Positions 1 through 64,000 of a stretch of 64,000 bases of DNA are shown here, piece after piece. Under the pieces are notes generated by a model. The model worked only from the letters and a program-made list of their open reading frames with translations. It did no database searches and was not told where the DNA came from. Source of the stretch: Macrostomum lignano. Its lineage: Eukaryota. How positions within the stretch are numbered: the stretch's first letter is position 1; the number at the start of each line of letters is the position of its first letter. Location of the stretch: contig NIVC01002285.1 of assembly GCA_002269645.1 (NCBI GenBank), positions 122,835-186,834 of the forward strand, read 5' to 3'. Both the position numbers and the translations under genes were made by a program.

Positions 1-74
1 AGCGTCAACTCATCGCTGTAGTCGAAAAATGAGAACTGAACGTCAAAAGTTAGAAGAGACGCTAACAACGTTGA

Positions 75-380
75 ATGCGAAAGAAGACAATGCTGGAATC
101 ACATGTCAGTGGTGCGACAGAACACAAGGAATCCGATTGCCGAAAGCTGAAGAACGAACAGCAACCACTGGAGCCACTGTACCAACAAAGCCACGGCCGA
201 CAACAGGTCCGATGTGACAAGTGCAAGAAGTTTGGTCACACCGCAAAAACCTGTCGCAGCGACAAGATATGCTTCAACTGCAACAAGATGGGACACAGTG
301 CGCAACTGTCGAGCGCCCAAACAACAAGAGCAACAAGACAAAGCGTTTACCAAGCGGATTTTGAAGGACAGCCGTTTTGA
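75..380 (+). pseudogene. gag: Ty3/Gypsy gag fragment with two CCHC zinc knuckles
   Basis: CDKCKKFGHTAKTC and CFNCNKMGHSAQ(L) knuckles; frameshifted relative to the flanking ORFs. Confidence 0.8.
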
Positions 381-692
381 CGGAAGAACCAAAAATCCAA
401 AAACCCATCCAGGGTACGCCGAGTAAACCAGAAATCGCTAGACAAGAGAAAGTAAGTACAACGGAACCGACCGAGAAAACCCAGTGGACAGAACCCACTC
501 TGGAAGAACGCCGAGAGCGAAGTAAAAGACTGAACAAAAAAGTAGTCTATGTCGCGTTAGAGGAGACCAAAAAACTACGGATTCTGGAACTGGACGAACG
601 AAAAGAAGCCGTAATGCAGGACCTGGTCAAGCCAACAGGCACGACGATTAAGTCACAGGAGACGCAAACGTCAAACGAGGTGGCGATTCCAA

Positions 693-1000
693 ATGGACAA
701 AAAACGGAACCATTTTACCTACGTCAGTTCGAGGAGAGATGTACACGCACACATCATGACGATGATCTGTTGTTTCACAAAGTTTGCAATGGCACGAGCC
801 GTACCAGACTTGACAGCACAGACAACAGCTACGACATTGTCCGAGACATTCAGGATATTTGGTATACCTAGAGAAGTGACAACAGACAACGGACGGAAAT
901 TTACAGCGAAACTGTTGGAGGAAGCTTTCGCACTGATGGCAGTCAAACACATACTGTGTTCATATACTCACCGAGGAGTAACTTTATGGAACGATTACAT
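693..1000 (+). pseudogene. Ty3/Gypsy integrase catalytic core fragment
   Basis: ICCFTKFAMARAV...FRIFGIPREVTTDNGRKFT is an rve core motif. No RT or RNase H between it and gag. Confidence 0.8.
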
Positions 1001-2011
1001 TCAACACTCGAGAAATCACCAGAAACAATCTGTAGCACAGGAAGCACTGTAGAGATTTCCAAAATACAGTGCAAAGTAAACTACTATAAGTAGTAACGTA
1101 AAAATGCGAAAAAAAAACTCGAAAGCTTAAAATTCCAAATTGTCACACTCTTTTTTTAAGACCACGAAAGCAACAAATGATCATCTTTTGCAACATTTAA
1201 ATTTAGAACTCTGAATATGGTACGAGTATTTGATGCTCAAATCTAGTGTATTCTAAAGGGTCTAATTTTTAAAACGCAAAACTGTCAACTACTAAAAATA
1301 AGCAGTTTTCCGCAAGATTTTCCCATAAATACAAGCCAAAATCCGAGCTAAAAATCTCAGACTCGGAGCAGCCTCAAAACACCTTGGGCATACTGCAGAA
1401 GCTAATCGAGGCTACATATCTGAGGGAGAAGCAAACCAATTGGTGAGCCTTTGTTCGAGCTTTTGTTATTTGGATTACTGAGAGCGATTTTATTGCCGGC
1501 CGTTATTGATCAGTTGATTTAACTGAGTTCATTGAATTTGAGGCCTCACATTTTCCTAAGGGATTGGATAGGATCTGTGGACCGATTCCGATACCCTTAG
1601 AGGATTATTGATTTATTGATTTGGATTATCCTAGAGTAACCGATAGGAGCAAACCACTCCGATTCCGTTATTTCTAGAAGAAGACGCCCTTTTTGGAGGA
1701 CCTCGTTATTGTTATAGAAAGTTGACTTTGTTATTAGGGCGCATCGTTGATATTGCTTTTTGAATCTGAGGCCTATATTGATTTCTGCATTCGAGGAATA
1801 CTGCGACGTCAACGGATTTAATTGTTACGCTGTCACCTTCGGCCGATTTTAGACTTCAAGAAGACTACCCCGGGAGGAACAGCTCTACAGACACGCGCGA
1901 CAAAGAAGAGGAGCCCGCAACAGTAAGTGATCACTAAATTTTGTTCCCAGGCTTAGGGTCTGGAAGTGGGAGTCTTCGGGTGACTGATCACCACCCGATC
2001 AAACTCTTCAG

Positions 2012-2227
2012 CACAAAACCGAACGCACAAACAAACTAGCTCGTAACAAGGGGCGACAGCAAACGACTCTACAAGTAGGTGACAGAGTCAAGAATACAAA
2101 ACCACTAAGAACTGCAAAACATCAACCACGATTCTCGGGACCGTATAGAGTGATTCGGAAATTCAACGAAACGAATGCGGCCATTCGATCGGATGACAAG
2201 AACAAGGAACCAATCCGGGTACACGTC
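2012..2227 (+). pseudogene. Gypsy integrase C-terminal region, part 1 (cut by insertion)
   Basis: Manual translation LQVGDRV...PRFSGPYRVIRKFNETNAAIRSDDKNKEPIRVHV (GPY/F motif); ends at the TSD CACGTC at 2222-2227. Confidence 0.8.
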
Positions 2228-2627
2228 ACTACATATCGCGCCAAAAGTGGTTGATTTTCAGATGTTTTGACGCAAAAAACGCAAATTATACTACTATCTG
2301 AAAATGAAGTAAGTAGTATACAAAAACGCTATCCTAAGCGTGATATGGCAATATGTAGTCGTAATAATCCATGTGCTCATATATGTACATTAATTCCATG
2401 TACATTAATCCCTATCTATCTCAAATTGGATATGTACATTAATTCCATGTACATTAATCCATATCTCAAATGTCCATGTCTATCCCCAATTCTATATGTA
2501 CACTTACATTAATCTACAGTGTCATCCCCAGACGTCCCGCGCGCACCAACATTACATGTACAATGCTACATGTACACAGAGGTGAGAATTACTAATCTCA
2601 TCTACTACCAAATGAGTCAACTAACCG
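2228..2627 (+). repeat. Left terminal inverted repeat of E1
   Basis: First ~90 bp identical to the reverse complement of the right end; patchy similarity continues to ~2627 (AATCTCA-CTACTACCAAATGAGTCAACTAAC block). Confidence 0.9.
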
Positions 2628-3002
2628 TGTAGCGTACATCATGTATAAGTATTTACAATGGAGATATATTTACATTTAATCAGTAGCATATTACAGGAAT
2701 CAAGACATGTACACCATCACCAGCAAATAGAATATACAGAAAATTTTACATTGTTTTTCAATAATTTTCTCTTCATAAATGATTTTAAACAGGTTTGACA
2801 TGCAAAATATGTACAATAGATTTTTACATTGGCAATTTCGCCACACGCAATGCAAAAATGTTTTATGTACATTGAAATATATACAGCAAATAGATTCTGA
2901 TAAATACAGCAGTATTACAATGCAAATTATGTACAATAAATAGATTTTACTAATTTAATATTGCAAAATGTACATTGAATCGTCAGTTATAATTGGATTA
3001 CA

Positions 3003-6000
3003 TTATTTATAGCCATAAGGCCTGCTGCAGGCCCCGTACACACGTTTTGTCAGGACGCGCTGAAACGTCTTGTCCATATTGATCGTGTGTATGGTACAAG
3101 ACGCCTTGTCGCGCCTGAACTGAAACTGCGGCAGTTTCAGGGAGCCGCCGTGTAGCAGGGCATTGCGCAAGTCGTCACTGCGTTCCCGAATCTCCGGAGT
3201 CAGGCGGATGCCCTTGCATTTCAAGACCTGGCTCTGGACTCCGGCCGCATCCTCGACAATGTAAGTGTAGAGCTTGGGCCCTCCACTTACAAAGTCGGTC
3301 ATCCGGCTGCCTGCGGGCACCTCGTCGGTCCACATTCCGAGGCTCGTGCCATGGGGCGGCTCCCATTGGCCCTCGGAATGCCGGTAAACGACCCTGGGTG
3401 TGGGGAGAGAGATAATTAGTTCCACATGCCAACTATTCAATTCTAAAATAATTTATCAATGCATTACTTACGAGTCAGTGTCGCAGTAAATGGCCCGTTC
3501 GCCGAGCCCCTCCAATGCCTCGTACAGGCGCAGCCGGGCCTGCGTGGTCGTAAAGACACCGATTGGCACATTGGAGTACCGGAAGGGCCGCTGATTAAAG
3601 TAGCGGTGCCGGTACTCTAGCAGCATAAACTCGCTGCCAATCGGTTCGCAGGCCTTGACTTTGAGGTTGGGGTCGGTCAGCCGGGCGAGCCAGTCCTCGT
3701 AGCTGGATACTATTTCTGTCGATGTCAGGTCGTCACGCTGACAAAATTTGCCCCAGAGCCTGTGTGTTGTGAAAAGAAGTGCTACTATTAGTAGAAGAAA
3801 ATCGTTTAAAAAACAGAATTTATAATTACTTACGAATTCAAAAAGATTTTCGCTACAAAGCGAAGTCCGGGGTTGGGCTCGACCTTGTCCAGCGTGACGC
3901 CCTCCTTTGCAAAGAAATCGGCAATATAGGCGGCCTTGTCTTCATCCGACATGCCGGGGGAGCCGCTCGACTCAGCCTTCAATTTGAGGAAGGTGCTGAC
4001 ATAGTCACTGAACAGACCGGTCCGCTTCTCTGTCCAGTAGGCTAGCGCGTGCACCACCTGCAGCCGGTAGCCCAACTGGAAGGCCTTCCGCAGCTCCGGC
4101 GTGGCCCAGGTACCAGTCAGTGCCCGCTGCTCGTCTGAGTGGTCACAATCGTCGCCGCACTGCTGCTCCATACAGGGGCGGCAAAGCCCAAAAAAGAGCT
4201 TCTTTTGCACCCTGTAGGGCAGCAGCGGAATGTGCAAATTTGACGGCGGCAACACAGTCACTTTGGCAATACCAAAGTAACTAGCCAGCGCGTCAGAATC
4301 TAGCACTTGCGGCGTCGGATGTTGCACCGGGTGGCCAATCGGGTACGGGTCCTTTGACTGCACCGTCGGGTACAGAGAGACCTGCCAGTTGAAATAAAAC
4401 ATTATTTTCATAAACTGTATTTTTGCAAAATATTCTACTATATCAGTAGTATCACTACTCACCACATCCCGATATTTGAGAGTCTCAGTCTCGCTGGCCA
4501 CAGCATGCGGGATAAAACACTCTACGCGGCCGCCATAGAGAGCATCTTCCATCTTGAGTGGAGCGCGCAGATGTGCAGTTGCGGCAATGAAATCGGCCTG
4601 CGACGCCAATACAGTGTCGTATTCGTGTTCCTAAATTGTACGAACACTGTAGTTTTGCCGCTCCAACACGCGAGTGAACCACTCAGTCTCGTGGCGGATA
4701 TGGCTCAGAGGCTGCCGTTTGAGCGGGTGGACAGCATCCTGATCAGGCATGCACTGCTCGCAGCCATGGTAGAAACAGCCATGAAACTGCAAGACAGTGT
4801 TGCTCGCCTCATCAAAACCATCCACCTTGCGGCCAAGAATGACAGCCTCGCCGCCAGTCGAGTCGCAGGTGCGCAGCCGCCCGCCAAATTCGGTGGCATT
4901 CAAATAAGTCAGCCACTTGCGCGCCTTGAACGACTGCTGGTCGGCCTGCCGGGCAATCACGCCGACCGAGTTGGGCTCCATAAATCGGGTGGTGAAAACG
5001 GCCATTGCCAAACTGGCAATCGTATTGGCCTGTACAAATGGTTCCAGGCCGTCGCAAATTTCACCAATTATTGTCCTGTACTTGATGCAGCCCTCGCGAA
5101 GCAGGACTGTGTCGCTCAAACAATAATCGAGATATTCCCGATTAAAGTTGAATAATTCGCCCTGTCGCGAGGCTAACCAAGCACAGATTGAGTCATAGTC
5201 CTTGTTTGCTTTGCCGCCATAATATTCAATAGCCGGGTAGGAGCCCACGTAGTTCCAATTAGCCGGCTTGTTGAACTCGTGGGGAAACGTCCCCTTGGCC
5301 AGCTTTGTGTCATCGAGCCCCAGCGCTTTTGGGAATTGCGCAAGCGGGATTGGTATAAAATTTAGAGAATCTTTAAATACCAATTTGTCAACCGTCATGC
5401 TCATTAGCCGGCTGCCCTGGAACAGTACTTGGGGCCGCTTCTTGGCCAGGCCATTTAGCAGAGCGCCAAGCAGTAGAAACGCATCATAGCCTGATGCATT
5501 ATGCGCTACAACAATGGCGCCGCCACGGAATGTGGTGCTCAGCCAGGCGAAAAAAGCATTCAGCGAGGCCGGGCCCACAGCCACAAAATCGGCCATTTGG
5601 CAGGCGCAGTCTGAGTGGCTGACGCAATTGGAGAATTCCTCCCCCAGATCGCGGCCAGTCAGACAGTTGGCGGCGCTATGCAGGCCATTGCAGAGGCGGC
5701 AAGTCTCGCGCGGAAACGCCCGGCCGGAGCAGGTCTCGCAGCACGTGACGGCAGTCACCAGGTGCACGTGATGCTGCTTCTCCTCGTCCGTGTACGTTTC
5801 CGTATCGTAGAACACGTACGGCATAGTCGAAGCTTTCACTTTGGGAGCCTTGACGAAGCACAAATGCGAGCCGGCCTCGTCGTACTGTTTACACAGTGGG
5901 CACTTGACATGCCCGCACTTGTGATCCGGCTCCCTTTGGCCGACCTTTAGCTCCTCGCAATACCCGCAATTGGGGCAGACGCGGGTGGTGTTGCAGCGCG

Positions 6001-8328
6001 ACCGGCCAGCCCGGTTCTTGCGAAGGTGATTCTCAAAACACTGCGGATTGTAACAATTCAATCCGCAGTCAGCACAGCGTTTGTAGTCACGCTGCAGGCT
6101 CTTGCAATTGGTGCCGGGAACTTTACATTGAGGGCAGGTGTTGGCGCACTTGTGCTCTCTATACTTGCAGTCGTACGGCTGCTGGCAGCGGTCGCAATAG
6201 CGGCGGGCACCGAAAAATGGCGGCACCTTGCACACTGCGTTAAAGTGCTCGCTAATTAGGTGCAAATTCAGCACTTCGCGGCCGGGCAGGGCATACACAC
6301 ATGTATTGCCCTCCTCGGCACTGTATACCCGGACGCCGAAATCCCGGCCGGGCGACTGGGCGTTCAGGGCCGCGAGCAGTTGGGGGAGCATGTCAACCCC
6401 GAAAGGCCCGGCCTGTGCAACGGTTGATAAAGACTAAAACATTTGTATATTAATAAAAATGCAAAATAAAATGTGCAAGAATATTTTTTACTCACAGAAT
6501 ACAATTTGGCGGCAATCTGAAGTTCCCCAGTCAGCTTTGTCTGCAGTGGGGAGTCCGCCTTGATGGTCCGCCAAGCCTGTCTAGTAATGGCCTTGGCCTC
6601 CAGATCGGCGAAAGCCTTGGCCACCACCAGTGCCCGAATGAGGCACCGCTTGTCGCTGTTGGCGATGACCACGTAGTTATAGCCAATTGAATGGCGTGCC
6701 TGAATGTGCCGCTCCGCCGCATCTAAGCTGCCGCAGCCGCCCCGCGGGACCCAGGCCTTGAGCAAAAACAATTTAAAGTTGTTGCCCAAGACACTGGAGT
6801 CCGACTGCAGCACCTTGTTGATGTGCTTGAAAACAAGCTCTGCAGTGAAGCGGGCGGCGCGGACCGGCAGGACATTGATGGCAAGCATCATGTTGTCGCC
6901 AGTCAACTTGGCCGAAACAAAATCGTTTGCGTGTAGGTCGGCGCAAAGCACAGAAATTATGCCACCAAACGTGGCGCGAATATCAGTGGTATCGGTGAAC
7001 GATACCACATATTCAACACCTGTTGCTTTAAATTTTGGCAGGGCCTTTGCCCCGCCAAGACGCGCAATAAAGCCTGAAAAATGGAGGGTTTTGAAATTAG
7101 AATTGCGAGAGGCTGCAGGTGAATGACTCATAAAATCAACTCCTTACCATCGCCTTCGACAGTGTCGGGCTGGGGCGGGGGTTGAAATTGAGCCAAATCT
7201 GCAATAAAAATGCGCATGGCGACTAAAATTCTGACCGCTTGGAATTTTACAACTGTCAAAAACTTTTGATTGATTGCCTGCAGCAGCAGCAATTTTATCG
7301 CCCCACCCCAAGCAACAAAAATTGGCGAGTTGTAAAAACCCCAACTCGGCACGTTCCGACACGTAGCAACAAAAGAAATGTGGGGTTGATTGACCCCGCT
7401 TCGAATTTTAGGCTGTCAAAATTGTTTGATTGATGACCCTGATAACACAGATCCTGCCGCAGCAGCCATTGTAAAATTTAAGAAAACCCCTATCAGCACG
7501 TGCCTCCATTGTACCTCCTTGACACCTAGCAACAATACCGCGCGGCCGCTTTTGGATTTTTAAAGCTGTCTGATTAATAACCCTCACTGTAGCAGCCAAG
7601 TTTTATTGCTGCCAAAACCCCTACTGTCAATTGCAGCGGTGATTACATAATCATGCCCAAAAATCGGGGGTTGATTTTATCACTGCCGCCTGCCCGCCCC
7701 CCGCTAAGTCACGCGCTCGCCACAGGATTGCTGTTTTTGCTTCTCTAGTCACATAACCCCAGAAATTTTATGACTATCCTCTACAGGCATTATCCGGCTA
7801 TACTGCTGTTGCGGATATTCTCTAAAACTCTGTTATTTCAGCAGGCCTGAATTTGAGAAATCCAACTTCAACATCTATGTCAAGAGGAAATTCAGAAATT
7901 TTAAGCCAAAATGAATGTTAAAGATGGAAAGATGTGGCTTCAAAGAAAGCCCATATTTCAACAAGCGTTAAGTTTGCAAATCACACAAATGCTAAAGCTG
8001 AAAAGCAATTACAGAAATTTTAAGCCAAAATGAATGTTAAAGATGGAAAGCTGTGGTTTCAAAGAAAGCCCATATTTCAACAAGCGTGAAGTTTGCAAAT
8101 CACACACAAATGCTAAAGCAATTATACAGCCCTATTTTTCTGATTTTAGATTTTGCAAATGCTAAAAGCATAGTTTAACGCGCGCAGAGACTCACCTAGC
8201 TGTCGTCCCCTCTTTGCTGCCGGAGGCTGATGCTGCTGCTGTTGTTGCTGCGGTTGCTGCCTGGATGGGCCGGCCTGCCCCCACAAGGCTGAAATAGCCG
8301 CTTCCGCAGCAGAGCGCTTCGATGCCAT
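3003..8328 (-). pseudogene. Protein-primed family B DNA polymerase (Polinton group-1, VSR type), 7 exons, one internal TAG
   Basis: Exons 8328-8196, 7198-7148, 7112-6496, 6433-4463, 4381-3834, 3759-3472 and 3393-3003 total 3999 nt with consistent phases and GT-AG introns. Motifs: NSDKRC...EHF (OTU-like), Cys-rich region, YDTET, AHNASGYD, VDG...FHGCFYHGC, YRDV|VSLYP, KIFLNS|LWGKF, YCDTDS|V. TAG at 4631-4633. Exons 1-2 are less certain than exons 3-7. Confidence 0.9.
7893..8119. repeat. Two-copy tandem repeat, period ~119 bp, inside pPolB intron 1
   Basis: CAGAAATTTTAAGCCAAAATGAATGTTAAAGATGG... starts at 7893 and at 8012. Confidence 0.85.
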
Positions 8329-8854
8329 TTCGATGGGCACGCGAAGGCGTATTCAGCATGCCAGTGAAGTATGAGACAGACTAGGCCCATGGGCTAAGGT
8401 CTGCGATGCTTCACGCCTGCCCCTATCTTCAGCAGGTCAAGGCTGGTGGGAGGTCTGCACCCTCTATTTGCCTCTGGCAGCCGCAGACCCCCCCCCCACG
8501 CTGTCTCGCAAGTCGACCCAGGGTACTCGTCCCCGCGTGTGTTCAAGGCAGTCCCTAGGGCTGCTGGACAGACTGGGCTCCGGCGCTGGCGACCCTATCC
8601 AGTGGCTTCGGCCGAATTTGGGTATGCGGGTCTGGCTCGCCAACCTGCAGGCCGTGGTACTGCTCAACGTACTCTCTAATGCCTAAGGTGTTGACCGTGC
8701 CGATGGGCTGGAAGGCCGGGGAGTAGTCCGGTCGCAAGCGGTCCCCCTCCTGGTGTCGGGCCAGCCTTGAGGGTGCTATTGGCCTACTGCCCGGTCAGGT
8801 GGAGCGCCGGGTGGGTACCGCGCCCCTTTGAGGGTAGCCCACCAACCTTTTATC

Positions 8855-10359
8855 ATGGCCTTCGAGCCGTCTATGGATAATCAAGCTAACTCTAGGGACG
8901 GGGACCCTTCTAAACCCCAACCTCAGTCCGAAGGACCGGCCGGCCCTGCTGGCAGATCCCAACCGACTGATTCAACTGTGGCAAAGGAAGGACCGGCTGG
9001 CTCTGCTGGCAGATCCGACCAGAGCTACCAAACTCAAAATACCCAAAGACCTGCCAGCTCCGCTGGTGGATCTAAGGGAACCGCGAGCTCTGAGCCTAAA
9101 GGACCGGCCAAATCTGGCAGATTCGATGAAGCTCAGCGGGCTCGGCTTGAGCGCAAACGCGCTAAACAACGCGCCAAAAGGCAGGCCAAGAAGGGAGCTG
9201 CGGGGGCCAAAGCGGCGGCGTCCACCATGGATGCTGAAGCGACTGGAGTCCCAAGGCAACCAGGCGGGCCGGCCGGTGGAAGCTCCAGTAGTTCAGCGGC
9301 GGCGCTCCCTGGAGCTGCTGCCGCGGCTGCTGAGGCCGAAACCACGGCGCAACAAATGGCCACTGCCAACAAGGAGTTCCTTCGGGAGCTACCTTTGCGG
9401 CGAAGGCCAAGGCCAAAATCCCGGGAGTGATCATCCAAGGTCGCGACCAGGACTGGACCACTGATCAGCTTCAAAAAGTGTGGAGTGCTGTTGACTCCTA
9501 TCTGATTGAGCTGACTGTCGAGGAGGGAATCTCCATCGGCATTGAGCGGATGGTGCTGCGAAGCACATTCGTTCTTATTGCTCCTAGCAGCGAGGAGGAC
9601 GCTCGGCGGCTGCTCCAGCGGCTACCGACGGTCTCCTTGGATGCTGACCTTGGCGGAGCTCTTTTTCTTCGCGAGGGCCAGCGTCCAAAGACGATACCCT
9701 ATGTGGTTTTCGTCCCTGCTAAGAGCACCGCAGCTGGACCAGACGTTATTCGCCGGGTCCTACTGCGTCTGAACCCCGACCTCCCTGCTAGTGGACTGGT
9801 GTATCACCGTAAAGTCCGCAGGGGGGAGACGGGCAACTCAATTGTCCTCGGCCTTTCCAGCACTTGGGCGAGTCGGTACCCTAATGGATCCTCTTTCCAG
9901 CTGGGTGCCCTCAAGCTCAAGATGCGCCGAGGAAAGTCTGCCAAAGGGAAGGCTACTGCCAACCCCGGCATCTCCGGCAAGAGCGGGGCGCAGTCTAAGG
10001 CCCAAGGAAAGGCGCAAGCCGATCCCAAAGCCAAAGCTGCATCTCGCCCCTCTGCTAGCAGCAGTTCGGCGACCGCGGTAACGGCTCCGGCCAAGCCCCG
10101 GGAACCAAACCTGCCAGTCGGAGAAGGAGTTGAGGACGAGGCCGGGTCTTCGGAATCCGAGCTCTCCTCGGCCACCTTGGTGGGGTCTGAAGGTAAAGAT
10201 GCAGGTGAGGAAGCTTCCTCCATCCTGTCATCGGAGCCTGAGGACTCTGCTGGGGGGGCCGGTGGGGGTGAGGAGGCCATGGACGTCGACCAACTCCCAT
10301 CTCCCAGTCAAGCCCCAGCGGCCTGGGACGAGGACGATCTGTTGTCCAAGTCTCCTTGA
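8855..10359 (+). pseudogene. LINE ORF1 (gag-like), one frameshift near 9427
   Basis: Basic, low-complexity N-terminus and a globular C-terminal half (IIQGRDQDW...); lies directly upstream of ORF2. Confidence 0.7.
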
Positions 10360-10397
10360 TGGCCCGGGCTCTAGCCAGCTATTGCATTTAGTACAGT

Positions 10398-13300
10398 ATG
10401 ACTAAGCTCCACGCTGCCAAAGGAGCGACATTCTGTCTGCAAATTAATTTACAGCATTGCGTATCTGCGTCAGTAAATCTGATGAAGATTGCTGAGCTGT
10501 ACAGGCCAGGCCTCATCCTGATCCAGGAACCCTGGATGCGCAACGGTAAGTTGCCCAACATTCCCTCTGGCTACTCTGATTTTTATGTGTGTGGCCCGGG
10601 GAACAGCCGCCCTAGAGCGGCTATCCTCGCTGCTAGCCATCTCCAGGCTTGGCTGAGGACTGATCTCTCTGATGGAGACCTTTGCGTCATCCAATCTAAT
10701 CATTTCTCTCCGCGTACGTGTCTTGTTGCCTCGGTTTATATCCCAGGCGACAGAGACCCTGCTCCTGAGAGTTTACTGCGCCTCGCGCAGTACTGCGAGT
10801 CCCAGAACGCTGAGCTGTGCTTAGGGGGTGACCTCAACGCGCACCACAAGCACTGGGGCAGCAAAGATACCAAACTAGAGGAGAGGAGCTTCTGGCCCTC
10901 ATCTCTAACACAAACCTCATGCTCTGCAACCGCGGCAGCACTCCTACCTTTAATAATGGCAGATGGACCGAGGTCCTCGACGCCACACTCGTTACCCCAA
11001 GACTCTTTGACAGAGTTGAGGAGTGGAGAGTCTGGTCTGAGGAGCCCTCCCTGTCTGACCACTGCTTTATCGCCTTTAACATCGCGGACACTAAAACCCA
11101 GTCTCCGATCACTTGGAGACGCAATATCCGCAACACTGATTGGGCGGCCTACAAGGCTGCCCTTGATCTGCACCTGCAGGAACTCACGGACTTACGTCCG
11201 ATTGAGACCTGCGAGGATGTGGATCATATGGCTGAGACGCTGACAGGTTGCATTATTGAAGCCTACGAAGCGGCTTGTCCTGCTCGCGCCTACAAAGGCA
11301 AGACCTCGGCGCCGTGGTGGAACCCGGAGCTGGGGAAACTCAGGCGGAAGGCCAAAAGCCTTCATCGCCGTGCCATGAAGACCGGAAACCCGGAGGACAT
11401 GGAGCTTTTCCGGCAAGCCTCCCGCAATTTCAAATCTGAAGTGCGCAAGGCCAAGGAATGTAAGTGGCGCCAATTCTGCAATGAATTGGATCAAGACAGA
11501 CCTACTTCTAGGCTTGTCAAGGCCCTTACAATGGACAAAATGTCCAAATTAGCCATGATCAAAAAAGATGATGGCTCTCTTACTAAAGACCCTGAAGAAG
11601 TGCTTCAGCATATGCTTAGCACATTCTTCCCGAGGGTACCTACTGCTAGACCGGAGCCCAACCATTCGATGGATGGAGCCACCCTAGCGGCGGGCATTGT
11701 CACTGAAGACCTAATCGCTCGTGCGGTCAGAACCTTCAAACCCTTCAAATCTCCTGGACCTGATGGTATCTACCCTGTTCTCTTCGTGAAGCAGCCAAGA
11801 TACCCTCGTTCCTGAGACTCACCCGCAATCTTATGCGGGCCTCTATCCAGCTGGGATACGTTCCCAAATGCTGGACTGAAGCTCGGTAGTCTTTATTCCC
11901 AAACCTGGGAAGGGTGACTACCAAAGCGTCAAGGCCTTCCGGCCTATTAGCTTAACGTCAGCAATGCTTAAGCTCACTGAGAGGCTTATTCTCTGGCGGC
12001 TGCTGTCCTGCGAGCTGACAGCGATGCCCCTCAGCAATAATCAGCACGCCTTCCGTACCGGGAGGTCGACTGACAGCGCCCTGCATGCGATTGTCGAGAA
12101 GATTGAAAGGGCGGTACTGGGTGACGGTTACGCTCTGGCTCTCTTTCTTGACATTGTTGGCGCCTTCGACAACGTTATCTTTGAAGCGTTTCAGAGGGCC
12201 CTTCAAAATCGCAAAGCTCATGCTACCCTCATACGGTGGATCATGTACATGATCTCCAACCGTACGGTCACTGCCCAACTTCTTGGGCAAACTGCCTCCA
12301 CCAGAGTCTGTAAGGGTGGACCCCAAGGCGGAGTCCTCACCCCGACGCTCTGGAACCTGGTCATGGACGCTCTTTGAGTGACTCCCGACCCGACCCCGTC
12401 TTCAAAGTCGGGTATGCTGATGACGTCACGGCCATTGTGGCAGGACCGTCTCCCAGCACGCTCAGGGATCTGATGCAGAGCTTTATCCGCAAAGCAGAAT
12501 CCTGGGCCAATGACAATGGTCTGGAACTCTCTGAGCCCAAAACCGTTGCCATTATGTTTACCAGCAGACTACGCTGGAACATACGTCCTCTGCAGCTCTA
12601 CGGCAGAGATATTGCCTTCGCGCACCAGACCAGATGTCTCGGGGTCACACTTGACCACCGGCTCAACTGGTCCTTCCACGTGAAAGCAAAAGCCAAGCGT
12701 GCCTCAGCCATCCTGGCCCAGCTCCGACGAGCACTTGGCACTTCTTGGGGTCTATCCCAAAGCGGCTTTGGTGGATCTATACTTCCGTAGTTAGACCTGC
12801 CATTACGTACGCCTCTGTTGTCTGGGTTAGCGCTACCCAGGTCAAAAGCCATGCAGACCTGCTCAACACGATCCAAGGCAGAGCGTGTAGGCTCATCTGC
12901 AACGCCACCAGGTCCACGCCCTTTGCTGGCATGGGGGCCTTCCTTAATCTTCCGCCTCTTGACCTCTTCATCAGGGGTGAGGCGGCTAGAACGACGCGGC
13001 GTCTAATTGATGCCGGCGTCAAATTCATTTACATGAGAGCACCTGCTAAGCGGAACCTTGTCCCGCATAGCGATCTGTGCCTCAACTTTCTCAACGAGTG
13101 TCAGGCCAATCGCGTCTTCACCGATGGCATTGCCTCAACGCTCAACCTGAGACAGCGCTACTCCGTAGCTATCGACTCGCGCGATAACATCAATGACCAT
13201 TGGAACCCTGGTGAGCTTCATTGCTACACCGACGGTTCTAAGCAGTCAGCCAACACCGGCTTTGGTGTTGGAATCTTTCTGAACGGGAGGGTCATCGCTA

Positions 13301-14133
13301 CCCACGCTCAATACACTGGGGTCAACTCCAGTGTTTTCCAAAATGAAGTTCTGGCCATCAGCTCCTGCACTGCAGAGCTTCTCGCCACTGGCGTTACTGG
13401 TAAGAACATCATTTTCCATTCGGACAGCCAAGCTGCCTTGCACGCCATCAGTGGCTGCAGCACCAACTCTACTACAGTCCTTGACTGTATCAAACTCCTC
13501 AATGTGTTGGGTTCCGCCAACAAAATTACCCTTAAGTGGGTTCCGGGGCATGTGGGGATCCGAGGAAATGAGTTGGCTGACACCCTTGCAAAAGTTGGTG
13601 CCTCCGGCTCCTCTCTCGGCCCCGAACCTCTTGTCCCGATTCCTGGCTGTGTCATCGACTCGCGCATCAAAGCGTGGATCAGGACTCAGCACCGCTCGAC
13701 TTGGGCGAACCGCACGAACTGCAGGCAATCCAGAGGCGCTGTCCCTCAGCCCTCTCACCAGCTCCGGAAGCTCCTCTTGCGCCTCTCGCGCAGAGACATC
13801 CGGGCTGCCACCATGACCCTCTCTGGTCACGGCTGCTTCTCCAGGCACCAGTACCTGCAGGGCAACGCCACCAACGCCACCTGTAGTTTCTGCAACTCAG
13901 GTGACGAAACCGCTGAGCATTTCGTCAGCATCTGTCCCGCCTTCACGCGGGCCAGACTCACTTACCTCGGGCCACACACATCTATTACTGAAGCGTGCAA
14001 ACCCGAAAACTTTAATCAGCTCATGCGCTACCTTCGGGCCACCCGCAGGGCTGAACTCTCCTTTCCAGAGAGCACCATAGCTGCTGGCGACACTGGGGGA
14101 CCTCCCTGGGCGGCGCCAACCCTCCGTCCATAG
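10398..14133 (+). pseudogene. LINE ORF2: AP endonuclease, reverse transcriptase, RNase H, CCHC; several frameshifts or stops
   Basis: LILIQEPW, GGDLNAHH, SDH (APE); KSPGPDG, QHAFRTGRST, LDIVGAFDNV, PQGGVL, YADD (RT); YTDGSK, SDSQAAL, WVPGHVGIRGNELAD (RNase H); CSFC...ETAEHFVSIC. Confidence 0.93.
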
Positions 14134-14421
14134 CGACGCGTCGGCCGTTCAGGGACTAGCGGAATGGGCGCCCGCGCCTTCCCGCTGTGTCCCCTCCGGG
14201 ACAGCCCTGCAGCTAAGTCAAGTAAGTCAAAGCCATTTCGATGGGGAAGGTAGATGGTTGTTGATGCTGCTGGTGATGTTAATGATGCTGCTGCAGCTGA
14301 TGTTGGAGGCAGAGGGCTGGTGGCTGTCGTTGCTTCTGCTGTTGCTGCTAGCTGTGATGCTGCTGTTGTGGCTTCTGCTGCTGGCTGCTTTTGCTGATGC
14401 GGCTGCAGCAGCTCTCACCCG

Positions 14422-14430
14422 CTTTATATA
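14422..14430 (-). promoter_or_regulatory. TATA box of the E1 pPolB gene, displaced by the LINE
   Basis: TATATAAAG on the minus strand, followed by a ~180-nt CAG-rich leader running into the TSD that contains the ATG. Confidence 0.55.
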
Positions 14431-14497
14431 GAGGGAGGATGGGGTAGGGGCACGAGAGGTGTGCGTGGTTTTCTTTCCCGGGTCTATATTTTCTAGA

Positions 14498-16534
14498 TTA
14501 GTGTACGATTGTACACTCGGTTCCGCATTTGGTATAGAAAAGTTGGGGTCGAAAATACCCCATAAATTCTTTTCTCATGCGGTTTTTTATTGGATCTGAG
14601 CGGAGCCACCCAACCAGCATTCTCGCAGGAGTGGAAACTGCTGCTCCGCCAGAGTACAGTCTCTTAATTAGGAAGACAGCTTCCTCTTGCAGCATGTCTT
14701 TTCGACTTAAATCTGATAGAAAACGGTGTTTATTCAAAATACAATACCTTGGCGGACCAATAATAGCTAAATACAGATGAAAATATGAAAGATAACTTCT
14801 GTGGTTTTTAAGGCCCGCTGGTCTCTGGGAGAAAATGGTTGTTAAAAATCGCTGTATCAATTTAATAACCTTGGTGAAATGGGGCTTGTGTGCAAAGCAT
14901 CCGATTGACAGAGGCTTGGTGAAGAGTAATAGTCGATGAAAAGCTCTTGCCATCATCTAAAATATCCACAAAGAGTAATGAAGTGACGGAGATCCTCTGT
15001 CACAAGCCAAAACAGAGAGACAGAGTTTTCTACTTCTGTTTACGTAATGTTTAGGGATGGACCTGGGGTTATAGGGACAGAGAGTCAGTTATGGCATTTA
15101 CGCGGTAGTAAAGAATTGCCTTGGTGAGGCTGGGGTAGGTGTTGTGCTGTTCTCTCCATATTGGCGAACATTAATAGTCCTGGGTTGAATTTTGATATGG
15201 CTAGTATGCAGTGGAGAATCTTTGAATTGAAGGGTGATTCAACATGCAAAGTATGCAACAAAACTGATTCAGGATTCAGTGCATCTAAAAGAGGCTGTTG
15301 GGAGCTTCGGAACTGAGAATAACGTTTAAAATAGCATCAATGGCATGATTTAGTAATCGAAATCAATCGAACACTGAAAACTTTAAGTTTAATAGCAGAC
15401 TGTGTTTTTAGCCCCAATTTTTACAGTGTCTATACAATATTTCCCCAGCTTCTTGGGCAATATACATGCCTATTTGAATGATTAAACAGCATTTGTGATG
15501 ATTTATTAGCTAACATTATTATCTCTATTGATAAAATGACAGATTTCGATCCATAAAGTAAGCATTTTAACGTTAAAAATCGAAAAATGAGGAAAACTCG
15601 TGGTTTTCGTGAAAAAATTTGCATTTCTAATAAATTTTTACCATTAATCAACCATTTCTTAGGCTGGGCTGGCTTGTGGACTTCCGTGTGGGATCATTCT
15701 TGCTTCAAAGCCGTCTCAAGTAAAGTTGAAACGGCATTTGGGCAAATTAGCTGTTGAAATTATGGTTTCCAGTGATGAAATTACTGATTTTGATCAACAA
15801 AGTGTAACTTGAAACGGTAAAATTAAAGAAACTGTAGAAAACTCGCCTTTTATGAAATGTGCTTTTTACGAGCTACTAATTTAGCTTTTAATAAACTTTG
15901 ACGGAATTCCAACTTGGAGAGGTCCGTGGGTGATTCATTCCTGCTTCGAGCGATCGAACTTTCATAGAGTCTGAAAGCTTTTAGTGAGAGGGTAGTGGAA
16001 GCGATAGAATTGGCATAGCAGCACGTTTTTGGGCGGGTGGACTTCACTACTTCTAGTATACCGCATTGGTCATAGTGCCAAAGTATTTCTTTGACAAAAC
16101 ACATCTATAGAATTCAGTCTCGGAATTGTATGCAGAGGAGACACTGATTCATAGGCTGTGTACATTGACAGATGCAGGGGTATTGGGTCGATGCAGTTGG
16201 AGGTTGACTCGGATTTGCTCAGATTCGTGGGGTTGATGTGTGCATTGAAAGTTGGTTTCTTGCTAACTGGGGCGGCATGGATGACGTAATTGGAGAAGAG
16301 GGGTTTTGCTGAATGAGGTTTAATATAAGGTCCGTGCTGTGAAAAGATCTGTTTGTACACTGAAAATGGAGAGAGGGGTCGAAATTCCTTGGCATTTAGA
16401 AGGGTGCAGAGAGAAACAGGGACGAGTGGTTCAATTCGATTTGCTATATAGGGGTCTGCTGAGGGGTGGATGTTTTCGAACAAGTCTTGGGGTTGAATTT
16501 TGAATATGGCCGGAGATAAAGGGTGATTCAACAT
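14498..16534 (-). pseudogene. Two degenerate paralogous reading frames of unknown function inside E1
   Basis: Both begin ATGTTGAATCACCCTT (MLNHP) at 16534 and ~15245 and share AAAATTCAACCC(C)A downstream; broken by stops and frameshifts; no recognisable domain. Confidence 0.3.
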
Positions 16535-17209
16535 GCAACATAATTAATTCCATAGTGTACACCAGCGTCAGTGGCATATTTTGCGGATAAAGTGCGACAA
16601 GGGTCTTGTATCATCCGCACTGTGATACGAAACATATAAAACATTGCTTTCACAGTCTTGAATTTAGAGGCCGACTAAATAAATCGTATACGTATCATAT
16701 ATATACGTCTTTTGAAAACTTTTTTGACTCGGGGAGAGGGGTTGGGAATGACGTAATTGTCTCGGAGTGGCGACGAGGGCTGAATTCTAGAGGGATGAAG
16801 TATAAAAGGAGTGGATATAACAGTGTGGACAGCAATTTTTGGCTAACTCATGCCTCCTCCGCCAATTTTGGGGATGGGCGGCGGTTTCTGCGTACACTGT
16901 TTGCTTTTTGAGGGTCAGCGGAATATGAAGAGTTAATTCTTGGATGTGCGGCCGCTTTGCAAATTTTGGGTATAATTTGGGTGGGTGGGCGCTTCTGCAT
17001 GCTCTCTGTTTCAACTATTGAAAATAGTTGAAAATAAACATGATATCAGCTTTTTCAATATAAAAATGTAAAATTATGAATGTAATCTTTTTCAGTAAGA
17101 ATCTCGACTTGTAAACTCTACTAATGGTAGTATGGCGTAATCAGTTACATTTGGTTTTGAGTAATTCACATATAAATATGCATATATGACGTGTTCTGTA
17201 AAACTTGGA

Positions 17210-17740
17210 TGTTAGTTGACTCATTTGGTAGTAGGTGAGATTGTACAGTTGGCGCGCACATACCGACCCACCTCTGCGCATATACTGTGCTGTACACGTA
17301 ACAATTAGTGTTTCGAGTTGTACATATAATCTTGTGGGGTTGACGATTCAAATACGCAGAGCGGGGGCCGTCGTGTAGATTGGGGATTAATGTACATAAT
17401 GTACTGTACATATAAAAATTGTCATAGAAGTATATTAATGCGCAAGTGTACATATAGAAGGACTGTACAAGTTGACAATACACATGTAGAATTGGGATAG
17501 ACATGGAAGTAGACAATGTACATATACAATTTGAGATAGATAGGGATTAATGCAGTACATGGGATTAATGTACACATATGAGTACATGGATTAATGTACA
17601 TATACGAGTACATATTAAAGTATATCACGCTTAGGATATCGTTTTCATATACTACTTACTTCATTTTCAGATAGTAGTATAATTTGCGTTTTTTGCGTCA
17701 AAACATCTGAAAATCAACCACTTTTGGCGCGATATGTAGT
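17210..17740 (-). repeat. Right terminal inverted repeat of E1
   Basis: Reverse complement of the left TIR, including ATGTACATTAAT sub-repeats. Confidence 0.9.
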
Positions 17741-17905
17741 CACGTCAACAGATTGGAAAAGATGCAGAACCCGAAGGAATCTATAATCTTGCCCGATTTC
17801 CAACCAACGGACCCGAGAAGACTGGCATTGCAGCACAGGAAGCCGCTATATAGAAAAATTGGCACGCAAGTCTTGGATGATTCATTGGATGCTCATTTGA
17901 GCTAA
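17741..17905 (+). pseudogene. Gypsy integrase C-terminal region, part 2
   Basis: Continues the same frame from the duplicated CACGTC (HV-NRLEKM...), restoring the VHVNRL motif; stop at 17903-17905. Confidence 0.8.
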
Positions 17906-18545
17906 AATGCTCATAGGATTAGGAATGGAAATTAGGTTAGGGCACCTGGTCGTGTAACCTGGCCGAGGCTGGACGGGAACTGTTGTGGAGCATCACCAGC
18001 CAACGGTACGGGTCCTTCGGAAGAATCGAAATTAGAAGGACCACATTGGTACCTGGAGGCTCGTAAGGGCCAAAAGAAGAGACCATACAGGAGAAGTGTC
18101 CATCAATACCGAGTGAAATATGGCATAAGTATAAGTAAGCATAAGATACATAAGTACCTAATGTATATCTACTTGCCTTGCACAAAATTATCACGAGGAG
18201 AAGCAATCTGGACACTTGGGATGGCACAAGTGTTTTTCGTTGGCCTGCCTAACCCTCAAGTGGGACAGGGGGAAATTCTAACTTTTGAACACGATCGCTC
18301 CATCGATACGTGTTAACTCTCTCGCCGCCTGACTCTCGCTATATTGTGCGAAAGTTTTGAGATTTGTCCAAATAAATTTCGTGCGTCGTGAACATCGAGA
18401 ATTAATACGATTATGCTCTATGTTCGCATTTCTTTGTTTTACACTATCGATTGAGGTGTACGTTTGGCGTACTACCCTTGATACAGGCTGGTGTCCTTTG
18501 GGCTTGTCGTTGGAGTGATAACTTGTAGGCTACATAAGGTTTGAA

Positions 18546-18607
18546 ACTACAGAGCTAGAAGTGATTGTTCCTTGATTATCAAAAGTCGGGTAATAAGGAA
18601 CACATCA
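18546..18607 (+). repeat. 3' tip (U5 hairpin) of the TGTAGAG...CACATCA LTR family
   Basis: ACTACAGAGCTAGAAGTGATTGTTCCTT...AAGGAACACATCA matches the ends of the full LTRs. Confidence 0.75.
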
Positions 18608-18689
18608 GTCTGAGGTTTTCAATGTAACGGCTGCAAATAAATAAAATATACCTCGAGGAGTCCGTCCTTCAAATCAGTGGAACCGAGGA

Positions 18690-19001
18690 CGAGAAAAGCT
18701 AGATCAAAGAAATGCAGCAGGATATTGGAACCCTGGTGGAGGATACCAAGGTAATAACCACGGACATTATCGAGGTAATCCTGGTCGAGGACGATTTCCG
18801 AGCAGAGGTCAGATGAATAGAGGACAAGGGACTACCAGAAGAGGTAGAGGAACAGCGGTGAACGTAGTTGAATTACAAGGCGCAGTCGGAGGGAAGGATT
18901 CGGACCGTGGTTATGAACGGAACGAAGGAGCTGAGGAACTGCAACTCCTAGAGATTGAAGAAGCAAACATTGTCGAGTATGGAACACCGGTGAAAGACTA
19001 A
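18690..19001 (+). pseudogene. RG-rich gag C-terminal-like fragment
   Basis: PGRGRFPSRGQMNRGQGTTRRGRGTAVNVVE composition is typical of gag tails; no diagnostic motif. Confidence 0.3.
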
Positions 19002-19014
19002 TGTTATTTTTAGC

Positions 19015-19525
19015 AACCGACCAATCATGTGTGACCTACAATTGTCAAGTTTAGACCCCAACTGCAATTCATCATTCGGCTTGCCCCCGGATGAACCAAT
19101 AAAGATAACCCAAAATAACCCTGCTAAAATAACCAATCATGCGCGCCTACACTAGACTAGTGGCTTAACTTTCTACCCTGTCATGCTTGACAGCAACCAA
19201 AGCGTGACCCTTTGACATTTAGGAAAATGAACCCAGTGACCTCACGAGGGGTCCGTTTGCCTATAAATACAAGTGGTCCGAAGCGGACCCGGAGCCAACA
19301 ACCGAACCTCCGGAAGGAGAAGCTCCGAAGAGGAAGCCATATATAGAAGGACTTCCTACAGACCAAGTCAATCGAGACTCGGCTGAGTTATTGCGTTAAG
19401 CCTTACTCATTTGCGCCAGGTGTTTGAGTCGACTCAATATTTTTGTTGTTGTTGAGTCTATTGAGACTCCATCGGTTGTGGTCTCCAGAAGGACTACCTA
19501 GATAGATATTTAGAAGTCTATCAGC
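19015..19525 (+). repeat. Partial LTR (U3-R portion)
   Basis: CCAATCA boxes, CTGTCATGCTTGACAG, CCTATAAATACAAGTGGTCCG and AGAAGGACTACC, all shared with 21661-22706. Confidence 0.8.
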
Positions 19526-19563
19526 GATTACCAATCTAAAAGATATCTAAAAATAACTCAGCT

Positions 19564-20538
19564 TGTAGAGTGTGCTACCTCCCGTTAAAAGTAAAAAGTA
19601 GAAATCATAGAGCCTACTGTAAGTAGATTAGTGCATGTATGCACACTTAAACCTGGAAATGATGCAAGTTGCTATTTATAGCATATGAATCATGTTCCTA
19701 TTTATAGCGAATGAGTCATGTTGCTATTCATGGCGACAGAGTGATTCATGTTGCTATTTATAGCAGCAGAATGATTCATGTTACTATATATAGTAACAAA
19801 ATGAGTCATGATACTATTTTTAAATGCAATCAATCTTATTTCCCCTTGTAGCGCAACAAGTGAAGATGCCTATAAATACAAGCGGCCCAACGCGGCACAG
19901 GAGTCAACTCCCGACGATAGGAGGAGCTCCGAAGAGGACGTTTTTAGAAAAACATCCTAGTTCACCAGTCAATCGAGACTTGGTTTGATTGTTGCGGTAA
20001 GCCTTTCTTATTTGCGCCAGTTGTTGTTAGAGACGTCTCGCTCTAGTCTATTGAGACTCGAGTATTAAAGTCTATTGAGACTTTTGAGTCTGTTGAGACT
20101 CCCGTGGCCGTAGTCTCCCGAAGGACTACCCTAGTAGATCTTAGAGGAACTACTAGAGATATCCGGAGCATTACCTAGAGTGCATAGAGGCACTACTAGA
20201 AGAAGAAGGCTAAATTGATACCGCTATTCGGCGCAGGGTACCCATTGTTAAATCGAAGCTTCTGATTGGTCCAACGACAGATACCGGCCGGAACCTACTT
20301 CAACGGAAGTACCAAGAGATATCGGACCAGATCAACATATTCTAGACGTCTACACTTCCTGAAGGACAGGAACGCAACCAGCGGTAATACTCACTGACAA
20401 GAGTCACCGAGGAGATCTCCCAGAAGAAGTAGACAAGGTAAGTGATATCTTCACTTGATAACTGGGTTGCCTAGCTACAGAGCTAGAAGTGATTGTTCCT
20501 TGATTACTGAGAAAGTCTTGGTAGTAAGGAACACATCA
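19564..20538 (+). mobile_element. Solo LTR with 4-bp TSD AGCT, inserted into another LTR of the same family
   Basis: TGTAGAG start, CACATCA end; AGCT at 19560-19563 and 20539-20542; the flanks rejoin to the U3 sequence AATAACTCAGCTGCGGTAACCAATCATGC. Confidence 0.88.
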
Positions 20539-20542
20539 AGCT

Positions 20543-20907
20543 GCGGTAACCAATCATGCATGCTCCCACGTAACCAATGGAGTAACTTTCTAACCTGCCA
20601 TGTTTGACAGCAACCAATCCGTGAACCTTTGAAATTTAAGACAATGAACTCAATGACTCATGTGGGGTCCGATTGCCTATAAATAAAAGTGGTCCGGAGC
20701 GGACCGGAGCTCAAGATTTTTGCCTTCCAGAAGGAAGAAGAGCTCCGAGAGGAAGCCTCCAAAGGACTTCCTTCCGACCAAGTAATTCGAGACTCGGTCG
20801 AGTTCTTGCTGTAAGCCTTACTCATTTGCGCCAGGTGTTTGAGTCTGTTGAGATTCTCAGTCTGTTGAGATTTATTGGTTGTAGTCTCCAGAAGGACTAC
20901 CCTGATA
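20543..20907 (+). repeat. Partial LTR, host of the solo LTR
   Basis: CCAAT boxes, CCTATAAATAAAAGTGGTCCG and AGAAGGACTACCC; truncated at ~20907. Confidence 0.8.
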
Positions 20908-21440
20908 GTGAAATTTAGCCTTTTCCACCGTATGCGTTTAGTACGAAACTCCATCTATGCACTTTCATCTGCTGATTCGCTAAACGCAGGCTACCAATAG
21001 CAGCCTAACATCGCGCTGTATTTTAATGCACGAAAGTACGAAGCAGTCCTTAGACCTTCGAAACCTCGCAGCCTCGCAGACCCCCTATCCTTTTCCTCTA
21101 CTTTAGACTCACTAGCATAGTAACCAAAGATATCGATAGAAACCAAATCAATTAAGTCCACAGTCCGCACTCGGCCGACGAACAACTACAGGCATTAGCC
21201 TTGTACACCAGATCATCCGAGTGTACCGATAAGTATTGCTATACATTCTATTCTGACTGCTTCATACTTCGTATTTAGGAAGTTTACATCTTTGTATTTT
21301 GCGCGAACATCACCGGTGAATTAGATTGAAATATAACATCCAAAGAGAAGGTATAACACCGCAGGAAAACATTGAGTCGGACTTGCCGCTTATTGTCTAA
21401 TCTTAGAGTATTCGGACGCAGATCCGACAGAGAGCCGAAA
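20907..21440 (+). repeat. Non-coding block G, copy 1
   Basis: Colinear with 29775-30327, including near-identical blocks such as CTACCAATAGCAGCCTAACATCGCGCTGTATTT. Confidence 0.85.
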
Positions 21441-21479
21441 CCCTATCTTTAATTTCCCATTCCCATTCTACCATCTCCG

Positions 21480-21660
21480 CCACGACTACTACCAAGCCGT
21501 TGCCCAATTTGTCCACTTGGCTTGTGGTGATCCTGTTTTCGACTATGACGATGACGACGAATTGGCGCGACTCGACAAGGGCGACCTACGAGTTCTAGAC
21601 GCACTGTTGTCATGGTACGCCCTGCTCCCGATGGACACCACCCGGAGGTCTGAGCGCGCC
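21480..21660 (+). pseudogene. Truncated paralogue of ORF Z (32123-32707)
   Basis: LACGDPVFDYDDDDELARLDKGDLRVLDALLSWYALLP vs LACGDTVFEWDDEEELARLNKGDLRVLDGLMSWYALLP; cut by the LTR at 21661. Confidence 0.8.
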
Positions 21661-22706
21661 TGTAGAGTGTTCTACCTCCTGCAAAAATAATAAAAAATGG
21701 CTAACGTACTACTTGCATAGTAGTAAAATGAAGAGCATGTATAAAGGTATGCTTTGAGCCATGCGTATATTCTGACTAACCAATAGGAAGAGAGAGACTT
21801 CGAGCATGCTAAATTTAGAAATCACCCAATCACGTGTAACCCGCACTTGTCAAACTCAGACCCCAGGAGAGATGCATCATTCAACAGCACTCACGTGAAC
21901 CAATCAAATGTAACTAAAAATAAATAACTCGAATGCGATAACCAATCATGCGTTTTTACACTAAACCAATGGAGTAACTTTCTAACCTGCCATGTTTGAC
22001 AGCAACCAATCCGTGACTTTTTTGACAGTTGAAAAGTCTAACTCACGTGATCTCATGTGGATCCATTTGCCTATAAATACAAGTGGTCCGGAGCGAACCC
22101 GGAGTCAACAAGTTTTCCTAGAGAGAAAGCTCCGAAGAGGAAGCTCTGCAGCAGACTTCCTGAAGCAACTCGAGACTCGGTCGAGTGACTTGCGGTAAGC
22201 CTTCCTTATTCGCGCCCGTTGTTGTTGGGTCGACTCACTTGTGATATAGTGTTAGATTCTGTTGAGACTCTTGAGTCCATTTGAGACTCCATTGGCTGTA
22301 GTCGCCCGAAGGACTACCCTAGTAGATCTTAGAAGATCTGCTAGAGAATACCGGAGCTATACCTAGAGTGCATAGAGGCACTGCTAGAAGAAGGAGGCTT
22401 ATATTGAACCGGAGTTGGCGCAGGGTACCCATTGTAATTGGAAGCTTCCCATTGGTCCGAACGACAGATACCGGCCGGCGAGACACAAAGAAGAAATCGG
22501 ACCAGAGCAACAGAGTCTTCCGGAAGATAAGCGAGACCTACGGATCCACTGAGAGACCTATTGCGAGAACTACTCGAGGAAGGGAACAGCTCAACCGGAT
22601 TTAAGGTAATTGAGTACCTGCAGTTGACTTACTGGGTTGCCTAACTACAGAGCTAGAAGTGATTGTTCCTTGATTACAGTTGAGGACTGTAATAAGGAAC
22701 ACATCA
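21661..22706 (+). mobile_element. 5' LTR of a Ty3/Gypsy element
   Basis: TGTAGAG...CACATCA; TATA box CTATAAATA at ~22071; followed by a PBS-like TGGTGAACTCGCC and by gag. Confidence 0.88.
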
Positions 22707-22707
22707 A

Positions 22708-22722
22708 TTGGTGAACTCGCCC
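22708..22722 (+). promoter_or_regulatory. Primer binding site (tRNA not assigned)
   Basis: TTGGTGAACTCGCCC directly after the LTR's CA end. Confidence 0.6.
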
Positions 22723-23181
22723 TTTCGGCACTACTCAAATTTTGAGCAATAGCCCTGATCAAGCTATTGTAAAAGTGACGAGAGAGCGACTTCATTAATT
22801 TTGCGCACACGTGTTAGAGTTAACACTTTTCGAGTTTTGTACGTTTTGAAACTCGAATACAGTTTTGGTATACAGGCTTGAGAACCTGTCAATTTTGAGT
22901 ACAGTTTAAGCACGCGTATTAATTTTTGTTTTAACGAACTCGAGCAAGTGTATATCTAAAACAAAACCAAAAATTAACTTCGTCGGTACACTGAAAACAA
23001 ACCGAAAGTAAAGAATCGTCGACGCAAACTAAAACAAAACCGAAATTAATTGATACTTCGTCGAGAACAAAGTTAACTGACGAAAGAAAGAGAATCAAAG
23101 AAGAAAAAAGTCCGTAAAAAAACAAGAAGACAAGTACACTTCGACGCAAGTGGAAGATACACTTTGCGGGACGCCGCATAA

Positions 23182-24509
23182 GTGCTGAGCCAACCAGCAA
23201 ACAGAACAAGTTCATTTGAGTACAGCCAGTGGCAGCAAGCCACAACTCCATTCGAAGCCAGCAAAAAACAGATCGACGCTACAAGACAATTCGTTACAGT
23301 CGAGGTTTATTCCGAGGCAAACACCACACTGGACGATCCATTACAAATCGATCCAGATCTCGAACTACCTTTCTACCCCATCAACAACATGGCGCGGCGC
23401 AACCCAACGGTGCATAGGGAAATCAAAGAAACAGTGGGTACCTTCTCGATGGAGAAAGATTTTAACACCTTTGTCGACCATTTTGACCTGGTATGCAGGG
23501 AATACAATCTGCAAATTCCAGAGAAGGCACTGCTGCTACCACCTCTTCTCCAAGGTACTGCACGAGAAATTTATGGCAACCTGGATGCGGAAACACAGCA
23601 AAATTATCCAGCATTATTCATTCAACTGCGCGCGCACTTCAATCGCTGTGGCACAAACAGATCAGTGCTGTTGCACAAGTTACATAACAGAAGGATGCAG
23701 GCAACAGAATCCTTCCTCGCCTTTGTGGATGATATCCGCCAAATAATTAAGGCACTGCATCAGCCAACGCTGCAAGCTGCGGACCAACCACCCCTAGGTG
23801 CAGCGGAACTAGCCGCTAGAGAACGACAACGATTGATGGATCGAGAACAAAACCTCATCCTGCACGTAATAAACAATGCACAGCCGTCACTTCGGGATAG
23901 ACTTTTGGCGAGAACATCGAAACCGAGGAAGACCTTTTGCGGTGCGGGATGCAATGAGAAGCCAGTGCCCCATTAATGACAACAGGCAACACAGAAGTGC
24001 AGAAGTTGACGCAACAACTAAACAAGCTAATGAAACATCAAATAGCCGCCATCGCCGAACAGAAAATAAGAAATGAACGCGCCCAAGCCAGATGCTACTA
24101 CTGCGGACAAGAAGACCATTATCAAATTAATTGTCCTCATCGTTCGACCAGATATGACAAGCCAAGGCCACCATTCAACAGTCGGAAACCTCAAAAGCCA
24201 TGGCAGCAATATCAAAATCGGCAACAACAAGGCACGATGCGCTTCGGAAATGATGGCTACAGGCCACGCAACGCCAAGTACACACCAAAACAGCCGACAC
24301 AAGCAATGCAACGATACGCAAATGCCATCACGTACACACCGGAAAATGAGCAACATGAACAGCACGTCTTCACAATCGACGACTTGGAGATGGACTTTAC
24401 GGACCCGGAACTTGGTATCAGCATGATCGAGAGGAAGAAGACAAACGAGGACAACAAGGACGACAAAGAAAAAGCAAATGGAATCGGCATGATCAAAATG
24501 GAAGAGACC
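23182..24509 (+). pseudogene. gag: Gypsy gag (capsid plus zinc knuckle), frameshifted, truncated before protease
   Basis: FNTFVDHFDLVC...LLQGTAREIY...LRAHF capsid-like segment; CYYCGQEDHYQINC knuckle; ends at the AGTAGT terminus at 24510. Confidence 0.8.
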
Positions 24510-24691
24510 AGTAGTAAGCGTTTTTTACGCCCATAGCTCGTTTTTCCATGGCGAAAGTAATATGAAGTTCCAAGCACTATTTCAATGGAATACACGCATA
24601 GCCCGTTTTTGCATAGCAAAACCAATAGGAAGTCCCAGCCACTAGAAGATGAATTTCTATCCTACCCAGGCGCGTTTGCCTAATCTCGTCC
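24510..24691 (+). repeat. Polinton-type terminal sequence of element A
   Basis: Starts AGTAGTAAGCG; colinear over 182 bp with 49843-50024, first ~35 bp identical. Confidence 0.8.
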
Positions 24692-26835
24692 TACCACTTT
24701 TCCCCACCACTTTATTGCCACGCTCGCGGCCACTCTCTCCTAGATTCCTAACTTTTGCTTTGCTATAGTGATGTGGTTCGACGCTTTAGCTAAATGCGCG
24801 AGTGTTCGGGTGCTGGGAAAGTCCGCTTCAATTGATTCTTTTTTGTTCTTATAGCACAACAGAACTTTTGGTTTCTGGAAGTCTTTTCAATGTTCATGCG
24901 CAAATTTAGAAACAATGTGCTATTAGGACTAGTCACTGCCACCCTGCATCAGTTATGTTTGCCTCCACGCCGAAGTCCCAATACCAAACACCTCTCAATT
25001 CAGACCGTGTTGCACTAGCACTGATCCGCAGATGGAAAAAATAAGCTTAGTATGGTTTGTCTTAAATCTGGATTTCTTTCTTTTTCCAGGCTTGCCTCTC
25101 ACACCCGCCCTATACTAGTTTGTTAAAAAATTACAAGTTTTCGCATCATTCCTTCCTTCTAAGCGTCTTGTCTTAACTGCAGCTAGTCCGTTTCGTCTTC
25201 TTAGGCTAGAGGCTCGTTCTCATCCACTAGCCCATCCTCTCGCAGTCAGTGGGTTTTACGACTTTTCCTATCACCCCGCCCCCAGCACAAGTGTACATTA
25301 TTCAACAGTCTGCCTCTCGCCTGTGCCAGCGTACACCCGCTGTTATTCTTCGTCCCCTGTTATCGATCTCATAAGAAAGACCTCTTTCGCTCTCTTTAAA
25401 ATCGCTTAAATCACTGTGTTAAGAAGTTTAGGAGTGTAGCCGTGTAGGACAGGAGTATTTCGCTAAAATCGCATTTAAAGCAAGACAATGATTCAACAAC
25501 AGATTATCATTGCATTAAGGAACCAGGCTAACCAGATGCGCGCACTCACTCGAGCTATTGTGGCACTCCAGTCAAAATTCAATGGCTCTACACAGCCGCT
25601 GAGTCGCACTTCAAAGCACCAGTTGCAGTCCGCACCATTCAGTGGCACTGAAAAACTAGTCGGACTGCTAACAGCAACAAAGTTGTTGTTGTGTTCATCT
25701 ATTCGCTAGTATCGTGGGTTGTTCGCTGCTACAAGTTTTGGTAGGTTTAAATTGCCTATGTGAATATTTCAACTCATGTTCTCCAGTTTTGTTTCATTGT
25801 TTCATCCTTTTTAACATCAGCGCATCGCGCGCGGCTCGATCAAGAACGCCACCGCAGTCGCCTTCAATCTCAGCAAGTGGACAACCAACCCAAGAGACAG
25901 GTCTGCACTATCCCCGCGGATCGACCCCTCAACGCGAATGGCACGCGATTCCCCTGCAGAGTATCAATGAGGGATGAGAGTCGCCAAACCAAACTGGAGA
26001 GTCAATAGAATTAGATAGCGTTCCATCGCAGCGGATGCAAGGCCTCACTGCCCAGGCTCTGGTGTGATAGGAACCACAATTTATTGAACTATTGGCATTG
26101 ATGTAACGGTACTAACACACGGTGCAATTTTTTTAAAATTTTTATTTATATTTTTGTATCTGCGATCAGCAGACCCCGCCTATCTTCTGTAACTCTTCAT
26201 ACTGCTTTACTTTACTTTACTTTATTTTAAATTGTAGCTTAATGCTTAAATGTAATTTCCGTGTGCTTGATGCTATGTCATTTGCCCATTCTTCATTTTT
26301 AACACTTTATCGCCATCGATGCTAACTTTCCCATTATTATTTTTTAGTTTTATAATATTTACGCGTTGGTGCTAAGACTAAATTTGAGTGTTTTTGTTTG
26401 GTGTTCTATATCTCCTAATCTAATGTTTTTGCTTCATTAAACGTATAATTTTTCATTCTCAACTAACTCCATGTATGAAATGAAATCTTGTTAATCTTAA
26501 TCGTTAAACTGTCTTGGTCTTTAGACTCTGTTATTCACTCAAAGGCTCGTAGAGAAAATTACTACATCTAGGTTTAAGCTCGCCGTATTAGTTCTAGTGT
26601 AAGATCTAAACACTGTTCTAAGTTTGCCGTGCGCAGCGGATAAGTATTAAGCATTGGATAGAAACTTTAGTATTGCACAAATTAAGAACACGGTATTATA
26701 ATCGCATTGAAGTAACACTGAAAGCGATTAATATTTATTTTCACATACATTCGCACATGCTCAATGCAACGGGCTTGCATTCTCTGTAACGGCTGTAACG
26801 TTATTAGTTATTAGGCGGGCGCGTAAACACAATGC

Positions 26836-27480
26836 TTAAAATTCACAGAGGCCCGAGTCCGAGTCAGAAGTCGCCCGTCGAATAGGCGGGCCAGGCCTAT
26901 TCTCTCTAACCAGTATGCGCAATGGACCATAAAGCGAAGGCTCTTCGGCGATGATTACCCAATTCTCGCCGTTACTACGCACCCGTCCATGCCCGCGCCC
27001 ATCAAGAGGGCGATGTCGGGCGTAGACGTGAGATGCGTGAGGATGGTTAAGAAATGAGTACCAGCGAGGATTGTTGTCGCCGCTCATAGCGCCTTCGCTC
27101 CGGCTAGGTCCATCCCGTGACTGTCGACAAACACGAGCCTCGACGGAGCCAATCTCACGATGGCTGCCGCCCCCCGCGACGCTCTCGCTTGGTCTAGAAG
27201 GCTCGCTCACCAAGTCGGACTGCACAGCGCTTCCGCCGCCCACGGCACCCTCGCCCAGGACGGAAGACTCGAGCATCGCAGCGGTCGGTCGAACATCCTC
27301 GCCAGAATCACTTTGAAGGCTAGATTCAACATCGCTGTCTCCGCCCGCAGCGCCATATATATTATTCCACAGGGCCCTCGCCCACGTCCACGCACTCGAC
27401 ACCCACGTCCACGGTGCCCAGCGTCCATGATCACCCTGCGGTTCAGGACTGATGGCATCTGCGGAGGAAAGTCGCAACAC
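26836..27480 (-). CDS. Hypothetical 214-aa protein in the inverted arm
   Basis: Open in both arms (213 aa at 48810-49451); ATG start; AATAAA-like signal downstream; no known motif. Confidence 0.4.
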   Translation of the reverse strand: MLRLSSADAISPEPQGDHGRWAPWTWVSSAWTWARALWNNIYGAAGGDSDVESSLQSDSGEDVRPTAAMLESSVLGEGAVGGGSAVQSDLVSEPSRPSESVAGGGSHREIGSVEARVCRQSRDGPSRSEGAMSGDNNPRWYSFLNHPHASHVYARHRPLDGRGHGRVRSNGENWVIIAEEPSLYGPLRILVRENRPGPPIRRATSDSDSGLCEF

Positions 27481-27506
27481 TAGATGTTTATTTCAATGAG
27501 GATAAA

Positions 27507-27728
27507 TTAAAACATAACCAAGCAGGTACCAAACTTACCCTCTTCAGGGATCCGGCATAGTTCATTTAAGTAGTCGGCATCCGGAAACTCGTCAAACTCC
27601 GGAAATTGCGACGAACTATTAAAATATAAAGTATCTATATGGTGTCCATTTCGCGAACGCGAACGGCCCCGTCTAGGGTCGTTAACAGCTTCAGCAGCGC
27701 GTCCGAAATGATTTAGATTCTCGCTCAT
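27507..27728 (-). CDS. Hypothetical 73-aa protein or exon in the inverted arm
   Basis: Open in both arms; TATAAGC ~110 nt upstream; ends in a possible splice donor (AG/GTAAG). Confidence 0.3.
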   Translation of the reverse strand: MSENLNHFGRAAEAVNDPRRGRSRSRNGHHIDTLYFNSSSQFPEFDEFPDADYLNELCRIPEEGKFGTCLVMF

Positions 27729-27911
27729 AACTCAAACAAAATTTAAGAAGTTAAGCTATATTGATACTGCTATACAATAGAGATTGCGCTTTTTTAGAGT
27801 GTATCCTCTCGGATACAGCTCCCTTGCCGTCTAAGCTTATATCGAAAGTGAAGTTCTCTGTTTAGGATTGGCTATATTTACCGTCTTTATTCTTCACAAC
27901 AGAGTGGGTCA

Positions 27912-28181
27912 TCACGGCCAGCAACCCAACCGATATCGAACGGAGCGTGCGGTTGACTGATTCTGTAGGAATGAGCGATCACCCCCATCTTCTTTATCCC
28001 TTGTTACAACTGCCTTCTTCGTTTTAATCCCACTAAATTTTCTATATACAACAGCTGACACAGTTTCCCTAGTGGCATTTTCAGCCTTGGCACCAACTGT
28101 TTCAGTCTTGACTGCATTTATCATCCCCCTTTCCATTAGTAGACCATTGCTATTTACAGGATTTAGAAGACCAACTGTCAT
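27912..28181 (-). CDS. Hypothetical 89-aa protein, divergent from gene X
   Basis: ATG at 28181, head-to-head with gene X; fused to the truncated penton in the right arm. Confidence 0.3.
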   Translation of the reverse strand: MTVGLLNPVNSNGLLMERGMINAVKTETVGAKAENATRETVSAVVYRKFSGIKTKKAVVTRDKEDGGDRSFLQNQSTARSVRYRLGCWP

Positions 28182-28387
28182 TCGCCATTAAAATGAAAAA
28201 ATTATCGTCTTGCTACTTGCATGCAAAATTTGAAAAAATCTGGGCGCGGGTTGTCCCTTTGACATTTTGGTAAAAGCATGCGGAATGTTGTTTTTTCCCA
28301 TCCGGGCTACAGCTGCATGCCATTTGCTGAGGCTTATATAAGGCACTAGTCCCACAGCCGCCACGAACAGCAACCTGGCTGACCGAG

Positions 28388-29738
28388 ATGGCGTTCTTCC
28401 CTGAAGCTGCGATTGCCTCGAAGGAGGCCCTCGAACGCAAGGATGCCGCAATTATCTTCGGCAGGGCAGAAAAGTGGAACAAACACGAAAACGGACTGCG
28501 AACTCTGGCCTGGAGACCCAGTTCTACATGCCGGGAGCTGCTGCCGCTCGTTTTTCAGACCACAAAGCCGGTAGAGGTCTTTCGCGGCATCACCCGAGAT
28601 GTGTAGAGTATTATATCTCCCAGAAAAGTTATTTAAAATTGTTAACGTACTACTTAAATAGTAGTAATTTGAGGAGCATGTATAACGATATGCGCTGAAC
28701 CATACATATATTCGAATTAACCAATAGAAAGAGAGAAATCTCGAGCATGCTAATTTTAGAAATCACCCAATCACGTGCGACCAACAACTGTCAATTCAAA
28801 CCCCACCTTCAAGTCATCATTTGGTTTGCACTCGGGTTGCACCCGGATGAACCAATCAAAGTCTACCAGCTACGGTAACCAATCATGCGCTTTTACAGTA
28901 GACTAGTTGCGCAACTTTCTACCCTGTCATGCTTGACAGCCACCGAATCGTGACCCTTTGACATTTGCGAAGACAGTGATGTACGACCTCGAGAGAGGTC
29001 TGAACGCCTATAAATACAAGTGGTCCGGAACGGACTCAGAGCCAACAATTCCTCCGGAAGGAGAAGAGCTCCGAAGAGGAAGCCACTACAGGACTTCCTA
29101 CAGAAGACTCGTCGAGTTCTTGCGGTAAGCCTTACTCATTTGCGCCTGTGTTTTGAGACGTCTCGTTGGAGTTTAGTTTGAGTCTGTTGAGACTCTTGAG
29201 TCTATTGAGATTCCATTGGCAGCAGTCTCCAGAAGGACTACCCTGATAGATCTTGGTAGACTATCAGTGATTACCGGAGCTATACCTAGAGTGCATAGAG
29301 GCACTGCTAGAAGGAGTAGGCTTATATTAAACCGCAGTTTGGCGCAGGGTACCCATTGTTAATTTGGAAGCTTCTTATTGGTCCGAACGACAGATACCGG
29401 CCGGCAAAAGAAGAAAAAGAAACTCGGACCAGGACTACAAGTCGAGTCGAATTCAGGCCTGAGCTTCAGATCGAGATCTACACGAGATCTACGAAGGACT
29501 CAAAGAAGGAGAGATATCTCATAAGAAGTCAAGGTAATTGAATACCTTCGTTTGAATTACTGGGTTGCCTAGCTAAAGAGCTAGAAGTGATTGTTCTTTG
29601 ATTACCGAAGTCGGGTAATAAGGAACACATCAGATGAAGGACACAGTCCGGACAGCGGCTCGGAGCTGTGGCGCCGAGAGGGCATGAGTGTCCATTCGCG
29701 ACAAAAACGTTCTGTGAAACCACAATCGAATGCATCAG
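28388..29738 (+). pseudogene. Gene X of element A, exon 1, split by a solo LTR
   Basis: MAFF...LRTLAWRP...LPLVFQTTKPVEVFRGITR matches 51747 MAFF...FRALSWTP...LPILLQSQQPILLFRGLHR; splice donor at 29739. Confidence 0.7.
28602..29632 (+). mobile_element. Solo LTR with 4-bp TSD GATG
   Basis: TGTAGAG...CACATCA; GATG at 28598-28601 and 29633-29636. Confidence 0.9.
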
Positions 29739-29774
29739 GTAATTAAAGTTATTTGTAATACGTAACTAACTTTT

Positions 29775-30327
29775 GAAATGTAGCCATTTCCACCGCATGT
29801 GTTTTAGCACAAAACTCCATCTATGCACTTTCATCTGCTGGTTTGCTAAACGCAAGCTACCAATAGCAGCCTAACATCGCGCTGTATTTCAATGCACGAA
29901 AGTACGAAGCAGTCCTTAGACATCTCTTGGAACTCCCCTTGTACTTCTTACACTCTAGCCAGCTCACAGACCCTTTATCCATTTCCTCTACTTCCGACTC
30001 ATTGGCAAAATAATTAAAGACATTGATAGAAACCAAACCAATCAAATCTACAGTTCACACCCGATCGACAAGCAATACAGGCATAGCCTCGAACACCAGA
30101 TCAGCCGAGAGTACTGATAAGTATCGATATATTCCGTTTCTGACTGCTTCATACTTCGTACTTAAGAAGCTTACATCCTTTGTATTTACGTGAACTCCAT
30201 CAGTGATTTAGATTGGAAATATACCATCTCAAGAGAAGGTTTAACACCGCAGGAAAACACAGTCGGACTTGCCGCTCATTGTTTAATCTTAGAATACTCG
30301 GACGCAGATCCGACAGAGAGCTGAAAC
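29775..30327 (+). repeat. Non-coding block G, copy 2
   Basis: Colinear with 20907-21440; begins within the first intron of gene X. Confidence 0.85.
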
Positions 30328-32122
30328 AACAATTAAAAGTATTACATTGGTTCCCTGACCGTTTTTTCCTGCCGTGTTTTGCTCCCAACATGGCACCCCA
30401 CTGCATGTTGGGGCAAACAGCAACTGAGCTTAGCTATGGGCGTGTAGGATATCCCTGAGGTCATCACATAAAAAATTAAAAAAATTTAAAGTTAAAACAT
30501 TGAAATATTTACAAAACCACAAAAATGTGCGCACCACTCTATTCAAAAAATGAAAAACAAAAACATTTTCTTCTTTCTTTGTATCGTTGCTTCATGTCAC
30601 AAACACATTTGTATTACGATGCCTGTGTAGACTCATGCGCCATCTTAACAGCTTCCTTAGAACTTTCCCCGGGACGGAGGAATTGCACTGAATTGCAGGC
30701 TTGACATTTGCTCTTGGGCGAAAGGCACTCCTCTGACATTTGCTGTAGACTTGTTGCTGGATAGTGCATCAGCCACCTCGTCCTTTTGGGGGCTACGGCT
30801 GACATTTAGAAGTTCTGGAATGCCTGGACAGTGCAGCCCTTTCTCGTCCCACGGCCGCTCTCGCCCTTTGGACTATCCCCTTTCGATCGATCCTTCCCCA
30901 GAAGTCTACTTTAACAGTACAGTCTGGTCTGTCTTCGTCGAATACTGACTTTTGGCTTTCGCTGAAGTACACAGATCGGCACGGGACATTCCTTCCCAGC
31001 CTCTCTGCCCCCTCAGACATCGCTCGATATTCGTGCATCGAGCTTCCCACTTGGCCCCCCCCGCGCTTTGTTACCCGCGCTCCCCTTTCAGCCTATCTGC
31101 CCATCCAATTCTAGGGTGCCTCCCCCTCTTCCTAATTAGGCACCCAATCGATTACTTTCGTTCCCTCTATCCTGTAGACACCGACAAGCACCCCACTTCC
31201 TACCTGCAAGAACATATGCCTCCAGCCCAATTGCCGAATTCGTTGCGCCACTCCACTCAGCATCTTACGCAGGCACGTTCTACTAACGGTATTATCTATT
31301 GTTTAAACGGCCAACACAGCCCTTTGTCAGTCAACCTGGATTCGTCCCAATGGGTCAGACCCCATGCTTTGTATTGTTCTGCTTTCAGGGATGATCTAGC
31401 CCCCACGCAATAAGCCTGGATCCGCTCCAGCACACAGAGGCTCCGCGCCTGTAACTATTCGATTGACGTAACGCCGCCGCCAGTCACACGCCAGTAAACC
31501 CAGCTAACATGCTACCACCCGGCAGGCATCCCCCTCATCGATGGACCTTGGGAAGTAGGATGGATTTCGCCTCCAAATGCTGGCACTCTCCTACCTCCTC
31601 CCCATTCTTTGTTTATGCTGGGGGTCTCTCCGTGGCAGTCAACTGCCGGTTCTGCCCAGTGTCTAGCGTCTGTTGAATCATCACAAATTCCACTTCTTAG
31701 CCTCTTCAGTCAGGATGTCTGCGGTTCCCCATCCCCCACAGCGCCTCGTAATAAAGACCGATCTTCCGTCCCCCCTCATTGCTCCCCTTCCAAAGCTCCT
31801 AGTCTTACTACACCAGCCATCCACTAGTTTCATATCCTAATTTTCCACTCTCTAGAGCCGTCCACCGACATGTATTCCCCGACGAGTTATGCCGCTTTTT
31901 GTTCCCAGCTTCGAGACCGTGAACCCCTATGGCTACCTATCTCCAACCTACCTGACCATCTCCACCACCTTTCGTTAGGCCCAATTCCAATCCCCTCTGC
32001 ACCTTTCGCTTAATCCCGGAGGTTGATCCTCACGATTTTAGTTTGTCCAGCCCTATCTTCAACCACCCTTCCCCTATTACCATCTTTGCTACGATTACCC
32101 AGCCGTTGCCCGACTCATCGAC

Positions 32123-32707
32123 TTGGCCTGTGGAGACACCGTGTTCGAATGGGACGACGAGGAGGAACTGGCGCGGTTGAACAAGGGCGACCTACGGGTC
32201 TTAGATGGCCTGATGTCATGGTATGCCCTACTCCCGGCAAACACCATCCGAAGATCTGAGCGCGCCATTCAGAATACGATAATCTACATCCTGAAAGGCT
32301 CGAATGACAAGCCAACGGCACTCTACCTGGTGGCCCGCTTCCTGACGAGGTTGCCGCGTCTACGCACCCCTGTCTGGAAGGTCGTCTTGGAGTACCAGGA
32401 GCTCGCACCCCTCCTCCTCCACTTGGAGTTGGTGGTTGCGGGCACACGCCCAGAACACCTGGCTACGGACAACGAAGCTCGCCGCTCCTGCGTCGCCGCC
32501 GACATCGGCTCACTCGCCAAGCCGCCCTTCTCCCCACCCAGCCTTGCCCACCTCGCCCAAATGGCCTTCCACCATACGTGGAGGGTTACTAGGGGTTTCC
32601 CCCTCCACGAACACCTCCGCAACCAAGTGAAACAACTTCCACCCGCCTACCGCCGCCTGCTCGTCGGCTCATACCAGTCTCGCATTGACGTCCTTAAACA
32701 CTTCTGA
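32123..32707 (+). CDS. ORF Z, accessory protein with a possible C-terminal SOCS-box/BC-box
   Basis: Open for 194 aa and probably starts further upstream; the paralogue at 21480 differs mainly by synonymous or conservative changes; PPSLAHLAQMAF...QLPPAYRRLL. Confidence 0.6.
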   Translation: MACGDTVFEWDDEEELARLNKGDLRVLDGLMSWYALLPANTIRRSERAIQNTIIYILKGSNDKPTALYLVARFLTRLPRLRTPVWKVVLEYQELAPLLLHLELVVAGTRPEHLATDNEARRSCVAADIGSLAKPPFSPPSLAHLAQMAFHHTWRVTRGFPLHEHLRNQVKQLPPAYRRLLVGSYQSRIDVLKHF

Positions 32708-33626
32708 ATACGAACGTCCCTTAACTAACACCACTAGCTCGTATATCGCTATGCTATTTATCTGACAATGACATACTACTTCACCTTCAATGCTCTACTC
32801 CAAATAAATTTCTAAATATAAGTACAACGAACTACATCTCACTCTCTTATTAGCGGTCTTACAGAAAATTGACAAACAAAAAACACAAAATATATAGACC
32901 GCCTTTTCTTCGTTCTGTCCCTTTTTTCTTCTCTCTTTCTCAACGACGCTTGACACAGAGGGCTACTAGTAGCATAGAGAGTAAAAACGTGGGCCCACGT
33001 TAAGCCACCCAGTCGTGGCGGCCACTAGTTCGGTAGTGGCACTCAGTTGTTAACCCGGCCACACAAGCTGTGCCCGAAGAGCTGGTCGGAGATCGCAAAT
33101 CGGCGATTCCGGTTAAAAGGTCACACAAGCTGCGACGGTCGCCCTGCCGCGACATTCATTCCTGGCCGGCAACTCATCACACATTACAGTTCGTGCACCG
33201 AACTCGCGCAATAAGCCCACAAACGCACCTGTGGCATCCGCCGTACCGTTTCCTAACAAGCCCACACTGTAGTCTGTGGCCCTGTCGTATAGCCTATTTT
33301 GCAATAGATGCTCGTATTCGTTTACAAAAAAGTCTACAGGCTCCACAGCCTACAATTTTGATCAATACGCTGATACACATATATTCTGTTTGATTATCGT
33401 CTGATACTACTTAAGCAGTAGTCACTCGTGTGCATACATGTCAGAATTCTCATTACATGTCATACCGATATTACAAAATAATGACCAAAGGGATAGTCCA
33501 GATAAACACGACCCAGATGGTACCCTGGTATAATGCTCAGTGTATTCTCAAAATATTGCTTAATTAAATTATCTCTCATACTCTTATTATAACCCAGAAC
33601 CACTTCTTTTGATAGCAGGATCCTGC

Positions 33627-34025
33627 ATGCTCTTACGCTCTGGTCGACGAGCAGCATCACAATCCCCTACAGCTAAATCGCGCGAATTGCAACGAAACTC
33701 AGCGCCAGCCGCTGACACAGACCAAGCACTTGACAACACAACCTCGAGTACCCGACGACTTTCCGGCTCTACTCCCGACGTAACTACTTCACCAACTGCT
33801 TGGCCCTCTGGTTATTCACCACCAGCCCATCCGTTTGTACCGGAAATCATCATGGATGCCAATCAACACTCAGACAGACGACAGGTCCGCTTCTCCAACA
33901 GAAATTCCTATGGACCAAACAGATCAAACGGAAGCCACTCACGATCGCCGTCACCGCGAGCCCCAGCAGCCTCGCTGAACGCCCTACAGGTCGTAACGAC
34001 AAGCGCACCCCCCCCCCAGCACTGA
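33627..34025 (+). pseudogene. Internally deleted gag-like remnant
   Basis: MLLRSGRR start and RQVRF...SRSPSP...LNAL end resemble gag termini; no capsid core. Confidence 0.35.
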
Positions 34026-34056
34026 ACAACAGCAGCCGACGGGTGCCGACAAGGCC

Positions 34057-37000
34057 ATGGAATCAAAGCCGGAAGTCAATGTGTCTACTCCAGTAAGTAG
34101 TGGACCATACTACTTCACCGGGACTGGACCGCAATACAACCTCCTGCGTGCCCTTATGCGCCGACAGCAGAGCACCAAGGCCGAAGTCATGGGCATCCAG
34201 GTCGTCCCTTGGACTCCCAACTGCCCGGACTGCGCGCCCACAACTCAGCGTTCTCTGAGACAACCGACCCGCAAGACGACTCATCTAAACACTCACGGTC
34301 AACTAGGCGTATTACTCCTTGGTTTACTGATCACCACTCTGATCGGAACACGTAACGGAACGGCATCACTCGATCACCCAACATTCGTCGATACACCAAT
34401 GGTCTGCCCGCTCAAAGGCCCTGTTCGAATTTTCAAGATCCCTACCGAAATACGGTGCGAGTCCTTCAACCCGCAAGAAACAAGAGCTATCCCAATGCGT
34501 CTACGGCTCTACACCTCTAACCTAGCAAAGACCCGGATAATGATGAACATGTGTTATCGGGAAGAGATAACTATCAACTGCAATCGTCTTGGCTCACACC
34601 TACGCACTTTTCGTGAAGCTCACATAACTGTGAAACCGAAACCGACAACGCCACTCGCTTGTCTACAATGGGTCGTGTCCAGAAATTCACCTGATGGCCA
34701 ACTACAAATAGTAGCCACAGTTTCTGGCCAACAACTATTCCGGTCAGCCATACAGACAACTTTGCTGGACAACTGCCTCGCCTCTCGTACTCAAACGATA
34801 ACGGCATCCACCTTGATTACTAGCATCGCCGCTTTTGCTAGTCCAACAGATCCGATGGAATCACTGGCGTTTCCGATCAAACATTGTGTCTATTCAACAA
34901 AAGGCTGCACCATCCCGACAACTGTGGAACAGATGATGCGTTTTAATCTACCACATCAGCTTCTGACAGAGGCCTGGACACAACTAACTCCACCGGCCGT
35001 CGCCACTCTCCACGCAGCAGGCGAGCGAAAACTAACGTTGTCCTGGAATGTACCACCACAATCAGATTGTTCATTAATACCGTTCCGCGCTCTGAATGGA
35101 CTACAGCACTCCAACTTTTTCATCAACGACGACCAAACGCTAGCTTTAACATTTGCAGCTACACCGCCTCAGCACACTCTTAGCTGCTCCGCTGGCACCA
35201 AAAAGCTTTACCTTTCCGAGCAAGGACTCTACGTCGAAGTACTTGAACAAGAACAACACTTCCTTAATGCGATAAGGCCAACACCTCCAACTCCGACTGC
35301 TCAGACAAACCAGTCATCGGACGCCACTCCCAATACGGCAGAAACGAAATCCCGTCCTAGCCGTTCACTACCCTACAAACAAATCGCCATGGCAACTTCG
35401 ACAACTGCGACAACTTCGACAACTGCGACAACTTCGACAACTGCGACAACTTCGACAACTGCGACAACTTCGACAACTGCGACAACTTCGACAACTGCGA
35501 CAACTTCGACAACTGCGACAACTTCGACAACTGCGACAACTTCGACAACTGCGACAACTTCGACAACTGCGACAACTTCGACAACTGCGACAACTTCGAC
35601 AACTGCGACAACTTCGACAACTGCGACAACTTCGACAACTTCCCCAACTCCGACAACTTCCCCAACTCCGACAACTTCCCCAACTCCGACAACTTCCCCA
35701 ACTCCGACAACATCGACAACATCGACAACGACGACGACACCGACAACATCAACGACACCGACGACATCGACAACATTAACAAATCTAAGGACGAGTACCA
35801 CCACGACAGCCACCAGCACAACCACGCTGAAATAGACGCCGACCACACGAACAACAACAGATGCGCTGAAGACATCAACCAACCCTACAACAAGTCCTAC
35901 AACGACAGTCGTAAAATCGACGACTGACATGACCCGAACGACTACGCACCAAACGACGACGAAAACTGATCCAACAACGCAAGAGACGACCACGACGAAA
36001 CCAATCACGGACAGTCCTACACCAACGACACAATTGGTGGCCTCCACAACCACGACGCAACCGCAAACATCGACAGTGACGACATCAGAACCTCCAAGAT
36101 TAACGGAAACTGCTCTAACTCCATTGACAAGCCGAAGAACCCACACAATGTCAATCGATCCGCCAACGGACGCCACAACACCACAAACCGAAGAATATCA
36201 ATATGATCCACTGGCAATACCATATTTACAACGAGACGCAGCGCCGACGTTAGACAAAGTACGTATTCGACGCTCAAGTGAAACGCCAGCCGACAACCAA
36301 TCAGCACCTCAACTATCTACAAACTTGGCCTCAGCAGAATTACTTTCCAGCCGCCTACAAGCCCTCGAGATGAAATTACACCAAGACCTCAAGACAGTAC
36401 ACACGCAACTTACTAAGACACAATGCAAAATGTACGCCCTCAACCTGAGATACAGTCGCACACTGTACTACACCAATCCGACACTGGCTGCACGACAACT
36501 CTTCAACGACCGCTTCTTATACGCTCAGTCGATTGCTGGTCACTTTTTCGTACATCAGTGCAAACCACTTTACGACTTCACATTCGTCCAACCGGAGTAC
36601 AAGTCCAATAGATGTTATACGCGACCACCTATGAAATTTCAACTACAAAACAGGAGCGTACTAGCTTATCTGGATACCACCACGCTCATCGTCTCAACCG
36701 CCAAACCACCACTAATACCGTGCGAATATCAAGATGGATACTATCTACCGAAAGATACCTCTATCTTCAAAGCAACGACCAATTTCAGCGACATTCGCGA
36801 ACTAGACTCACATCAGGTCACCGACGAAACGTACCTTCTACAATCACTTTATAGCGACCTGAGACGGAGCATTTTCACACCCATTGGCGATGTCAACTAC
36901 AGCACTCTGCGAAGTCCGGTCACCGTAACAGACATGATGGAAAAATTCATGCAAACAAGAGACTTCCTAGTTACTGTCTTTAAGCTGAACAATAACAAAA

Positions 37001-37461
37001 CCCGCCAAGAACTGCTGGCGGACGCCTCAAGCTTCAGACTGGACGCTACACAAGCATTTAAGAATCTCTGGAGCACCACCATCTTTAATTGGGAACGATT
37101 CCGCGACAACCACATGGAACGTTTTCTGTTCAGCTCCGCGGTCATTGTATATGCCGCGCTACTAATCTTCATCTGCAATATTGGTCGTTTCTGCGTCGCG
37201 ACCACGGTACGATACGGACGTACGCACCGTCTGATGGTCCTCCGAACAACAGATAGCCCAAGGAATAGACGGCGCCATGCATCATTGCATCCGATCGGCT
37301 CCAAACCAAATACCAATGGTACTATTAAACTCATCACCGCCACGACGGGCTCCGCCGGCCGCCCCGTCAGCACCGCCAATCGAAATAACCTCGACAGCAC
37401 AGCAGACCGAACCAACACCAACACCTTCTACGACAACGAGGAAACCACTACCAGCGCCTAA
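34057..37461 (+). pseudogene. env: Envelope-like glycoprotein (class III, gB-like fusogen) with mucin-like insert; single in-frame TAG at 35833-35835
   Basis: Signal-like LGVLLLGLLITTLIG; PMVC...C Cys pattern; furin-like RIRR at 36262-36273; SRLQAL...QC...NPTLAARQL...C...CY..P segment; C-terminal TM (FLFSSAVIVYAALLIFIC). Both ORF-track halves share one frame. Confidence 0.7.
35392..35712 (+). repeat. 18-bp coding minisatellites: ~14x GCGACAACTTCGACAACT (ATTSTT), then 4x TCCCCAACTCCGACAACT (SPTPTT)
   Basis: Directly visible perfect tandem arrays. Confidence 0.97.
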
Positions 37462-37499
37462 ACCACCGGTTCCTCCATGGCCGATCGCATGCAACACCG

Positions 37500-38770
37500 T
37501 CCTAAAACATCTCACCACGCGCACGTTGATAGCACTATGGTGCACTATGCCTCCAGCGACAAGACACAAATGCACGGCTCTCATCGACAGCGGCGCCTCA
37601 ATTAGTTGCATCTCACCGGCTTTTGCACAGAAACTGAACGCCAAGATCGCACCACACTCACTTCACGTGCAATGTGCAGGCGGACAGCTGAGAGTACGGA
37701 ATCACATTGACAATTACCATTACGCGAACGAAACACTCTACTATGAGTCAGCAAAGGGCAATTCCAACCTGCGACTAGTAATCCCAACCGAATATCAGCA
37801 GGCCCTACTAAATGAGAGTCACAGTTCACCGTTTGGCGGCCACCTCGGTTTTGAAAAAACCTGGTACCGGCTCTCTCGATACTACTACTGGCCGAACTGT
37901 TACAATGACACCATGGACTACGTCAAGAAATGTGAAATCTGCCATCGAGCGAAACCTGGTCGAAAAGTCCACCCTGAACTCAGAGCAGTTAAGTTCGCTA
38001 ACGTCTTCTCACACCTAACCATCGACCTGGTCGGTCCACTACCATCTGCACACCATCAGCGAGACGTCTACAAGTACATCTTGACGGCACAATGCGGAGT
38101 TAGCAAATTTCTCTTCACAATCCCACTAGCTGACACAACATCGTCAACGGTGTGTGAACACCTATTTCGCCATGTCTTCGCACTCGCTGGCATACCTGCT
38201 AACATCATCCTAGACAACGGACCACAGTTCATCTCTACGGAATTCAGACTATATGGCAGCCCTCGGAATTAAACTAATCTATACCTCCTACTATCAGCCG
38301 TCAAGCAACTTCGTCGAAAGAGCGCACCGAACACTGAAGCAGGCACTCACCACGTTCGTGCACGACCAGCCAGACAAATGGACAGAGCACCTACCGGCAG
38401 TGACGCTCGCCCTCAACACTGCCGCCCACACTGTGATGCGCGAATCACCATTTTACCTATTCTTTGCTCGCGATTTCCAAGCTCCGAGCACGCGAATCCT
38501 TGATCACCAGATCTCTGTTTACTCCGACAACATACAACCATTGGAAACCATTTGCTCCAGCATTACTCTGGCTCAAGATGTCGCCCTCCATTACCTCCAC
38601 GCTACTGCAGAGGAGCGAGCCCGACGACATAATGAGGAGACTCCACCAACGACTTACCGACTACAACCTGGTTCTCGCTGCTACCTAGAGATCTCCGGAC
38701 AAAAAGCCTCAAAGTTTTCTAACCCTTATCGAGGACCGTTCCGTCTCCTCAAGCGGGTATCACCGCAGAA
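37500..38770 (+). pseudogene. Truncated aspartic protease fused in frame to Gypsy integrase; RT and RNase H absent
   Basis: CTALIDSGASISCI; then HSSPFGGHLG...CEIC (H2C2), IDLVGPLP, DNGPQF, (frameshift) ERAHRTLK and YRGPF. Confidence 0.88.
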
Positions 38771-39639
38771 CGCTCTAATACAGGACATCAACAAGCTGAA
38801 TGCTCCACCAATGGTCACGCACGCCTCCAAGTTGAAACCATCACCTGATCAACTCCCGGTTGAGATATTTCTACCTCAACTCACCCGGACGCTGACTCAA
38901 GAACACCACAACCACCAACAGCCGCTGACAAAGACGGTCAGCAAGCAGACTGATGATATCCGGATGACAGGACCATGCCGCCGCCGAAGAAGTTGCCGCG
39001 GATTCGCAAGCGGAAGGCCACCTCTGCTGCTGACAGCTCGGACTCAAATACGTATCGTTGAAGCGATTGCGCAGGACCTCATGGAGGTCTGCAAGCCGCC
39101 GATAGAGCAGCTCGTGAGTCGTCCGTCTGGGCGAAAAGCGCCCACAAAGCCAAGAATGCGAGCCCCGCAGAGCCCGCTTTCAGCTTCTGCTGACGGCTCG
39201 GAGGAGGAAACTGATGACCTAGTGGAGGACCGCGATTTGTCACCGCCCTTTGACGCTTTTACCTGAAAAGCATCAGCTTAGATCGGGCGCTTTAGTGACT
39301 TCTTCAAAACCAAGAAAAACAAAAATGAACTATTGTTATGGTCCTATCTAAATGCTTGACCATTGATTTTTGCCTGGCTAGTTAGTCAGAAAGCTAGCTA
39401 GTCTGAAAACTAGTTAACCCGCGCTATTTTTTAACCAAAAGTTGAAGCAAGGACTACTTAACAACACAGGACGTTACACTTGCAAATATCCAAAGACACA
39501 TACATTCAAAGCGGCATGTTAGAATTCTGCCAATATTTGCAAGTGTAACGTCCTGTGTTGTTAAGTAGTCCTTGAGTTGAAGTTCAAATGCAAGTCAAAT
39601 AAACGTGTAACATCTCATTGTTTTACAGAAATCAAGAAA

Positions 39640-40234
39640 TGTGTTTTTCTTGTTCCTTGTCTCTTCCAGAGACGGCTGCAACATGTAGTGGGGGCTCGAT
39701 TAGTCACTCCACCAGGCGGGCAGCTGGATCTGTTAAAGTCTAAGCTAATTTCTGCCTAGCGGGAGTCAAAACTCTATCGTGGGCGCCCTTCGATGCTTAA
39801 AACCCGCTTTTGTGTTTGTTCTGTTAAGCTATATCCCAATGGCCGGGAAAGTAAAAATTTTTGGTTCCAATTCTAAAATTCAAGCAGTAAGGTGCCTGTG
39901 CTTCATAAACGAGCTATGCAGCGGTGGATTAGACTATGAGTCTGTGTGTGTGCAGACAAGTACTTATGCAGAAGGCCTAGATTCATCTGTCCGCACTCCC
40001 CTCCTGGAGTCCCTCTTTTCGGATACCACTACACTGAAGTTGGAGAGCGGCTATCGTTTAAGCATGGATAAGGAAAATTTCCCTATAGCAATCTCCTGCA
40101 GGCTTCAGTGCAACCCGAGGCTGTTCCTGAACCTGTTCTTTAGTCGGAAATTTATAGTCTGTGGTCCTCAAAATCTCGAGGAACTGAAGCAAGTGTTGAA
40201 GGTTTTCCAACATTTGCCCCAAGCAGCCGTCTAA
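39640..40234 (+). pseudogene. TATA-binding-protein-like gene, element A (stop and frameshift)
   Basis: KLYRGRPSML, KLYPNG, VQTSTY, ENFPIA, LNLFFSRKFIVCG; homologous to 53453-54025. Confidence 0.7.
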
Positions 40235-40286
40235 TTATTCATTTCAGCAAATTGCCGCCCAACTCCGTGCTCAGACTCGAACTTAC

Positions 40287-40983
40287 GTGACCGAAGGTCT
40301 AATTGGGGCGGGAAAATCTTCCCTTGTCCGCAATCTGGCTCTGATGGCTCGGCTGGAATGTTGGAAAGGAGGGTACGAGTTTGCTCGGGAGCCGGTGGAA
40401 TACTACCGAAAGCACCGTTACACGGAGCAGAATCTGCTGCAGCAGTTTTACGATGGTGACTTGTCCGCTTTTGAATTTCAAGTCCATGTGTCGCACGAGA
40501 TGGTGAGACGCGACATGAAGCTCCGCAAAATCGCTGCAAAAGGCACGCATCGGTTTATTGTGGCAGACCGACACCTGGGCAGCTGCTATGCATTTTTAAC
40601 GCATCTAAAACATCAAGGGCGTTTGAATGGTACCCAGCAAGCAATTCTCGTTAATCAGCTGCAGGTCTTAGAAAAGAAGACAAAGACGGTTACATCTCGA
40701 GAGGATTGCACTCTGGTCTCTGGTGTACCCTGAAATCGACCCGGAGCTGGCACTGCAGCGCATTCGCCAACGAAATCGGCCTGAAGAAGCCAACATCGAC
40801 CTGGCCTATCTTCAAGGGCTGGCTGCGGCGCAGCAAGCCACATTCCCAAGCTACGGGTTTGTGGTTCAACTGAGGGTTACAGAATCATCAACAGTCGAAG
40901 ATCTGAGCCGGCTGGTGCGCGACCTGGTGCAAGGCTCGCGTCAACCGCCTCCTAGTGGCGGTTTTATCGAGGCAGTGATGTGA
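40287..40983 (+). pseudogene. Deoxynucleoside kinase family, element A (one frameshift)
   Basis: EGLIGAGKS P-loop, REPVEYY, FQ, ADRH, PELALQRIRQRNRPEEANIDLAYL. Confidence 0.85.
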
Positions 40984-41199
40984 AATCAAAGCTTAATTCT
41001 TGAATATTTAATTTGTGCATACTGAGTCGACTACTCTGAAAGAAAAAAAAAATTTGCAACCATCATTTCATTATTGTCAAATAATGAAACCAAATCGGCG
41101 TTCAAGTTAATTTTTTACTACTTGTATTAGTAGAAAGAAAGTTTCCTGCTCCTAATTAACTCATGTAATACTTAAATCACAGCTCGTCGGCGGCAAATG

Positions 41200-41859
41200 C
41201 CACGGATTCAGTGCCGCGTTTGCGGCAAATGATTCGGAACCCAGGCAGCACTGCATGCGCATTCGCACGGTGCTTGTTTTCACCCTCTGGAATCGTTGAT
41301 TAGCAATCCGCCTAGTGGCTGGAATGCGGTTCTGGAAGAATCAGCGCTGCATGGAAGAGCTAATTTTCTAAAATTTATTCCCACTGCTGACGGCACTGGC
41401 AACGACAACAACAACGGGATCTCTGAGGTGCTCGCTTCACTTCAACAGCCGATCTACAGACTTTTCAGTATGTTACTGCAGCCAGATCTACTAATGCGAA
41501 CTTGCATTCATTTAAAGTGTAAGCTAAGTCGTCTGATGCCAGCAGCTGCTGCTGCTAGTGATGCCGACCAGCCAACGCTGCAACAACAGGAGATTTCAGT
41601 TTATTTCAATACCAATATCTTCACGATAACAATTGACGAAGAGTCTGCTGCTGCTGCTGGAGCTCTTCTTTCGCCCGACGCCTTTAACCAGTGGTTTTTG
41701 CGCGCTGTTGGCGATCTTGTCACTCGACTGGAAAATTTTCAAAAACAAGGCAGCAATTGGCATCTCGAGGCGGTGGAACAGGTTGATTTTTTACTCGCCC
41801 TGTACAGACGCTCTCGTGCGAGAGCGTCTGTACAGCGCGGTGCAGGAGCTGGAGCAACC

Positions 41860-41897
<38 letters not shown>

Positions 41898-44800
41898 CAC
41901 ACCTTTCAAAATTCCGCTGTCACTGGCGAAAAAAGCTGGATCTGTGCTACTTCTAAAACCCAACAATGCGAACCAGCAGGATTGTTTTTGCTATGCTGTA
42001 GTAGCAAGCGTCTTTCAAAAAGATGTGGCCCGACCGGCTAGACGAGCCAGCTACAAGCGATGGTTGCAAGTTTTCGATTTCGGTCGAAATCCATCCGGTC
42101 CTAAACGGCACAATGCACACAGCTACAAAAAGTTTCTGAGAAAAAATCCCACTCTTGGCTTACGCATGTTTGTCTGGGATCACGAAAGCAAATCTGCTAG
42201 CTTGTTTTTTTCGAAAAAAACACCAGAAGCTATCTACACGGCAAATTGCCTGTTCATACCACCTTATTCAAGCTTCAAGTTTGGGCACTATGTGCCTATC
42301 AAGAATTTGCAAAGCCTGCTAAGTTCTAACACGCGGCGACGGCGTTTCTGTCCCGACTGTTTAGCGCCATTTAATCACACTGTGTCCTGGGACTTCATCT
42401 TGAACGAGCACTGCTGTACTGGCACGTCCGTGCCTCCAACCGAGCCTGCAGCTCAACCAAGGGGCTGTGTATGGCAGTCTGAACCGGAGGGTCAGTTTCG
42501 CGAGATCCGCTTTGTTCCGCGTGAAGAAATGCCAGCTAAAGAGGAGGCTTTTGTGCGCTTCACAGTCGATGAGACTCGACTACCTGCTTTATTTGTTATT
42601 TATTCAGATCTAGAAACGATTGCAATGAGTCCGGAACAGGCGGCTGCAGCCGGTCACCCGGTTCCCAAACTTGGCAGCGGTATTGTGCGAGTACTCGTAC
42701 CACTCTGCCTGGGCTACAGATTGGTTACCCAGCCGCAAGACTTCAAAAGCAAGCTGCCTTCCTATTGCGCTGGAAAGCCGTGTGAGGTGCTGTATTCTAG
42801 TCAGAGCTCGGCCGGGCTCAATTGCGTGAGCCAGTTTCTTCTAAAATTACGCCAACTAGCTTCGGAAATCATGCACTATGGACGGCTAGAACTCCACAAA
42901 CCACTGATGAGAAAGTTTCTTCCCGCACGAAAACTAGTGCTGCAGGCAGCGACAAATTGCCAGTTGTGTCTGCGGGAGTTCGGACCCGGAGAAGAAGAAG
43001 ATCAAGCTGTTTTGGATCACTGCCATTTGACAGGCCGTCCTCGTGCTGTTTTATGTTGCTCTTGCAATCAAAAACTAAGTTTACAACGCCGAAAAATAAC
43101 AGTTTTTATGCACAACCTGAAAAATTTCGATTCGAAATTTATCATTCGAGAGATCTACGAGACTTTCTCAGGCACCAGCAAGGACATTCGGTTGAATGTC
43201 TTGCCGGAAAACCGTGAGCGGCTTAAAACATTTTCCATTAAGTTTCGACTGCAGTGAGGCAGCACCAGCACGGATGGGATTGACGAGACGTGGTTTGAAA
43301 TTTGTTTCAAAGACTCATTTGCCTATTTACCGTCAAGCCTGGCGAGCCTGGCAGGGCGCCTTCAACCAGATCAACTCATCTGTACAAGGGAGCTTCTAAA
43401 GTTCTATCCCGGTCCGAGCGAAACGACTCTGTTGCAAAAAGGAGTCTATCCGTACTCATTTGCGGATTCTTTTGAGAAAATAGATTCAGTTACGCGTCTC
43501 CCACCCAGAGAGGCGTTTTTTGACCACCTGAGGGAGGAGCCCTGCTCGCTCGAGGACTACGCCCGGGCCGAAAAAAGCTGGCAAGAATTCGGTTGCCGCA
43601 GCCTGCGGGACTACACAACAGCATACCTGTCTTTGGACGTGCTGCTTCTGGCGGATGTGTTCGAGGCTTTCCGTAAAACCGGCCTGGAGGAATACAGCAT
43701 TGACCCGGCCCACTATTTGGGTGCGCCAATGTACAGCCTCGCCAGCTGCCTAAACTCTTCAGCCTATTTAGTTAGTCACTGATGCGGACATGTACCGCGA
43801 CTTTTCGTGGCGGCTTCAGTTTTGGTACACGGCACCTGACCACTGGCTCGTAGAACCTGCTGCCAGCTTGACGAGAAAGAACCGGAGTTTGCAGTTGCGG
43901 AAAAACGCTCCGGCAAACACTTTTCTTGTTTATCTGGATGCCAATTCACTCTATTCAACATGCATGGTTCATCCCATGCCTTGTGCTGATTTCAAGTGGA
44001 TGACTTTGCAAGAAATCCGGTCCGTTCCGTGCGACAATGGACTGTCCGCCGATGAACTCGAGGATCCGTCAGTGAGGAGCAAGCTGCTGGACTGGATTTG
44101 TAATTTCTGTTCGGCAGACCGGGGCGCCCTGTTCACGGTGGATCTCTACTATCCAAATTTTCTGCACGACTCCACTGCTGATTTGCCCTTGGCTTTAGGT
44201 CACGAAACTGTGACTGAGAGCTGGCTGACAAGAACTCAACGACAAGACTGGCTACTACTACAGCGGCAGATGATTCCGAATCGCAGCGCTAACGCAACTT
44301 CATACGAGGAGGTCAGCCTATTCAAAAGCCCTACGAAAAAGCTAATCGCTTCGCTGGTGCACAAAAAAGACTATGTGGTGCACTACAGAGCTCTGCGCCT
44401 CTATCTGGAGTTGGGACTGCGCGTGCCACGAATTCGCCGAGTGCTTGTCTTCACCGAACGCTCGATCTTGCGCTCTTACATCGAGCGCAACATTGAGAGG
44501 CGGAAAGCGGCCACGGGGGATTTCGAAAAAGATTTTTTTAAGTTACTCAACAATTCGCTCTTCGGGAAGTTTCTTCAGCGCGTGCGTGACCGGATGAACT
44601 TTCGAATGTGCTCCGACCCAGAGAAGCTGGAGACGCTGGTCAGTATGGAACGCTTCCAAGATGTTGTAATCTACTCTGAAAATCTCTTGGGAGTTAATCT
44701 CGCTCCAAGAAAAGTTACGCTAAACAAGCCGATCATCATTGGCGCCGCAATTCTCGATATTGCTAAGACAATTGTCTATGACTTTTATTACAGTCACGTT

Positions 44801-45337
44801 CAGGCGCACAGCTCTCTGGAGTGCGCGCGCGTTCTCGCTGGCGATACCGACAGTCTGATGATGGCCCTGGTGATGCGCAAGTCGGGAGAAACCCCGTACG
44901 ACACTATTTTTAAGGACTTTGTGCAGCAAGGCCTTTTGGACACCAGCAACTACCCGAAGAACCATCCTCTCTACACTGACAGACACAAGGGTCGGCTGAT
45001 GGCGTGGAAGGATGAATTCGGCGGGCAGCTGGCTATCGAGCTGGCGTTTCTGCGGCCCAAGAACTACTCTTTTTTGAGGGCCAATGAAGTTGTGCAACAA
45101 GTGTCGCGCTGCAAGGGGGTGACGAAGACGGTTGCCCGACAGATTAAGCATACTGAGTATGTAAGAACTGTTAACGAGAGAAGCCTCTACTACGTTCAGC
45201 AGCGACGCTTTAGTTCGCAAAAGCAAGTTGTCTTTTTGCTCGAGCATCGCAAGCTAGCCCTAAGCTCTTTCGACACGAAACGTGCTTGGCTGGGCGCGCT
45301 CGCCTCTCTACCCTACAGCCACTGGCGGTTGAACTAA
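41200..45337 (+). pseudogene. Protein-primed DNA polymerase B (EndoVII type), element A, several frameshifts
   Basis: DCFCYA/GHY (OTU-like), YSDLET, DHCHLTGRPRAVLCCSCN, HNLKNFD, YLDANSLY, KLLNNSLFGK, AGDTDSL, RPKNY. Confidence 0.92.
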
Positions 45338-45615
45338 TCTATCGCTTTGACTTTTTTAAACCAAGTGTTGATGAGTGTGCGCTATGCCGTGATTTGACTA
45401 AATATAGCGACAGCGAAAACTTGGTCTACTACTAATCTTGCTAAACTGTTAGAGGCCTAGTCAATTTGTTTTTCTGCGGCATATACGAGGAGGGAAGTAG
45501 CTTGGGTGGCTTTAGCATTATAAGTAAAGCGAAAACGATATTTTAAAACTCTACAAGAAACTAACAAACACCTCACCCCAATCTCTGTTCCAGCTCTATC
45601 TGCACACTGCGCAAC

Positions 45616-46257
45616 ATGGACTCGACCGGCTGCTCTTCAGTGGACGAGGAGCTGCGAATCTTCTTGGAGGAAGCCGGAGCAAAGATTCCGCAACGGGCGA
45701 CCGAGCGATCGGTTGGCTACGATCTAGCCAGCTTGGAGAAAAAAACCATAACTGCACAAAGCTGGTGTGTACTCTATACCGGAATAAGTATCGATCTGCA
45801 AGACGGCACGTATGGTCGAATTGCTTCTCGCTCAGGCCTGGCTGCGCGCTACGGAATCGTTGCCGGCGGCGGAGTTATCGACCCAGACTACATCGGACAG
45901 CTGCAAGTGATTCTTTTCAATCATTCGACTTGTGACTTCAAGGTCGAGCCTGGCGACCGCATCGCTCAATTGGTTTTGGAGCGTGTCGCTACACCATCTG
46001 TTGTTGTTAATCGTGCAGGCAGGCCTGGGAAAAAGGAAGGAGAAGAAGTGAAGACCAGGGCGCACGACGAGGGACTAGTCAACGACGATGACAAGACCAT
46101 CCCTGTCCTCGTCGATGAAGAAGGGAACGAAGGACCTATCGAGCCGCCGAAGCGCATTCGCGGAACGGGCGGATTGGGCAGCACCGGAATTGGATCGCTT
46201 TTGCGCGGCGTAATGGGACCTGATCATGATGACACTAACAAAGCTAAACGTAGCTAG
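45616..46257 (+). CDS. dut: dUTPase, element A
   Basis: GYDL, GRIASRSG, GVIDPDYIG, GDRIAQL, RGTGGLGSTG. Confidence 0.93.
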   Translation: MDSTGCSSVDEELRIFLEEAGAKIPQRATERSVGYDLASLEKKTITAQSWCVLYTGISIDLQDGTYGRIASRSGLAARYGIVAGGGVIDPDYIGQLQVILFNHSTCDFKVEPGDRIAQLVLERVATPSVVVNRAGRPGKKEGEEVKTRAHDEGLVNDDDKTIPVLVDEEGNEGPIEPPKRIRGTGGLGSTGIGSLLRGVMGPDHDDTNKAKRS

Positions 46258-46400
46258 CACCGCAAACTCAAACTCTAATACTTTCTTGTTTTAAACAACT
46301 GCAAAATATACACTACCACCAATCAACGTAATAGTCAACAGATTGTATAAGCAAAACAAATTTCCCTACGAGCTATGACTTCAAAATATTACTAGCAGAA

Positions 46401-46837
46401 ATGGTAAGAGACCAGAGCAGGCACTTTAAAAAGAGCGCAAGAAAAACTAAAAAAAATCTCGAACTACTACTACTAGTAGTCGTAGAGCAAAACGGAATCA
46501 GCGACTACAGAGAGGAAGTGGTATTGTAAATTGGGTTATTAACCATTTGCCGTTTGAACTACATCTCCCGGGCTACCAATTCTGTGGACCGGGTACTAGG
46601 TTGAAAGAACGATTGGCGAAAGGCCAGACCGGGAAAAATAGGCTAAATAGGCTGTGTATGCTGCACGATAAGGCCTACGAGAAGAACTCTGAAACGAAAG
46701 ACCGTCTCGAGGCGGACCGCTTGCTGGAACAGGGCGCGCGAGAAATAGCCAACGATCCAAGCAGTGGTTTGGGTGAGAAACTAGCCGCCAAATTTGTAGC
46801 AAAGGTTATGCAAGTAAAGCAACAAGCGAGCGCCTGA
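46401..46837 (+). pseudogene. Basic N-terminus plus parvovirus VP1-type phospholipase A2 (PLA2X), element A
   Basis: LPGYQFCGPGT...LCMLHDKAY; 1-nt frameshift in an A-run near 46450; no intron. Confidence 0.85.
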
Positions 46838-46842
46838 GCTAC

Positions 46843-47539
46843 ATGGAGACAAAGCCGCCTATCTACGATTTGCGGCTCGCGCCTGATTCAACAATCATCG
46901 TGGCGGGGCCTTCGATATCTGGGAAGACAGAATGGGTTTTGCGTCTGAAAGAGTAGCCATGTTTAAGAAACCACCACAACGGCTAGTCTGGTGTCACGGG
47001 ACCGATCTTCATGACCAGGAACGCGGGAAAATTCGGGCTTGTTGGGACAACTCCGAAGGAATACATTTTATTCGGGGTTTTACGGGTGCATTGTTGGGGA
47101 GTTTACGATCGGGAGATCTTTTGGTTGTAGACGATCTGCAAAGTGAGATTGCTAAATCCGCCGACTTCACAGCTGTCTTCACCAAACACGCCCACCATTT
47201 CCCATTAAACTGCATATACCTATGCCAGAATCTGTTCAGCCGTTCAGACGCGGGGGCACGAACAAGAAGCTTATCTACAAGCTACATCTGTTTAACCCGC
47301 TCGGTACGAGATCGAACCGCAGTTTTGAATCTTGGGAAACAGATGTATCCAAAAAAAGTAACTATCTCGTCCAAGTCTACGAAGAAGCAACCGATGGAAA
47401 ACCGTACTCATATCTACTTATCGACTTGCGTCAGGATACGCCAGATTTCTTGCGACTTCGAACAGGCGTGTTTGCGGGAGAGCTGATGATAGCCTATGGT
47501 AAGCCTGGCAACAGAGAGCTAAAGGCGCCTGGGTTATAA
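46843..47539 (+). pseudogene. FtsK/A32-like packaging ATPase, element A (frameshifts)
   Basis: Walker A AGPSISGKT, Walker B LLVVDDL, YLCQNLF, PYSYLLIDL. Confidence 0.9.
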
Positions 47540-47588
47540 GCAAGCCATGTTATTTCAAGACTGAACCATCGCCACCAAGGAAACAAAC

Positions 47589-48121
47589 ATGAGCTTCTAC
47601 GTTTTTCTTCCCTCAAACGACAAAAGCTATCCATCCAACACTCCAAATGAGTTTCGTGTGCGATTGAAAAATTCTTTGAACCTAATCGGACGTTATGGGA
47701 CCGCGAACGCGTACGAGGTCGCTTTAGTCGAGCTTTTGTGCAGAGGTGCTATAAAAAACATTGGTTATGCTGCCTCCGATAGGTCACAGTTATTCGGTTG
47801 ATATTAGTCCACATCTTTCAGTGAAGCAGGCTGCTTTGACAAAATTTTGGCAGGGAGGCGACCTGGAAGTCTATCTGCTTTGTCGCCCGGAAGAGCGGCA
47901 GTACCTGTGGTATCTCGGAAACGGTGGCGCGAGTCAATTAGCGATCCGTTTACCTTCACATTTCATGCGTGTCTATGGCTTCGATCAGTGGAAAATAGTG
48001 CGCGGGAAGGATAGTGATTTCCATAGCATTGAATCTCTTACTCGGAGTCCACTCATTGGTGAGGAAGGAAGCTTTAAAAGTTATTACGCGAGAGCGAAAA
48101 GCTCAACTGAATACATAACCG
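47589..48121 (+). pseudogene. Minor capsid (penton) protein, element A, 3'-truncated
   Basis: MSFYVFLPSN...FRVRL...YEVALVEL; central part matches 61995-62825; runs into the inverted arm at 48122. Confidence 0.8.
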
Positions 48122-49842
48122 TTCTAAATCTTGTAAATATCAATGGTCTACTAATGGAAAGGGGGATGATAAATGCAGTCAAGACTGAAACAGTTGGTGC
48201 CAAGGCTGAAAATGCCACTAGGGGAACTGTGTCAGCTGTTGTATATACAAAATTTAGTGGGATTAAAACGAAGAAGGCAGTTGTAACAAGGGATAAAGAA
48301 GATGGGGGTGATCGCTCATTCCTACAGAATCAGTCAACCGCACGCTCCGTTCGATATCGGTTGGGTTGCTGGCCGTGATGACCCACTCTGTTGTGAAGAA
48401 TGAAGACGGTAAATATAGCCAATCCTAAACAAAGAACTTCACTTTCGATATAAGCTTAGACAGCAAGGGAGCTGTATCCGAGAGGATACACTCTAAAAAA
48501 GCGCAATCTCTATTGTATAGCAGTATCAATATAGCTTAACTTCTTAAATTTTGTTTGAGTTGTGAGCGAGAATCTAAATCATTTCGGACGCGCTGCTGAA
48601 GCTGTTAACGACCCTAGACGGGGCCGTTCGCGTTCGCGAAATGGACACCATATAGATACTTTATATTTTAATAGTTCGTCGCAATTTCCGGAGTTTGACG
48701 AGTTTCCGGATGCCGACTACTTAAATGAACTATGCCGGATCCCTGAAGAGGGTAAGTTTGGTACCTGCTTGGTTATGTTTTAATTTATCCTCATTGAAAT
48801 AAACATCTAGTGTTGCGACTTTCCTCCGCAGATGCCATCAGTCCTGAACCGCAGGGTGATCATGGACGCTGGGCACCGTGGACGTGGGTGTCGAGTGCGT
48901 GGACGTGGGCGAGGGCCCTGTGGAATAATATATATGGCGCTGCGGGCGGAGACAGCGATGTTGAATCTAGCCTTCAAAGTGATTCTGGCGAGGATGTTCG
49001 ACCGACCGCTGCGATTCTCGAGTCTTCCGTCCTGGGCGAGGGTGCCGTGGGCGGCGGAAGCGCTGTGCAGTCCGACTTGGTGAGCGAGCCTTCTAGACCA
49101 AGCGAGAGCGTCGCGGGGGGCGGCAGCCATCGTGAGATTGGCTCCGTCGAGGCTCGTGTTTGTCGACAGTCACGGGATGGACCTAGCCGGAGCGAAGGCG
49201 CTATGAGCGGCGACAATCCTCGCTGGTACCCATTTCTTAACCATCCTCACGCATCTCACGTCTACGCCCGACATCGCCCTCTTGATGGGCGCGGGCATGG
49301 ACGGGTGCGTAGTAACGGCGAGAATTGGGTAATCATCGCCGAAGAGCCTTCGCTTTATGGTCCATTGCGCATACTGGTTAGAGAGAATAGGCCTGGCCCG
49401 CCTATTCGACGGGCGACTTCTGACTCGGACTCGGGCCTCTGTGAATTTTAAGCATTGTGTTTACACGCCCGCCTAATAACTAATAACGTTACAGCCGTTA
49501 CAGAGAATGCAAGCCCGTTGCATTGAGCATGTGTGAATGTATGTGAAAATAAATATTAATCGCTTTCAGTGTTACTTCAATGCGATTATAATACCGTGTT
49601 CTTAATTTGTGCAATACTTAAGTTTCTATCCAATGCTTAATACGTATTATGTGGCACGGCAAACTTAGAACAGTGTTTAGATCTTACACTAGAACTAATA
49701 CGGCGAGCTTAAACCTAGATGTAGTAATTTTCTCTACGAGCCTTTGAGTGAATAACAGAGTCTAAAGACCAAGACAGTTTAACGATTAAGATTAACAAGA
49801 TTTCATTTCATACATGGAGTTAGTTGAGAATGAAAAATTATA
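48122..49842 (+). repeat. Right arm of the 1.7-kb inverted duplication
   Basis: Reverse complement of 26444-28168; carries copies of the three small ORFs. Confidence 0.95.
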
Positions 49843-50024
49843 AGTAGTAAGCGTTTTTTACGCCCATAGCTCGTTTTTACATGGCGAAATCAATAGGAAG
49901 TTCCAAGCACTAGTTCAATGGGGATACGTGCATAGCCTGTTTTTGCATAGCAAAACTAATACAAAGTTCTAGGTTATAGACGATGAATTTCCATCCTGCA
50001 CAGGCGCGTTACCAAATCTCGTCC
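49843..50024 (+). repeat. Polinton-type terminal sequence of element B
   Basis: AGTAGTAAGCG start; colinear with 24510-24691. Confidence 0.8.
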
Positions 50025-50249
50025 CCGTCATGTTCTTTCTAGCCACACTCTTTCTTCTACATACGTGGTCGTTCAATGCTACGACCGTCTGTGTCACAGC
50101 CAAATAAAAAAGGCACATACACACGCATCGCTCTATTGCCACAATGATTTTGTGAATCAGTTCGTTTGTAGATGAAAGCTTTTATATTTTTTGTCTAGAT
50201 AAAAAACTATCAGGTCAAGCTTGCATTAAAACAGTCAAACGCTAGCTTT

Positions 50250-50843
50250 TTACCGGCGGCGCAGTAGGGGTTGAAGAACATGCTTGAGAAAAAGGCTCAG
50301 AGAGGAAAACGCGCGCGAGAAAGGGCTGCTGCGAGCCCGACCATGTTGTCGCATCACCCAGTGGATGAACGAATTTAGATCCTTTCCACTAGCAAGTTTA
50401 AAAAACAAATAGAACAGAATCCAGACTCCACAGTGGGCGGTACGGGGATCCTGCACCGCATAACGCGTGTAACGCCAGTTTTTTGGATCTCCACAATTTC
50501 GGCTCATCCACTGGGAGATTTCAGGCAGCGGGTGCAAACCTAGCGGATCAAAGTATTCACCTATCCTAGCTCGTCTAACAGCGCCAATAGGGCCTGCACA
50601 GACCCAGACAGCAACCCAGTGTTTTCCGGGCAAATTCCTGGGGTCCGTGTTTACGATGAAAAAATAGTTACGCGTGTCTTGAAAGTACGGACTCGTGTTT
50701 AGAGTAGGGATCGTTGGTAGAGAATTGCTTGGGTAAACTCCCATAAAAACTGCATCAGGATAAATACGCAATAGTTTTAGGCAGACCGAGCGCAAAAACA
50801 CATTAGTTACGCCAGATAGAATAGTAGTGTTATCTACTTCCAT
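50250..50843 (-). CDS. Adenain-like cysteine maturation protease
   Basis: VNTDP...PGKHWVAV, EYFDPLG, VQ...HCG give the His/Asp/Gln/Cys catalytic set. Confidence 0.92.
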   Translation of the reverse strand: MEVDNTTILSGVTNVFLRSVCLKLLRIYPDAVFMGVYPSNSLPTIPTLNTSPYFQDTRNYFFIVNTDPRNLPGKHWVAVWVCAGPIGAVRRARIGEYFDPLGLHPLPEISQWMSRNCGDPKNWRYTRYAVQDPRTAHCGVWILFYLFFKLASGKDLNSFIHWVMRQHGRARSSPFSRAFSSLSLFLKHVLQPLLRRR

Positions 50844-51170
50844 ACAGATCCAGGTACCACGTCGCGGAACTCCGTCAGATGCAGCTGCTTGTCGAATAGT
50901 CCGCCCACGATGACGTTGTAGACTTTGTCCGTGGCAGTCGCGAAGCGTAGTTCCAATCGTACATTGCCCTCTTTATATACCTGTGCGCCAGCTCCGACAC
51001 CCACCTCACTGCCCAGTCCGAAGGCGTAGATAGTGTAGCCGGCTTTGTACTCTGCAATCGTGAACCCCAAGTCGCGGTTACGCAGATGCAACCCCAGCTG
51101 TTGCAAAAACCACCCGTACTCCAAAACGCAGTCCCCACTATCGCTGTAGTCGGTTTCGAGGGGAGTAGTA
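50834..51170 (-). pseudogene. Major capsid protein, C-terminal remnant
   Basis: EYKAGYTIYAFGL...GNVRLELRFATA...VIVGGLFDKQLHL..FRDV resembles Polinton MCP C-termini; sits directly upstream of adenain; 5' part missing. Confidence 0.7.
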
Positions 51171-51405
51171 GATAAAAATCGGACACGGAGGGTTTTTTTA
51201 AATACGAAAAATGTATGGTTGGTACATGGGCAATATACATGGGAGATAGCCGAAACTTCGGACAAATTTTCAACCCTCTCCCGATAGCAACTGGGGCGCA
51301 ATTTTCCTCTCTTCCACAAAGCGCAGACCTCCAGTTTCTCTTTCCCTCGCCGCCGACGCTAGTTGTTAAATTTCTAAAACAACTGTTCGTAAAGATAAAT
51401 TGCCT

Positions 51406-51584
51406 CCAAATCGTTCCAAATCGAAATTCCAGGTAAAGCATGCCACAGAACACAATGTCCAATCAAAAGGTCAGGAAGATAAAACTGACAACTTTTAAGT
51501 GAAACAGCTGGCCCCAAATCGCTCCAGATCGAAATGTCAGGGAAAGCAAGCCCCAGAACGCAATGTTCAATCAAAAGGTCAGGA
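51406..51584. repeat. Imperfect ~71-bp direct repeat, period 108, upstream of the gene X promoter
   Basis: CCAAATCG.TCCA.ATCGAAAT...CAATCAAAAGGTCAGGA at 51406 and 51514. Confidence 0.8.
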
Positions 51585-51746
51585 TGTTTGAACTTACAGC
51601 TTGATATGGCTTAAAAGCGTTTCGGGAGAAGTAAAGAATTCAGACGATTTGGGTGAACTATCCGGAAACCTTTTCAAAAAACAGTATATAAGGAAGTGGT
51701 GTTTTAGAATCTTCCGGAGCAGACCGAGGGAGACTAACCGACCATC

Positions 51747-52926
51747 ATGGCGTTTTTCGCTAAAGAAGAAGTCTTAAGCGCACAGCAGTTTGTTTCACCC
51801 GAGACGCGGCCTACAATCCATGTCGAGCCAGCTTCTTCGCCCAAGTTTGCCAACAACTGTCAGTTCCGCGCTCTCTCTTGGACTCCGGTGGGCGACAAGC
51901 ACGAGAAACTACCGATTCTACTGCAGTCTCAACAGCCGATTCTACTCTTTCGCGGTTTGCACCGAACAGACAGCGGTGCGGGCACAGAACACTCGGTCAA
52001 CGAAGGACGAGAAGCTATCGCACTTGGTTTTCAAGCCAAGGGCATTTGCCCTCAGCTGGTTTCAACTTTGAGGTAAATACAATCCGATTCTTTGGTTTGT
52101 GAACCGCATCCCAGGTTAGAAATTAAAGTTTACTGCAATTTTCTTACGTTGCTATCTGTCATATTCTTTCCAGAGCGATCGAGAAGTCGATCGAGAAGGC
52201 ACTTCACCAGCAATCTGACCGAATGGGGCTCATTAGACTCACTAAGAGTCCTGACGCGAGCGGTGCCAACCCAATTACCTGGATCGGCATCAAGCCCAAC
52301 TATCCATGCACAACATTCTCCACCAACGAGGGCAGCCGCACAATCCAAGAGGTTTCGCCCCGAGACTTCAGCGAGCGAAGCGGACTCTACCAGATCACGG
52401 TGCAAATCACTTCGCTCTACCTTCCGAAGGGGCGCCAGCCTGGCGACTTGCCGCCTGCATCCGATCTCTGGTGTGGCTGTCTGATGGAAACACTACCGGC
52501 CTGATAGGGAACCTGCAGGGACCTCTGTCCGAGTATCGGATTGTGCATGAACATAGCAACGAGGAGAAAATTTCAAGTTTGCCTACTCCAAGTCTTCTCA
52601 CTGCCACCGGCAAGAATCGAAGTGAGAGCAGCACCACGCCGAAGAAGAAGAGGAGAACCTCATCACCACCGCCGCCACCAAGCAAGAATTCGAAACGTCC
52701 AAGGCCTGCCGCGAGCGCTCCTAAGAACCAGCCTGCTTGCAAAGGTGGACCAGCAAGCGATCCCGACTGGGCTGAAGTACCGGCAGTCAAGAAGCTCGTA
52801 AGTTCGCCTACGGTTCAGCCGGGAAAGCGAGTCGCCTCTAAGGATCTCTCGTACGCCAAGCAGCTAGCTGGAGCTGAAGCCTCGAGCAACAGATCCTCCG
52901 ATTCGGATTGCAGTCTGTTCGCTTAA
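51747..52926 (+). CDS. Gene X of element B, two exons, possible ssDNA-binding protein; one frameshift near 52470
   Basis: TATATAAG at 51685; intron 52073-52173 joins frames (TLR|AIEK); C-terminal PKKKRR and an acidic/Ser tail. Function is inferred. Confidence 0.55.
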
Positions 52927-53452
52927 GCTCCAACTGGTGTCATTGCTGCGAGGGACTTTTTCAGCATGTCTGACGTCTCGCACTATCATAAACTTTAACT
53001 ATTTCTGGCAAATTTTTAGTAGCAAGGACGAGCACCTGAATATTCGTAAACATTTAAATAGATCGGCTCGCCTTGGATTCAACTTCCTCACATGTTTTAA
53101 AGCATATAGCTCGGGTTTTCTAGCCTATCCTTTTAAACACAAATTGTTATTTTCATTAGATGCTCTACGTCGTTTACATCGCTTTTCTTCTCGTCAATCT
53201 GCTGCTTGGCTTTTAGACTGCAAGGCTGGTTTACTCGCCTTAGTGCTTATCTTTAGCAATTCGCCTGCCTACCTACTGCTATCCGCGAGACATTTAGCCT
53301 GACTGCAATAGCGCTTTTGCTAACTACCCGACTTAATATTATTATAATAAACTGATGACCAAGTTCTTTGTCTTACCACGACTTATTCAGACTTATTTCT
53401 GGTTTGAAATTTTCAGAGAATTGTTCAGAGTGTCGGGAGCGCACAACTGGAT

Positions 53453-54025
53453 TTGAGCGGTTCCGATGGACTAGATTTATTTCAGCTTCAGCTAAAACTG
53501 CTAAAAAGCGGATTCAATTGCAAACTCTATTTTGGACGACCCTCTATGCTGAGAGTTGCTACGAGTGCTGGCTATACTATGCAAATCTATCCTGGTGGAA
53601 AAATTACAATTTTTCGATGTGCATCAAATCTCAAATTAATATCCACACTCCTGGCAATTCACAATTCTGTTTTTAAGCTGGATTTTAATTCAATACGTAT
53701 TCAAACCTCAACATATGTTGGTGAATATGAATTTTATAGCGCAACAGACAGATTTTTTATGCTAAAATTAAGAATTGGATGTTTCATTGGTTTCACTGTG
53801 AGCTACGATGCAGAAACTTTTCCTCAAGCCGTGCGATTGCGCTGCAGCTGGAATAAACGTTTGTTTGCAAATTTGTTTTGTTCAAAAAAGCTGGTCATAA
53901 TGGGCCCAGCAAATGCCCAAGAACTCTCCTCTATTTTATCATGTATTGAAACATACTTAAAGCTTTCGATTCCTAATTCAACGCATAATATCTTGCAGTC
54001 AATCGATCCTATATCCAACAACTAG
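53453..54025 (+). CDS. TATA-binding-protein-like protein, element B
   Basis: Two TBP-like repeats: LDLFQL...GRPSML...QIYPGGKITIF, and IRIQT...SYDAETFPQAV...ANLFCSKKLVIMG (cf. SYEPELFPGLI...LIFVSGKVVLTG). Start uncertain; ATG at ~53356 is out of frame. Confidence 0.75.
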   Translation: MSGSDGLDLFQLQLKLLKSGFNCKLYFGRPSMLRVATSAGYTMQIYPGGKITIFRCASNLKLISTLLAIHNSVFKLDFNSIRIQTSTYVGEYEFYSATDRFFMLKLRIGCFIGFTVSYDAETFPQAVRLRCSWNKRLFANLFCSKKLVIMGPANAQELSSILSCIETYLKLSIPNSTHNILQSIDPISNN

Positions 54026-54034
54026 TAATCTGAA

Positions 54035-54714
54035 ATGGCAAATATCGTTTTTGCACCGAGCGTCTTCATCCTTGAAGGACTGTTGGGAGCGGGCAAATCC
54101 ACCGTACTGCATAATTTGGCACTACGATCAAGACTAGACAACTGGAGGAAGCGTGCTCATTTTCTGCCGGTGCAAATTTTTGCCGCAGCGAGGGTCCTTT
54201 TTGCGGCGCCCTGGAGAAGTTTTATTCTGGTGAACTGTCAGCATTTGCTTTTCAAACGTTGGTGTACCAAGAGCTGATGGGACGCGACATGGCCGCAGTT
54301 CAATTTGCGACAAACGAGGTGAAGGAGGGCCGCCAGCCGATTGATCTGATAGTGATGGACCGACACCTACGATCCGGAATTGCCTTTTCAAATCTGTTGT
54401 ACAAACAGGATCGGTTGACTAACTTTGAACTGAATCTGATGATTCGGTTGTATGAAATGTTTACCAACTGCTTTCAATCTGATGCCACACTAATCTATCT
54501 GGACATCACACCCGAGCTTGCACTGGAGCGCATTCAACAGCGAAACCGAGGTGGGGAGCAGCACATTACACTGAGTTATCTTGAACAACTACGGGAGGAG
54601 CTGCATGCACAGTTTGCTCTTTTCAAAACTGTGCACAAGATCCGAGTGCTGCCAGAGACTACTCTTGAGGATGTTGTGGACACAGTTTGCAAGATTATTA
54701 ATCCTTCTGGCTGA
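54035..54714 (+). pseudogene. Deoxynucleoside kinase family, element B (one frameshift near 54160)
   Basis: EGLLGAGKST, AFQ, VMDRH, IYLDITPELALERIQQRNRGGEQHITLSYL. Confidence 0.85.
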
Positions 54715-54949
54715 GTGACTCGCGTTTTGACTCGCCTTAATTGCTACATGAAGACAATCTGAAATGTGATTTAATAAAACAGTTGGCCCTTGATTATTCG
54801 ATTATTCCTTGACCAGCATCAAGGAACAAGTTGGGAATTCCCTACTTGTTGGCCATGCCATCAAAGCGCGTTCGTTCTTTTTTAATTCCATACTGCATTT
54901 TAGTCCTAAAAATCATCAAAATTCTTGCATTATTTGTTTAATATTAACC

Positions 54950-55718
54950 ATGATAAAAGCACGTTTTTTAAAGAAAAAAAAATTGTTATTCCAGCCAAGA
55001 GCTCGCTGCCTGGTTTGTCGAAAGACCTTCCGCAATGTGGCTGCGCTGCATGCTCACTCGCATGGAGAATGCTTTGCGCCAGATCGACTGTTGGAGGGGC
55101 CATTCGAGGAGCTTCAGGCGCACCCACCAGACGGTTGGTCTGTTCACCTGGAAGAAAGTGCGCATCAGGGGCGAGCCAACTTTCTGCAGTTTGTTCCTAA
55201 TTCCGCTGAATCTCCATCGCAAACATCCGCCACCACCGACGACCTTCTACCTGCCGACAAGCTGAACCAGCTGCGCGCCCCAATCTATTGGCTTTTCAAT
55301 ATGACTTTACAAAAAGGACTGATGTTGAGAACATGTCTGCATGTCAAGGTGAAGCTGTTTCGGATGCTGGCGGATTTGCGGCAACACCCCGATCTCTCAA
55401 CAGGCGCTTTAAATTCACCAGCAACTGAAATAATCTCTGCATATTTCAACAGTCACATGGTTACAATTTCACTGGATAAAGAGGGCACCGGTACTGGCGA
55501 ACTGTCTGAGGAGAGTTTCAACGACTGGTTTATGCGTGCAATCACCGAAGTGACAAGCAAAATTGACAGCTTCCAGAAACGTGGCAGTGGTTGGAAGTAT
55601 GACAGCATTGAACAGCTTGACCTGATGCTATGCCCCTATAGGAAGTCTCGTTCTCGGCCAAGCTACAACCCGGGCAGTAGGAATTCCACAGCGGCAGAGC
55701 AACAGCTGGGCGGTGGTA

Positions 55719-55753
<35 letters not shown>

Positions 55754-58700
55754 GCCAGAACATTTAAAGTCCCGTTGTCGGTTGGATGCAAGAGAGGAGC
55801 CGTAATATTTTTGAAGCCAAACAATAATCGGCAGCCTAACTGCTTCAAGTATGCAATCGTAGCAAGCATCTTTTATGCCCAAGTGAAGCGTCCTCATTTG
55901 AAGAGCAGCTATACAGAACATTTGCGAGAATTGGATTTTGGAACTAAATTACAAGTCGGATCAGCGAGACATGCCAAATGCTCATATATTAAATTTTTGA
56001 ACAAAAATCCAGGGTTAAGTTTGCGTGTATTCGTTTGGGATTACGAAGCAAAGACTGCCGTGCATTACTTTTCGCGCCACTGTTCCCCGGAGACAGCCCG
56101 CTTCATGGCAAACTGTTTGTTCATCCCACCATATGGCAAATTCAAGCTGGGCCACTACATGCCTGTTCGTAATTTGAACTCACTTCTAAGCTGCCGAGGC
56201 AAACGACGGCGTGTCTGCCCAACTTGCCTGGCTCCGTTTTCGGAAAAAATATCATGGGACTTCATTCTGAACGAGCACCAATGCATCGGAGGGTGCGAGA
56301 GCCAGTCCTCGCTCCGCTGGATGTCCGAGCCGCTGCCACAAATACGGGAGGTGCGCAGGCCGCCAATTGAGAAGATGCCTCTGCCGGAGAATGCTAGTCT
56401 TGAGTTTACCGAACATGCTGCAAGGCTGCCGGCGCTGTACGTAGTTTATGCCGACATGGAATGCCTATGTGCACCGCCGGACGCCAGCGCTCCACATGTG
56501 GGAGCCTCTCAAAAGATTCGCGAGATCCACAAACCGCTTTGCATCGGTTATCGGGTGGTGGCCTGTCCCGGAGTTGAAAGCCGGCTGCCTTCACTATATG
56601 GCGAAAGGTCCGCCTGTTCGGTTATCTATTCGCGGCCCAACGGTGGAGATGATTGCATTGGGCTGTTTTTGATCAAGCTCCGCCAGCTAGCAAGCGAGAT
56701 CTACCGACACGCCAAGGATGAAACATATGTTCCTTTGCTTAAAAAATATCTTCATCTGACGGACCGTGTCGAGAAGCGGCGCCACAAGCATTGTCAGCTA
56801 TGTAATCGCGTTTTTGAGCTTGATGAACGCCAAGTCCTGGATCACGATCATCTTACTGGCCTGCCTAGGGGAGTTTTGTGTGTCAGCTGCAATCGCAAAT
56901 TGAGCTTGAATCGCCACCGGCTGTTGGTCTATTTTCACAACCTGTCGGCATATGATGGCAAGTTTATTGTTCGCCAAGTTTACGAAACCTTTTCCGGTGA
57001 AGAAGTTAAACTTTATGTTTTGCCTGAAAATCGCGAGCGATTCAAAACGTTCTCTATCAAGTTCAAGCTGCCTGCTGCTGATGGGCAGCACCACGTTTGG
57101 TTTGAAATCTGCTTCAAGGACACTTTTGCGTATTTACCAACTAGCCTAGCAAGTCTAGCTGAACGCCTGCTCCCTTCTCAGCTGGTGCACACAAGCAAAC
57201 TATTGGAGCAATACCCGAGACTACGACCGGAGACGTTGCAGCAGAAGGGAGTTTTTCCCTATTCGTTCCTTGATCGAATGGACAAATTGGACAGCGTAAA
57301 ATCTCTGCCAGCAAAGGAGAGGTTTTTCAATAGACTAACAATGCAGCATTGCTCTGACGCCGACTACGCTCGAGCCAAGGCCAGCTGGGAGGAATTCGGC
57401 TGCCACACTCTGCGTGACTACACTACTGCCTACCTGCGATTGGATGTGCTTTTGCTCTGCGACGTGTTTGAAAATTTCAGAAATAATGCAATCAAAGAGT
57501 ATCAAATTGATCCCGCTCATTTTCTTGGCTCTCCAATGTACAGCCTGGCGGCGTGCTTGCTTCAACTTGCAGAGCCAATTCAACTCTTCACTGATACAGC
57601 CATGTATGCTGAAATTGAGAGCTCTGTGCGCGGCGGTTTCAGCTTTGGGACACGTCACGTAACCACAGCAAATAACTCGTTGGTTTCGCTCATTCGTCAA
57701 GATTTGGACAGGGACGAGGGCAACTTTGCGAGCCTGAGGGCAAATGCACCAGAAAACACCTTTTTGGTTTACTTGGATGCAAACTCGCTCTATTCTAGTT
57801 GCATGGTACAACCTCTACCATACAAGAACTTTCGTTGGCTTTCTGCTCGAGATGTGAATCGCATACCATGCGATAACACCCCCGGCGCAGGCTATTACCT
57901 CGAAAATCCGCAAGTGAAGAGTCAAATGCTAGACTGGCTGACGAAGTTTTGTTCTGAGGAGCGAGGAGCTTATTTCACAGTCGATCTGCATTATCCCGAG
58001 TTTCTACACGATAGCACTGCTGACCTCCCACTGGCGATTGGGCACGAGATTGTGAGAGAAGATCGGCTGACGGATCAAATGCGGCAAGATTGGACAGCAC
58101 TTCAACGACAACTGAACCCCGAGCGATATGCCTCTGCCAGCTGTTACCAAGACGTGAAGGCATTCAAGAGCCCTGCGCGCAAGCTCATCGGTTCTGTCGA
58201 GCACAAGCGCGAATATGTGTTGCACCACCGTGCATTGCGACTTTACCTCGAGTTGGGGATGCGAGTCACAAGGGTCTATCGCGTCATCTGTTTCACCGAG
58301 AAGCCAATATTACGCTCTTACATTGAGCGCAACATTAGCCGACGAATAGAAGCCAAGACGGAATTTGAACGTGATCTGTTCAAGCTACTCAACAATGCTT
58401 TGTTTGGCAAGTTTCTGCAACGTGTTCGTGACCGATTGTGCTTCAAGATGTGCACCGACGCTGCAAAGCTGGAGTCCTATGTCAGCATGGAAAGCTTCCT
58501 AGATGTTATCATTTACAACGAGAATTTGGCGGGAGTTAGTCTATCTCCTCGTCAAGTTTTGCTTAACAAGCCAATTATCATTGGCGCGTCAATTCTGGAC
58601 ATTGCCAAAACTATGGTTTACAATTTTTATTACAACCATGTTCAGGCTCATCATTCGCTTTCATGTGCACGCGTTCTGGCAGGCGACACCGACAGTCTGA

Positions 58701-59230
58701 TGATGGCACTGGTGATGCGCAGACCTGGTGACACGCCCTATAATTCATTGTTCAAGGACCTGATCGCTCAAGGACTACTTGATACCAGCAACTATCCGCC
58801 GGATCATGCCCTTTATTCTACCCAACACAAGGGTCGGCTGCTTGCATGGAAAGACGAATTTGCTGGAGCGGTTCCAATCGAGTTGGTATTTTTACGACCA
58901 AAGAACTACTCTTTTCTCTACGTTACCGATACGATTCGGCAACTCTCTCGATGCAAAGGCGTGAGCAAGCAAGTGGCTCGCACGTTCAAGCACACGGCCT
59001 ACCTCTCGGTCTTGGAGAAGAGAAGAGTGATGTATGCAAGCTTCGCTCGAATTGCTTCTAAGAAGAAAGTTGTTTTTCTCATGGAACAGAAGAAGCTCGC
59101 GCTCGGATTTTTTGATACAAAGCGCGCTTGGACAACCCTCCTTGCTTCTCAACCATTCGGACATTGGCGGCTGCGAGCAGCATGCGAAACGCAGGCAAGA
59201 ATTACTTTCTTGATACTGTTTAGCATCTAG
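54950..59230 (+). CDS. Protein-primed DNA polymerase B (EndoVII type), element B, intact
   Basis: Uninterrupted ORF; N-terminal CLVC...HAH zinc finger, NCFKYA/GHY OTU-like dyad, YADME, DHDHLTG..RG.LC..CN, FHNLSAYD, YLDANSLY, KLLNNALFGK, AGDTDSL, RPKNY. Confidence 0.95.
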
Positions 59231-59657
59231 ATGATACAGTAGCATCTTTAGCTTAATATTTTTTCGTTTTTTTAATTTCAGGCAACAATCGATTCGGAAA
59301 AGGAGGACTATTCGATGGATGAAAATTGACTTTTGCTTTGTACATTAACACCATATATGCCAGGCATCGTGTGTAGACTAGTCATCATTTTAGCATGGTG
59401 TCCTATCTCTTGAGGTTCACTCATTTTCGTTGGCTGACACAGCGCTCTAGAATAAATGTGTATTGAATGACTAACGAACGTGATTGGTTTTTCGCTCCTT
59501 CTTTTGCAAGAGTATATAAGCCCAGATGTTGAGACTTTAGTTTAACTTTTGTCCGAAAAATGCAGTCGTCCTCTTCGCCTAGCCAACCGAGTTTAAGAAG
59601 TAGGAAAAGCCAATTATCGAAACTGTTCATTTCGCCATATACACAAACGAGTGGTTT

Positions 59658-60428
59658 GTGCAATTTCCCAGTCCCGCCACCAACTCCCACTCCGAGAATG
59701 CAAACAAAAAATTTATTTTCAATGTTTCAGCCAGTACAATGCAGCGCCAGCAGCAAGAATCTCTAAATCCAAGTGACACTAGCAGCTGTAAAGACGCAGC
59801 GCCAGTTCCGCTACGCCTAAATCCCGATTGGTGTCAACAATACCTCGCAGGCTCACCACCGATCGAGAAAAATCTAATTGTCCGCCTTCTCAGCAATCAT
59901 GCTGCGGTTCCGGCCAGACAGACAGAGGGCTCTATCGGGTATGATCTGACTGCAGCCGAGACCAAGACCGTCCCTGCGCAGGGACGAGCGATTTTTGATA
60001 TTGGGATTTCAGTCCGAGTACCGGCTGGCACCTATGGAAGAATCGCTGGGCGCTCTGGTCTGTCAGCGTTTCACGGAATCACGGTGGGCGGCGGAGTAAT
60101 TGACCCAGACTACTGCGGACGAATTACGGTGATTCTCTTCAACCACGGCATACGAGACTATCATGTTCGCATCGGCGAAAGGATTGCGCAGCTGGTTCTG
60201 GAGAAGGCGGAAATCGCTCCGGTCAAGGTAGAGAACTACACTATCGCTCGCGGGAAGAAGCGTGAAGCGCTGGACAACCAGCGTCAGTTGTCAGCGTCAG
60301 CATCGTCAGTTGCGGAGACCGCCAAGGTTGATGAAGAAGAGAAGATGAAGAATCTGGCGGACGCAATCGTTCAACAAGAAGCTTGCAAGCAGCGGGGCGA
60401 TTCAGGCTTTGGCAGCACGGGGATGTAA
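59658..60428 (+). CDS. dut: dUTPase, element B (start uncertain)
   Basis: GYDL, GRIAGRSG, GVIDPDYCG, GERIAQL, RGDSGFGSTG. Confidence 0.93.
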   Translation: MQFPSPATNSHSENANKKFIFNVSASTMQRQQQESLNPSDTSSCKDAAPVPLRLNPDWCQQYLAGSPPIEKNLIVRLLSNHAAVPARQTEGSIGYDLTAAETKTVPAQGRAIFDIGISVRVPAGTYGRIAGRSGLSAFHGITVGGGVIDPDYCGRITVILFNHGIRDYHVRIGERIAQLVLEKAEIAPVKVENYTIARGKKREALDNQRQLSASASSVAETAKVDEEEKMKNLADAIVQQEACKQRGDSGFGSTGM

Positions 60429-60494
60429 AGATTGCAGGTTTAAATTGCGCGCAAGAGCGGTAGTATCTGGAAATTACTGCAGTTCATTCTTTTT

Positions 60495-60708
60495 TTCAAG
60501 AATAAACAATTCTGCATGCATATAAAGACTATAAGTTATGCTCCAAAATTGCAAGGAACAAATATATCTGTATCTGAATCCTTAACGCATATAAGCTATC
60601 TTTTATTCAAGAATAAACAATTCTGCATGCATATAAAGACTATAAGTTATGCTCCAAAATTGCAAGGAACAAATATATCTGTATCTGAATCCTTAACGCA
60701 TATAAGCT
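60495..60708. repeat. Perfect 111-bp tandem duplication upstream of PLA2X
   Basis: TTCAAGAATAAACAATTCTGC...GCATATAAGCTA repeated at offset 111. Confidence 0.95.
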
Positions 60709-60760
60709 AAACTAAATTATTTGCTATTGGTTTTCAAGTCTTTACTATTTAAGCAACAAA

Positions 60761-61254
60761 ATGTACGCATCAAAACGCAGAAAAGGTGTCTGCAAGCAAA
60801 AGAGGAAATCTGTCCCGAATCGGAAATCGCGCTCTAGCAAACGTGTTCAGAGAGGATCTGGGATTGTAAACTGGTTAATCAATCACCTACCATTTGAGGT
60901 CCACCTCCCTGGTTACAATTTTTGTGGACCGTAAGTGAGCCAAACTTTTTCATGATTTAGTTTGACACTGTTCTAACTAGGAAGTATTAAATTCGCTCTT
61001 AATTAAGGGGCACGCGGTTGCGAAAACGGCTTGCGGAAGGACAGCGAGGGAAAAACCGGTTGGATGATCTTTGCCTACTACATGATGTTGCATACGAAAA
61101 GAGCTCGGACACAAACTCTCGTCTGGAAGCTGATCGGTTGTTAGAAGCCGGAGCTAGAGAGATTATAAGCGATCCGAATACTGGGTGGGGAGAACGCCTT
61201 GCTTCAAAATTCGTGGCTAAGGTGATGCACGCTAAGCAGCGATTGGCAGCCTGA
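60761..61254 (+). CDS. Basic N-terminus plus parvovirus-type PLA2 (PLA2X), element B, two exons
   Basis: Exon 60761-60930, intron 60931-61007 (GTAAGT...CTAAC...AAG), exon 61008-61254; splices to LPGYNFCGP|GTRL...LHDVAY. Confidence 0.88.
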
Positions 61255-61260
61255 ACACAA

Positions 61261-61967
61261 ATGGAAACTTTCAATCTGCAGTTGGCACACGATTCCTCAA
61301 TCATCTTGGCCGGACCATCAAACTCTGGCAAAACTGAATGGGCGCTGCGTTTGCTGCGCGAACGAAATTTGTTATTTAAGCAAGCGCCAACGCGTCTCGT
61401 GTGGTGTCATGGCACGGACCTGAGTCCTGGTGAACAGCACCGCATTCGTTCAAGCTGGGAGGAGGGCGGGAGCGGGCAGCATAATTTGATTCGAGGATTT
61501 CCGCTCGAGCTTATCTCTCAACTTCGCCCACACGATTTGCTGGTTGTCGATGATCTCCAGAGTGAAATGGCCAAGTCCCCCGAATTTACAGCAATTTTTA
61601 CAAAAATGCCCACCACACACCACTAACTTGTCTCTATTTATGTCAGAATCTCTTTCATCGTTCTGATGCTGAAGCGCGCTCGCGAAGCCTCTCTGCTAGC
61701 TACATCTGCCTGACCCGAAATATTCGCGATCGAACGGTTGTTCAAAGCCTAGGGAAGCAAATGTTTCCAAAGAGGAGCAACTTTCTAGTTCGTGTCTATG
61801 AAAACGCAACTGACAATAGGCCCTATTCATACCTGTTTATTGATCTGCGACAAGAAACTCCCGACTTTTTAAGGCTTCGTACTGGTATTTTCCCGGGTGA
61901 CAAACAGCTTGCGTACACCTCTGGTAAAAGCAACTCTGTTTCACTTGATTTTATAAGCAATCCATAG
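61261..61967 (+). pseudogene. FtsK/A32-like packaging ATPase, element B (1-nt deletion near 61607)
   Basis: AGPSNSGKT, LLVVDDL, YLCQNLF, PYSYLFIDL. Confidence 0.9.
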
Positions 61968-62000
61968 ATTGCACTTTGCTCCTTTGTAGAAATTTTGAAA

Positions 62001-62987
62001 ATGAGTTTTTATGTGTTTTTGCCTTCGAATGACAAGAGTTATGCAGATAATTCACCCAGCGAGTTTCGAGTCCGGCTAAAGGATCCACTGAATGTTGGAA
62101 CGCGCTATGAAGTAGCACTGGTTGAGCTAATCTGCGGAGGGTTTCCTGCTTCGGCTGCAAAGGACTCTTCGTTAGATAAAAAGGAAATTGTCTACTATCA
62201 AAGAGACGTGCAAACGTATTTTTCTTCAACAGCACCTCGATTTGTGAAGTTGTGGTCCCAAGCAAACTTGGAGGCATATCTTTTGTGGAGGCAAGCGGAG
62301 GCGGGCTCGGGAGCAAAAATCACATATCAGTGGTTCCTGCGAAACGGTGGTAGCCGATCGGTTCATGTGGAAATTCCAATGACGTTTCTCAGTACATTTG
62401 CCCTAGACGAGTGGGTTGTGGTTCGAGCGGGGATAGGCAATGAAGAAGGTGAATGGAGTGAGGCTTCTCTACGGACTTTGGAAGAGGTTTCAGCGAAGAT
62501 GGATAGATTGAACGATAAGTATACTATGATTTTTAATTTTGTTCTGGACCCATATCATGCTGTGAAATTTTTGGGCGATGGAGAACGCATGAAATCTCTA
62601 CAAAGTGGTTCAGTGGACGACGCTCTGAAAAAAAATGTTTGGAAGCTTGTGCACCCGTGGACATTTACCATACAATATTTGCTCCGTGAGCCGTCCGGTG
62701 CTGGGACGACAATAGCAAGCAGTATATGTATTGCTACACTGACATCATCGACTATCAGCCCGTTGGAAGCACATCTGTTCCACTGTTGCGCGTCGTGGAT
62801 TTGCAGCGGAAGGGACACGAAGTAACGCATGAACATAGTTCCTTGACAAATCCTTACTATGTTGGAGTGAATCGTCAGGCATCAGCGAGATTCAATTCGA
62901 CTGACTGATCAGCGTGGCAAAGGAATACAATTTCAACCGGGCTCGCATACTGTGGCGGTGCTCCATTTTCGTCCTAGAATTGACTAG
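62001..62987 (+). pseudogene. Minor capsid (penton) protein, element B (frameshifts in the 3' third)
   Basis: MSFYVFLPSN...YEVALVEL; YTDIIDYQPVG...PLLRVV; LTDQRG...VLHFRP. Confidence 0.85.
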
Positions 62988-63155
62988 GTGACTAATTATA
63001 AGCAAACTTTGGGGTTGAGTATGATTTGACCAATATTTAAATGCCTTTATTAACAGAAAAAGCTAGAGAGCCTGCTCGCTTTCTAAGTGTGCCATTTTAT
63101 TGCAGAGTGCGGCCCGCTTGAAAGATAAGCACCAACGCCGCAATTTCTGCAAAGC

Positions 63156-63400
63156 TTGACTCTGACGGAAGTCCGCTTCTACTTGCTGAATATTGTAAGC
63201 GGCGCGTGCGATAAAAGCCTGCGATCAGCGCGATTGCAAAAACACGCGCCTGTGATACGCAAGCTGCTGAACCGGTCTGGAAAGAGTCTAGTTGAAAGGA
63301 AGAAAATTATTGTTCAAAACGGAGGCTTCCTTCCTTTCCTGGCGCCATCATTGCTGGCATCACCTCGGCCTTGCCTGCCATTGAACAGCGCTAGGAATTA
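63156..63400 (+). CDS. Small basic virion-type protein with QxGGFL motif
   Basis: KHAPVIRKLL...RKKIIVQNGGFLPFLAPSLL resembles small Polinton late proteins; exact ends uncertain. Confidence 0.55.
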
Positions 63401-63459
63401 CGTCCGGAATTGCGGGCACAGCAGCTGGAGCAGCAACTCTTGTGCGGAATATTCAAAAC

Positions 63460-63950
63460 AAGAAATGAGTCGGCACGACGGGCTCAGCGGATGGTTCTAC
63501 TTCCCAGGCAACATACAATATGATGTGTGATAAAAAACTCCCCCTACAAATGAAGCCAATACCTCTCTGCCGGGCACGAGGAACCTCGAACTAGCGTTTT
63601 GGACGGGCCACGCGGCACTAGGCAAAAATCTGGTTGGGATGCAAAGGTTAGATGAACTTGATGCGGCTGCTGCTTCTACTCAGCACCGCCCAATACAAGC
63701 GCACACCTGCAGCGCTCACAGTTGGAAAGTCGGCTTCTTCACGCGCGTCGAGATTATTTCAGCCTTTACCACCTGCGCCTCCGAGCAAAGTTAAAAAGGA
63801 ATCTGCTGGAAGCTTCATTACTGTTGAAGAAACAAGCATTCCGAAAGCTTTGAGGGCCCGATATAAACGCCTTGCAGACAGGTGTTTGAAGAGAGCGAGG
63901 AGGCTGCACTACCATCTGAACTTACTCAAGATGAGTTAAAAATCTAATGG
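63460..63950 (+). pseudogene. Frameshifted hypothetical late-cluster protein
   Basis: An alternative frame gives QRMVLLP near the start, as in conserved Polinton accessory proteins; otherwise unresolved. Confidence 0.25.
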
Positions 63951-64000
63951 AATATGTTGTGCGAGACAAGCCGCTTAAGCGCCACGTAGAGCGGCCACCG

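Follow-up and report, generated by a model that had tools for sequence, protein, structure and literature searches.

How does a DNA element with the ends and polymerase of a Polinton, yet none of the genes for integration or virions, come to lie in a flatworm chromosome, and how did it move? Such an element lies in the window, the 64,000-nucleotide stretch of Macrostomum lignano DNA analysed here. That it is Polinton-derived, and that the present copy is non-autonomous, is supported by its termini and gene content. We propose, with a probability of roughly 45%, that it is a non-autonomous Polinton derivative, one of a reduced, multi-copy lineage in Macrostomum that has kept only the replication end and is moved in trans.

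Boundaries and insertion site

The element proper spans 2228-17740 (15,513 bp) and ends in 5'-ACTAC...GTAGT-3' (Table 1). The original prediction placed inverted termini between two copies of CACGTC, and both were recovered: the terminal inverted repeats (TIRs) are perfect over 93 bp and extend to about 310 bp at 82%, which fits the Polinton range of 100-1500 bp, and the hexamer would recur at the opposite end by chance with a probability of about 1.6e-4. The frame in the left flank matches Integrase_p58_C at E 0.0016, under the curated cut-off, and the host frame read from left to right flank is stop-free over the 131 codons examined. Boundaries had been claimed to the base; this flank test fixes the insertion point but not the length of the target-site duplication (TSD). 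A duplication of 4 bp (ACGT, with CACTAC as left end) or of 8 bp gives an identical empty site at the cost of one mismatch, and 6 bp, as in Polintons, is the sole zero-mismatch reading in this one copy. The terminal hexamer ACTACA has no exact match among the three reported Maverick motifs, (AGT)2, (AG)3 and (AC)3A, a list drawn from vertebrates only. TGTACA repeats are dense subterminally (12 and 10 copies, against 0.2/kb in the remaining window).

Table 1. Coordinates of the element, its gene and its surroundings in the window
Feature	Position	Strand	Remarks
Interrupted host: decayed Gypsy integrase, C-terminal part	1988-2221	+	resumes past 17746
Left TSD, CACGTC	2222-2227	.	
Left TIR	2228-2517	.	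2228-2320 perfect; subterminal part rich in TGTACA repeats
TIR internal island, 32 bp	2594-2625, paired with 17211-17242	.	
pPolB exon 7	3003-3393	-	KxY motif, natural stop
pPolB exon 6	3472-3759	-	end of motif B, motif C
pPolB exon 5	3834-4381	-	second half of motif A through motif B
pPolB exon 4	4463-6433	-	vOTU His, Cys-rich region, ExoI-III, VSR-like motif; in-frame stop 4633-4631
pPolB exon 3	6496-7073	-	terminal-protein-like domain, vOTU Cys; fold taken from sibling model P0003
pPolB exon 2	7148-7198	-	
pPolB intron 1, 997 nt	7199-8195	-	119-bp tandem duplication at 7882-8119
pPolB exon 1	8196-8328	-	Gln-rich, basic end; predicted start codon within LINE TSD
Non-LTR retrotransposon (LINE), ORF1 and APE-RT-RNase H ORF2 in five frame pieces	8338-14245	+	14-bp TSD 8324-8337/14232-14245
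Predicted pPolB TATA box (about 14430) and CAG-rich 5' leader	14246-14430	-	putative; both parted from the gene by the LINE
2.8 kb without recognisable gene	14431-17210	.	two copies of a 20+21-bp motif pair
Right TIR	17430-17740	.	17648-17740 perfect
Right TSD, CACGTC	17741-17746	.	

The nested LINE (5,908 bp, antisense to pPolB) does not belong to the core, and subtracting it leaves 9,605 bp, in agreement with the earlier figure of about 9.6 kb. Across the whole window, decayed elements lie nested in one another. The neighbouring Polintons start with AGTAGT and have no TIR sequence in common with the element, and a neighbouring pPolB is unrelated (E 0.12) and of a different polymerase class. 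Because of these different ends and the unrelated polymerase, we reject them as parents; nor does any of them offer a helper with matching ends.

A spliced polymerase gene and a 2.8-kb arm

The pPolB gene is spliced from seven in-phase exons across six GT-AG introns and has the layout TP-vOTU-exonuclease-polymerase, with motifs ExoI-III, A, B, C and KxY present and Pfam PF03175 matched on two exon frames. The 3' part of exon 1 is also found in sibling model P0011. In the predicted N-terminal structure of sibling P0003 (pLDDT 85), residues 135-275 resemble OTU proteases (best Z 10.0, rmsd 3.2, 116 aligned), and both the catalytic Cys and His of the vOTU domain are found in the window exons. Residues 14-128 weakly match Y-family little-finger domains (Z 4.8-5.5), a resemblance reported for the TP by Krupovic 2024 (PMC11161782). 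The best viral Foldseek matches of the N-terminal model are adintovirus, bidnavirus-like, MELD and mavirus PolBs. As originally predicted, pPolB is the sole recognisable gene of the core, although the prediction missed the splicing and the stop that breaks this copy. With one in-frame stop, and the LINE between promoter and start codon, the present copy is dead. The predicted TATA box and the spliceosomal introns point to nuclear expression of the intact gene.

The core had also been described as free of integrase, capsid, ATPase and protease, a description upheld by Pfam, PHROGs, profile search and splice modelling; a transposase or hidden recombinase in 14430-17200, named beforehand as refuting evidence, was searched for with negative results. 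The longest open frames in 14431-17210 are 157 and 152 codons, both on the minus strand. Pfam, applied to six frames and to eight separate frames of this arm, returned no integrase, transposase or other family, while the rve profile picks up the adjoining decayed Gypsy integrase at 1e-11 as a positive control. PHROGs yielded no integrase or transposase and one 20-aa match of unknown function (E 0.0045), a six-frame profile search against 1.84 billion representatives gave 0 matches with a method that passed its local control, and Atlas returned nothing usable for two frames. Rfam, run on the whole element, gave a single Histone3 match under gathering score. Splicing modelled with pPolB's own GTRAG donors produced a longest frame of 155 aa. 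Capsids, ATPase and protease lack coding room (157-aa frame; 155 aa consensus-spliced), and comparison with the genes of neighbouring Polintons gave no match; Pfam alone is blind to capsids of this kind. The arm has no recognisable fragment of a viral gene, and the Pfam scan of it found no RNA polymerase or capping genes. A likeness of frame 16104-15853 to a piggyBac C-terminus is not supported by Pfam or Atlas (codon z -0.3).

Relatives in Macrostomum and the origin of the element

Our search gave 61 pPolB matches, of which 48, all gene-model clusters, make up the Macrostomum set, 47 of them named M. lignano; this copy number is inflated, since M. lignano is a hidden polyploid (PMC10468722). 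In a quick tree that left out eight rows for coverage (P0011, P0014, P0016, P0049, P0055, P0056, P0057 and the neighbouring pPolB), the Macrostomum pPolBs form one clade (SH-aLRT 100) of two subfamilies (97 each) with short tips. The subfamilies are about 58% identical and have intron positions in common. Seventeen models include a PC4-like gene: antisense in 14 of the 37 in subfamily B, sense in P0051, and in 2 of the 11 in subfamily A. Neither the gene nor a remnant of it is found in the present copy, where the CAG-rich leader scores 67 points against the PC4 tail through its composition (3/100 block shuffles reach 67). Because relatives carry this gene and the present copy does not, deletion has happened in the lineage. 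Four close siblings match the non-coding intron 1 of the present copy at 92-100% in translated comparison and have no PC4 sequence. In models P0009 and P0045, pPolB is flanked on both sides by host exons. Upstream of pPolB, antisense LINE sequence is confined to P0014, and its presence in P0004 and P0011 is not supported.

That the family is multi-copy and that an integrase or virion Pfam domain occurs in 0/48 clusters favours the trans-moved reading, though weakly, because separate genes usually give separate models. The 7,900 residues of non-pPolB sequence fused in 17 models gave no integrase, ATPase, protease or capsid probe match, sense or antisense; this silence, too, is weak because gene models seldom fuse separate genes and the probes derive from Gypsy elements and distant Polintons. 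Among the probe controls, LINE RNase H and PC4 scored far above shuffles and LINE RT did not.

CACTA/Chapaev elements have CAC(TA) at both ends and a DDE transposase, and a cut-and-paste element of this kind with a captured pPolB, moved by that superfamily's transposase (left end CACTAC, TSD 4 bp), fits a left junction that is readable as CACTA and the dense subterminal TGTACA repeats. It would, however, require a terminal-base mismatch in the otherwise perfect 93-bp TIR, the right end is not readable as CAC(TA), six-frame Pfam and profile searches found no DDE transposase, and a 6-bp TSD with pPolB is the Polinton signature (PMC8097293); we consider it very improbable. Slightly less remote, though still improbable, is that the element is autonomous and has a recombinase in 14431-17210 that is heavily spliced or escaped recognition. 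The minus strand there is somewhat more open than chance, the loosest donor rule opens a 413-aa, 10-exon path that 0/60 local shuffles reach, codon bias is marginal in two frames (z 2.4 and 1.9), and two blocks are each preceded by a promoter-like motif, which is thus repeated. With realistic donors, however, the paths are not significant (reached by 25/300 and 22/200 shuffles), the same held-out test gives z 3.4-7.1 for true pPolB exons, and the arm gave no Pfam family, no usable Atlas match and 0 profile-search matches.

The serious competitor, which we rate only slightly below our own proposal, is ordinary deletion: a Polinton of full length, with introns and the same TIR, would have inserted itself by its own integrase and lost its interior afterwards or shortly before, and no lasting satellite lineage would be required. 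The gene content is exactly that of a Polinton's pPolB end plus the far TIR, the relatives have at least one further gene (PC4-like), and decayed elements nested in one another fill the window; moreover, degradation has affected 96% of the Maverick loci of vertebrates (PMC8097293), and pPolB and TIR occur without INT at 10 C. elegans loci (PMC11414722). On the other hand, no remnant of an integrase, ATPase, protease or capsid lies at any putative breakpoint, no model cluster (0/48) has such a gene, and the four siblings that match in intron 1 also lack PC4. Reduced elements of this kind may spread as a separate lineage or may be just broken copies: losing the interior after insertion would leave a picture identical to that of mobilisation in trans, and one copy was seen as DNA. 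Polinton origin and non-autonomy thus survive from the original interpretation; "mobilised in trans" and "replication-only satellite" go further than a single copy, which fits gene loss before or after insertion.

In the trans-moved lineage that we favour, the kept part is pPolB, joined in many relatives by a PC4-like gene for single-strand binding. Host Pol II would transcribe and splice pPolB, to judge from its introns and TATA box. The polymerase, whose domains and catalytic residues are present, would use the terminal protein fused to it as primer at the TIR ends, and release of the TP may fall to the vOTU domain, activities that we infer from Krupovic 2024 (PMC11161782). A linear copy would then be inserted by the retroviral-like integrase of a putative helper Polinton, leaving the 6-bp TSD observed here. 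We are more doubtful of a long-lived, replication-only Polinton satellite lineage in Macrostomum, with or without the PC4-like gene and with no integrase or capsid in any member, that still amplifies through the borrowed integrase (perhaps capsid) of unrelated Polintons.

Comparison with known elements

The TP-vOTU-exonuclease-palm pPolB, long TIRs and 6-bp TSD resemble those of Polintons/Mavericks and Alpha-type adintoviruses (Starrett 2021, PMC8502044; Krupovic 2024, PMC11161782). Unlike Polintons/Mavericks, the element has no integrase, capsids, ATPase or protease, and its core measures 9.6 kb rather than 13-25 kb. The C. elegans remnants (Polinton-1_CB with Polinton_CE_TIR, PMC11414722) likewise combine pPolB and TIR without INT; according to their description, these remnants derive from a family that is known in its full form, whereas our element has both TIRs and the TSD intact, a spliced gene and no full form seen. 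Capsid-less Trichomonas Polintons (PMC4405056) have similarly lost the virion module for a purely genomic lifestyle, but they lost virion genes only and the present element lacks the integrase as well. Cytoplasmic and mitochondrial linear plasmids (PMC11161782, PMC4405056) are also TIR-bounded pPolB replicons with no integrase or capsid. In contrast to them, the element is inserted in a chromosome with a TSD and its gene is apparently expressed in the nucleus; it also lacks the RNA polymerase and capping genes of the cytoplasmic (pGKL type) plasmids. We found no literature on Macrostomum Polintons or a pPolB-only family, and such a family could already stand in Repbase or Dfam.

The copying mechanism of Polintons is still inferred from gene content. 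If TIRs and polymerase were kept and integration borrowed, two steps would be separated, with pPolB acting on its own ends and the integrase in trans, and this would be shown in a laboratory model with transgenesis (PMC7053086). A satellite lineage, if real, would be a non-autonomous transposon in which a replicase, not a transposase, is under selection; a plain deletion copy would be an ordinary relic, left by a flatworm Polinton family that apparently has not been described. Independently of how the element moved, an intron-rich Polinton polymerase common to two diverged subfamilies, with six spliceosomal introns in this copy against none in intact vertebrate Mavericks, suggests long nuclear residence.

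Architecture of the element and its polymerase gene

The element carries terminal inverted repeats (TIRs), a target-site duplication (TSD) and a spliced gene for a Polinton-type protein-primed polymerase (pPolB) with terminal protein (TP) and vOTU protease regions; it belongs to a multi-copy family and has no recognisable integrase or virion genes. As originally predicted, its termini are perfectly inverted, exactly reverse-complementary over 93 bp and then out to about 310 bp at 82%, with CACGTC on both sides (computed chance recurrence of this 6-mer ~1.6e-4). The insertion split a decayed Gypsy integrase in its C-terminal part; the integrase frame matches Integrase_p58_C in the left flank (E 0.0016, under the curated cut-off) and carries on into the right flank, 131 codons without a stop. 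Of the prediction that the boundaries are exact to the base, the insertion point stands, set by this flank continuity. The flank test alone does not set the TSD length, because 4-bp, 6-bp and 8-bp readings all yield the same empty site; the 6-bp duplication needs 0 mismatches, the 4-bp and 8-bp readings one each. The terminal hexamer is close to ACTACT, the canonical 3' motif of Polintons; the ends may be inside-out relative to AGTAGT elements, or the likeness may be due to chance.

Features of the element and its surroundings (positions within the window)
Feature	Position	Detail
Element	2228-17740
Terminal hexamer ACTACA	2228-2233; 17735-17740
pPolB, seven exons	8328-3003	minus strand; 1,320 codons
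In-frame stop in pPolB	4633-4631	the only one
TP region, exon 3	6892-7071
Translated intron-1 stretch	7200-7406
Tandem duplication	7882-8119	119 bp
Nested LINE	8338-14245	plus strand
Right-hand arm	14431-17210	2.8 kb
20-bp + 21-bp motif pair	15182-15249; 16490-16538	two copies
AGTAGT left ends, neighbouring Polintons	24510; 49843
Inverted repeat	26441-28168; 48122-49845	1.7 kb, 98-99%
Coding tandem array	35393-35776	9/18 bp
Perfect inverted repeat	39448-39574	42 bp, 43-nt spacer
Polinton gene block	39.7-48 kb
PLA2-like gene, apparently no intron	46451-46837
Tandem duplication	60488-60709	111 bp
PLA2-like gene, apparent intron	60930-61008

The six pPolB introns (997, 74, 62, 81, 74 and 78 nt) are all GT-AG with GTRAG donors and compatible phases. 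Alignment to gene models from the database supports exons 2-7, and model P0011 supports the end of exon 1. The exons contain exonuclease and polymerase motifs and the vOTU Cys and His; a VSR-like motif is recognised at motif level only. A structure was modelled for the first 292 residues of a sibling, P0003 (pLDDT 85); in it, residues 135-275 match OTU proteases (best Z 10.0, rmsd 3.2, 116 aligned) and residues 14-128 weakly match Y-family little-finger domains (Z 4.8-5.5), with adintovirus, bidnavirus-like, MELD and mavirus PolBs as best viral matches. This arrangement is the TP-vOTU one known from Polintons (PMC11161782). Among close siblings the TP region is just 66-93% identical, the exonuclease and translated intron-1 stretch mostly 92-100%; TP is possibly under diversifying selection, or recombining.

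The nested LINE, a non-LTR element in which Pfam recognises endonuclease, RT and RNase H, has a perfect 14-bp TSD and an ORF2 split into five frame pieces. It separates the predicted pPolB start codon from a TATA box near 14430 and a CAG-rich leader. Its subtraction leaves a core of 9,605 bp, in agreement with the ~9.6 kb predicted.

The Macrostomum pPolB family

Two search runs with exon 4 as query gave 25 and 36 clusters. The Macrostomum set holds 48 clusters (61 member sequences), 47 named Macrostomum lignano plus P0010, which groups with them; identity to the query reaches 92% in this set and is 23-38% for non-Macrostomum matches, which points to M. lignano or a near relative as the host. 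In a quick tree built on the exonuclease block, which keeps 55 rows, drops 8 and has SH-aLRT as its only support measure, the set falls in a single clade (SH-aLRT 100) with two short-tipped subfamilies, A (11 rows including the window copy) and B (31 rows), at 97 each. Hidden polyploidy may inflate the copy number (PMC10468722). Gene models P0006 and P0051 imply inverted or nested family copies, whether real nesting or assembly artefact.

Because break points in B models coincide with window intron junctions, five intron positions look, on this indirect evidence, shared between A and B. The exon 4/5 junction is the exact point of departure in 18 of 37 models and the exon 6/7 junction in 2 of 21; a single model continues across the intron between exons 5 and 6, and variants are seen following exon 3 and preceding exon 2. 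Intact vertebrate Mavericks, in contrast to this six-intron gene, are described as intronless (PMC8097293); in Polinton-like elements of dinoflagellates, introners are known to have inserted (PMC12166617).

Upstream of exon 2, B models carry a PC4-like gene in antisense: compatibility extends to 93 of 96 codons, against at most 33% in shuffles, and P0006 has a PC4 Pfam match (E 2e-4, under cut-off). Its markers occur in 14/37 B and 2/11 A models; it lies in sense in P0051 and also forms two stand-alone clusters. PC4 counts among the common accessory genes of Polintons; a literature search on that role found no paper. Other sequence fused to the pPolB models comprises host genes (ADAM, synapsin, C2H2 zinc finger), LINE pieces and an unassigned remainder, and none of the 48 clusters has an integrase or virion domain. 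Visible family content is thus pPolB plus the PC4-like gene, and the window copy, with no trace of the latter, is reduced further. At the P0014 locus a subfamily-B element is preceded, in antisense, by a full-length relative of the nested LINE, oriented as in the window; this one case may hint that the LINE targets these elements.

Search for further genes and the origin of this copy

The prediction that pPolB is the sole recognisable gene held across Pfam, PHROGs and profile searches. Pfam gave no meaningful match in 18 frames of 14246-17740, intron 1 and the left end (two at E 0.1 and 0.26), six-frame PHROGs a single 20-aa match of unknown function, and Atlas no usable match for two frames. 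A six-frame profile of the arm, blind to a distant transposase, matched 0 of 1.84 billion proteins; in a local control its construction retrieved siblings sharing ~90 residues and missed some shorter matches. The arm was also checked for a hidden recombinase by spliced frames: the longest with the pPolB donor consensus is 155 aa (pPolB control 848 aa; reached by 25 of 300 local shuffles), with GTRA donors 246 aa (22 of 200), and under the loosest donor rule a ten-exon path of 413 aa (0 of 60). This last path counts against an absence of further genes, and small or decayed minus-strand genes may be present; a transposase in the arm is unlikely. The motif pair there looks promoter-like. The 7-mer GGGTTGA/TCAACCC occurs eight times in the core, never in the LINE and four times in 17747-64000.

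In its working the element would resemble the replication half of a Polinton; pPolB would be expressed, protein-primed copying would start at the TIRs, and insertion would proceed through a Polinton integrase. It fails as an autonomous Polinton. We narrowly favour, at a probability of roughly 0.45, a lineage mobilised in trans that lost its integrase before this copy inserted. A deletion derivative, with the integrase lost after insertion, is almost as likely; from a single DNA copy the two are indistinguishable. Integrase-less pPolB and TIR remnants are known (PMC11414722), and polymerase-only or integrase-only fragments are also reported (PMC8504770). A preprint mentions Orthopolintovirales insertions in flatworms, without detail (bioRxiv 10.1101/2025.04.19.649669).

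Neighbouring Polintons

Decayed Polintons of another kind lie elsewhere in the window, with dNK, pPolB with endonuclease VII, dUTPase, a Walker-A ATPase, a weak protease match (E 0.13) and what we take, from motifs, to be capsid and PLA2-like genes. Their left ends have nothing in common with the element's TIR and their pPolB no detectable similarity to its own; we rejected them as parents on these grounds, and none is evident as a helper. Module swapping among Polinton classes is reported (PMC8502044; PMC10748475).

The apparent intron in one of the two PLA2-like genes indicates that other Macrostomum Polintons have introns as well. Between the arms of the 1.7-kb inverted repeat lie nested LTR-element sequence and the Polinton gene block, just upstream of which lies the perfect 42-bp inverted repeat.

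Follow-up and report, generated by a model that had tools for sequence, protein, structure and literature searches.

Animal Polintons/Mavericks are conventionally 13-25 kb long and bear the terminal motif (AGT)2 or (AG)3; linear protein-primed plasmids are not known to carry an integrase. Two reports describe the core genes of intact vertebrate and nematode Polintons as intronless (PMC8097293, 10.1101/2022.07.12.499685), and the published end closest to the one described below is (AC)3A in swamp eel (PMC8097293). Dinoflagellate Maverick-like proviruses do contain introns, which are young, repeated introner transposons residing in full elements (10.1101/2025.03.18.643946), and Ginger1 DNA transposons, encoding an enzyme of virus-like origin, have gained 1-4 GT-AG introns (PMC2836005). 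The literature that we searched yielded no description of a Polinton polymerase split by introns; such a lineage would be invisible to published screens because these demand several intact core ORFs close together.

We analysed a 64,000-nt stretch of the flatworm Macrostomum lignano genome (contig NIVC01002285.1; hereafter, the window) that contains a gene for a Polinton-type DNA polymerase (pPolB), located on the minus strand (8328 to 3003) within an element of about 9.6 kb bounded by inverted ends and flanked by a 6-bp target duplication. Our main reading, to which we assign a probability of roughly 0.7, is that the locus represents a defective member of a mobile family of Polinton-derived elements, 9-10 kb in size, which carry a six-intron pPolB, probably replicate themselves as linear DNA and probably rely on an integrase supplied in trans. 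The element comprises the following features:

2222-2227, no strand: left target-site duplication CACGTC, repeated at 17741-17746
2228-2625, plus: left terminal inverted repeat, starting 5'-ACTAC
2233-2254, plus: variable block, end bases 6-27, differing between copies
8338-14231, plus: LINE retrotransposon encoding endonuclease and RNase H, sitting at the start codon of pPolB
14246-14430, minus: displaced 5' leader and TATA box of pPolB, contiguous with exon 1 in sister copies
14431-17210, no strand: AT-rich non-coding arm, no gene found
17211-17740, minus: right terminal inverted repeat, closing GTAGT-3'
17741-17746, no strand: right target-site duplication CACGTC, repeated at 2222-2227

Without nested insertions, the element is 8.8-9.9 kb long, that is, below the Polinton/Maverick range. 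The terminal inverted repeats (about 400-530 bp and imperfect inward; 0.9-1.35 kb in a second family, B, which is 66% alike to family A of the window copy) fall within the 100-1500 bp characteristic of Polintons, and the target-site duplication has the expected size (6 bp, range 5-8); it is perfect at 30 of the 34 end pairs recovered from 38 stretches and in 10/10 further family B copies. The ends themselves, 5'-ACTAC..GTAGT-3', do not conform to the 5'-(AGT)2 or (AG)3 motif. Immediately inside them, bases 6-27 vary from copy to copy, yet both ends of each copy agree (for bases 6-25, 98% alike between the two ends of one copy vs 59% between copies). In the arm at 14431-17210, no gene was detected, and only 4/21, 7/39 and 6/38 indels relative to three other copies are multiples of three; an Rfam search was uninformative.

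The earlier note on this DNA, made from the sequence alone, overlooked two lesions of the window copy as well as the reduced gene content of the element. A 5.9-kb LINE from a young, high-copy family is inserted with a 14-bp target duplication (8324-8337 and 14232-14245) that encloses the pPolB ATG, and the site is empty in the other copies compared. The insertion displaced the 5' leader and TATA box (TATATAAA, 14430-14423), which we infer to be the putative promoter of pPolB. In addition, an in-frame TAG at codon 855 is missing from 10/10 other family A copies examined. The gene is organized as follows, with splice joints given for sequencing runs X1, X2, X4 and X12:

8196-8328, minus: exon 1, basic clusters at both ends
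7199-8195, minus: intron 1, 997 nt, phase 1; joint in X1, X2; none in X4, X12
7148-7198, minus: exon 2, 51 nt, 98-100% identity in matched sister copies
7074-7147, minus: intron 2, 74 nt, phase 1; predicted, acceptor conservation
6496-7073, minus: exon 3 (gene model, copy comparison)
6434-6495, minus: intron 3, 62 nt (or 83 nt, to 6413), phase 0; predicted
4463-6433, minus: exon 4, Cys-rich region and exonuclease motifs; start 6412 if intron 3 is 83 nt
4631-4633, minus: in-frame TAG, codon 855 (4633-4631), private to the window copy
4382-4462, minus: intron 4, 81 nt, phase 0, in motif A (DxxSLYP); joint in X1, X2, X4; none in X12
3834-4381, minus: exon 5 (PF03175 match)
3760-3833, minus: intron 5, 74 nt, phase 2, in motif B (KxxxNSxWGK); joint in X1, X2; none in X4, X12
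3472-3759, minus: exon 6 (gene model, family B match)
3394-3471, minus: intron 6, 78 nt, phase 2, in motif C (YxDTDS); joint in X1, X2, X4; none in X12
3003-3393, minus: exon 7, terminating in TAA (gene model, splice joint)

The product is a protein-primed family B polymerase, as in Polintons: Pfam DNA_pol_B_2 (PF03175) matches exon 4 (E 4.3e-14) and exon 5 (E 8.5e-12), the exonuclease and polymerase motifs were located, and relatives from outside the flatworms, a number of them belonging to named animals, are 31-41% identical. The basic clusters of exon 1 likely form a nuclear localisation signal. The six-intron, 3999-nt model of the earlier note stands with respect to the minus strand, the GT-AG borders and the consistency of sum and phase, but not the size of intron 2, and the revised coding sequence is 3960 nt. 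We take intron 2 to be 74 nt, not 35 nt, because the acceptor AG of the shorter version is missing in 5/7 sister copies and the TTTTTCAG acceptor is present in 7/7. Intron 3 stays in frame at either 62 or 83 nt; the shorter version is favoured by 7 codons conserved between families A and B, and the longer one by homologues that lack those 7 residues.

The six introns are real. Introns 1, 4, 5 and 6 are removed precisely at the predicted GT-AG bases in X1 and X2, as are introns 4 and 6 in X4; these are likely-RNA runs that come from one study and whose RNA label is a guess, with most joints having <30 bases on the short side; these four joints number 0 in X12, the deepest unlabelled run, and X1 and X2 also carry non-canonical joints that X12 lacks. 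The proposed dependence of the enzyme on host splicing is supported by junction reads at four introns; for introns 2 and 3, no joint is among those listed. With GT..AG ends, removal from RNA and absence from homologues, introns 1, 4, 5 and 6 qualify as U2-type spliceosomal introns; introns 2 and 3 share only the GT..AG ends and the conservation of position. As had been recognized from the sequence, introns 4, 5 and 6 lie within catalytic motifs A, B and C; introns 5 and 6 each interrupt a Ser codon. The lengths of introns 4 and 6 are divisible by three, and in family A intron 4 can be read through as an open frame, which could suggest insertions or misread coding sequence. However, given the exact joints, the variable length of intron 4 in family B (67, 69, 83 and 116 nt), and the zero extra residues in homologues at the sites of introns 4-6, we regard this explanation as exceedingly improbable; for introns 1, 4, 5 and 6, it is already refuted if X1, X2 and X4 are RNA.

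All six positions are common to families A and B (~66% protein identity), in agreement with the earlier note's claim of intron gain in a Polinton-type polymerase. The intron sequences of the two families look unrelated and differ in length by non-multiples of three, and the short introns look unrelated to one another as well. In the phylogenetic tree, A and B group together (99/93), and the motifs are contiguous in P0037, the sister of this clade; among 16 metagenome loci, motifs A-C fall within one ORF in 6, the remainder being fragmentary. No contiguous junction at introns 4-6 was found among the loci examined, the donor being present in 40, 43 and 43 loci; what looked like the loss of an intron in L126 came from a misalignment.

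Purifying selection acts on pPolB across copies: dN/dS is 0.13 within family A (55 pairs), 0.11 within family B (21) and 0.15 between the families (77). Together with the introns, the TATA box and the spliced transcripts, this selection resembles that of a host gene, and partial domestication had indeed been offered as an alternative in the earlier note. Against it, the genome contains 108 dispersed matches with inverted ends, different flanks and copy-specific 6-bp duplications (counts of copies overstate independent events because some copies are near-identical duplicates of a single insertion), the window locus has both a stop and the LINE, and no end-less, single-copy version was seen in this genome. 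We therefore consider domestication very unlikely.

When 37 stretches were searched at E 0.05 with two integrases, the ATPase, the capsid-like protein and other core proteins of this genome's Polintons, nothing matched. Neither an rve integrase nor a packaging or capsid gene was found, the latter searched for with the ATPase and a conserved ~450-aa protein that we take to be the likely major capsid protein. Because the queries came from distantly related Polintons, very divergent or intron-rich core genes could escape detection. A single-sequence fold of the likely capsid protein (pLDDT 32), a PDB search and a phage search were uninformative. Weak exon-5 matches on C211, C3895, C2269, C154, C1065 and C1458 were short fragments.

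The missing genes could reside on a second ACTAC-ended segment that bears the integrase and capsid genes, as in a bipartite, bidnavirus-like element; the segments of bidnaviruses have common termini (PMC8502044). Numerous elements with family A ends indeed lack the polymerase, and some element copies carry PC4-like and dUTPase genes. Nevertheless, those polymerase-less elements that we inspected proved to be either non-coding palindromes or carriers of unrelated inserted transposons, and no ACTAC-ended stretch among the 37 contained an integrase, which makes a bipartite element unlikely. The palindromes were considered as the second coding segment and rejected, only nested transposon genes being found. 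Their origin as long-read artefacts was rejected where direct 6-bp duplications and different flanks are present; in L066 and L067, the flanks are inverted, so this reading may apply.

The short forms could also be passive relics, left by deletions in an intron-bearing Polinton that was once complete and whose full-length master copy has died out or is missing from the assembly. Many copies are broken, and C. elegans is described as having pPolB and an inverted repeat without integrase as remnants (10.1101/2024.01.15.575659). However, the two families, 66% alike, have an identical reduced layout, the short copies are flanked by duplications of their own, often with nearly identical ends, and dN/dS among them is near 0.1; we find this scenario quite improbable.

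Returning to the mobile, self-replicating element, replication as linear DNA by its own spliced polymerase and insertion by an integrase acting in trans both appear likely. Host RNA polymerase II would transcribe pPolB from the TATA box, and the spliceosome would produce the mRNA. The polymerase would prime at the ACTAC ends and copy by strand displacement, and displaced strands might fold back on the inverted ends, yielding identical ends in each copy along with palindromic derivatives; matched ends and palindromic derivatives are observed, and the excised linear form is putative. A Polinton-type rve integrase of another element would insert the product. No ACTAC-ended integrase element was seen in 27 integrase neighbourhoods, the last ten with only one end in view, obtained with three integrase queries (best 128 of 2204, 150 of 672 and 107 of 2261 candidates scored). 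The 10 intronless Polintons of this genome for which both ends were in view begin with AGTAG, not ACTAC, and the source of the helper integrase was not found. The introns were probably acquired once, prior to the split of families A and B, and would persist because the element spreads via DNA and, inside catalytic motifs, only exact loss would be tolerated.

More tentatively, this could be a separate type of nuclear element that copies itself: an offshoot of Polintons that has lost capsid and integrase and retains only the polymerase. Long residence in one animal lineage would have fixed its six introns; it would replicate from private ACTAC ends with its spliced polymerase and borrow an integrase. 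Just within either end it would bear a 22-base address that diversifies rapidly, perhaps because the element is in conflict with its host or with the palindromes that parasitize it. It would exemplify a virus-like element that becomes a transposon confined to the nucleus and spreading vertically, with its polymerase preserved by selection, and bears on Polinton end replication, integrase action in trans and the collection of introns in catalytic motifs. The case is tractable: a laboratory flatworm with about 100 matches, whose genome also contains intronless Polintons that can serve for comparison.

Like animal Polintons/Mavericks (adintovirus-like), the element has a PF03175 pPolB, terminal inverted repeats, a 6-bp duplication and a short trinucleotide-type end motif, and some copies share PC4-like and dUTPase genes with this genome's other Polintons. 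Unlike them, it spans 9-10 kb, has no detected integrase, ATPase or capsid-like gene, contains six spliceosomal introns and ends in 5'-ACTAC..GTAGT rather than (AGT)2 or (AG)3. With bidnaviruses and linear protein-primed plasmids, it has in common a pPolB between inverted ends, a putative short linear DNA form and the lack of a detected integrase; in contrast to these, its insertion creates a 6-bp duplication, its introns are of the nuclear type, and no capsid segment was found. The dinoflagellate introner-bearing proviruses likewise contain spliceosomal introns inside Polinton-like elements, whereas the introns here appear old and mutually dissimilar and are fixed across two families of a reduced element. 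Finally, Ginger1 encodes an integrase and no polymerase; the element described here is the reverse.

The introns of the pPolB gene (minus strand, 8328 to 3003) are real, and four of the six are seen spliced. We placed the contigs of four public runs on window positions 2700-8337; three of these runs (X1, X2 and X4), all from a single study, are likely RNA, as guessed by the tool, and X12 is unlabelled. Among the joints listed, both X1 and X2 contain joints that skip exactly the following segments:

3394-3471, minus strand: intron 6, joint depth 34.6 in X1 and 34.8 in X2
3760-3833, minus strand: intron 5, joint depth 17.3 and 14.7
4382-4462, minus strand: intron 4, joint depth 8.6 and 11.4
7199-8195, minus strand: intron 1, joint depth 4.9 and 5.4

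Among the joints listed, X4 contains two of these four, and X12, the deepest run, none. Most of the intron-skipping joints are short on one side, and the spliced transcripts represent the family, not necessarily the window locus. The joints are unlikely to stem from an intronless genomic copy because none of the fetched genomic loci contains a contiguous junction at introns 4, 5 or 6, for which the donor site is present in 40, 43 and 43 loci, respectively. The earlier note had proposed a gene model of 3999 nt with six introns, and the search for junction reads thus bears out four of these in likely RNA data. All six introns have GT..AG ends and consistent phases, but the length originally assigned to intron 2, 35 nt, is wrong. 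It is 74 nt long, given that the acceptor of the shorter version is missing in five of seven sister copies, whereas the downstream acceptor is kept in all seven. Intron 3 is either 62 or 83 nt long; either length keeps the frame, and the evidence is divided.

The window copy itself is dead. It carries a TAG at codon 855 (4633-4631), which is found in none of the ten other examined copies of the same family (family A), and a 5.9-kb LINE has inserted with the pPolB ATG inside its 14-bp target duplication, cutting the coding exons off from their leader and TATA box.

Partial domestication, as previously suggested, does not hold: pPolB is not a host gene but part of a reduced, mobile offshoot of the Polintons. 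It sits in a unit spanning 2228-17740, bounded by inverted ends (5'-ACTAC..GTAGT-3') and flanked by the 6-bp duplication CACGTC; minus the LINE, the unit is 9.6 kb long, and several sister copies are similar in size. Part of exon 4 has 108 matches in the genome (764 Mb), a lower bound that counts matches rather than copies: 39 fall in family A, with at least 86% identity, and 69 in the sister family B, with 53-67%. Of 38 stretches, 34 showed both ends as a pair, and the 6-bp duplication was perfect in 30 of these 34; all 10 further family B copies likewise have paired ends with a perfect duplication. The closest proteins in the database share 91-94% identity and carry the label Macrostomum lignano, which makes this flatworm the most likely host. 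Other features of the window are:

39749-48121: intronless Polinton-type region, broken
about 51700-64000: second such region, with a 1478-aa ORF, extending past the contig end; the genes of the two regions are pPolB with Endonuclease VII, dUTPase, deoxynucleoside kinase and an ATPase-like ORF
39448-39574: perfect inverted repeat (42 bp, spacer of 43 bases), edging the first Polinton-type region
26441-28168 and 48122-49845: inverted repeat of 1.7 kb whose arms, separated by 20 kb, are 98-99% complementary
615-1049, 33997-39266 and 19111-29921: retrotransposon integrase and protease ORFs with several LTR-like repeats, the element being located in the first of these

In 37 element stretches (E 0.05), only the polymerase, a PC4-like protein, dUTPase and one unknown ORF were matched, and two integrases, the ATPase, the conserved, capsid-like protein of ~450 aa and the other core ORFs of the genome's Polintons had no match; the upstream arm behaves as non-coding. 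With both ends and the duplication in view, a window-edge effect is excluded as the cause. Some family A copies (L071:754-3893; L031) retain the PC4-like gene, a 241-aa ORF and dUTPase; family B has kept a PC4-like gene that is transcribed divergently and, in some cases, an ORF of ~330 aa. All 10 integrase-bearing Polintons with both ends visible begin with AGTAG, and the integrase-bearing Polintons examined included no helper with ACTAC ends. For a large AGTAG-ended integrase family (L178-L185), the 20 kb fetched contained nothing matching a polymerase or capsid-like protein, and an end related to it is nested inside a family A element (L080:1766 onward).

Most likely, the element replicates as an excised linear form with its own polymerase and relies on a Polinton integrase in trans: the spliced polymerase would copy this form from the element's own ends, and the integrase would insert the product. 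The two ends of one copy are 98% alike at bases 6-25, compared to 59% between copies; in family B, the values are 98-100% and 40-81%. Bases 6-27 (window 2233-2254 and 17714-17735) vary between copies in a modular manner, alike at both ends of a copy, with a block-wise likeness of 53-71% in family A (22 copies) and 40-81% in family B (15 copies); the bases on either side (1-5 and from 28 on) are conserved. In one AGTAG-ended family, five copies have the first 20 bases in common. There are also many palindromic derivatives with family A ends, inserted with their own 6-bp duplications (L012, L013, L018, L019, L062, L064, L065, L068, L069, L079), which resemble snap-back defective genomes; these are mostly non-coding, and in L020 and L021 the 3' half of the polymerase is present twice. 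The matched ends and the palindromes are compatible with, but do not prove, protein-primed strand displacement in which the displaced strand folds back.

All six intron positions are shared by family B, whose introns are unrelated in sequence and variable in length, and synonymous sites between the families are almost saturated (dS about 2). The proposed comparison of dN/dS among copies, over exons 3-7, gave 0.13 for 55 pairs within A, 0.11 for 21 pairs within B and 0.15 for 77 pairs between A and B. In a tree built on 45 rows of the exon-5 block, from which the unalignable distant Endonuclease VII-type polymerases were left out, A and B form one clade (99/93), with the homologous polymerase P0037 as the sister. 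The three motifs are contiguous in P0037; the 45 of 68 other homologues that were aligned show no additional residues at these three introns (4-6); the motifs lie together in one ORF in 6 of 16 metagenome loci; and the genome's other Polintons, one of them in the window, have long, uninterrupted polymerase ORFs. Thus, the intron gain that the earlier note envisaged probably occurred in the lineage leading to families A and B. One degraded pPolB (L049:8714 to L050:893), which falls in the same broad clade with about 30-40% identity, is free of introns at the three catalytic motifs.

Introns 4, 5 and 6, in motifs A, B and C, lie at the 85th, 98th and 99th percentiles of local conservation. Two of six introns within the top 3% corresponds to P = 0.013, and three of six within the catalytic motifs (23 of 1319 residues) to P = 1e-4, the motif definition being post hoc. 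Such placement could reflect targeted gain; retention is the likely explanation. Inside a motif, exact intron loss alone would be tolerated, and an element replicated as DNA would seldom go through a spliced cDNA, so that the introns would be kept.

Polinton genes are described as intronless in intact vertebrate Mavericks, with (AGT)2, (AG)3 or (AC)3A ends (PMC8097293), and in nematodes, where introns are reported in cargo genes only, the core genes being intronless (10.1101/2022.07.12.499685). Among other elements, Ginger1 transposases have 1-4 introns (PMC2836005), cryptophyte PLVs contain group I introns (PMC12220804), and dinoflagellate Maverick-like elements carry introners (10.1101/2025.03.18.643946). 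Remnants of polymerase plus repeat are reported in C. elegans (10.1101/2024.01.15.575659), and bidnavirus segments have termini in common (PMC8502044). Polintons are given as 13-25 kb and were screened for as five proteins within 20 kb (10.1101/2023.08.22.554363). In the literature searched, neither a spliced animal pPolB nor such an element is described, although subscription papers, Repbase or supplements may hold such a description. We classify the element as a variant of Polinton not hitherto found described in that literature: it probably works like a Polinton but differs in size, in its end motif and in having no detected integrase or virion genes.

Follow-up and report, generated by a model that had tools for sequence, protein, structure and literature searches.

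How do Polintons control their capsid genes, and do the Polintons of animals, for which no virions have been observed (10.64898/2026.06.19.733378), make virions at all? Both questions are raised by a locus in the flatworm Macrostomum lignano. The window analysed here is a stretch of 64,000 nt (GCA_002269645.1, contig NIVC01002285.1, positions 122,835–186,834, forward strand), in which the original prediction had placed two diverged, syntenic copies of a Maverick/adintovirus lineage with its own transcription factor and nucleotide-supply genes. The predicted gene order is present in both copies (28388–48121 in copy A; from 51747 in copy B), and their proteins have indeed diverged, with 38% aa identity for TBP, 57% for dUTPase, and 69% for MCP. 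The copies are nested rather than side by side, however, with copy B lying within MCP in the inverted right end of an A-family element, and copy A is broken.

Copy B is a complete 17.5-kb Polinton that runs from 51164 to the contig end (64000) and continues on contig C1704. There, the contig extension suggested earlier for the integrase, MCP, and right TIR found all three, together with PW and the protease. The element has 191-bp TIRs (the left one at 51164–51354) and a 6-bp target duplication, GAGGGG (51158–51163), matched on C1704. Its target (49843–51163, minus strand) comprises an A-family TIR, an adenain-like protease (50250–50843), and a 3' part of MCP. Subfamily B moved recently; it occupies at least five insertion sites, copy B differs from four other copies by 0–7 substitutions, and matched 6-bp duplications were found at four B sites and likewise in three other complete elements. 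On the plus strand of copy B, a canonical TATA box (51685) heads gene X (together 51685–52926), which consists of exon 1 (51747–52072), a 101-nt GT-AG intron, and exon 2 (from 52174, with an internal donor at 52798). The TBP-like exon (53417–54025) is without a start codon and begins at an in-phase TTTTCAG acceptor. Following this are a deoxynucleoside kinase (dNK) in two frames in the assembly (54035–54714), an open pPolB of 1426 aa (54950–59230, in-phase acceptor before 54995), dUTPase (59739–60428, recognised by Pfam), a parvovirus-type PLA2 (60761–61254) with a predicted 77-nt GT-AG intron (60931–61007), and then the packaging ATPase, penton, pX, and the start of PZ (61261–64000). TATAAG[CT] boxes lie at 60590 and 60701 (PLA2) and at 61952 and 62997.

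Copy A, also on the plus strand, is an older relative disrupted by stops, frameshifts, and retroelement insertions. Its left TIR (24510–24691) starts with AGTAGT and is 93–95% identical to the termini of the A-family copies C1680 and C209. The first exon of its gene X (from 28388) follows a canonical TATA box at 28335 (together 28335–28600) and is cut by an LTR-like repeat (28602–29632); the remains of a Gypsy-type retroelement, including protease and integrase domains, occupy about 29775–38968. The TBP-like exon (39670–40231) has one stop and one frameshift, its splice acceptor ends at 39669, and a conserved donor is found at 39114. The dNK, pPolB, dUTPase, PLA2, ATPase, and truncated penton genes (40251–48121) are mostly broken, with dUTPase open, and TATAAG[CT] boxes occur at 45519, 46346, and 47535. 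A 1.7-kb inverted repeat (48122–49845, unstranded) was also considered as the TIRs of copy A and was ruled out. It is an inverted duplicate of internal A-family left-end sequence (26441–28168), a rearrangement shared with C3805, and the true TIR has 184 bp.

At least six subfamilies in the M. lignano genome share one gene order: X, TBP, dNK, pPolB, dUTPase, PLA2, ATPase, penton, pX, PZ, integrase, PW, MCP, and protease. Pfam matched dNK, DNA_pol_B_2, dUTPase, and Phospholip_A2_4. The pPolB match (PF03175, E 2.5e-25) is accompanied by exonuclease and palm motifs, a zinc finger, a Cys/His protease-like region, and an HNH/EndoVII insert. The integrase carries D-D-E motifs, with rve and Chromo domains in the full copy C4619, and gave the one NCBIfam match, which was sub-threshold. 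Falling below the Pfam cut-off were the packaging ATPase (Pox_A32, E 0.003; Walker A/B motifs) and the maturation protease (Peptidase_C5, E 0.037; His and Cys motifs), both with homologues in related Polinton loci. The capsid proteins had no Pfam or PDB sequence match and were assigned by homology (31–35% identity to fish and echinoderm proteins) and by their position in related loci. The TIRs end in (AGT)2 and are flanked by the 6-bp target duplication of Polintons, and the PF03175 match and PLA2 would point to an Alpha adintovirus. Moreover, synonymous sites are saturated between subfamilies A and B, while dN/dS is 0.10–0.15 for TBP, dNK, and dUTPase (about 0.15 for TBP between subfamilies D and E), and by this sequence measure the gene set is under purifying selection across the subfamilies. 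TBP is kept in 6/6 subfamilies and dNK in 5/6, being missing from subfamily G; in subfamily B, dNK is split over two frames in all six covering assembly copies, and it is apparently dispensable. These defects in dNK speak against the adaptation to non-dividing cells that the original prediction put forward. Complete members with integrase, MCP, protease, and TIRs support an old Maverick/Polinton lineage under selection, and the identities given to TBP, dNK, and dUTPase were borne out by Pfam and, for TBP, by family profile and model.

When searched singly against Pfam, the two TBP ORFs of the window had no match, and 13 of the 14 aligned family TBPs match PF00352. The family profile matches TBPs in the PDB (best E 1.2e-9), and TBPs rank first among the Foldseek matches of the model (pLDDT 82), though at a TM of only about 0.5 and an rmsd of about 6 Å; profile and model both give the two-repeat saddle fold. 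The Phe pair of the second repeat is invariant. However, the first-repeat pair is Pro and Tyr, leaving Pro at one of the four intercalating Phe positions, and with this pair changed the protein is TBP-like rather than a canonical TBP. TBP–DNA structures place the first repeat against the 3' half of the TATA box, which is the half that differs in the variant box described below. That the TBP is unique to this lineage was ruled out. It occurs in 7 of 80 metagenomic Polinton loci and in a second Polinton lineage residing in the same flatworm genome; in the metagenomic sister clade, only 7 of the 13 placed loci show it. Searches of metagenome and viral contigs with the flatworm TBP alignment, and of viral contigs with the MCP and a second TBP alignment, returned no loci. 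The Polinton TBP tree, from which 26 of 146 outside matches were left out as too short, contains three long-stemmed clades with no supported join among them.

Ahead of the capsid-module genes in the six subfamilies, TATAAG[CT] occurs 38 times in sense and once in antisense, against 5.4 expected from a dinucleotide shuffle, although D and E share the right module and are not independent there. It precedes penton, pX, and MCP in 6/6 subfamilies, integrase and PW in 5/6, PLA2 in 4/6, and dUTPase in 2/6, but never X, TBP, dNK, or pPolB, and the first gene has a canonical TATA box. The motif was discovered in 150-nt windows, with the integrase and most MCP sites lying outside them. The MCP box is inside PW, where the same two codons are kept in 6/6 subfamilies despite the saturation of synonymous sites. 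In the seven TBP-bearing metagenomic loci, the corresponding motif is YAYGCAAA (27 versus 1, with 4.4 expected), and in three copies of the second flatworm lineage it is YTTAAGA (28 versus 2, with 8.4 expected), there also preceding TBP itself. Of 41 loci where TBP was not detected, many of them partial contigs, 32 have a canonical TATAWAW before MCP, versus 1 of 13 from TBP-bearing groups (background 5–7%), a comparison of about three TBP-bearing lineages with mostly one TBP-less clade, using motifs found after looking at the sequences. Since the start-finding of this survey caught three of the five flatworm MCP genes given, the six-subfamily TATAAG[CT] count is the figure for the flatworm lineage. 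A non-canonical box before virion genes is also a feature of viral late-promoter TBP systems, and these conserved boxes are new evidence for the semi-autonomous gene programme of the original prediction.

We consider it probable (roughly 0.6) that the TBP-fold protein acts as a late-promoter factor reading TATAAG[CT] before the capsid-module genes, as a shared non-standard box on these genes suggests that the element TBP switches them on in the manner of herpesvirus late factors. Here, host TBP and Pol II would start the left (early) unit, yielding X, TBP (predicted as the product of alternative splicing to X), dNK, and pPolB. The element TBP would then recruit Pol II at the variant boxes for expression of the virion and integration module, and dUTPase and an optional dNK would supply clean nucleotides for protein-primed replication. 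More tentatively, several Polinton lineages may have swapped the TATA of their virion genes for private boxes, each read by its own TBP, so that an integrating virus of 17 kb would have arrived, by convergence with herpesviruses, at a late-transcription switch made of one protein. Under this wider proposal, splicing would join the flatworm TBP to an ssDNA-binding protein and so couple late expression to genomes in replication, and the start codon of pPolB would come from the host spliced leader.

The predicted fusion comes from a GT[AG]AG donor in X, located at a homologous P-x-x-K-x-L|VS motif and in phase with the TBP acceptor in 6/6 subfamilies. Skipping of the 101-nt intron is seen in all four runs whose contigs are presumed to be RNA, and the X–TBP splice in none of them, a missing joint being uninformative in such data. 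As these runs are only guessed to be RNA, read depth was not used for ranking genes. Possibly, though with the odds against it, spliced-leader trans-splicing of an AUG-ending host leader, and not cis-splicing to X, would give the TBP exon its start codon, as it would for pPolB in four of the subfamilies. The AUG-ending leader described in PMC8629364 occurs 43 times in the genome as an exact match. Moreover, pPolB starts at a genomic ATG in 2/6 subfamilies, and in 4/6 that codon coincides with a TTCCAG acceptor, with no GT[AG]AG donor within 700 nt in B, D, and E, and the TBP acceptor is close to the start point of free-standing homologues. We had favoured such an origin for the TBP start and demoted it once the conserved in-phase cis donor was found. 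In addition, neither acceptor shows a leader-like loose end in the four contig sets presumed to be RNA (where absence is uninformative), and in subfamily B an in-frame ATG precedes the pPolB acceptor by 15 codons. Trans-splicing concerns expression and is compatible with the late-promoter explanation.

Rather unlikely, in our estimation, is that the boxes are genuine promoters recognised by host TBP/TRF or by a different protein of the element, and that the element TBP serves as a decoy or modulator, sequestering the host factors TFIIB, NC2, Mot1, or TAFs, or repressing host or early genes. The loss of one intercalating Phe fits with this, as do the host's own TBP and divergent TBP-related factor and the structures, according to PDB match titles, of cellular TBP bound to TATA boxes with one base changed. 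A decoy, however, would not predict what is seen: a separate box for every TBP-bearing lineage, and a canonical TATA in most loci where TBP was not detected. More doubtful still is a TBP domain working mainly in replication within the X–TBP fusion (ssDNA-binding, and DNA-bending at the termini), with boxes that serve, e.g., 3' end formation. The X donor conserved in 6/6 subfamilies and the several boxes at the end of an upstream gene are in line with this, and X exon 2 has an atlas similarity of 0.90–0.94 to NCLDV clusters with 10–29% DUF5871/DUF2738 members, a weak lead to X possibly being an ssDNA-binding protein. However, the exon-2 model has a pLDDT of 52, a best Foldseek E of 0.06, and a best VIA Z of 2.8, and profile searches with gene X gave no Pfam, PHROG, or PDB match. 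Moreover, TBPs of the metagenomic loci and the second lineage stand alone with an ATG of their own, the MCP box is located within PW, and the motif differs from AATAAA. Finally, that TBP, dNK, and dUTPase are recent host-derived passenger cargo without a role is very improbable, for although an AU test does not reject a grouping of element and host TBPs (p 0.057) and two subfamilies have lost dNK or carry a broken one, the "recent" and "neutral" parts of this reading are largely refuted by the stem of the element TBP clade (2.7 changes per site versus 0.05 for host TBP), the lack of a BLASTP match of element TBP to host TBP at E 0.01, the low dN/dS, and the distance to host genes (dNK 23–31% identical to host kinase exons in the longer alignments; dUTPase 40–50% to a host-type gene); the source may still be an ancient eukaryotic one.

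The late-promoter explanation can be set against known systems. From the relevant passages of PMC8097293 and PMC8502044, Polintons, Mavericks, and adintoviruses (Polintoviricetes) have in common with the flatworm lineage pPolB, an RVE integrase with chromodomain, packaging ATPase, adenain-like protease, MCP, penton, PW, PZ, pX, and PLA2, along with AGTAGT termini, TIRs, a 6-bp target duplication, and a length of 17–19 kb. In contrast, the flatworm lineage combines TBP with dNK and dUTPase, has every gene on the same strand, contains spliceosomal introns (passages of PMC8097293 report none for intact vertebrate elements), and has non-canonical capsid-module boxes, and its PLA2 and pX are separate genes, unlike PLA2X. 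An HNH/EndoVII domain within pPolB also occurs in pPolB2-type Polintons, where PMC10748475 describes the insert as common to the elements of nematodes and oomycetes; here it is found in the flatworm lineage and the metagenomic locus L087. If our inference holds, the flatworm TBP works like KSHV ORF24, a beta/gammaherpesvirus TBP, in that a virus-encoded TBP fold goes with a TATA-like but non-canonical box ahead of virion genes. In the passages concerned, ORF24 reads TATTWAA late promoters and needs all four intercalating Phe (PMC12529657), of which one is Pro in the flatworm TBP. ORF24 is, however, a large mimic of several domains that has five partner activators, while the flatworm TBP is a 190-aa two-repeat protein recognisable by Pfam, no partner activators were found in the flatworm elements, and the virus classes are unrelated. 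The TBP-like factors of NCLDVs (e.g., the asfarvirus B263R homologue and Mimiviridae TBP) are among the Foldseek matches as divergent folds, 6–16% identical. NCLDVs with such factors encode their own RNA polymerase, which the flatworm elements do not.

A Polinton TBP gene is not wholly new, as it is labelled once for MELD elements in the Fig. 5 legend of Starrett et al. (PMC8502044), with dUTPase in the Fig. 6 legend and supplement genome maps; the passages concerned give no lineage, promoter motif, or function for TBP, and leave dNK unmentioned. Within the open PMC and bioRxiv literature, no prior description of the box correlation and splicing was found, and the TATAAG[CT] box before capsid-module genes is new. 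The three natural TBP/box pairs would be a ready series for studying the rewiring of TBP specificity. Moreover, a dedicated late programme kept under selection would argue for a real viral cycle, and the recent mobility of one family in a flatworm amenable to laboratory work makes such a cycle testable.

The window forms the final 64 kb of contig C2285 in a 764-Mb genome assembly, and copy B, a recently mobile Polinton with AGTAGT as its first bases, starts at position 51164 and runs off the contig end. Contig C1704 overlaps copy B over 11.7 kb (99.5% identity) and includes its right TIR, beyond which the 6-bp flank recurs. A full copy of 17,458 bp with 191-bp TIRs is found on C4619, where the integrase, PW, MCP, and protease genes come after those visible in the window. 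Here, the exact terminal matches of B (n = 12) mark at least five insertion sites, with matched duplications at both ends for four, and four other copies carry only 0-7 substitutions relative to C4619 (counted segment by segment in alignments reaching 16 kb), which together indicate that B moved recently. The window copy shows 7 mismatches to C4619, yet 36 gap openings, and since contigs from public runs also disagree with the window at the listed indels close to the contig end, the frameshifts in this part are probably assembly errors.

Copy A, an older and broken Polinton, starts at 24510; fuller copies on C1680, C209, and C3758 match it at 93-97% identity. Retroelements have inserted into it, it has acquired stops and frameshifts, and its right end is inverted. 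The MCP of this inverted end is the insertion target of copy B, and the same rearrangement without B is found on C3805. As in copy A, the ends of other copies on C272 (L040-L041) and C1668 (L072-L073) are near-perfect inverted duplications (1.6-1.7 kb) of one element end, and these duplications may reflect template switching in protein-primed replication. Additionally, repeated insertions of a ~1-kb LTR-like repeat family (window 19000-22712 and 28602-29632) are found in Polintons of this window as well as in those on C1704, C3805, and C4976. Within a Gypsy-type insertion, extended reading frames that contain a tandem Thr-rich repeat (33997-37461) are envelope-like by position and make-up, with no match in a Pfam search. 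A second, unrelated Polinton remnant (2223-17745), bounded by inverted arms (2223-2517 and 17430-17745), contains a broken pPolB (about 3003-7143, minus strand) and is interrupted by a LINE-like element (about 8771-14133) with endonuclease, RT, and RNase H-like frames.

A genome search with the TBP exon gave 73 matches, and the 27 stretches mapped revealed a single gene order on one strand (X, TBP, dNK, pPolB, dUTPase, PLA2, ATPase, penton, pX, PZ, integrase, PW, MCP, protease) common to six subfamilies (A, B, D, E, F, and G). The gene list of the original prediction stands. Subfamily G is without dNK, and TBP and dNK share one frame in F. Synonymous sites are saturated for most subfamily pairs; for the closest, D and E, dN/dS values of 0.15 (TBP), 0.10 (dNK), 0.11 (dUTPase), and 0.11 (X exon 1) reveal selection. 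The MCPs of D and E are nearly identical (dS 0.07), while the left modules have diverged (dS 1.2-2.8; C889 against C2529, L038-L039 and L042-L043), which points to a swap of replication and capsid modules by recombination. The dNK of B is split into two frames in 6/6 assembly copies, and because two of four public runs have contigs that disagree with the assembly here, the break is polymorphic. A many-copy G-type derivative (C753, C1135, and ~20 other contigs) has lost most of pPolB, retains TBP and dUTPase, and is probably non-autonomous, and in short derivatives on C48, C102, and C322 the beginning of pPolB is joined to the end of MCP. Another multi-copy, intronless dUTPase on C157 and C2132 (L177, L178) is 41-54% identical to the Polinton dUTPases, with no Polinton core genes beside it in the stretches covered.

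Searched singly against Pfam, the two window TBP ORFs gave no match, though 13 of 14 family members did. In a PDB profile search with the family, 35/36 matches were TBP entries, and the best matches of an AlphaFold model were likewise TBPs (E 6e-8, TM about 0.5). Among 1.84 billion representatives, four proteins scored above 190 bits and the next one 61 bits; the first-repeat signature R-P-x-M occurs in 28 of the 146 remaining matches listed. An MCP-alignment scan gave 80 metagenomic Polinton loci, seven with TBP in a different gene order, and in the MCP tree all six that were placed group within the clade sister to the flatworm lineage (FastTree, support 96). These metagenomic Polintons (L077, L079, L081, L083-L085, and L087) have a tandem pair of penton-like genes, and their TBP lies opposite the protease. 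The genome-wide Pfam search listed 150 rows, 12 being host TBP and a TBP-related factor and 138 weaker; all six weaker loci examined belong to a second, distant Polinton lineage whose TBP has its own ATG. This lineage (C1113, C100, C130, C878, C2466, and C136; L165-L176), with a PC4 gene in the one copy scanned, is suggested by the 138 rows to have many copies. TBP being particular to the lineage of copies A and B thus does not follow. Each of the three TBP groups in Polintons sits on a long stem (2.2-2.8 changes per site), with no settled join among them in the trees, and grouping the flatworm-lineage clade with host TBP did not reach the rejection threshold (p 0.057). Judging from this divergence, any shared origin with host TBP cannot be recent.

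The 150 nt upstream of eight genes were compared over six subfamilies, and the motifs, found post hoc, include TTATAAG upstream of penton and pX in 6/6 subfamilies, with canonical TATA boxes upstream of X. Over whole elements, TATAAG[CT][AT] occurs 38 times in sense and once on the other strand (5.4 expected). Its sites precede PLA2, penton, pX, integrase, PW, MCP, or dUTPase, with one also within pX/PZ and a tandem repeat doubling the PLA2 sites in B; none precedes X, TBP, dNK, or pPolB in whole elements of the six subfamilies. Equivalent positions hold YAYGCAAA in the metagenomic clade and YTTAAGA in the second flatworm lineage, where YTTAAGA also lies upstream of TBP. Canonical TATAWAW precedes MCP in 32/41 loci without a detected TBP versus 1/13 from TBP-bearing groups, a comparison over few lineages in which loci scored TBP-negative may be partial. 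Element TBP retains the Phe pair of the second repeat, and the first-repeat pair is altered. Each TBP repeat touches a particular half of the box, and by this mapping the residue pattern fits the variant box.

Contigs of 4/4 runs from four studies (runs guessed to be RNA) join the X exons across a 101-nt GT-AG intron. The TBP exon has no usable ATG and begins at an in-phase acceptor in all six subfamilies, and in each the matching in-phase donor lies at a homologous motif of the otherwise unalignable X tail. Two products are predicted from this arrangement: X by itself, ending in an acidic tail, or X fused to TBP. The joint between them appears in 0/4 of the same runs. For pPolB, A and G have a start ATG, and at that codon the other four subfamilies (B, D, E, and F) have an acceptor instead, which suits either the X donor or an AUG-ending leader (PMC12582326). 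Such a spliced leader of Macrostomum lignano is described in PMC8629364, and the genome carries 43 exact copies, which points to a Macrostomum-type flatworm as the host. PLA2 of B has a predicted 77-nt intron, and the gene X product may tentatively be an ssDNA-binding protein.

The integration hallmarks, recent spread, gene set, TBP fold, selection, boxes, and first intron of X are all directly supported. In the most likely reading of these, host factors would transcribe the left unit early, the predicted X-TBP fusion would form, and element TBP would then read the boxes as a late-promoter factor, with nucleotides supplied by dUTPase and the optional dNK. The accessible parts of PMC8502044 name TBP only in a figure legend, and bioRxiv supplements or Repbase annotations may already record it in such elements. 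'TATA' is absent from the accessible portions of PMC8097293, PMC10748475, PMC11161782, PMC10120064, PMC11131425, and 10.64898/2026.06.19.733378; among the cited Polinton papers, the coral paper describes some polintoviruses as carrying a VLTF3-like factor. PMC12529657 treats ORF24, the herpesvirus TBP with which the late-promoter reading is compared. Of the earlier interpretation, the element's own gene programme holds, and adaptation to non-dividing cells does not follow. The elements are genuine Polintons set apart as a variant by their accessory module, and what gives the finding its value is that encoded TBPs go together with private boxes.

Follow-up and report, generated by a model that had tools for sequence, protein, structure and literature searches.

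Gene content of the window and distribution of TATA-like motifs

The window, a 64,000 nt stretch of Macrostomum lignano DNA (contig NIVC01002285.1, 122,835-186,834 of the forward strand), contained two copies of a Maverick/Polinton element of the adintovirus type. Copy A was rearranged and copy B was cut by the contig end (Table 1). An ATPase and a protease were present in the window; integrase-like and MCP frames were found in the sister copies L046 and L053, the contig stopping short of both in copy B. A profile search with MCP yielded 86 relatives. Lineage I, to which the window belongs, comprised five divergent families, with F4 left out of all counts because it was near-identical to F3 (MCP 100%). 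A gene without annotation, gene X, adjoined the TBP-like gene in all families of this lineage.

The TATAAG sites listed in a preliminary description of this DNA were all confirmed in position and on the + strand. The spacing it reported was also borne out: the box began 49-60 nt before the ATG in copies A and B of gene X (51 and 60 nt), PLA2X (55 and 60 nt) and penton (54 and 49 nt), and the A and B spacers were indeed dissimilar (40-57% identity by gapped global alignment). The PLA2X copy B box was doubled at 60590 through a 111-nt tandem duplication, and at 59515 the motif preceded, by 45 nt, an ATG that itself lies upstream of dUTPase B. The site at 48449, which had been listed with the other motifs, was located in an inverted duplicate (48122-49845) of the left end of copy A (28168-26441), ahead of no identified gene. 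TATAAGC was also present antisense in two LTR copies (29326 and 22403).

Table 1. Genes and TATA-like boxes of the two element copies (positions in the window)
Feature	Sequence	Position	Strand	Remark
Gene X, copy B		51747..52504	+	GT..AG intron near 52072-52172
TBP-like open frame, copy B		53408..54025	+	splice-acceptor-like site near 53416 at its start
TBP-like gene, copy A		39565..40234	+	5' part out of frame
Deoxynucleoside kinase (dNK), copy B		54035..54714	+	in pieces; Pfam dNK
Protein-primed PolB, copy B		54950..59230	+	Pfam DNA_pol_B_2 E 2e-25
dUTPase, copy B		59739..60428	+	Pfam dUTPase
dUTPase, copy A		45616-46257	+	
PLA2X, copy B		60761..61255	+	by sequence; name after PMC8502044
PLA2X, copy A		46401-46838	+	
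Packaging ATPase, copy B		61261..61920	+	frame break
Penton-like minor capsid gene, copy B		62001..62990	+	label by position and preliminary description; no Pfam match
pX-like gene		ATG 63041	+	Adeno_PX E 0.003 for family A relative
Late box, PLA2X copy A	TATAAGCAA	46346..46354	+	55 nt to ATG 46401
Late box, penton copy A	TATAAGCAA	47535..47543	+	54 nt to ATG 47589
Late box, PLA2X copy B	TATAAGCTA	60701..60709	+	60 nt to ATG 60761
Late box, penton copy B	TATAAGCAA	61952..61960	+	49 nt to ATG 62001
Late box, pX-like gene	TATAAGCAA	62997..63005	+	44 nt to ATG 63041
Variant box, dUTPase A	TATAAGTAA (TATAAGT)	45519..45527	+	97 nt upstream
Box, dUTPase B	TATATAAGCCC	59513..59523	+	matches canonical and late pattern alike
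Motif within PLA2X B	TATAAGC	61164..61170	+	97 nt before ATPase; 1/5 families only, doubtful
Motif in inverted duplicate of copy A left end	TATAAGC	48449..48455	+	mirror 27841, minus strand
Canonical-type box, gene X copy A	TATATAAGG	28335..28343	+	early class
Canonical-type box, gene X copy B	TATATAAGG	51685..51693	+	early class

Conservation of the late box in lineage I

Comparison of the five families revealed the TATAAG(C) motif of the preliminary description to be real, but its full form extends further and allows A or T at base 5, TATA(A/T)GCAA. TATA(A/T)GC filled 25/25 slots before the PLA2X, penton, pX-like, integrase and MCP genes. The core-gene slot had TATAAGT in 4/5 families, the protease slot had a box in only 3/5 and the ATPase slot in 1/5. 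The MCP box was kept 124-165 nt upstream in 5/5 families and was within the core-gene match in three. The structural module (41,470 nt over the five families) contained 37 late-box sites, most of them intergenic, where 3.4 were expected; the early module (X-TBP-dNK-PolB; 35,085 nt) contained 0. The structural modules carried TATAAG 39 times in sense and once in antisense orientation, against an expectation of 7.6 +/- 2.5 (maximum 14 in 100 dinucleotide shuffles), and TATAAGC was their top 7-mer (28 vs 1.9 expected). Behind the box, 15 ATGs were found in 693 positions at +7..+27 and 9 in 1401 positions from +33 to the start codon (P 0.004, the rows being non-independent); this tolerance followed by depletion would fit transcription starting near +30. 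For yeast TBP, the part of PMC2396422 used here gives TATATGAA as a weak box and TATATAAG as a strong one.

Gene X had previously been grouped with the TATAAG genes; it had canonical TATA in all five families, namely TATATAAG in the window and TATAAAA or TATAAATA in the other four. Gene X is outside the box circuit, which would make this an early-to-late switch and not a circuit for all genes. The gene X intron was seen as a spliced joint in contigs from 4/4 sequencing runs, none of which was recorded as RNA. No splice joint leading to the TBP-like frame was seen in the contigs, nor any within late genes; for the late genes this absence carries no evidential weight. One X6 contig started 26 nt behind the penton box and one X10 contig 41 nt behind the X box; as contigs cannot show transcription starts, neither was taken into account.

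Promoter motifs of host genes, LTRs and other Mavericks

The late motif was not equally common in host promoters, as judged from the histone genes: TATA was found in 13/20 of those fetched and was always of the TATAAA or TATATA type at the proximal slot. In one histone upstream region (L136), TATAAG was present farther upstream. As described earlier, the LTRs and E1 used TATAAA-type boxes, TATAAATA in five LTRs and TATATAAAG in E1. E1 was tried and rejected as a TBP-less control; in the DNA covered, it and two relatives had PolB but lacked both capsid and TBP-like genes. An MCP search of the M. lignano genome that scored 96/486 candidates turned up no TBP-less Maverick encoding a capsid.

No TBP-like match below E 0.4 was found in 81 Maverick loci of other hosts, in which the top 6-mer was TATAAA and TATA(A/T)GC was found 12 times sense vs 42 antisense. 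Per-gene motif counts in control loci are given for the ATPase, pX-like and MCP rows; those for integrase, penton and protease were dropped for mis-set start codons or boxes beyond the region scanned. Of 49 non-redundant control loci, 44 had a usable MCP start. Ahead of MCP, the closest motif was TATAAAA in 37/44 and TATA(A/T)GC in 0/44, a comparison in which lineage and TBP presence are confounded because the control loci were from other hosts, mostly partial and mostly of one related group, on the opposite side of an MCP tree that was a quick version without bootstrap. Mavericks without a detected TBP-like gene thus had mostly canonical boxes, with the exception of L223, a complete TBP-less element with terminal repeats, in which 1/6 boxes, 36 nt before the core gene, was TATAAGCAA. 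TATAAGG was also present before the pX-like gene in 4/19 control loci. Boxes with G6 can thus occur where the element has no TBP of its own. An excess of TATATAAGAG within control MCP genes (35 sites, left uncounted) probably reflects Tyr-Ile-Arg codons.

Conservation, spacing, strand bias, module restriction and these controls together give good support for a promoter-like box that goes with a Maverick lineage encoding a TBP.

Identity of the TBP-like protein

Single-sequence Pfam and PDB searches with the TBP-like frames of the window gave no match, and profiles and fold comparison were needed. Pfam matches were obtained for three relatives of the protein, and 35/35 matches of its profile to the PDB were TBP chains. 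A structure model (pLDDT 83) had a TM-score of about 0.6-0.7 to TBPs, and the best 40 Foldseek rows were all TBP; HHalign against host TBP gave 96% (E 3e-9). The earlier label of TBP-like was thus upheld as a true TBP fold. The host itself carries TBP plus a second TBP-family gene. With about 190 residues, the protein amounts to the TBP core alone; its frame began in a splice-acceptor context in 5/5 families.

Several DNA-face residues of the lineage I protein were polar, and the full set of four intercalating Phe and conserved DNA-face residues was not present. By yeast numbering, the F-P and F of the second repeat were kept, and of the first-repeat pair one read as lost and the other as Tyr. 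One of the four intercalating Phe has thus apparently gone from the lineage I protein, a change that could leave DNA binding weak or absent.

Box and TBP-like gene in two further lineages

Two other Maverick lineages were present in the same genome. Lineage II encoded a different TBP-like gene (Pfam TBP E 1.6e-21) and a PC4-like gene, and its top box was CTTAAGA (YTTAAGA; 22 vs 2.4 expected). Lineage III encoded a third TBP-like gene (Pfam TBP E 9.5e-5, marginally below the cut-off) and its top box was TATAAATA (13 vs 0.3 expected). As this box is canonical, possession of a TBP-like gene does not by itself entail a private box. Most lineage II and III boxes were 41-60 nt before an ATG. The TBP-like gene was the only early gene found common to all three lineages, whose nearest metagenomic MCPs were P0008, P0018 and others. 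Each lineage's box was at background level in the other lineages, and the pattern suggests that each lineage reads its own late promoters.

Transcription of the late genes

We consider it probable that an early, host-read TBP-like gene turns on the late genes via a private box, like herpesviral ORF24 and TATT. TATA(A/T)GCAA would be the TATA-position core promoter of the lineage I structural (late) genes. Host TBP would first read the canonical box of gene X, giving the early module (X, TBP-like, dNK and PolB). Working with host RNA polymerase II, the TBP-like protein would next recognise the G6-C7 box, expected to be a poor target for host TBP, and the genes for virion, packaging and integrase functions would be switched on from starts about 28-33 nt downstream of it. 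Of the private circuit suggested in the preliminary description, the promoter-like box tied to a TBP-bearing lineage was retained and gene X was removed from it; we infer its reading and binding by the TBP-like protein, as well as start position, timing and Pol II use.

It is unlikely that host TBP or its paralogue reads the box, each lineage having drifted to a weak TATA variant of its own that keeps late genes quiet until replication raises the copy number, and the TBP-like protein doing something else, for example decoying TFIIB, NC2 or Mot1. The TATAAGCAA of TBP-less L223, the canonical lineage III box, the two TBP-family genes of the host and the apparent lack of one intercalating Phe in the lineage I protein would fit such a reader; however, many promoters could not be expected to drift independently to a single non-canonical 7-9-mer in each lineage unless a reader specific to that lineage existed, three of the first six bases of CTTAAGA do not match the TATA consensus, and the host histone and LTR boxes are canonical. 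We regard as improbable that another element protein (X, or in lineages II and III the product of the PC4-like or another early gene) reads the box, the TBP-like protein serving only as its partner within a small pre-initiation complex of viral make. The position of early gene X next to the TBP-like gene throughout lineage I, the PC4-like gene of lineage II and the five partners that herpesviral TBP mimics need, according to the part of PMC12529657 used here, are consistent with this. Against it, the three boxes are all TATA-like and at TATA distance, and it is the TBP-like gene that recurs in all three lineages.

Chance or a coding artefact, arising from Tyr-Lys codons, A+T-rich spacers or common descent, is largely refuted and very improbable: the core-gene and protease sites do overlap Tyr-Lys codons and the families share ancestry, but most sites are intergenic and lie in dissimilar spacers, the strand bias is 39 to 1, TATAAG encodes just 8/34 Tyr-Lys pairs in long frames and the other lineages have different boxes. 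TAAG-type late initiation is found in baculoviruses. That a helper DNA virus likewise uses the box as its late promoter, with initiation within the motif, and that the element borrowed it as virophages and polinton-like viruses do, is equally hard to credit. TAAG is within both TATAAG and CTTAAG, and the early motif of one polinton-like virus is also that of its helper in the part of 10.1101/2022.07.28.501842 used here, but the TATATGCAA variant and the lineage III box lack TAAG, (A/G/T)TAAG had no overall enrichment (102 vs 130 expected), ATGs are tolerated directly behind the box and gene X is spliced.

A broader proposal, for which only three TBP-box pairs are available and which we put at slightly below an even chance, is that TBP-like genes and late boxes diverged as lock-and-key pairs. 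There would then be three mutually orthogonal late programmes (TATAWGCAA, YTTAAGA and TATAAATA), with one small protein each, as natural altered-specificity TBPs, and a herpes-like switch would have been reached independently in a 15-20 kb genome. If the three pairs were orthogonal, they would form a natural series of TBP specificity changes that helps explain TATA recognition, and would possibly be usable as orthogonal Pol II promoter parts. The question addressed is when animal Maverick capsid genes are expressed and whether Mavericks still cycle as viruses; a defined late box with a candidate reader makes it testable with oligos and reporters. The boxes also serve as gene-start markers in these Mavericks.

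Comparison with known systems

The element resembles the adintoviruses, Mavericks and Polintons described in the parts of PMC8502044 and 10.1101/697771 used here in its PolB, integrase, ATPase, penton, MCP, protease, PLA2X and pX-like genes. Figure legends in these parts carry a 'TBP' label for related elements of non-animal datasets; the late box and its link to a TBP-like gene are undescribed there, and 'promoter' occurs 0 times in the two main texts, whose supplementary gene maps may show animal TBP-like genes. Literature searches found no paper on TBP-plus-box Mavericks. Giant DNA viruses with TBP-like proteins mostly encode their own RNA polymerase, and no RNA polymerase subunit was found in the Maverick element. 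A viral TBP fold is shared with such viruses (BFVD: Heterosigma akashiwo virus, asfa-like B263R homologue), with only 7-17% identity to the Maverick query. PgVV-14T, too, has a common upstream motif in a genome of polinton-like type, but according to the part of 10.1101/2022.07.28.501842 used here it was borrowed from a helper giant virus, whereas in the M. lignano Mavericks both the box and the TBP-like gene are particular to each lineage.

The closest likeness is to KSHV ORF24 and its TATTWAA box, from the parts of PMC12529657 and PMC6541308 used here. Both involve a virus-encoded TBP fold with a more polar predicted DNA face, and in beta- and gamma-herpesviruses, too, early genes have conventional TATA and structural genes a minimal altered TATA. 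Unlike ORF24, the Maverick protein lacks Pol II-binding and C-terminal domains, and it partly keeps the second-stirrup acidic residues (D/E) that are absent in ORF24. The Maverick box is altered in its 3' half (G6-C7), not at base 4 as in TATT, and the element has few candidate genes for partners compared with the five-partner herpesviral system. By analogy, the Maverick system probably works like the herpesviral vTBP late-promoter system without being a member of it.

A box upstream of the structural genes

The TBP-like frame was used as a query against the Macrostomum lignano genome assembly (764 Mb), which gave 67 matches, and flanks were fetched for 25 loci. Boxes were counted in five independent families whose structural modules were complete, namely the two Maverick copies of the window (A and B) and the sister families F3, F5 and F6; F4 was left out as it was near-identical to F3. 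The gene order of this lineage (lineage I), taken from the sister loci, was X, TBP-like, dNK, PolB, dUTPase, PLA2X, ATPase, penton, pX-like, a further small gene, integrase, core, MCP and protease.

TATA(A/T)GC was found upstream of PLA2X, penton, pX-like, integrase and MCP in 25/25 slots, a slot being the upstream position of one gene in one family; as two of these carried TATATGCAA, the box was defined as TATA(A/T)GCAA. Among 34 TATAAG sites, base 7 was C in 26, base 8 was A in 27 and base 9 was A in 26. Box distances were mostly 41–61 nt, the exceptions being F3 pX-like (86 nt) and MCP (124–165 nt). The structural module (41,470 nt) contained 39 sense and one antisense TATAAG, compared to 7.6 in shuffled sequence, and 37 TATA(A/T)GC where 3.4 were expected; TATAAGC also ranked top in a 7-mer count made without any prior. 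TATA(A/T)GC was absent from the X-to-PolB module (35,085 nt). We consider TATA(A/T)GCAA very probably a real late promoter element. The core gene had TATAAGT in 4/5 families, dUTPase a variant box in 4/5 and ATPase a box in one of five. The TATAAGG of the protease (3/5 families) lies at Tyr-Lys codons inside MCP, and its role as a promoter box is doubtful.

The preliminary description reported TATAAG(C) at a fixed distance before element genes. All of its sites were present, and the distances to the ATG in A/B (X 51/60, PLA2X 55/60 and penton 54/49 nt) and the dissimilarity of the spacers (A/B identity only 40–57%) were confirmed. The site at 48449 lies within the inverted duplicate of copy A's left end and has no gene assigned. 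Gene X, which had been placed in the same box class, does not belong with the late genes: it was preceded by TATATAAGG in A and B and by TATAAAA or TATAAATA in the remaining families, and therefore has a canonical, early-type promoter. The gene X intron was spliced in contigs of 4/4 sequencing runs examined, so the early module is transcribed.

Organisation of the elements

The window is the terminal part of its contig (Table). LTR elements interrupt copy A, which is also rearranged; locus L072 has the same structure. The palindromic box of gene X in copy A also places TATAAGC on the minus strand and may be a divergent promoter. Capsid, integrase and TBP-like genes were not found in E1. The assembly contained more than 100 PolB matches. 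E1 was dropped as a TBP-less control since it has neither a capsid nor a TBP-like gene.

Table. Locations of elements and features (window positions unless a locus is named)
Feature	Location	Details
Maverick/Polinton copy A	~28300–48100	split by LTR elements, rearranged
Copy A, inverted repeat	26441–28168, 48122–51163	left end and protease region repeated inverted behind truncated penton
Copy A, gene X box	28331–28344	palindromic (GCCTTATATAAGGC-like)
LTR element within copy A	34057–39266	env-like frames; weak viral fusion glycoprotein match (E 0.004)
Maverick/Polinton copy B	~51600 to contig end	
Start of TBP-like frame	53390–53420 and homologues	splice-acceptor-like site
E1	2223–17745	124-nt inverted repeats at both ends; PolB and LINE-like insertion
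F6 TBP-like and dNK frame	L062:3740–5146 (-), L068:3772–5190 (-)	one open frame, ~470 codons
Lineage II PC4-like gene	L105:2530–3255	first gene; canonical TATATAAG box

The TBP-like protein of lineage I

Single-sequence searches with the TBP-like protein gave no match, whereas a profile of 11 relatives matched 35 PDB chains, all of them TBP. The predicted structure (mean pLDDT 83) had TBPs as its best Foldseek matches (TM ~0.6–0.7). Close relatives (E < 1e-30) numbered only four among 1.84 billion representative sequences. Relative to host TBP, the second repeat kept Phe-Pro, the second Phe and the acidic stirrup; the first repeat was more polar, and in it one Phe appears to be lost and the other is replaced by Tyr. 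In structures of TBP on DNA, the 3′ half of the box, which is the half altered in lineage I, is contacted by the first repeat.

In 5/5 families the frame begins, without a start codon, at a conserved splice-acceptor-like site; the first exon of gene X differs from it in phase. Frames were 337–360 codons long except in F6, where the longer frame is either a fusion with dNK or merely reflects the lack of a stop between the genes. F5 has ~25 near-identical copies (L008–L030, L033, L085); those examined (L008, L033, L039, L085) kept the TBP-like gene, with dNK and most of PolB absent, and many F5 contigs also carry MCP. This pattern suggests a defective family that was amplified recently.

Lineages II and III

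A Pfam TBP search of the assembly (150 of 330 candidates scored) returned host TBP and a paralogue of it, together with numerous divergent copies that were repeated in the assembly. Some of these were fetched and proved to lie in lineage II Mavericks (MCP ~30% identical), which carry a second TBP-like gene; lineage III, found via an MCP search, carries a third. The top box was CTTAAGA in lineage II (22 vs 2.4 expected, four loci) and TATAAATA in lineage III (13 vs 0.3 expected, two loci), mostly 41–60 nt before the ATGs of integrase, penton, ATPase and others. Each lineage's box was at background frequency in the other lineages. In lineages II and III some small left-end genes retain TATATAAG; the TBP-like gene itself stands behind the lineage box, unlike in lineage I. 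In a quick MCP tree lineages I–III lay on the same side of a well-supported branch, and each had a long stem.

A proline in TBP favours T at base 1 of the box (PMC12529657). Lineage II has Ser at this position and its box often begins with C, but the match is not clean, as lineage III keeps T despite having no proline there either. The PC4-like gene of lineage II is possibly a second transcription factor. Lineage III loci L113–L118 carried integrase, penton, MCP, protease, ATPase and the TBP-like gene, with a Fic-domain gene in one; the 20 kb surrounding MCP contained no match to PolB.

Control promoters and candidate readers of the box

A TATA was present in 13/20 host histone upstream regions, and at the proximal slot it was always of the TATAAA or TATATA type; five LTR boxes were TATAAATA. 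The 81 Maverick loci of other hosts had no TBP-like match below E 0.4; their top 6-mer was TATAAA, TATA(A/T)GC occurred 12 times in sense vs 42 in antisense, and the motif nearest MCP was TATAAAA in 37/44. Boxes of histone genes, LTRs and Mavericks lacking a TBP-like match were mostly canonical. Three points weigh against the reading as a private box: most of the control loci are partial and related to one another; L223, the sole complete control element, carries TATAAGCAA ahead of its core gene, its five other boxes being canonical; and TATAAGG precedes the pX-like gene in 4/19 control loci. In yeast TATATAAG is a strong box and TATATGAA a weak one (PMC2396422). That host TBP reads weak variants of the box is rather unlikely. 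Reading by another element protein is less likely still, and we give very little weight to a box that belongs to a helper virus and equally little to an artefact.

We favour the element's TBP-like protein, which is probably the reader of the late box. The most likely mechanism is an early-to-late switch in which host TBP would read the canonical box of gene X, the TBP-like protein would then be made, and it would direct Pol II to the G6-C7 boxes. ATGs were present at 15/693 positions from +7 to +27 vs 9/1401 from +33 to the start codon (P 0.004, rows non-independent), a distribution that fits, at sequence level, a transcription start near +30 rather than inside TAAG. Of the private circuit proposed in the preliminary description, the box is real and its reading by the TBP-like protein plausible; it would serve only late genes, not all genes.

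Comparison with known systems

In the adintovirus papers, the figure legends mark TBP-like genes in elements from non-animal sources, and the word 'promoter' does not occur in the main texts. A full-text literature search, in which subscription journals were largely outside coverage, yielded no publication describing a Maverick TBP that has a box of its own. The KSHV ORF24/TATTWAA system works alike, although the Maverick system is not a member of it (PMC12529657, PMC6541308).

Follow-up and report, generated by a model that had tools for sequence, protein, structure and literature searches.

The flatworm Macrostomum lignano carries, within a Polinton/adintovirus-like element, a gene that judging from its sequence is a real but divergent TBP. 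It occupies positions 53417 to 54025 of the 64,000-nucleotide stretch that was analyzed (the window), and both TBP repeats are detectable by sequence. The analysis suggests that a small flatworm element keeps a private version of TBP for switching on its late genes, and we favor, with moderate confidence, the reading that this element-encoded minimal TBP is a late-promoter factor acting with host TFIIB and Pol II. What appears to be new is a herpesvirus-like late TBP in the form of a bare core with a TFIIB stirrup, carried by a small Polinton, whose box and lobes seem to change together between families.

If this is true, no smaller viral late-transcription system based on TBP would be known, and a mobile element would depend on a flatworm leader AUG. 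Animal virions of Polintons and adintoviruses are, to our knowledge, barely documented. Now that a candidate factor, an early box and a late box particular to each family can be named, the order in which these elements express their genes becomes open to direct tests in a flatworm kept in the laboratory. The TBPs of the two families described below, which apparently differ in box specificity, would also serve as natural variants through which lobe-by-lobe reading of DNA and the need for all four intercalating Phe residues could be approached.

The early unit and its TBP-like gene

The element was labeled Polinton/adintovirus-like because the TBP-like gene is accompanied by kinase, protein-primed polymerase, dUTPase and ATPase genes, and because of the genes of a related element (L090, 11 ORFs). 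The latter adds an rve-plus-chromodomain integrase, a Pox_A32 ATPase, a C48-like protease, Adeno_PX and a PLA2-like gene, some of these matches lying below curated cutoffs. The window's Polinton runs past the contig end. Capsid gene labels are our assumption throughout, Pfam giving no match. The main features of the early unit and its surroundings are as follows.

51685..51692, + strand: canonical TATA box of the early unit, TATATAAG
51747..52926, + strand: SSB-like upstream gene (exon 51747-52072, intron 52073-52173, exon 52174-52926), its frame disturbed in the assembly
52798..52803, + strand: GTAAGT, a candidate splice donor in phase 0, within the SSB-like gene's tail
53395..53416, + strand: pyrimidine-rich 3' splice site ending in CAG, phase 0, abutting the TBP domain
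53417..54025, + strand: TBP-like coding exon of 202 codons, its first ATG falling within repeat 1
54035..54714, + strand: deoxynucleoside kinase (PF01712, E 9e-16), split over two frames in the assembly
54995..59230, + strand: protein-primed DNA polymerase B with an endonuclease VII-like domain (PF03175, PF02945), behind a phase-0 acceptor ending at 54994
59739..60428, + strand: dUTPase (PF00692)
39670..40234, + strand: second TBP-like copy, broken, of another subfamily, behind an acceptor ending at 39669

The SSB-like gene lies at 0.92 to 0.94 in the Atlas to viral clusters, and DUF2738, which we take to be an SSB domain, occurs in 10 to 15% of the members of two of them. A TFIIB-like gene was not found in the elements, and none of the 11 ORFs of the related element has a cyclin-fold match, a search that a very divergent TFIIB could escape. 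Genome-wide, PF00382 gives 15 matches on 7 contigs (versus 150 scored for PF00352), and the two loci that we viewed resemble split host genes.

A search with the single TBP-like sequence found no TBP in Pfam and none in the PDB (0 of 2 matches). When 13 relatives, here called family A, were combined into a profile, 35 of its 37 PDB matches were TBPs (best E 1.2e-9). PF00352 was matched by 11 of the 13 family A rows, the window copy not among them, and hhalign to the host TBP gave 96.8%. For this protein the Atlas gives viral TBP clusters at 0.95; the recognition value is under its threshold.

A structure model built from the 13 rows has two beta-alpha-beta4-alpha repeats (pLDDT 84, pTM 0.63) and TBPs as its top matches, with the TBP lobes right and the saddle geometry absent (rmsd 9-10 Å, TM 0.44). 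The saddle appeared only after 10 rows from families B and C and 3 cellular rows were added. The resulting 24-row alignment (11 family A, 10 family B/C, 3 cellular TBP-family rows), which is TBP-leaning by construction, gave a model with pLDDT 92 and pTM 0.80 that matches TBPs at Z 14-17, the next fold following at Z 8.5; against an archaeal TBP, 164 residues align at 2.1 Å rmsd (Z 17.2). A first-pass annotation of this DNA had taken the protein to have a TBP-like saddle, and the profile match, the hhalign result and the 24-row model support that fold as a prediction.

The DNA face of the protein

The same annotation had begun the gene at 53453, which is an internal TTG. The domain opens 12 codons earlier, at 53417, with RIVQSVG, the counterpart of TBP strand S1. 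Within the open frame 53453-54025 (+), the motifs GRPSM, IYPGG, ETFPQ and ANLFC are all present; the sites that matter here are the following.

53537..53548, + strand: repeat 1, RPSM loop (F99 region, Phe absent)
53582..53599, + strand: repeat 1, Q-I-Y-P-G-G, with L114 changed to Gln and F116 to Tyr (Tyr at 53588)
53807..53824, + strand: repeat 2, D-A-E-T-F-P, with the E186/E188 TFIIB stirrup, F190 and P191 (Phe at 53819)
53870..53878, + strand: repeat 2, N-L-F, with L205 changed to Asn and F207 retained (Phe at 53876)

The broken copy at 39.7 kb has GRPSM, LYPNG, ENFPI and LNLFF, so that the pattern first noticed, RPSM and YPxG in repeat 1 with FP and LF in repeat 2, can indeed be read in both copies. 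That copy, however, is interrupted by an in-frame stop (39757-39759) and by a frameshift right after YPNG, near 39840.

Residue numbers are those of yeast TBP, and positions outside a set of 17 DNA-face positions carry the numbers that we take them to have. On TATA, repeat 2 of TBP lies over the 5' half of the box and repeat 1 over the 3' half. Counts refer to 10 nonredundant rows of family A, that is, the 13 minus 3 near-duplicates. The 17 DNA-face positions are those in Table 1 of PMC12529657 (partial text).

F190, F207 and E188 are invariant (10/10 rows), and P191 is retained in 9 of 10. The acidic TFIIB stirrup is retained, with E188 throughout; the E186 position is Asp in 6 of 10 rows and Asn or Ser in the other 4, which is a point against the late-factor scheme set out below. 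Among the four intercalating Phe residues of canonical TBP, F190 and F207 are kept, F116 is Tyr in every row, and the F99 region is Phe-free in the favored registers. The asymmetric loss of phenylalanines originally proposed therefore stands for F99 and is softened at F116, where the residue is still aromatic and the change conservative. The original motif list was also incomplete, since the whole DNA face has been recoded. The central Asn pair (N69 and N159) is replaced by Gln/Leu and Thr/Ser, taking the S1 register from the 24-row model's TBP match; L114 is Gln, V122 Thr, T124 Phe or Tyr, V161 Thr, L205 Asn and T215 mostly Met.

The residue that falls at F99 varies by aligner: Tyr38, Pro42 or Gly40. 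We regard it as distinctly improbable that all four aromatic intercalators are effectively kept, with Tyr38 (or Phe) standing for F99, RP inserted and specificity close to that of the host TBP. For that register, hmmsearch, MAFFT and hhalign against the host TBP all pair KLY with KRF, and the aromatic column of KLY is Tyr or Phe in 9/9 rows that cover it. In both structure models, however, strand S2 stops at Tyr38, as S2' does at Tyr130, and S3 opens at Met44; Tyr38 would therefore be the equivalent of Y94, in line with the Y94/Y185 pair. Moreover, an alignment of family B with the host TBP is gap-free here and puts Pro at F99 and Tyr at F116, and family A, aligned to family B, follows with RPSM in the place of RFAA. 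At the level of alignment, family B settles much of the F99 register question. The Met-to-Tyr spacing is 14 residues in 9 of the 12 matching rows. Met44 may be A101 or I103, and with either assignment no aromatic stands at F99; one Phe would thus be lost and one be Tyr.

Family A comprises about six subfamilies of 29-66% identity, with open frames and the same invariant residues. The dN/dS ratio is 0.15-0.16 for L031 compared with L033 and L034, two unsaturated distant pairs, and 0.14-0.57 in close pairs, where changes are few; comparisons between subfamilies are saturated at synonymous sites. In the Pro42 register, 11 of the 17 DNA-face positions lie within the 35 most conserved of 185 columns (p 1.4e-5). 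Helix H2 has a reduced basic patch. PMC7221094 (partial text) links this patch with four factors (TFIIA, TAF1, Mot1 and Brf) and assigns TFIIB to the acidic stirrup. The pattern points to a protein maintained as a DNA binder. That the gene is instead a decaying captured host TBP with no present role is barely credible: many genomic copies are broken, the one at 39.7 kb included, but six subfamilies keep open frames and common invariant residues, the place of the gene in the element is fixed, and the conservation, with dN/dS far under 1, largely refutes this reading.

Promoter boxes and the role of the protein

TATAWAW lies 5' of the first gene of the early unit in 7/7 copies, and in two of them (the window and L036) the early box contains TATAAG too, a point against a clean division between early and late boxes. 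The boxes found before other genes of the window are these.

59515..59521, + strand: TATAAGC before the dUTPase, readable also as canonical TATATAAG
60701..60707, + strand: TATAAGC before the PLA2-like ORF and the packaging ATPase, with a duplicate at 60590
61952..61958, + strand: TATAAGC, 49 nt 5' of the ORF at 62001, presumably a minor capsid gene (Pfam without match)
62997..63003, + strand: TATAAGC before the protein-X-like ORF
45519..47541, + strand: late boxes of the second element, TATAAGT at 45519 and TATAAGC at 46346 and 47535

In seven late stretches from six elements, "late" being assigned by gene content and not by timing, TATAAGC occurs 29 times in sense and never in antisense, versus 1.8 expected from first-order Markov resamples. 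The same stretches hold 3 occurrences of TATAWAW. The distance from box to ATG is mostly 41-60 nt and rises to 124-165 nt for the major-capsid-like and protease genes. C comes next in 27 of 38 TATAAG sites, and TA precedes in only 1. Over the whole window TATAAG is not enriched (26 versus 21.7 expected), the signal being confined to the late modules.

A second Polinton family, family B, has a different late box, YTTAAGA. Family A has TATAAG 36 times in sense and 3 in antisense (7.4 expected) and TTAAGA once (14.1 expected); five family B elements have TTAAGA 36 times in sense and 5 in antisense (10.5 expected) and TATAAGC once. These counts are not independent, because elements within a family are related, and since some boxes lie inside coding sequence, codon constraint can contribute. 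An unguided count of 6-mers 5' of long ORFs put TATAAG (tied) first in family A, in 11/44 regions, and TAAGAA first in family B, in 21/45. All promoter-box data come from the Macrostomum lignano genome. TAAG is present in the late boxes of both families. It is also the core of the baculovirus late promoter, a likeness that is probably convergence.

The two families have in common AAG at box positions 4-6 and Pro/Tyr in repeat 1 of the protein; family B has Ser, Thr or Asn at P191 and a different 5' half of the box. P191 favors T at position 1 (PMC12529657, partial text). This covariation fits the 5'/3' orientation from which the first-pass annotation had argued, although two families amount to two data points. 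The annotation's proposal that the protein still reads 5' TATA with an altered 3' specificity has real if indirect backing in the boxes of the structural genes, TATAAGC departing from TATAWAW only at positions 6 and 7; the binding preference itself is a prediction. Suitable box sequences for comparing the family A and family B proteins and the host TBP are TATAAGCAA, CTTAAGAAA and TATAAAAG.

In the scheme that we favor, host TBP and Pol II would transcribe one early unit (SSB-like, TBP-like, kinase and polymerase genes) from the canonical TATA box observed there. The TBP-like mRNA would be cut out at the conserved acceptor, most likely by spliced-leader (SL) trans-splicing, and the terminal AUG of the leader would become its start codon. 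The product, predicted to fold as a TBP saddle, would grip the 5' TATA half and recruit host TFIIB through repeat 2, because the Phe pair, P191 and the acidic stirrup are all retained there. Repeat 1, with F99 lost, Tyr at F116 and Gln at L114, would read or tolerate G-C at positions 6-7 of TATAAGC. That box fronts the structural genes and would drive their transcription late, on the presumed early/late order. The reduced H2 patch may allow escape from Mot1/BTAF1 and TAF1. TRF2, which is without the Phe residues that contact TATA, fails to bind this sequence (PMC4422821, partial text), and this, together with the loss here of both central Asn residues, counts against our scheme.

In a rival account, which we judge unlikely, the late box is bent or held by the TBP-like protein, but specificity and the connection to Pol II come from another protein encoded by the element, much as in the late complexes of herpesviruses. 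KSHV ORF24 does require an extra domain and partners (PMC12529657, partial text). Several element ORFs are without a Pfam match, and the partner could be an unannotated ORF of 140-240 aa or the SSB-like protein fused by splicing, which a conserved phase-0 donor (8/8 copies) would permit. Yet the acidic TFIIB stirrup, absent from ORF24, is retained in our protein, the box shifts between families in step with TBP residues, and a fused SSB-like/TBP-like joint is absent from the contigs of four runs. It is more improbable that host TBP reads TATAAGC adequately and that the element protein is a decoy or dominant inhibitor, tying up TFIIB or blocking host and early promoters. F99 and both Asn residues are lost with E188 retained, as this would have it, and TATAAG, whose sixth base is G, is tolerated by TBP as a weak site. 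A decoy, however, has no need to conserve a recoded DNA face, and the family B box, YTTAAGA, does not fit a TBP consensus, the two boxes being mutually exclusive between families. The annotators' suggestion of a decoy for host TBP partners is disfavored for a related reason: the DNA-facing residues are the best conserved, while the H2 patch, which binds most host regulators, is reduced to 0-2 Lys/Arg in 9/10 rows.

A broader version of the late-factor reading is possible but somewhat short of probable. A Polinton of 15-20 kb would run a two-stage cascade on one captured 200-residue TBP, its lobes recoded independently along with the box halves to give orthogonal TBP-box pairs that use host TFIIB and Pol II, and the start codon from the host leader would tie the late switch to trans-splicing. 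The change in repeat 1 would then pair with the AAG common to the families, and the loss of P191 with the shift from TAT to YTT.

Like cellular TBP (PF00352; host locus L051) and TRF2/TBPL1 (host locus L057), the protein is a predicted two-repeat saddle that keeps F190, P191, F207 and E188; the basic phosphate contacts of cellular TBP at the R196, K201 and K211 positions are also kept. Unlike cellular TBP, to which it is about 20% identical, it has no Phe at F99, Tyr at F116, neither central Asn, polar residues at L114, V122, V161 and L205, and a reduced H2 patch, and it lacks both an N-terminal extension and a start codon of its own. With the vTBPs of beta- and gammaherpesviruses (KSHV ORF24, EBV BcRF1 and HCMV UL87), which serve TATT late promoters, it shares a viral TBP fold, a variant late box and, presumably, host Pol II; as in those viruses, the variant box stands at late genes and the canonical box at early genes. 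L114, V122, V161 and L205 have turned polar in ORF24 as well (Table 1 of PMC12529657). By the partial text of that source, ORF24 keeps all four Phe residues, lacks the TFIIB glutamates and is a 752-aa multidomain member of a six-member complex, whereas the Polinton TBP consists of a 200-aa core alone, which has the stirrup and has lost one Phe. It has neither the Pol II-binding N-terminal domain nor the extra C-terminal domain of the herpesvirus type, and E188 is present.

Viral TBPs are known in Nucleocytoviricota and herpesviruses (partial texts of PMC7221094, PMC12529657 and PMC12917281). The TBP-like proteins of Nucleocytoviricota, including poxvirus VITF-3, are the nearest feature clusters and the top viral fold matches, and a divergent N-lobe signature is common to them and our protein (PMC7221094, partial text). 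Most of them occur together with a virus-encoded TFIIB and RNA polymerase (PMC7221094 and PMC12917281, partial texts), neither of which was found in the Polinton. With adintoviruses, Polintons and Mavericks (PMC8502044, partial text) the element shares pPolB, a chromodomain integrase, an A32-like ATPase, a protease, and PLA2-like and protein-X-like genes. A TBP-like gene is named in a figure legend on MELD viruses in PMC8502044 and its preprint; the accessible text of PMC8502044 says nothing of a promoter box, an early/late scheme, trans-splicing or a residue-level analysis for it. Our literature search, outside which lay most subscription papers, figures and supplements, found no account of a Polinton TBP with a promoter box, nor of Polinton trans-splicing.

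Start codon, copies and neighboring elements

The acceptor before the TBP-like exon is at the identical site in 10/10 copies from 6 subfamilies, joining the domain's first residue in phase 0. None of these copies has an ATG before Met44; the first in-frame ATG of the window, 53546, lies within repeat 1, and a start at Met44 would remove S1, H1 and S2. In the TBP-like gene of L007, the acceptor itself is an in-frame stop. The polymerase gene has a genomic Met in L007 and in window copy 1 and an acceptor at that place in window copy 2, L031, L033 and L034. In L033 and L034 an in-frame stop lies just 5' of it; in window copy 2 there is an in-frame ATG 45 nt farther 5'.

In M. lignano, 30% of genes are trans-spliced with a leader that ends in ATG (PMC8629364, partial text), and a flatworm leader AUG is able to start translation (PMC9851317, partial text). 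We think it likely, from the arrangement of acceptors and codons, that the spliced-leader AUG supplies the TBP-like start codon. A more doubtful route is cis-splicing from the upstream gene, which would yield an SSB-like/TBP-like fusion and could coexist with the leader-AUG form; a GTRAGY donor stands at the same KxL|VS motif, in phase 0, in 8/8 copies. Contigs from four runs, which we take to be RNA, span the TBP-like gene but showed neither the donor-acceptor joint nor the leader at 53417 among the contig ends listed. The intron of the upstream gene is skipped in contigs of runs X8 and X1 and retained in X6 and X15, so that the early unit would be transcribed and spliced, if the runs are RNA. 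The runs also carry small insertions relative to the assembly in neighboring genes, and some breaks in the window may therefore be assembly errors or alleles.

The 3' end of the leader has 135 matches in the genome, compared with 22 for a control. An SL RNA gene was not found among the five leader loci that we viewed, none of which has a donor next to the leader. Three of the five (L122, L125 and L126) look like processed, leader-bearing retrocopies.

The protein has 74 matches in the genome, 5 of them identical, including the window; 4 of the 5 other near copies have 0 mismatches over 609 nt. The PF00352 profile (150 scored of 330 candidates) found many family B copies besides three loci each for host TBP and TRF2-like genes. 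The host TBP is identical to a Macrostomum lignano protein. Outside this genome, family A has 4 real matches plus a repeat artifact (P0007), and another search gave the same 4 and one archaeal-type TBP; family B has 6 matches. Stretches of viral and metagenome contigs contained no TBP-like loci (0/125, 0/62, 0/71 and 0/24).

Family B (L066, L102-L109) is abundant. Its TBP-like gene bears its own ATG, ends the structural module, itself behind a YTTAAGA box, and overlaps a frame that we take to be DEDD-exonuclease-like; our PC4-like gene label in this family is presumptive too. A third TBP-like type (HPRTL / VYPTG / EMFN / LF), 34% identical to family B, lies behind TATAAAA at L111:8889-9482, and a clear late box was not found for it. 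In one family A subfamily (L038:3840-5246 and L039:3872-5290), the TBP-like frame continues stop-free into the kinase, for 469-473 codons, and an acceptor precedes the kinase ATG.

Around the first Polinton copy, a retroelement integrase frame runs straight into the tail of its SSB-like gene (38253-39266), and a Gypsy-like element with an env-like ORF (34057-37461) interrupts it. An inverted repeat of ~1.7 kb (26441-28168 and 48122-49845; 98-99% complementary, arms 20 kb apart) splits the same copy with its second arm. A perfect 42-nt inverted repeat 5' of the broken copy's acceptor (39448-39574) is in L040 and not in L036 and is thus a small insertion. At 50250-51160 (-), an oppositely oriented Polinton, head to head with the early unit, is represented by its protease gene and by the terminal part of a major-capsid-like gene. 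Labeled by eye, a further broken pPolB of a different type lies at 3003-7131 (-), and frames for endonuclease, RT and RNase H at 8855-14133 (+) make up a non-LTR retrotransposon. A diverged, LTR-like direct-repeat family at 19111-29605 bears TATAAATA. Finally, a 24-nt tandem array with TATAAGCC lies 5' of a family B polymerase gene (L098:6522-7270).
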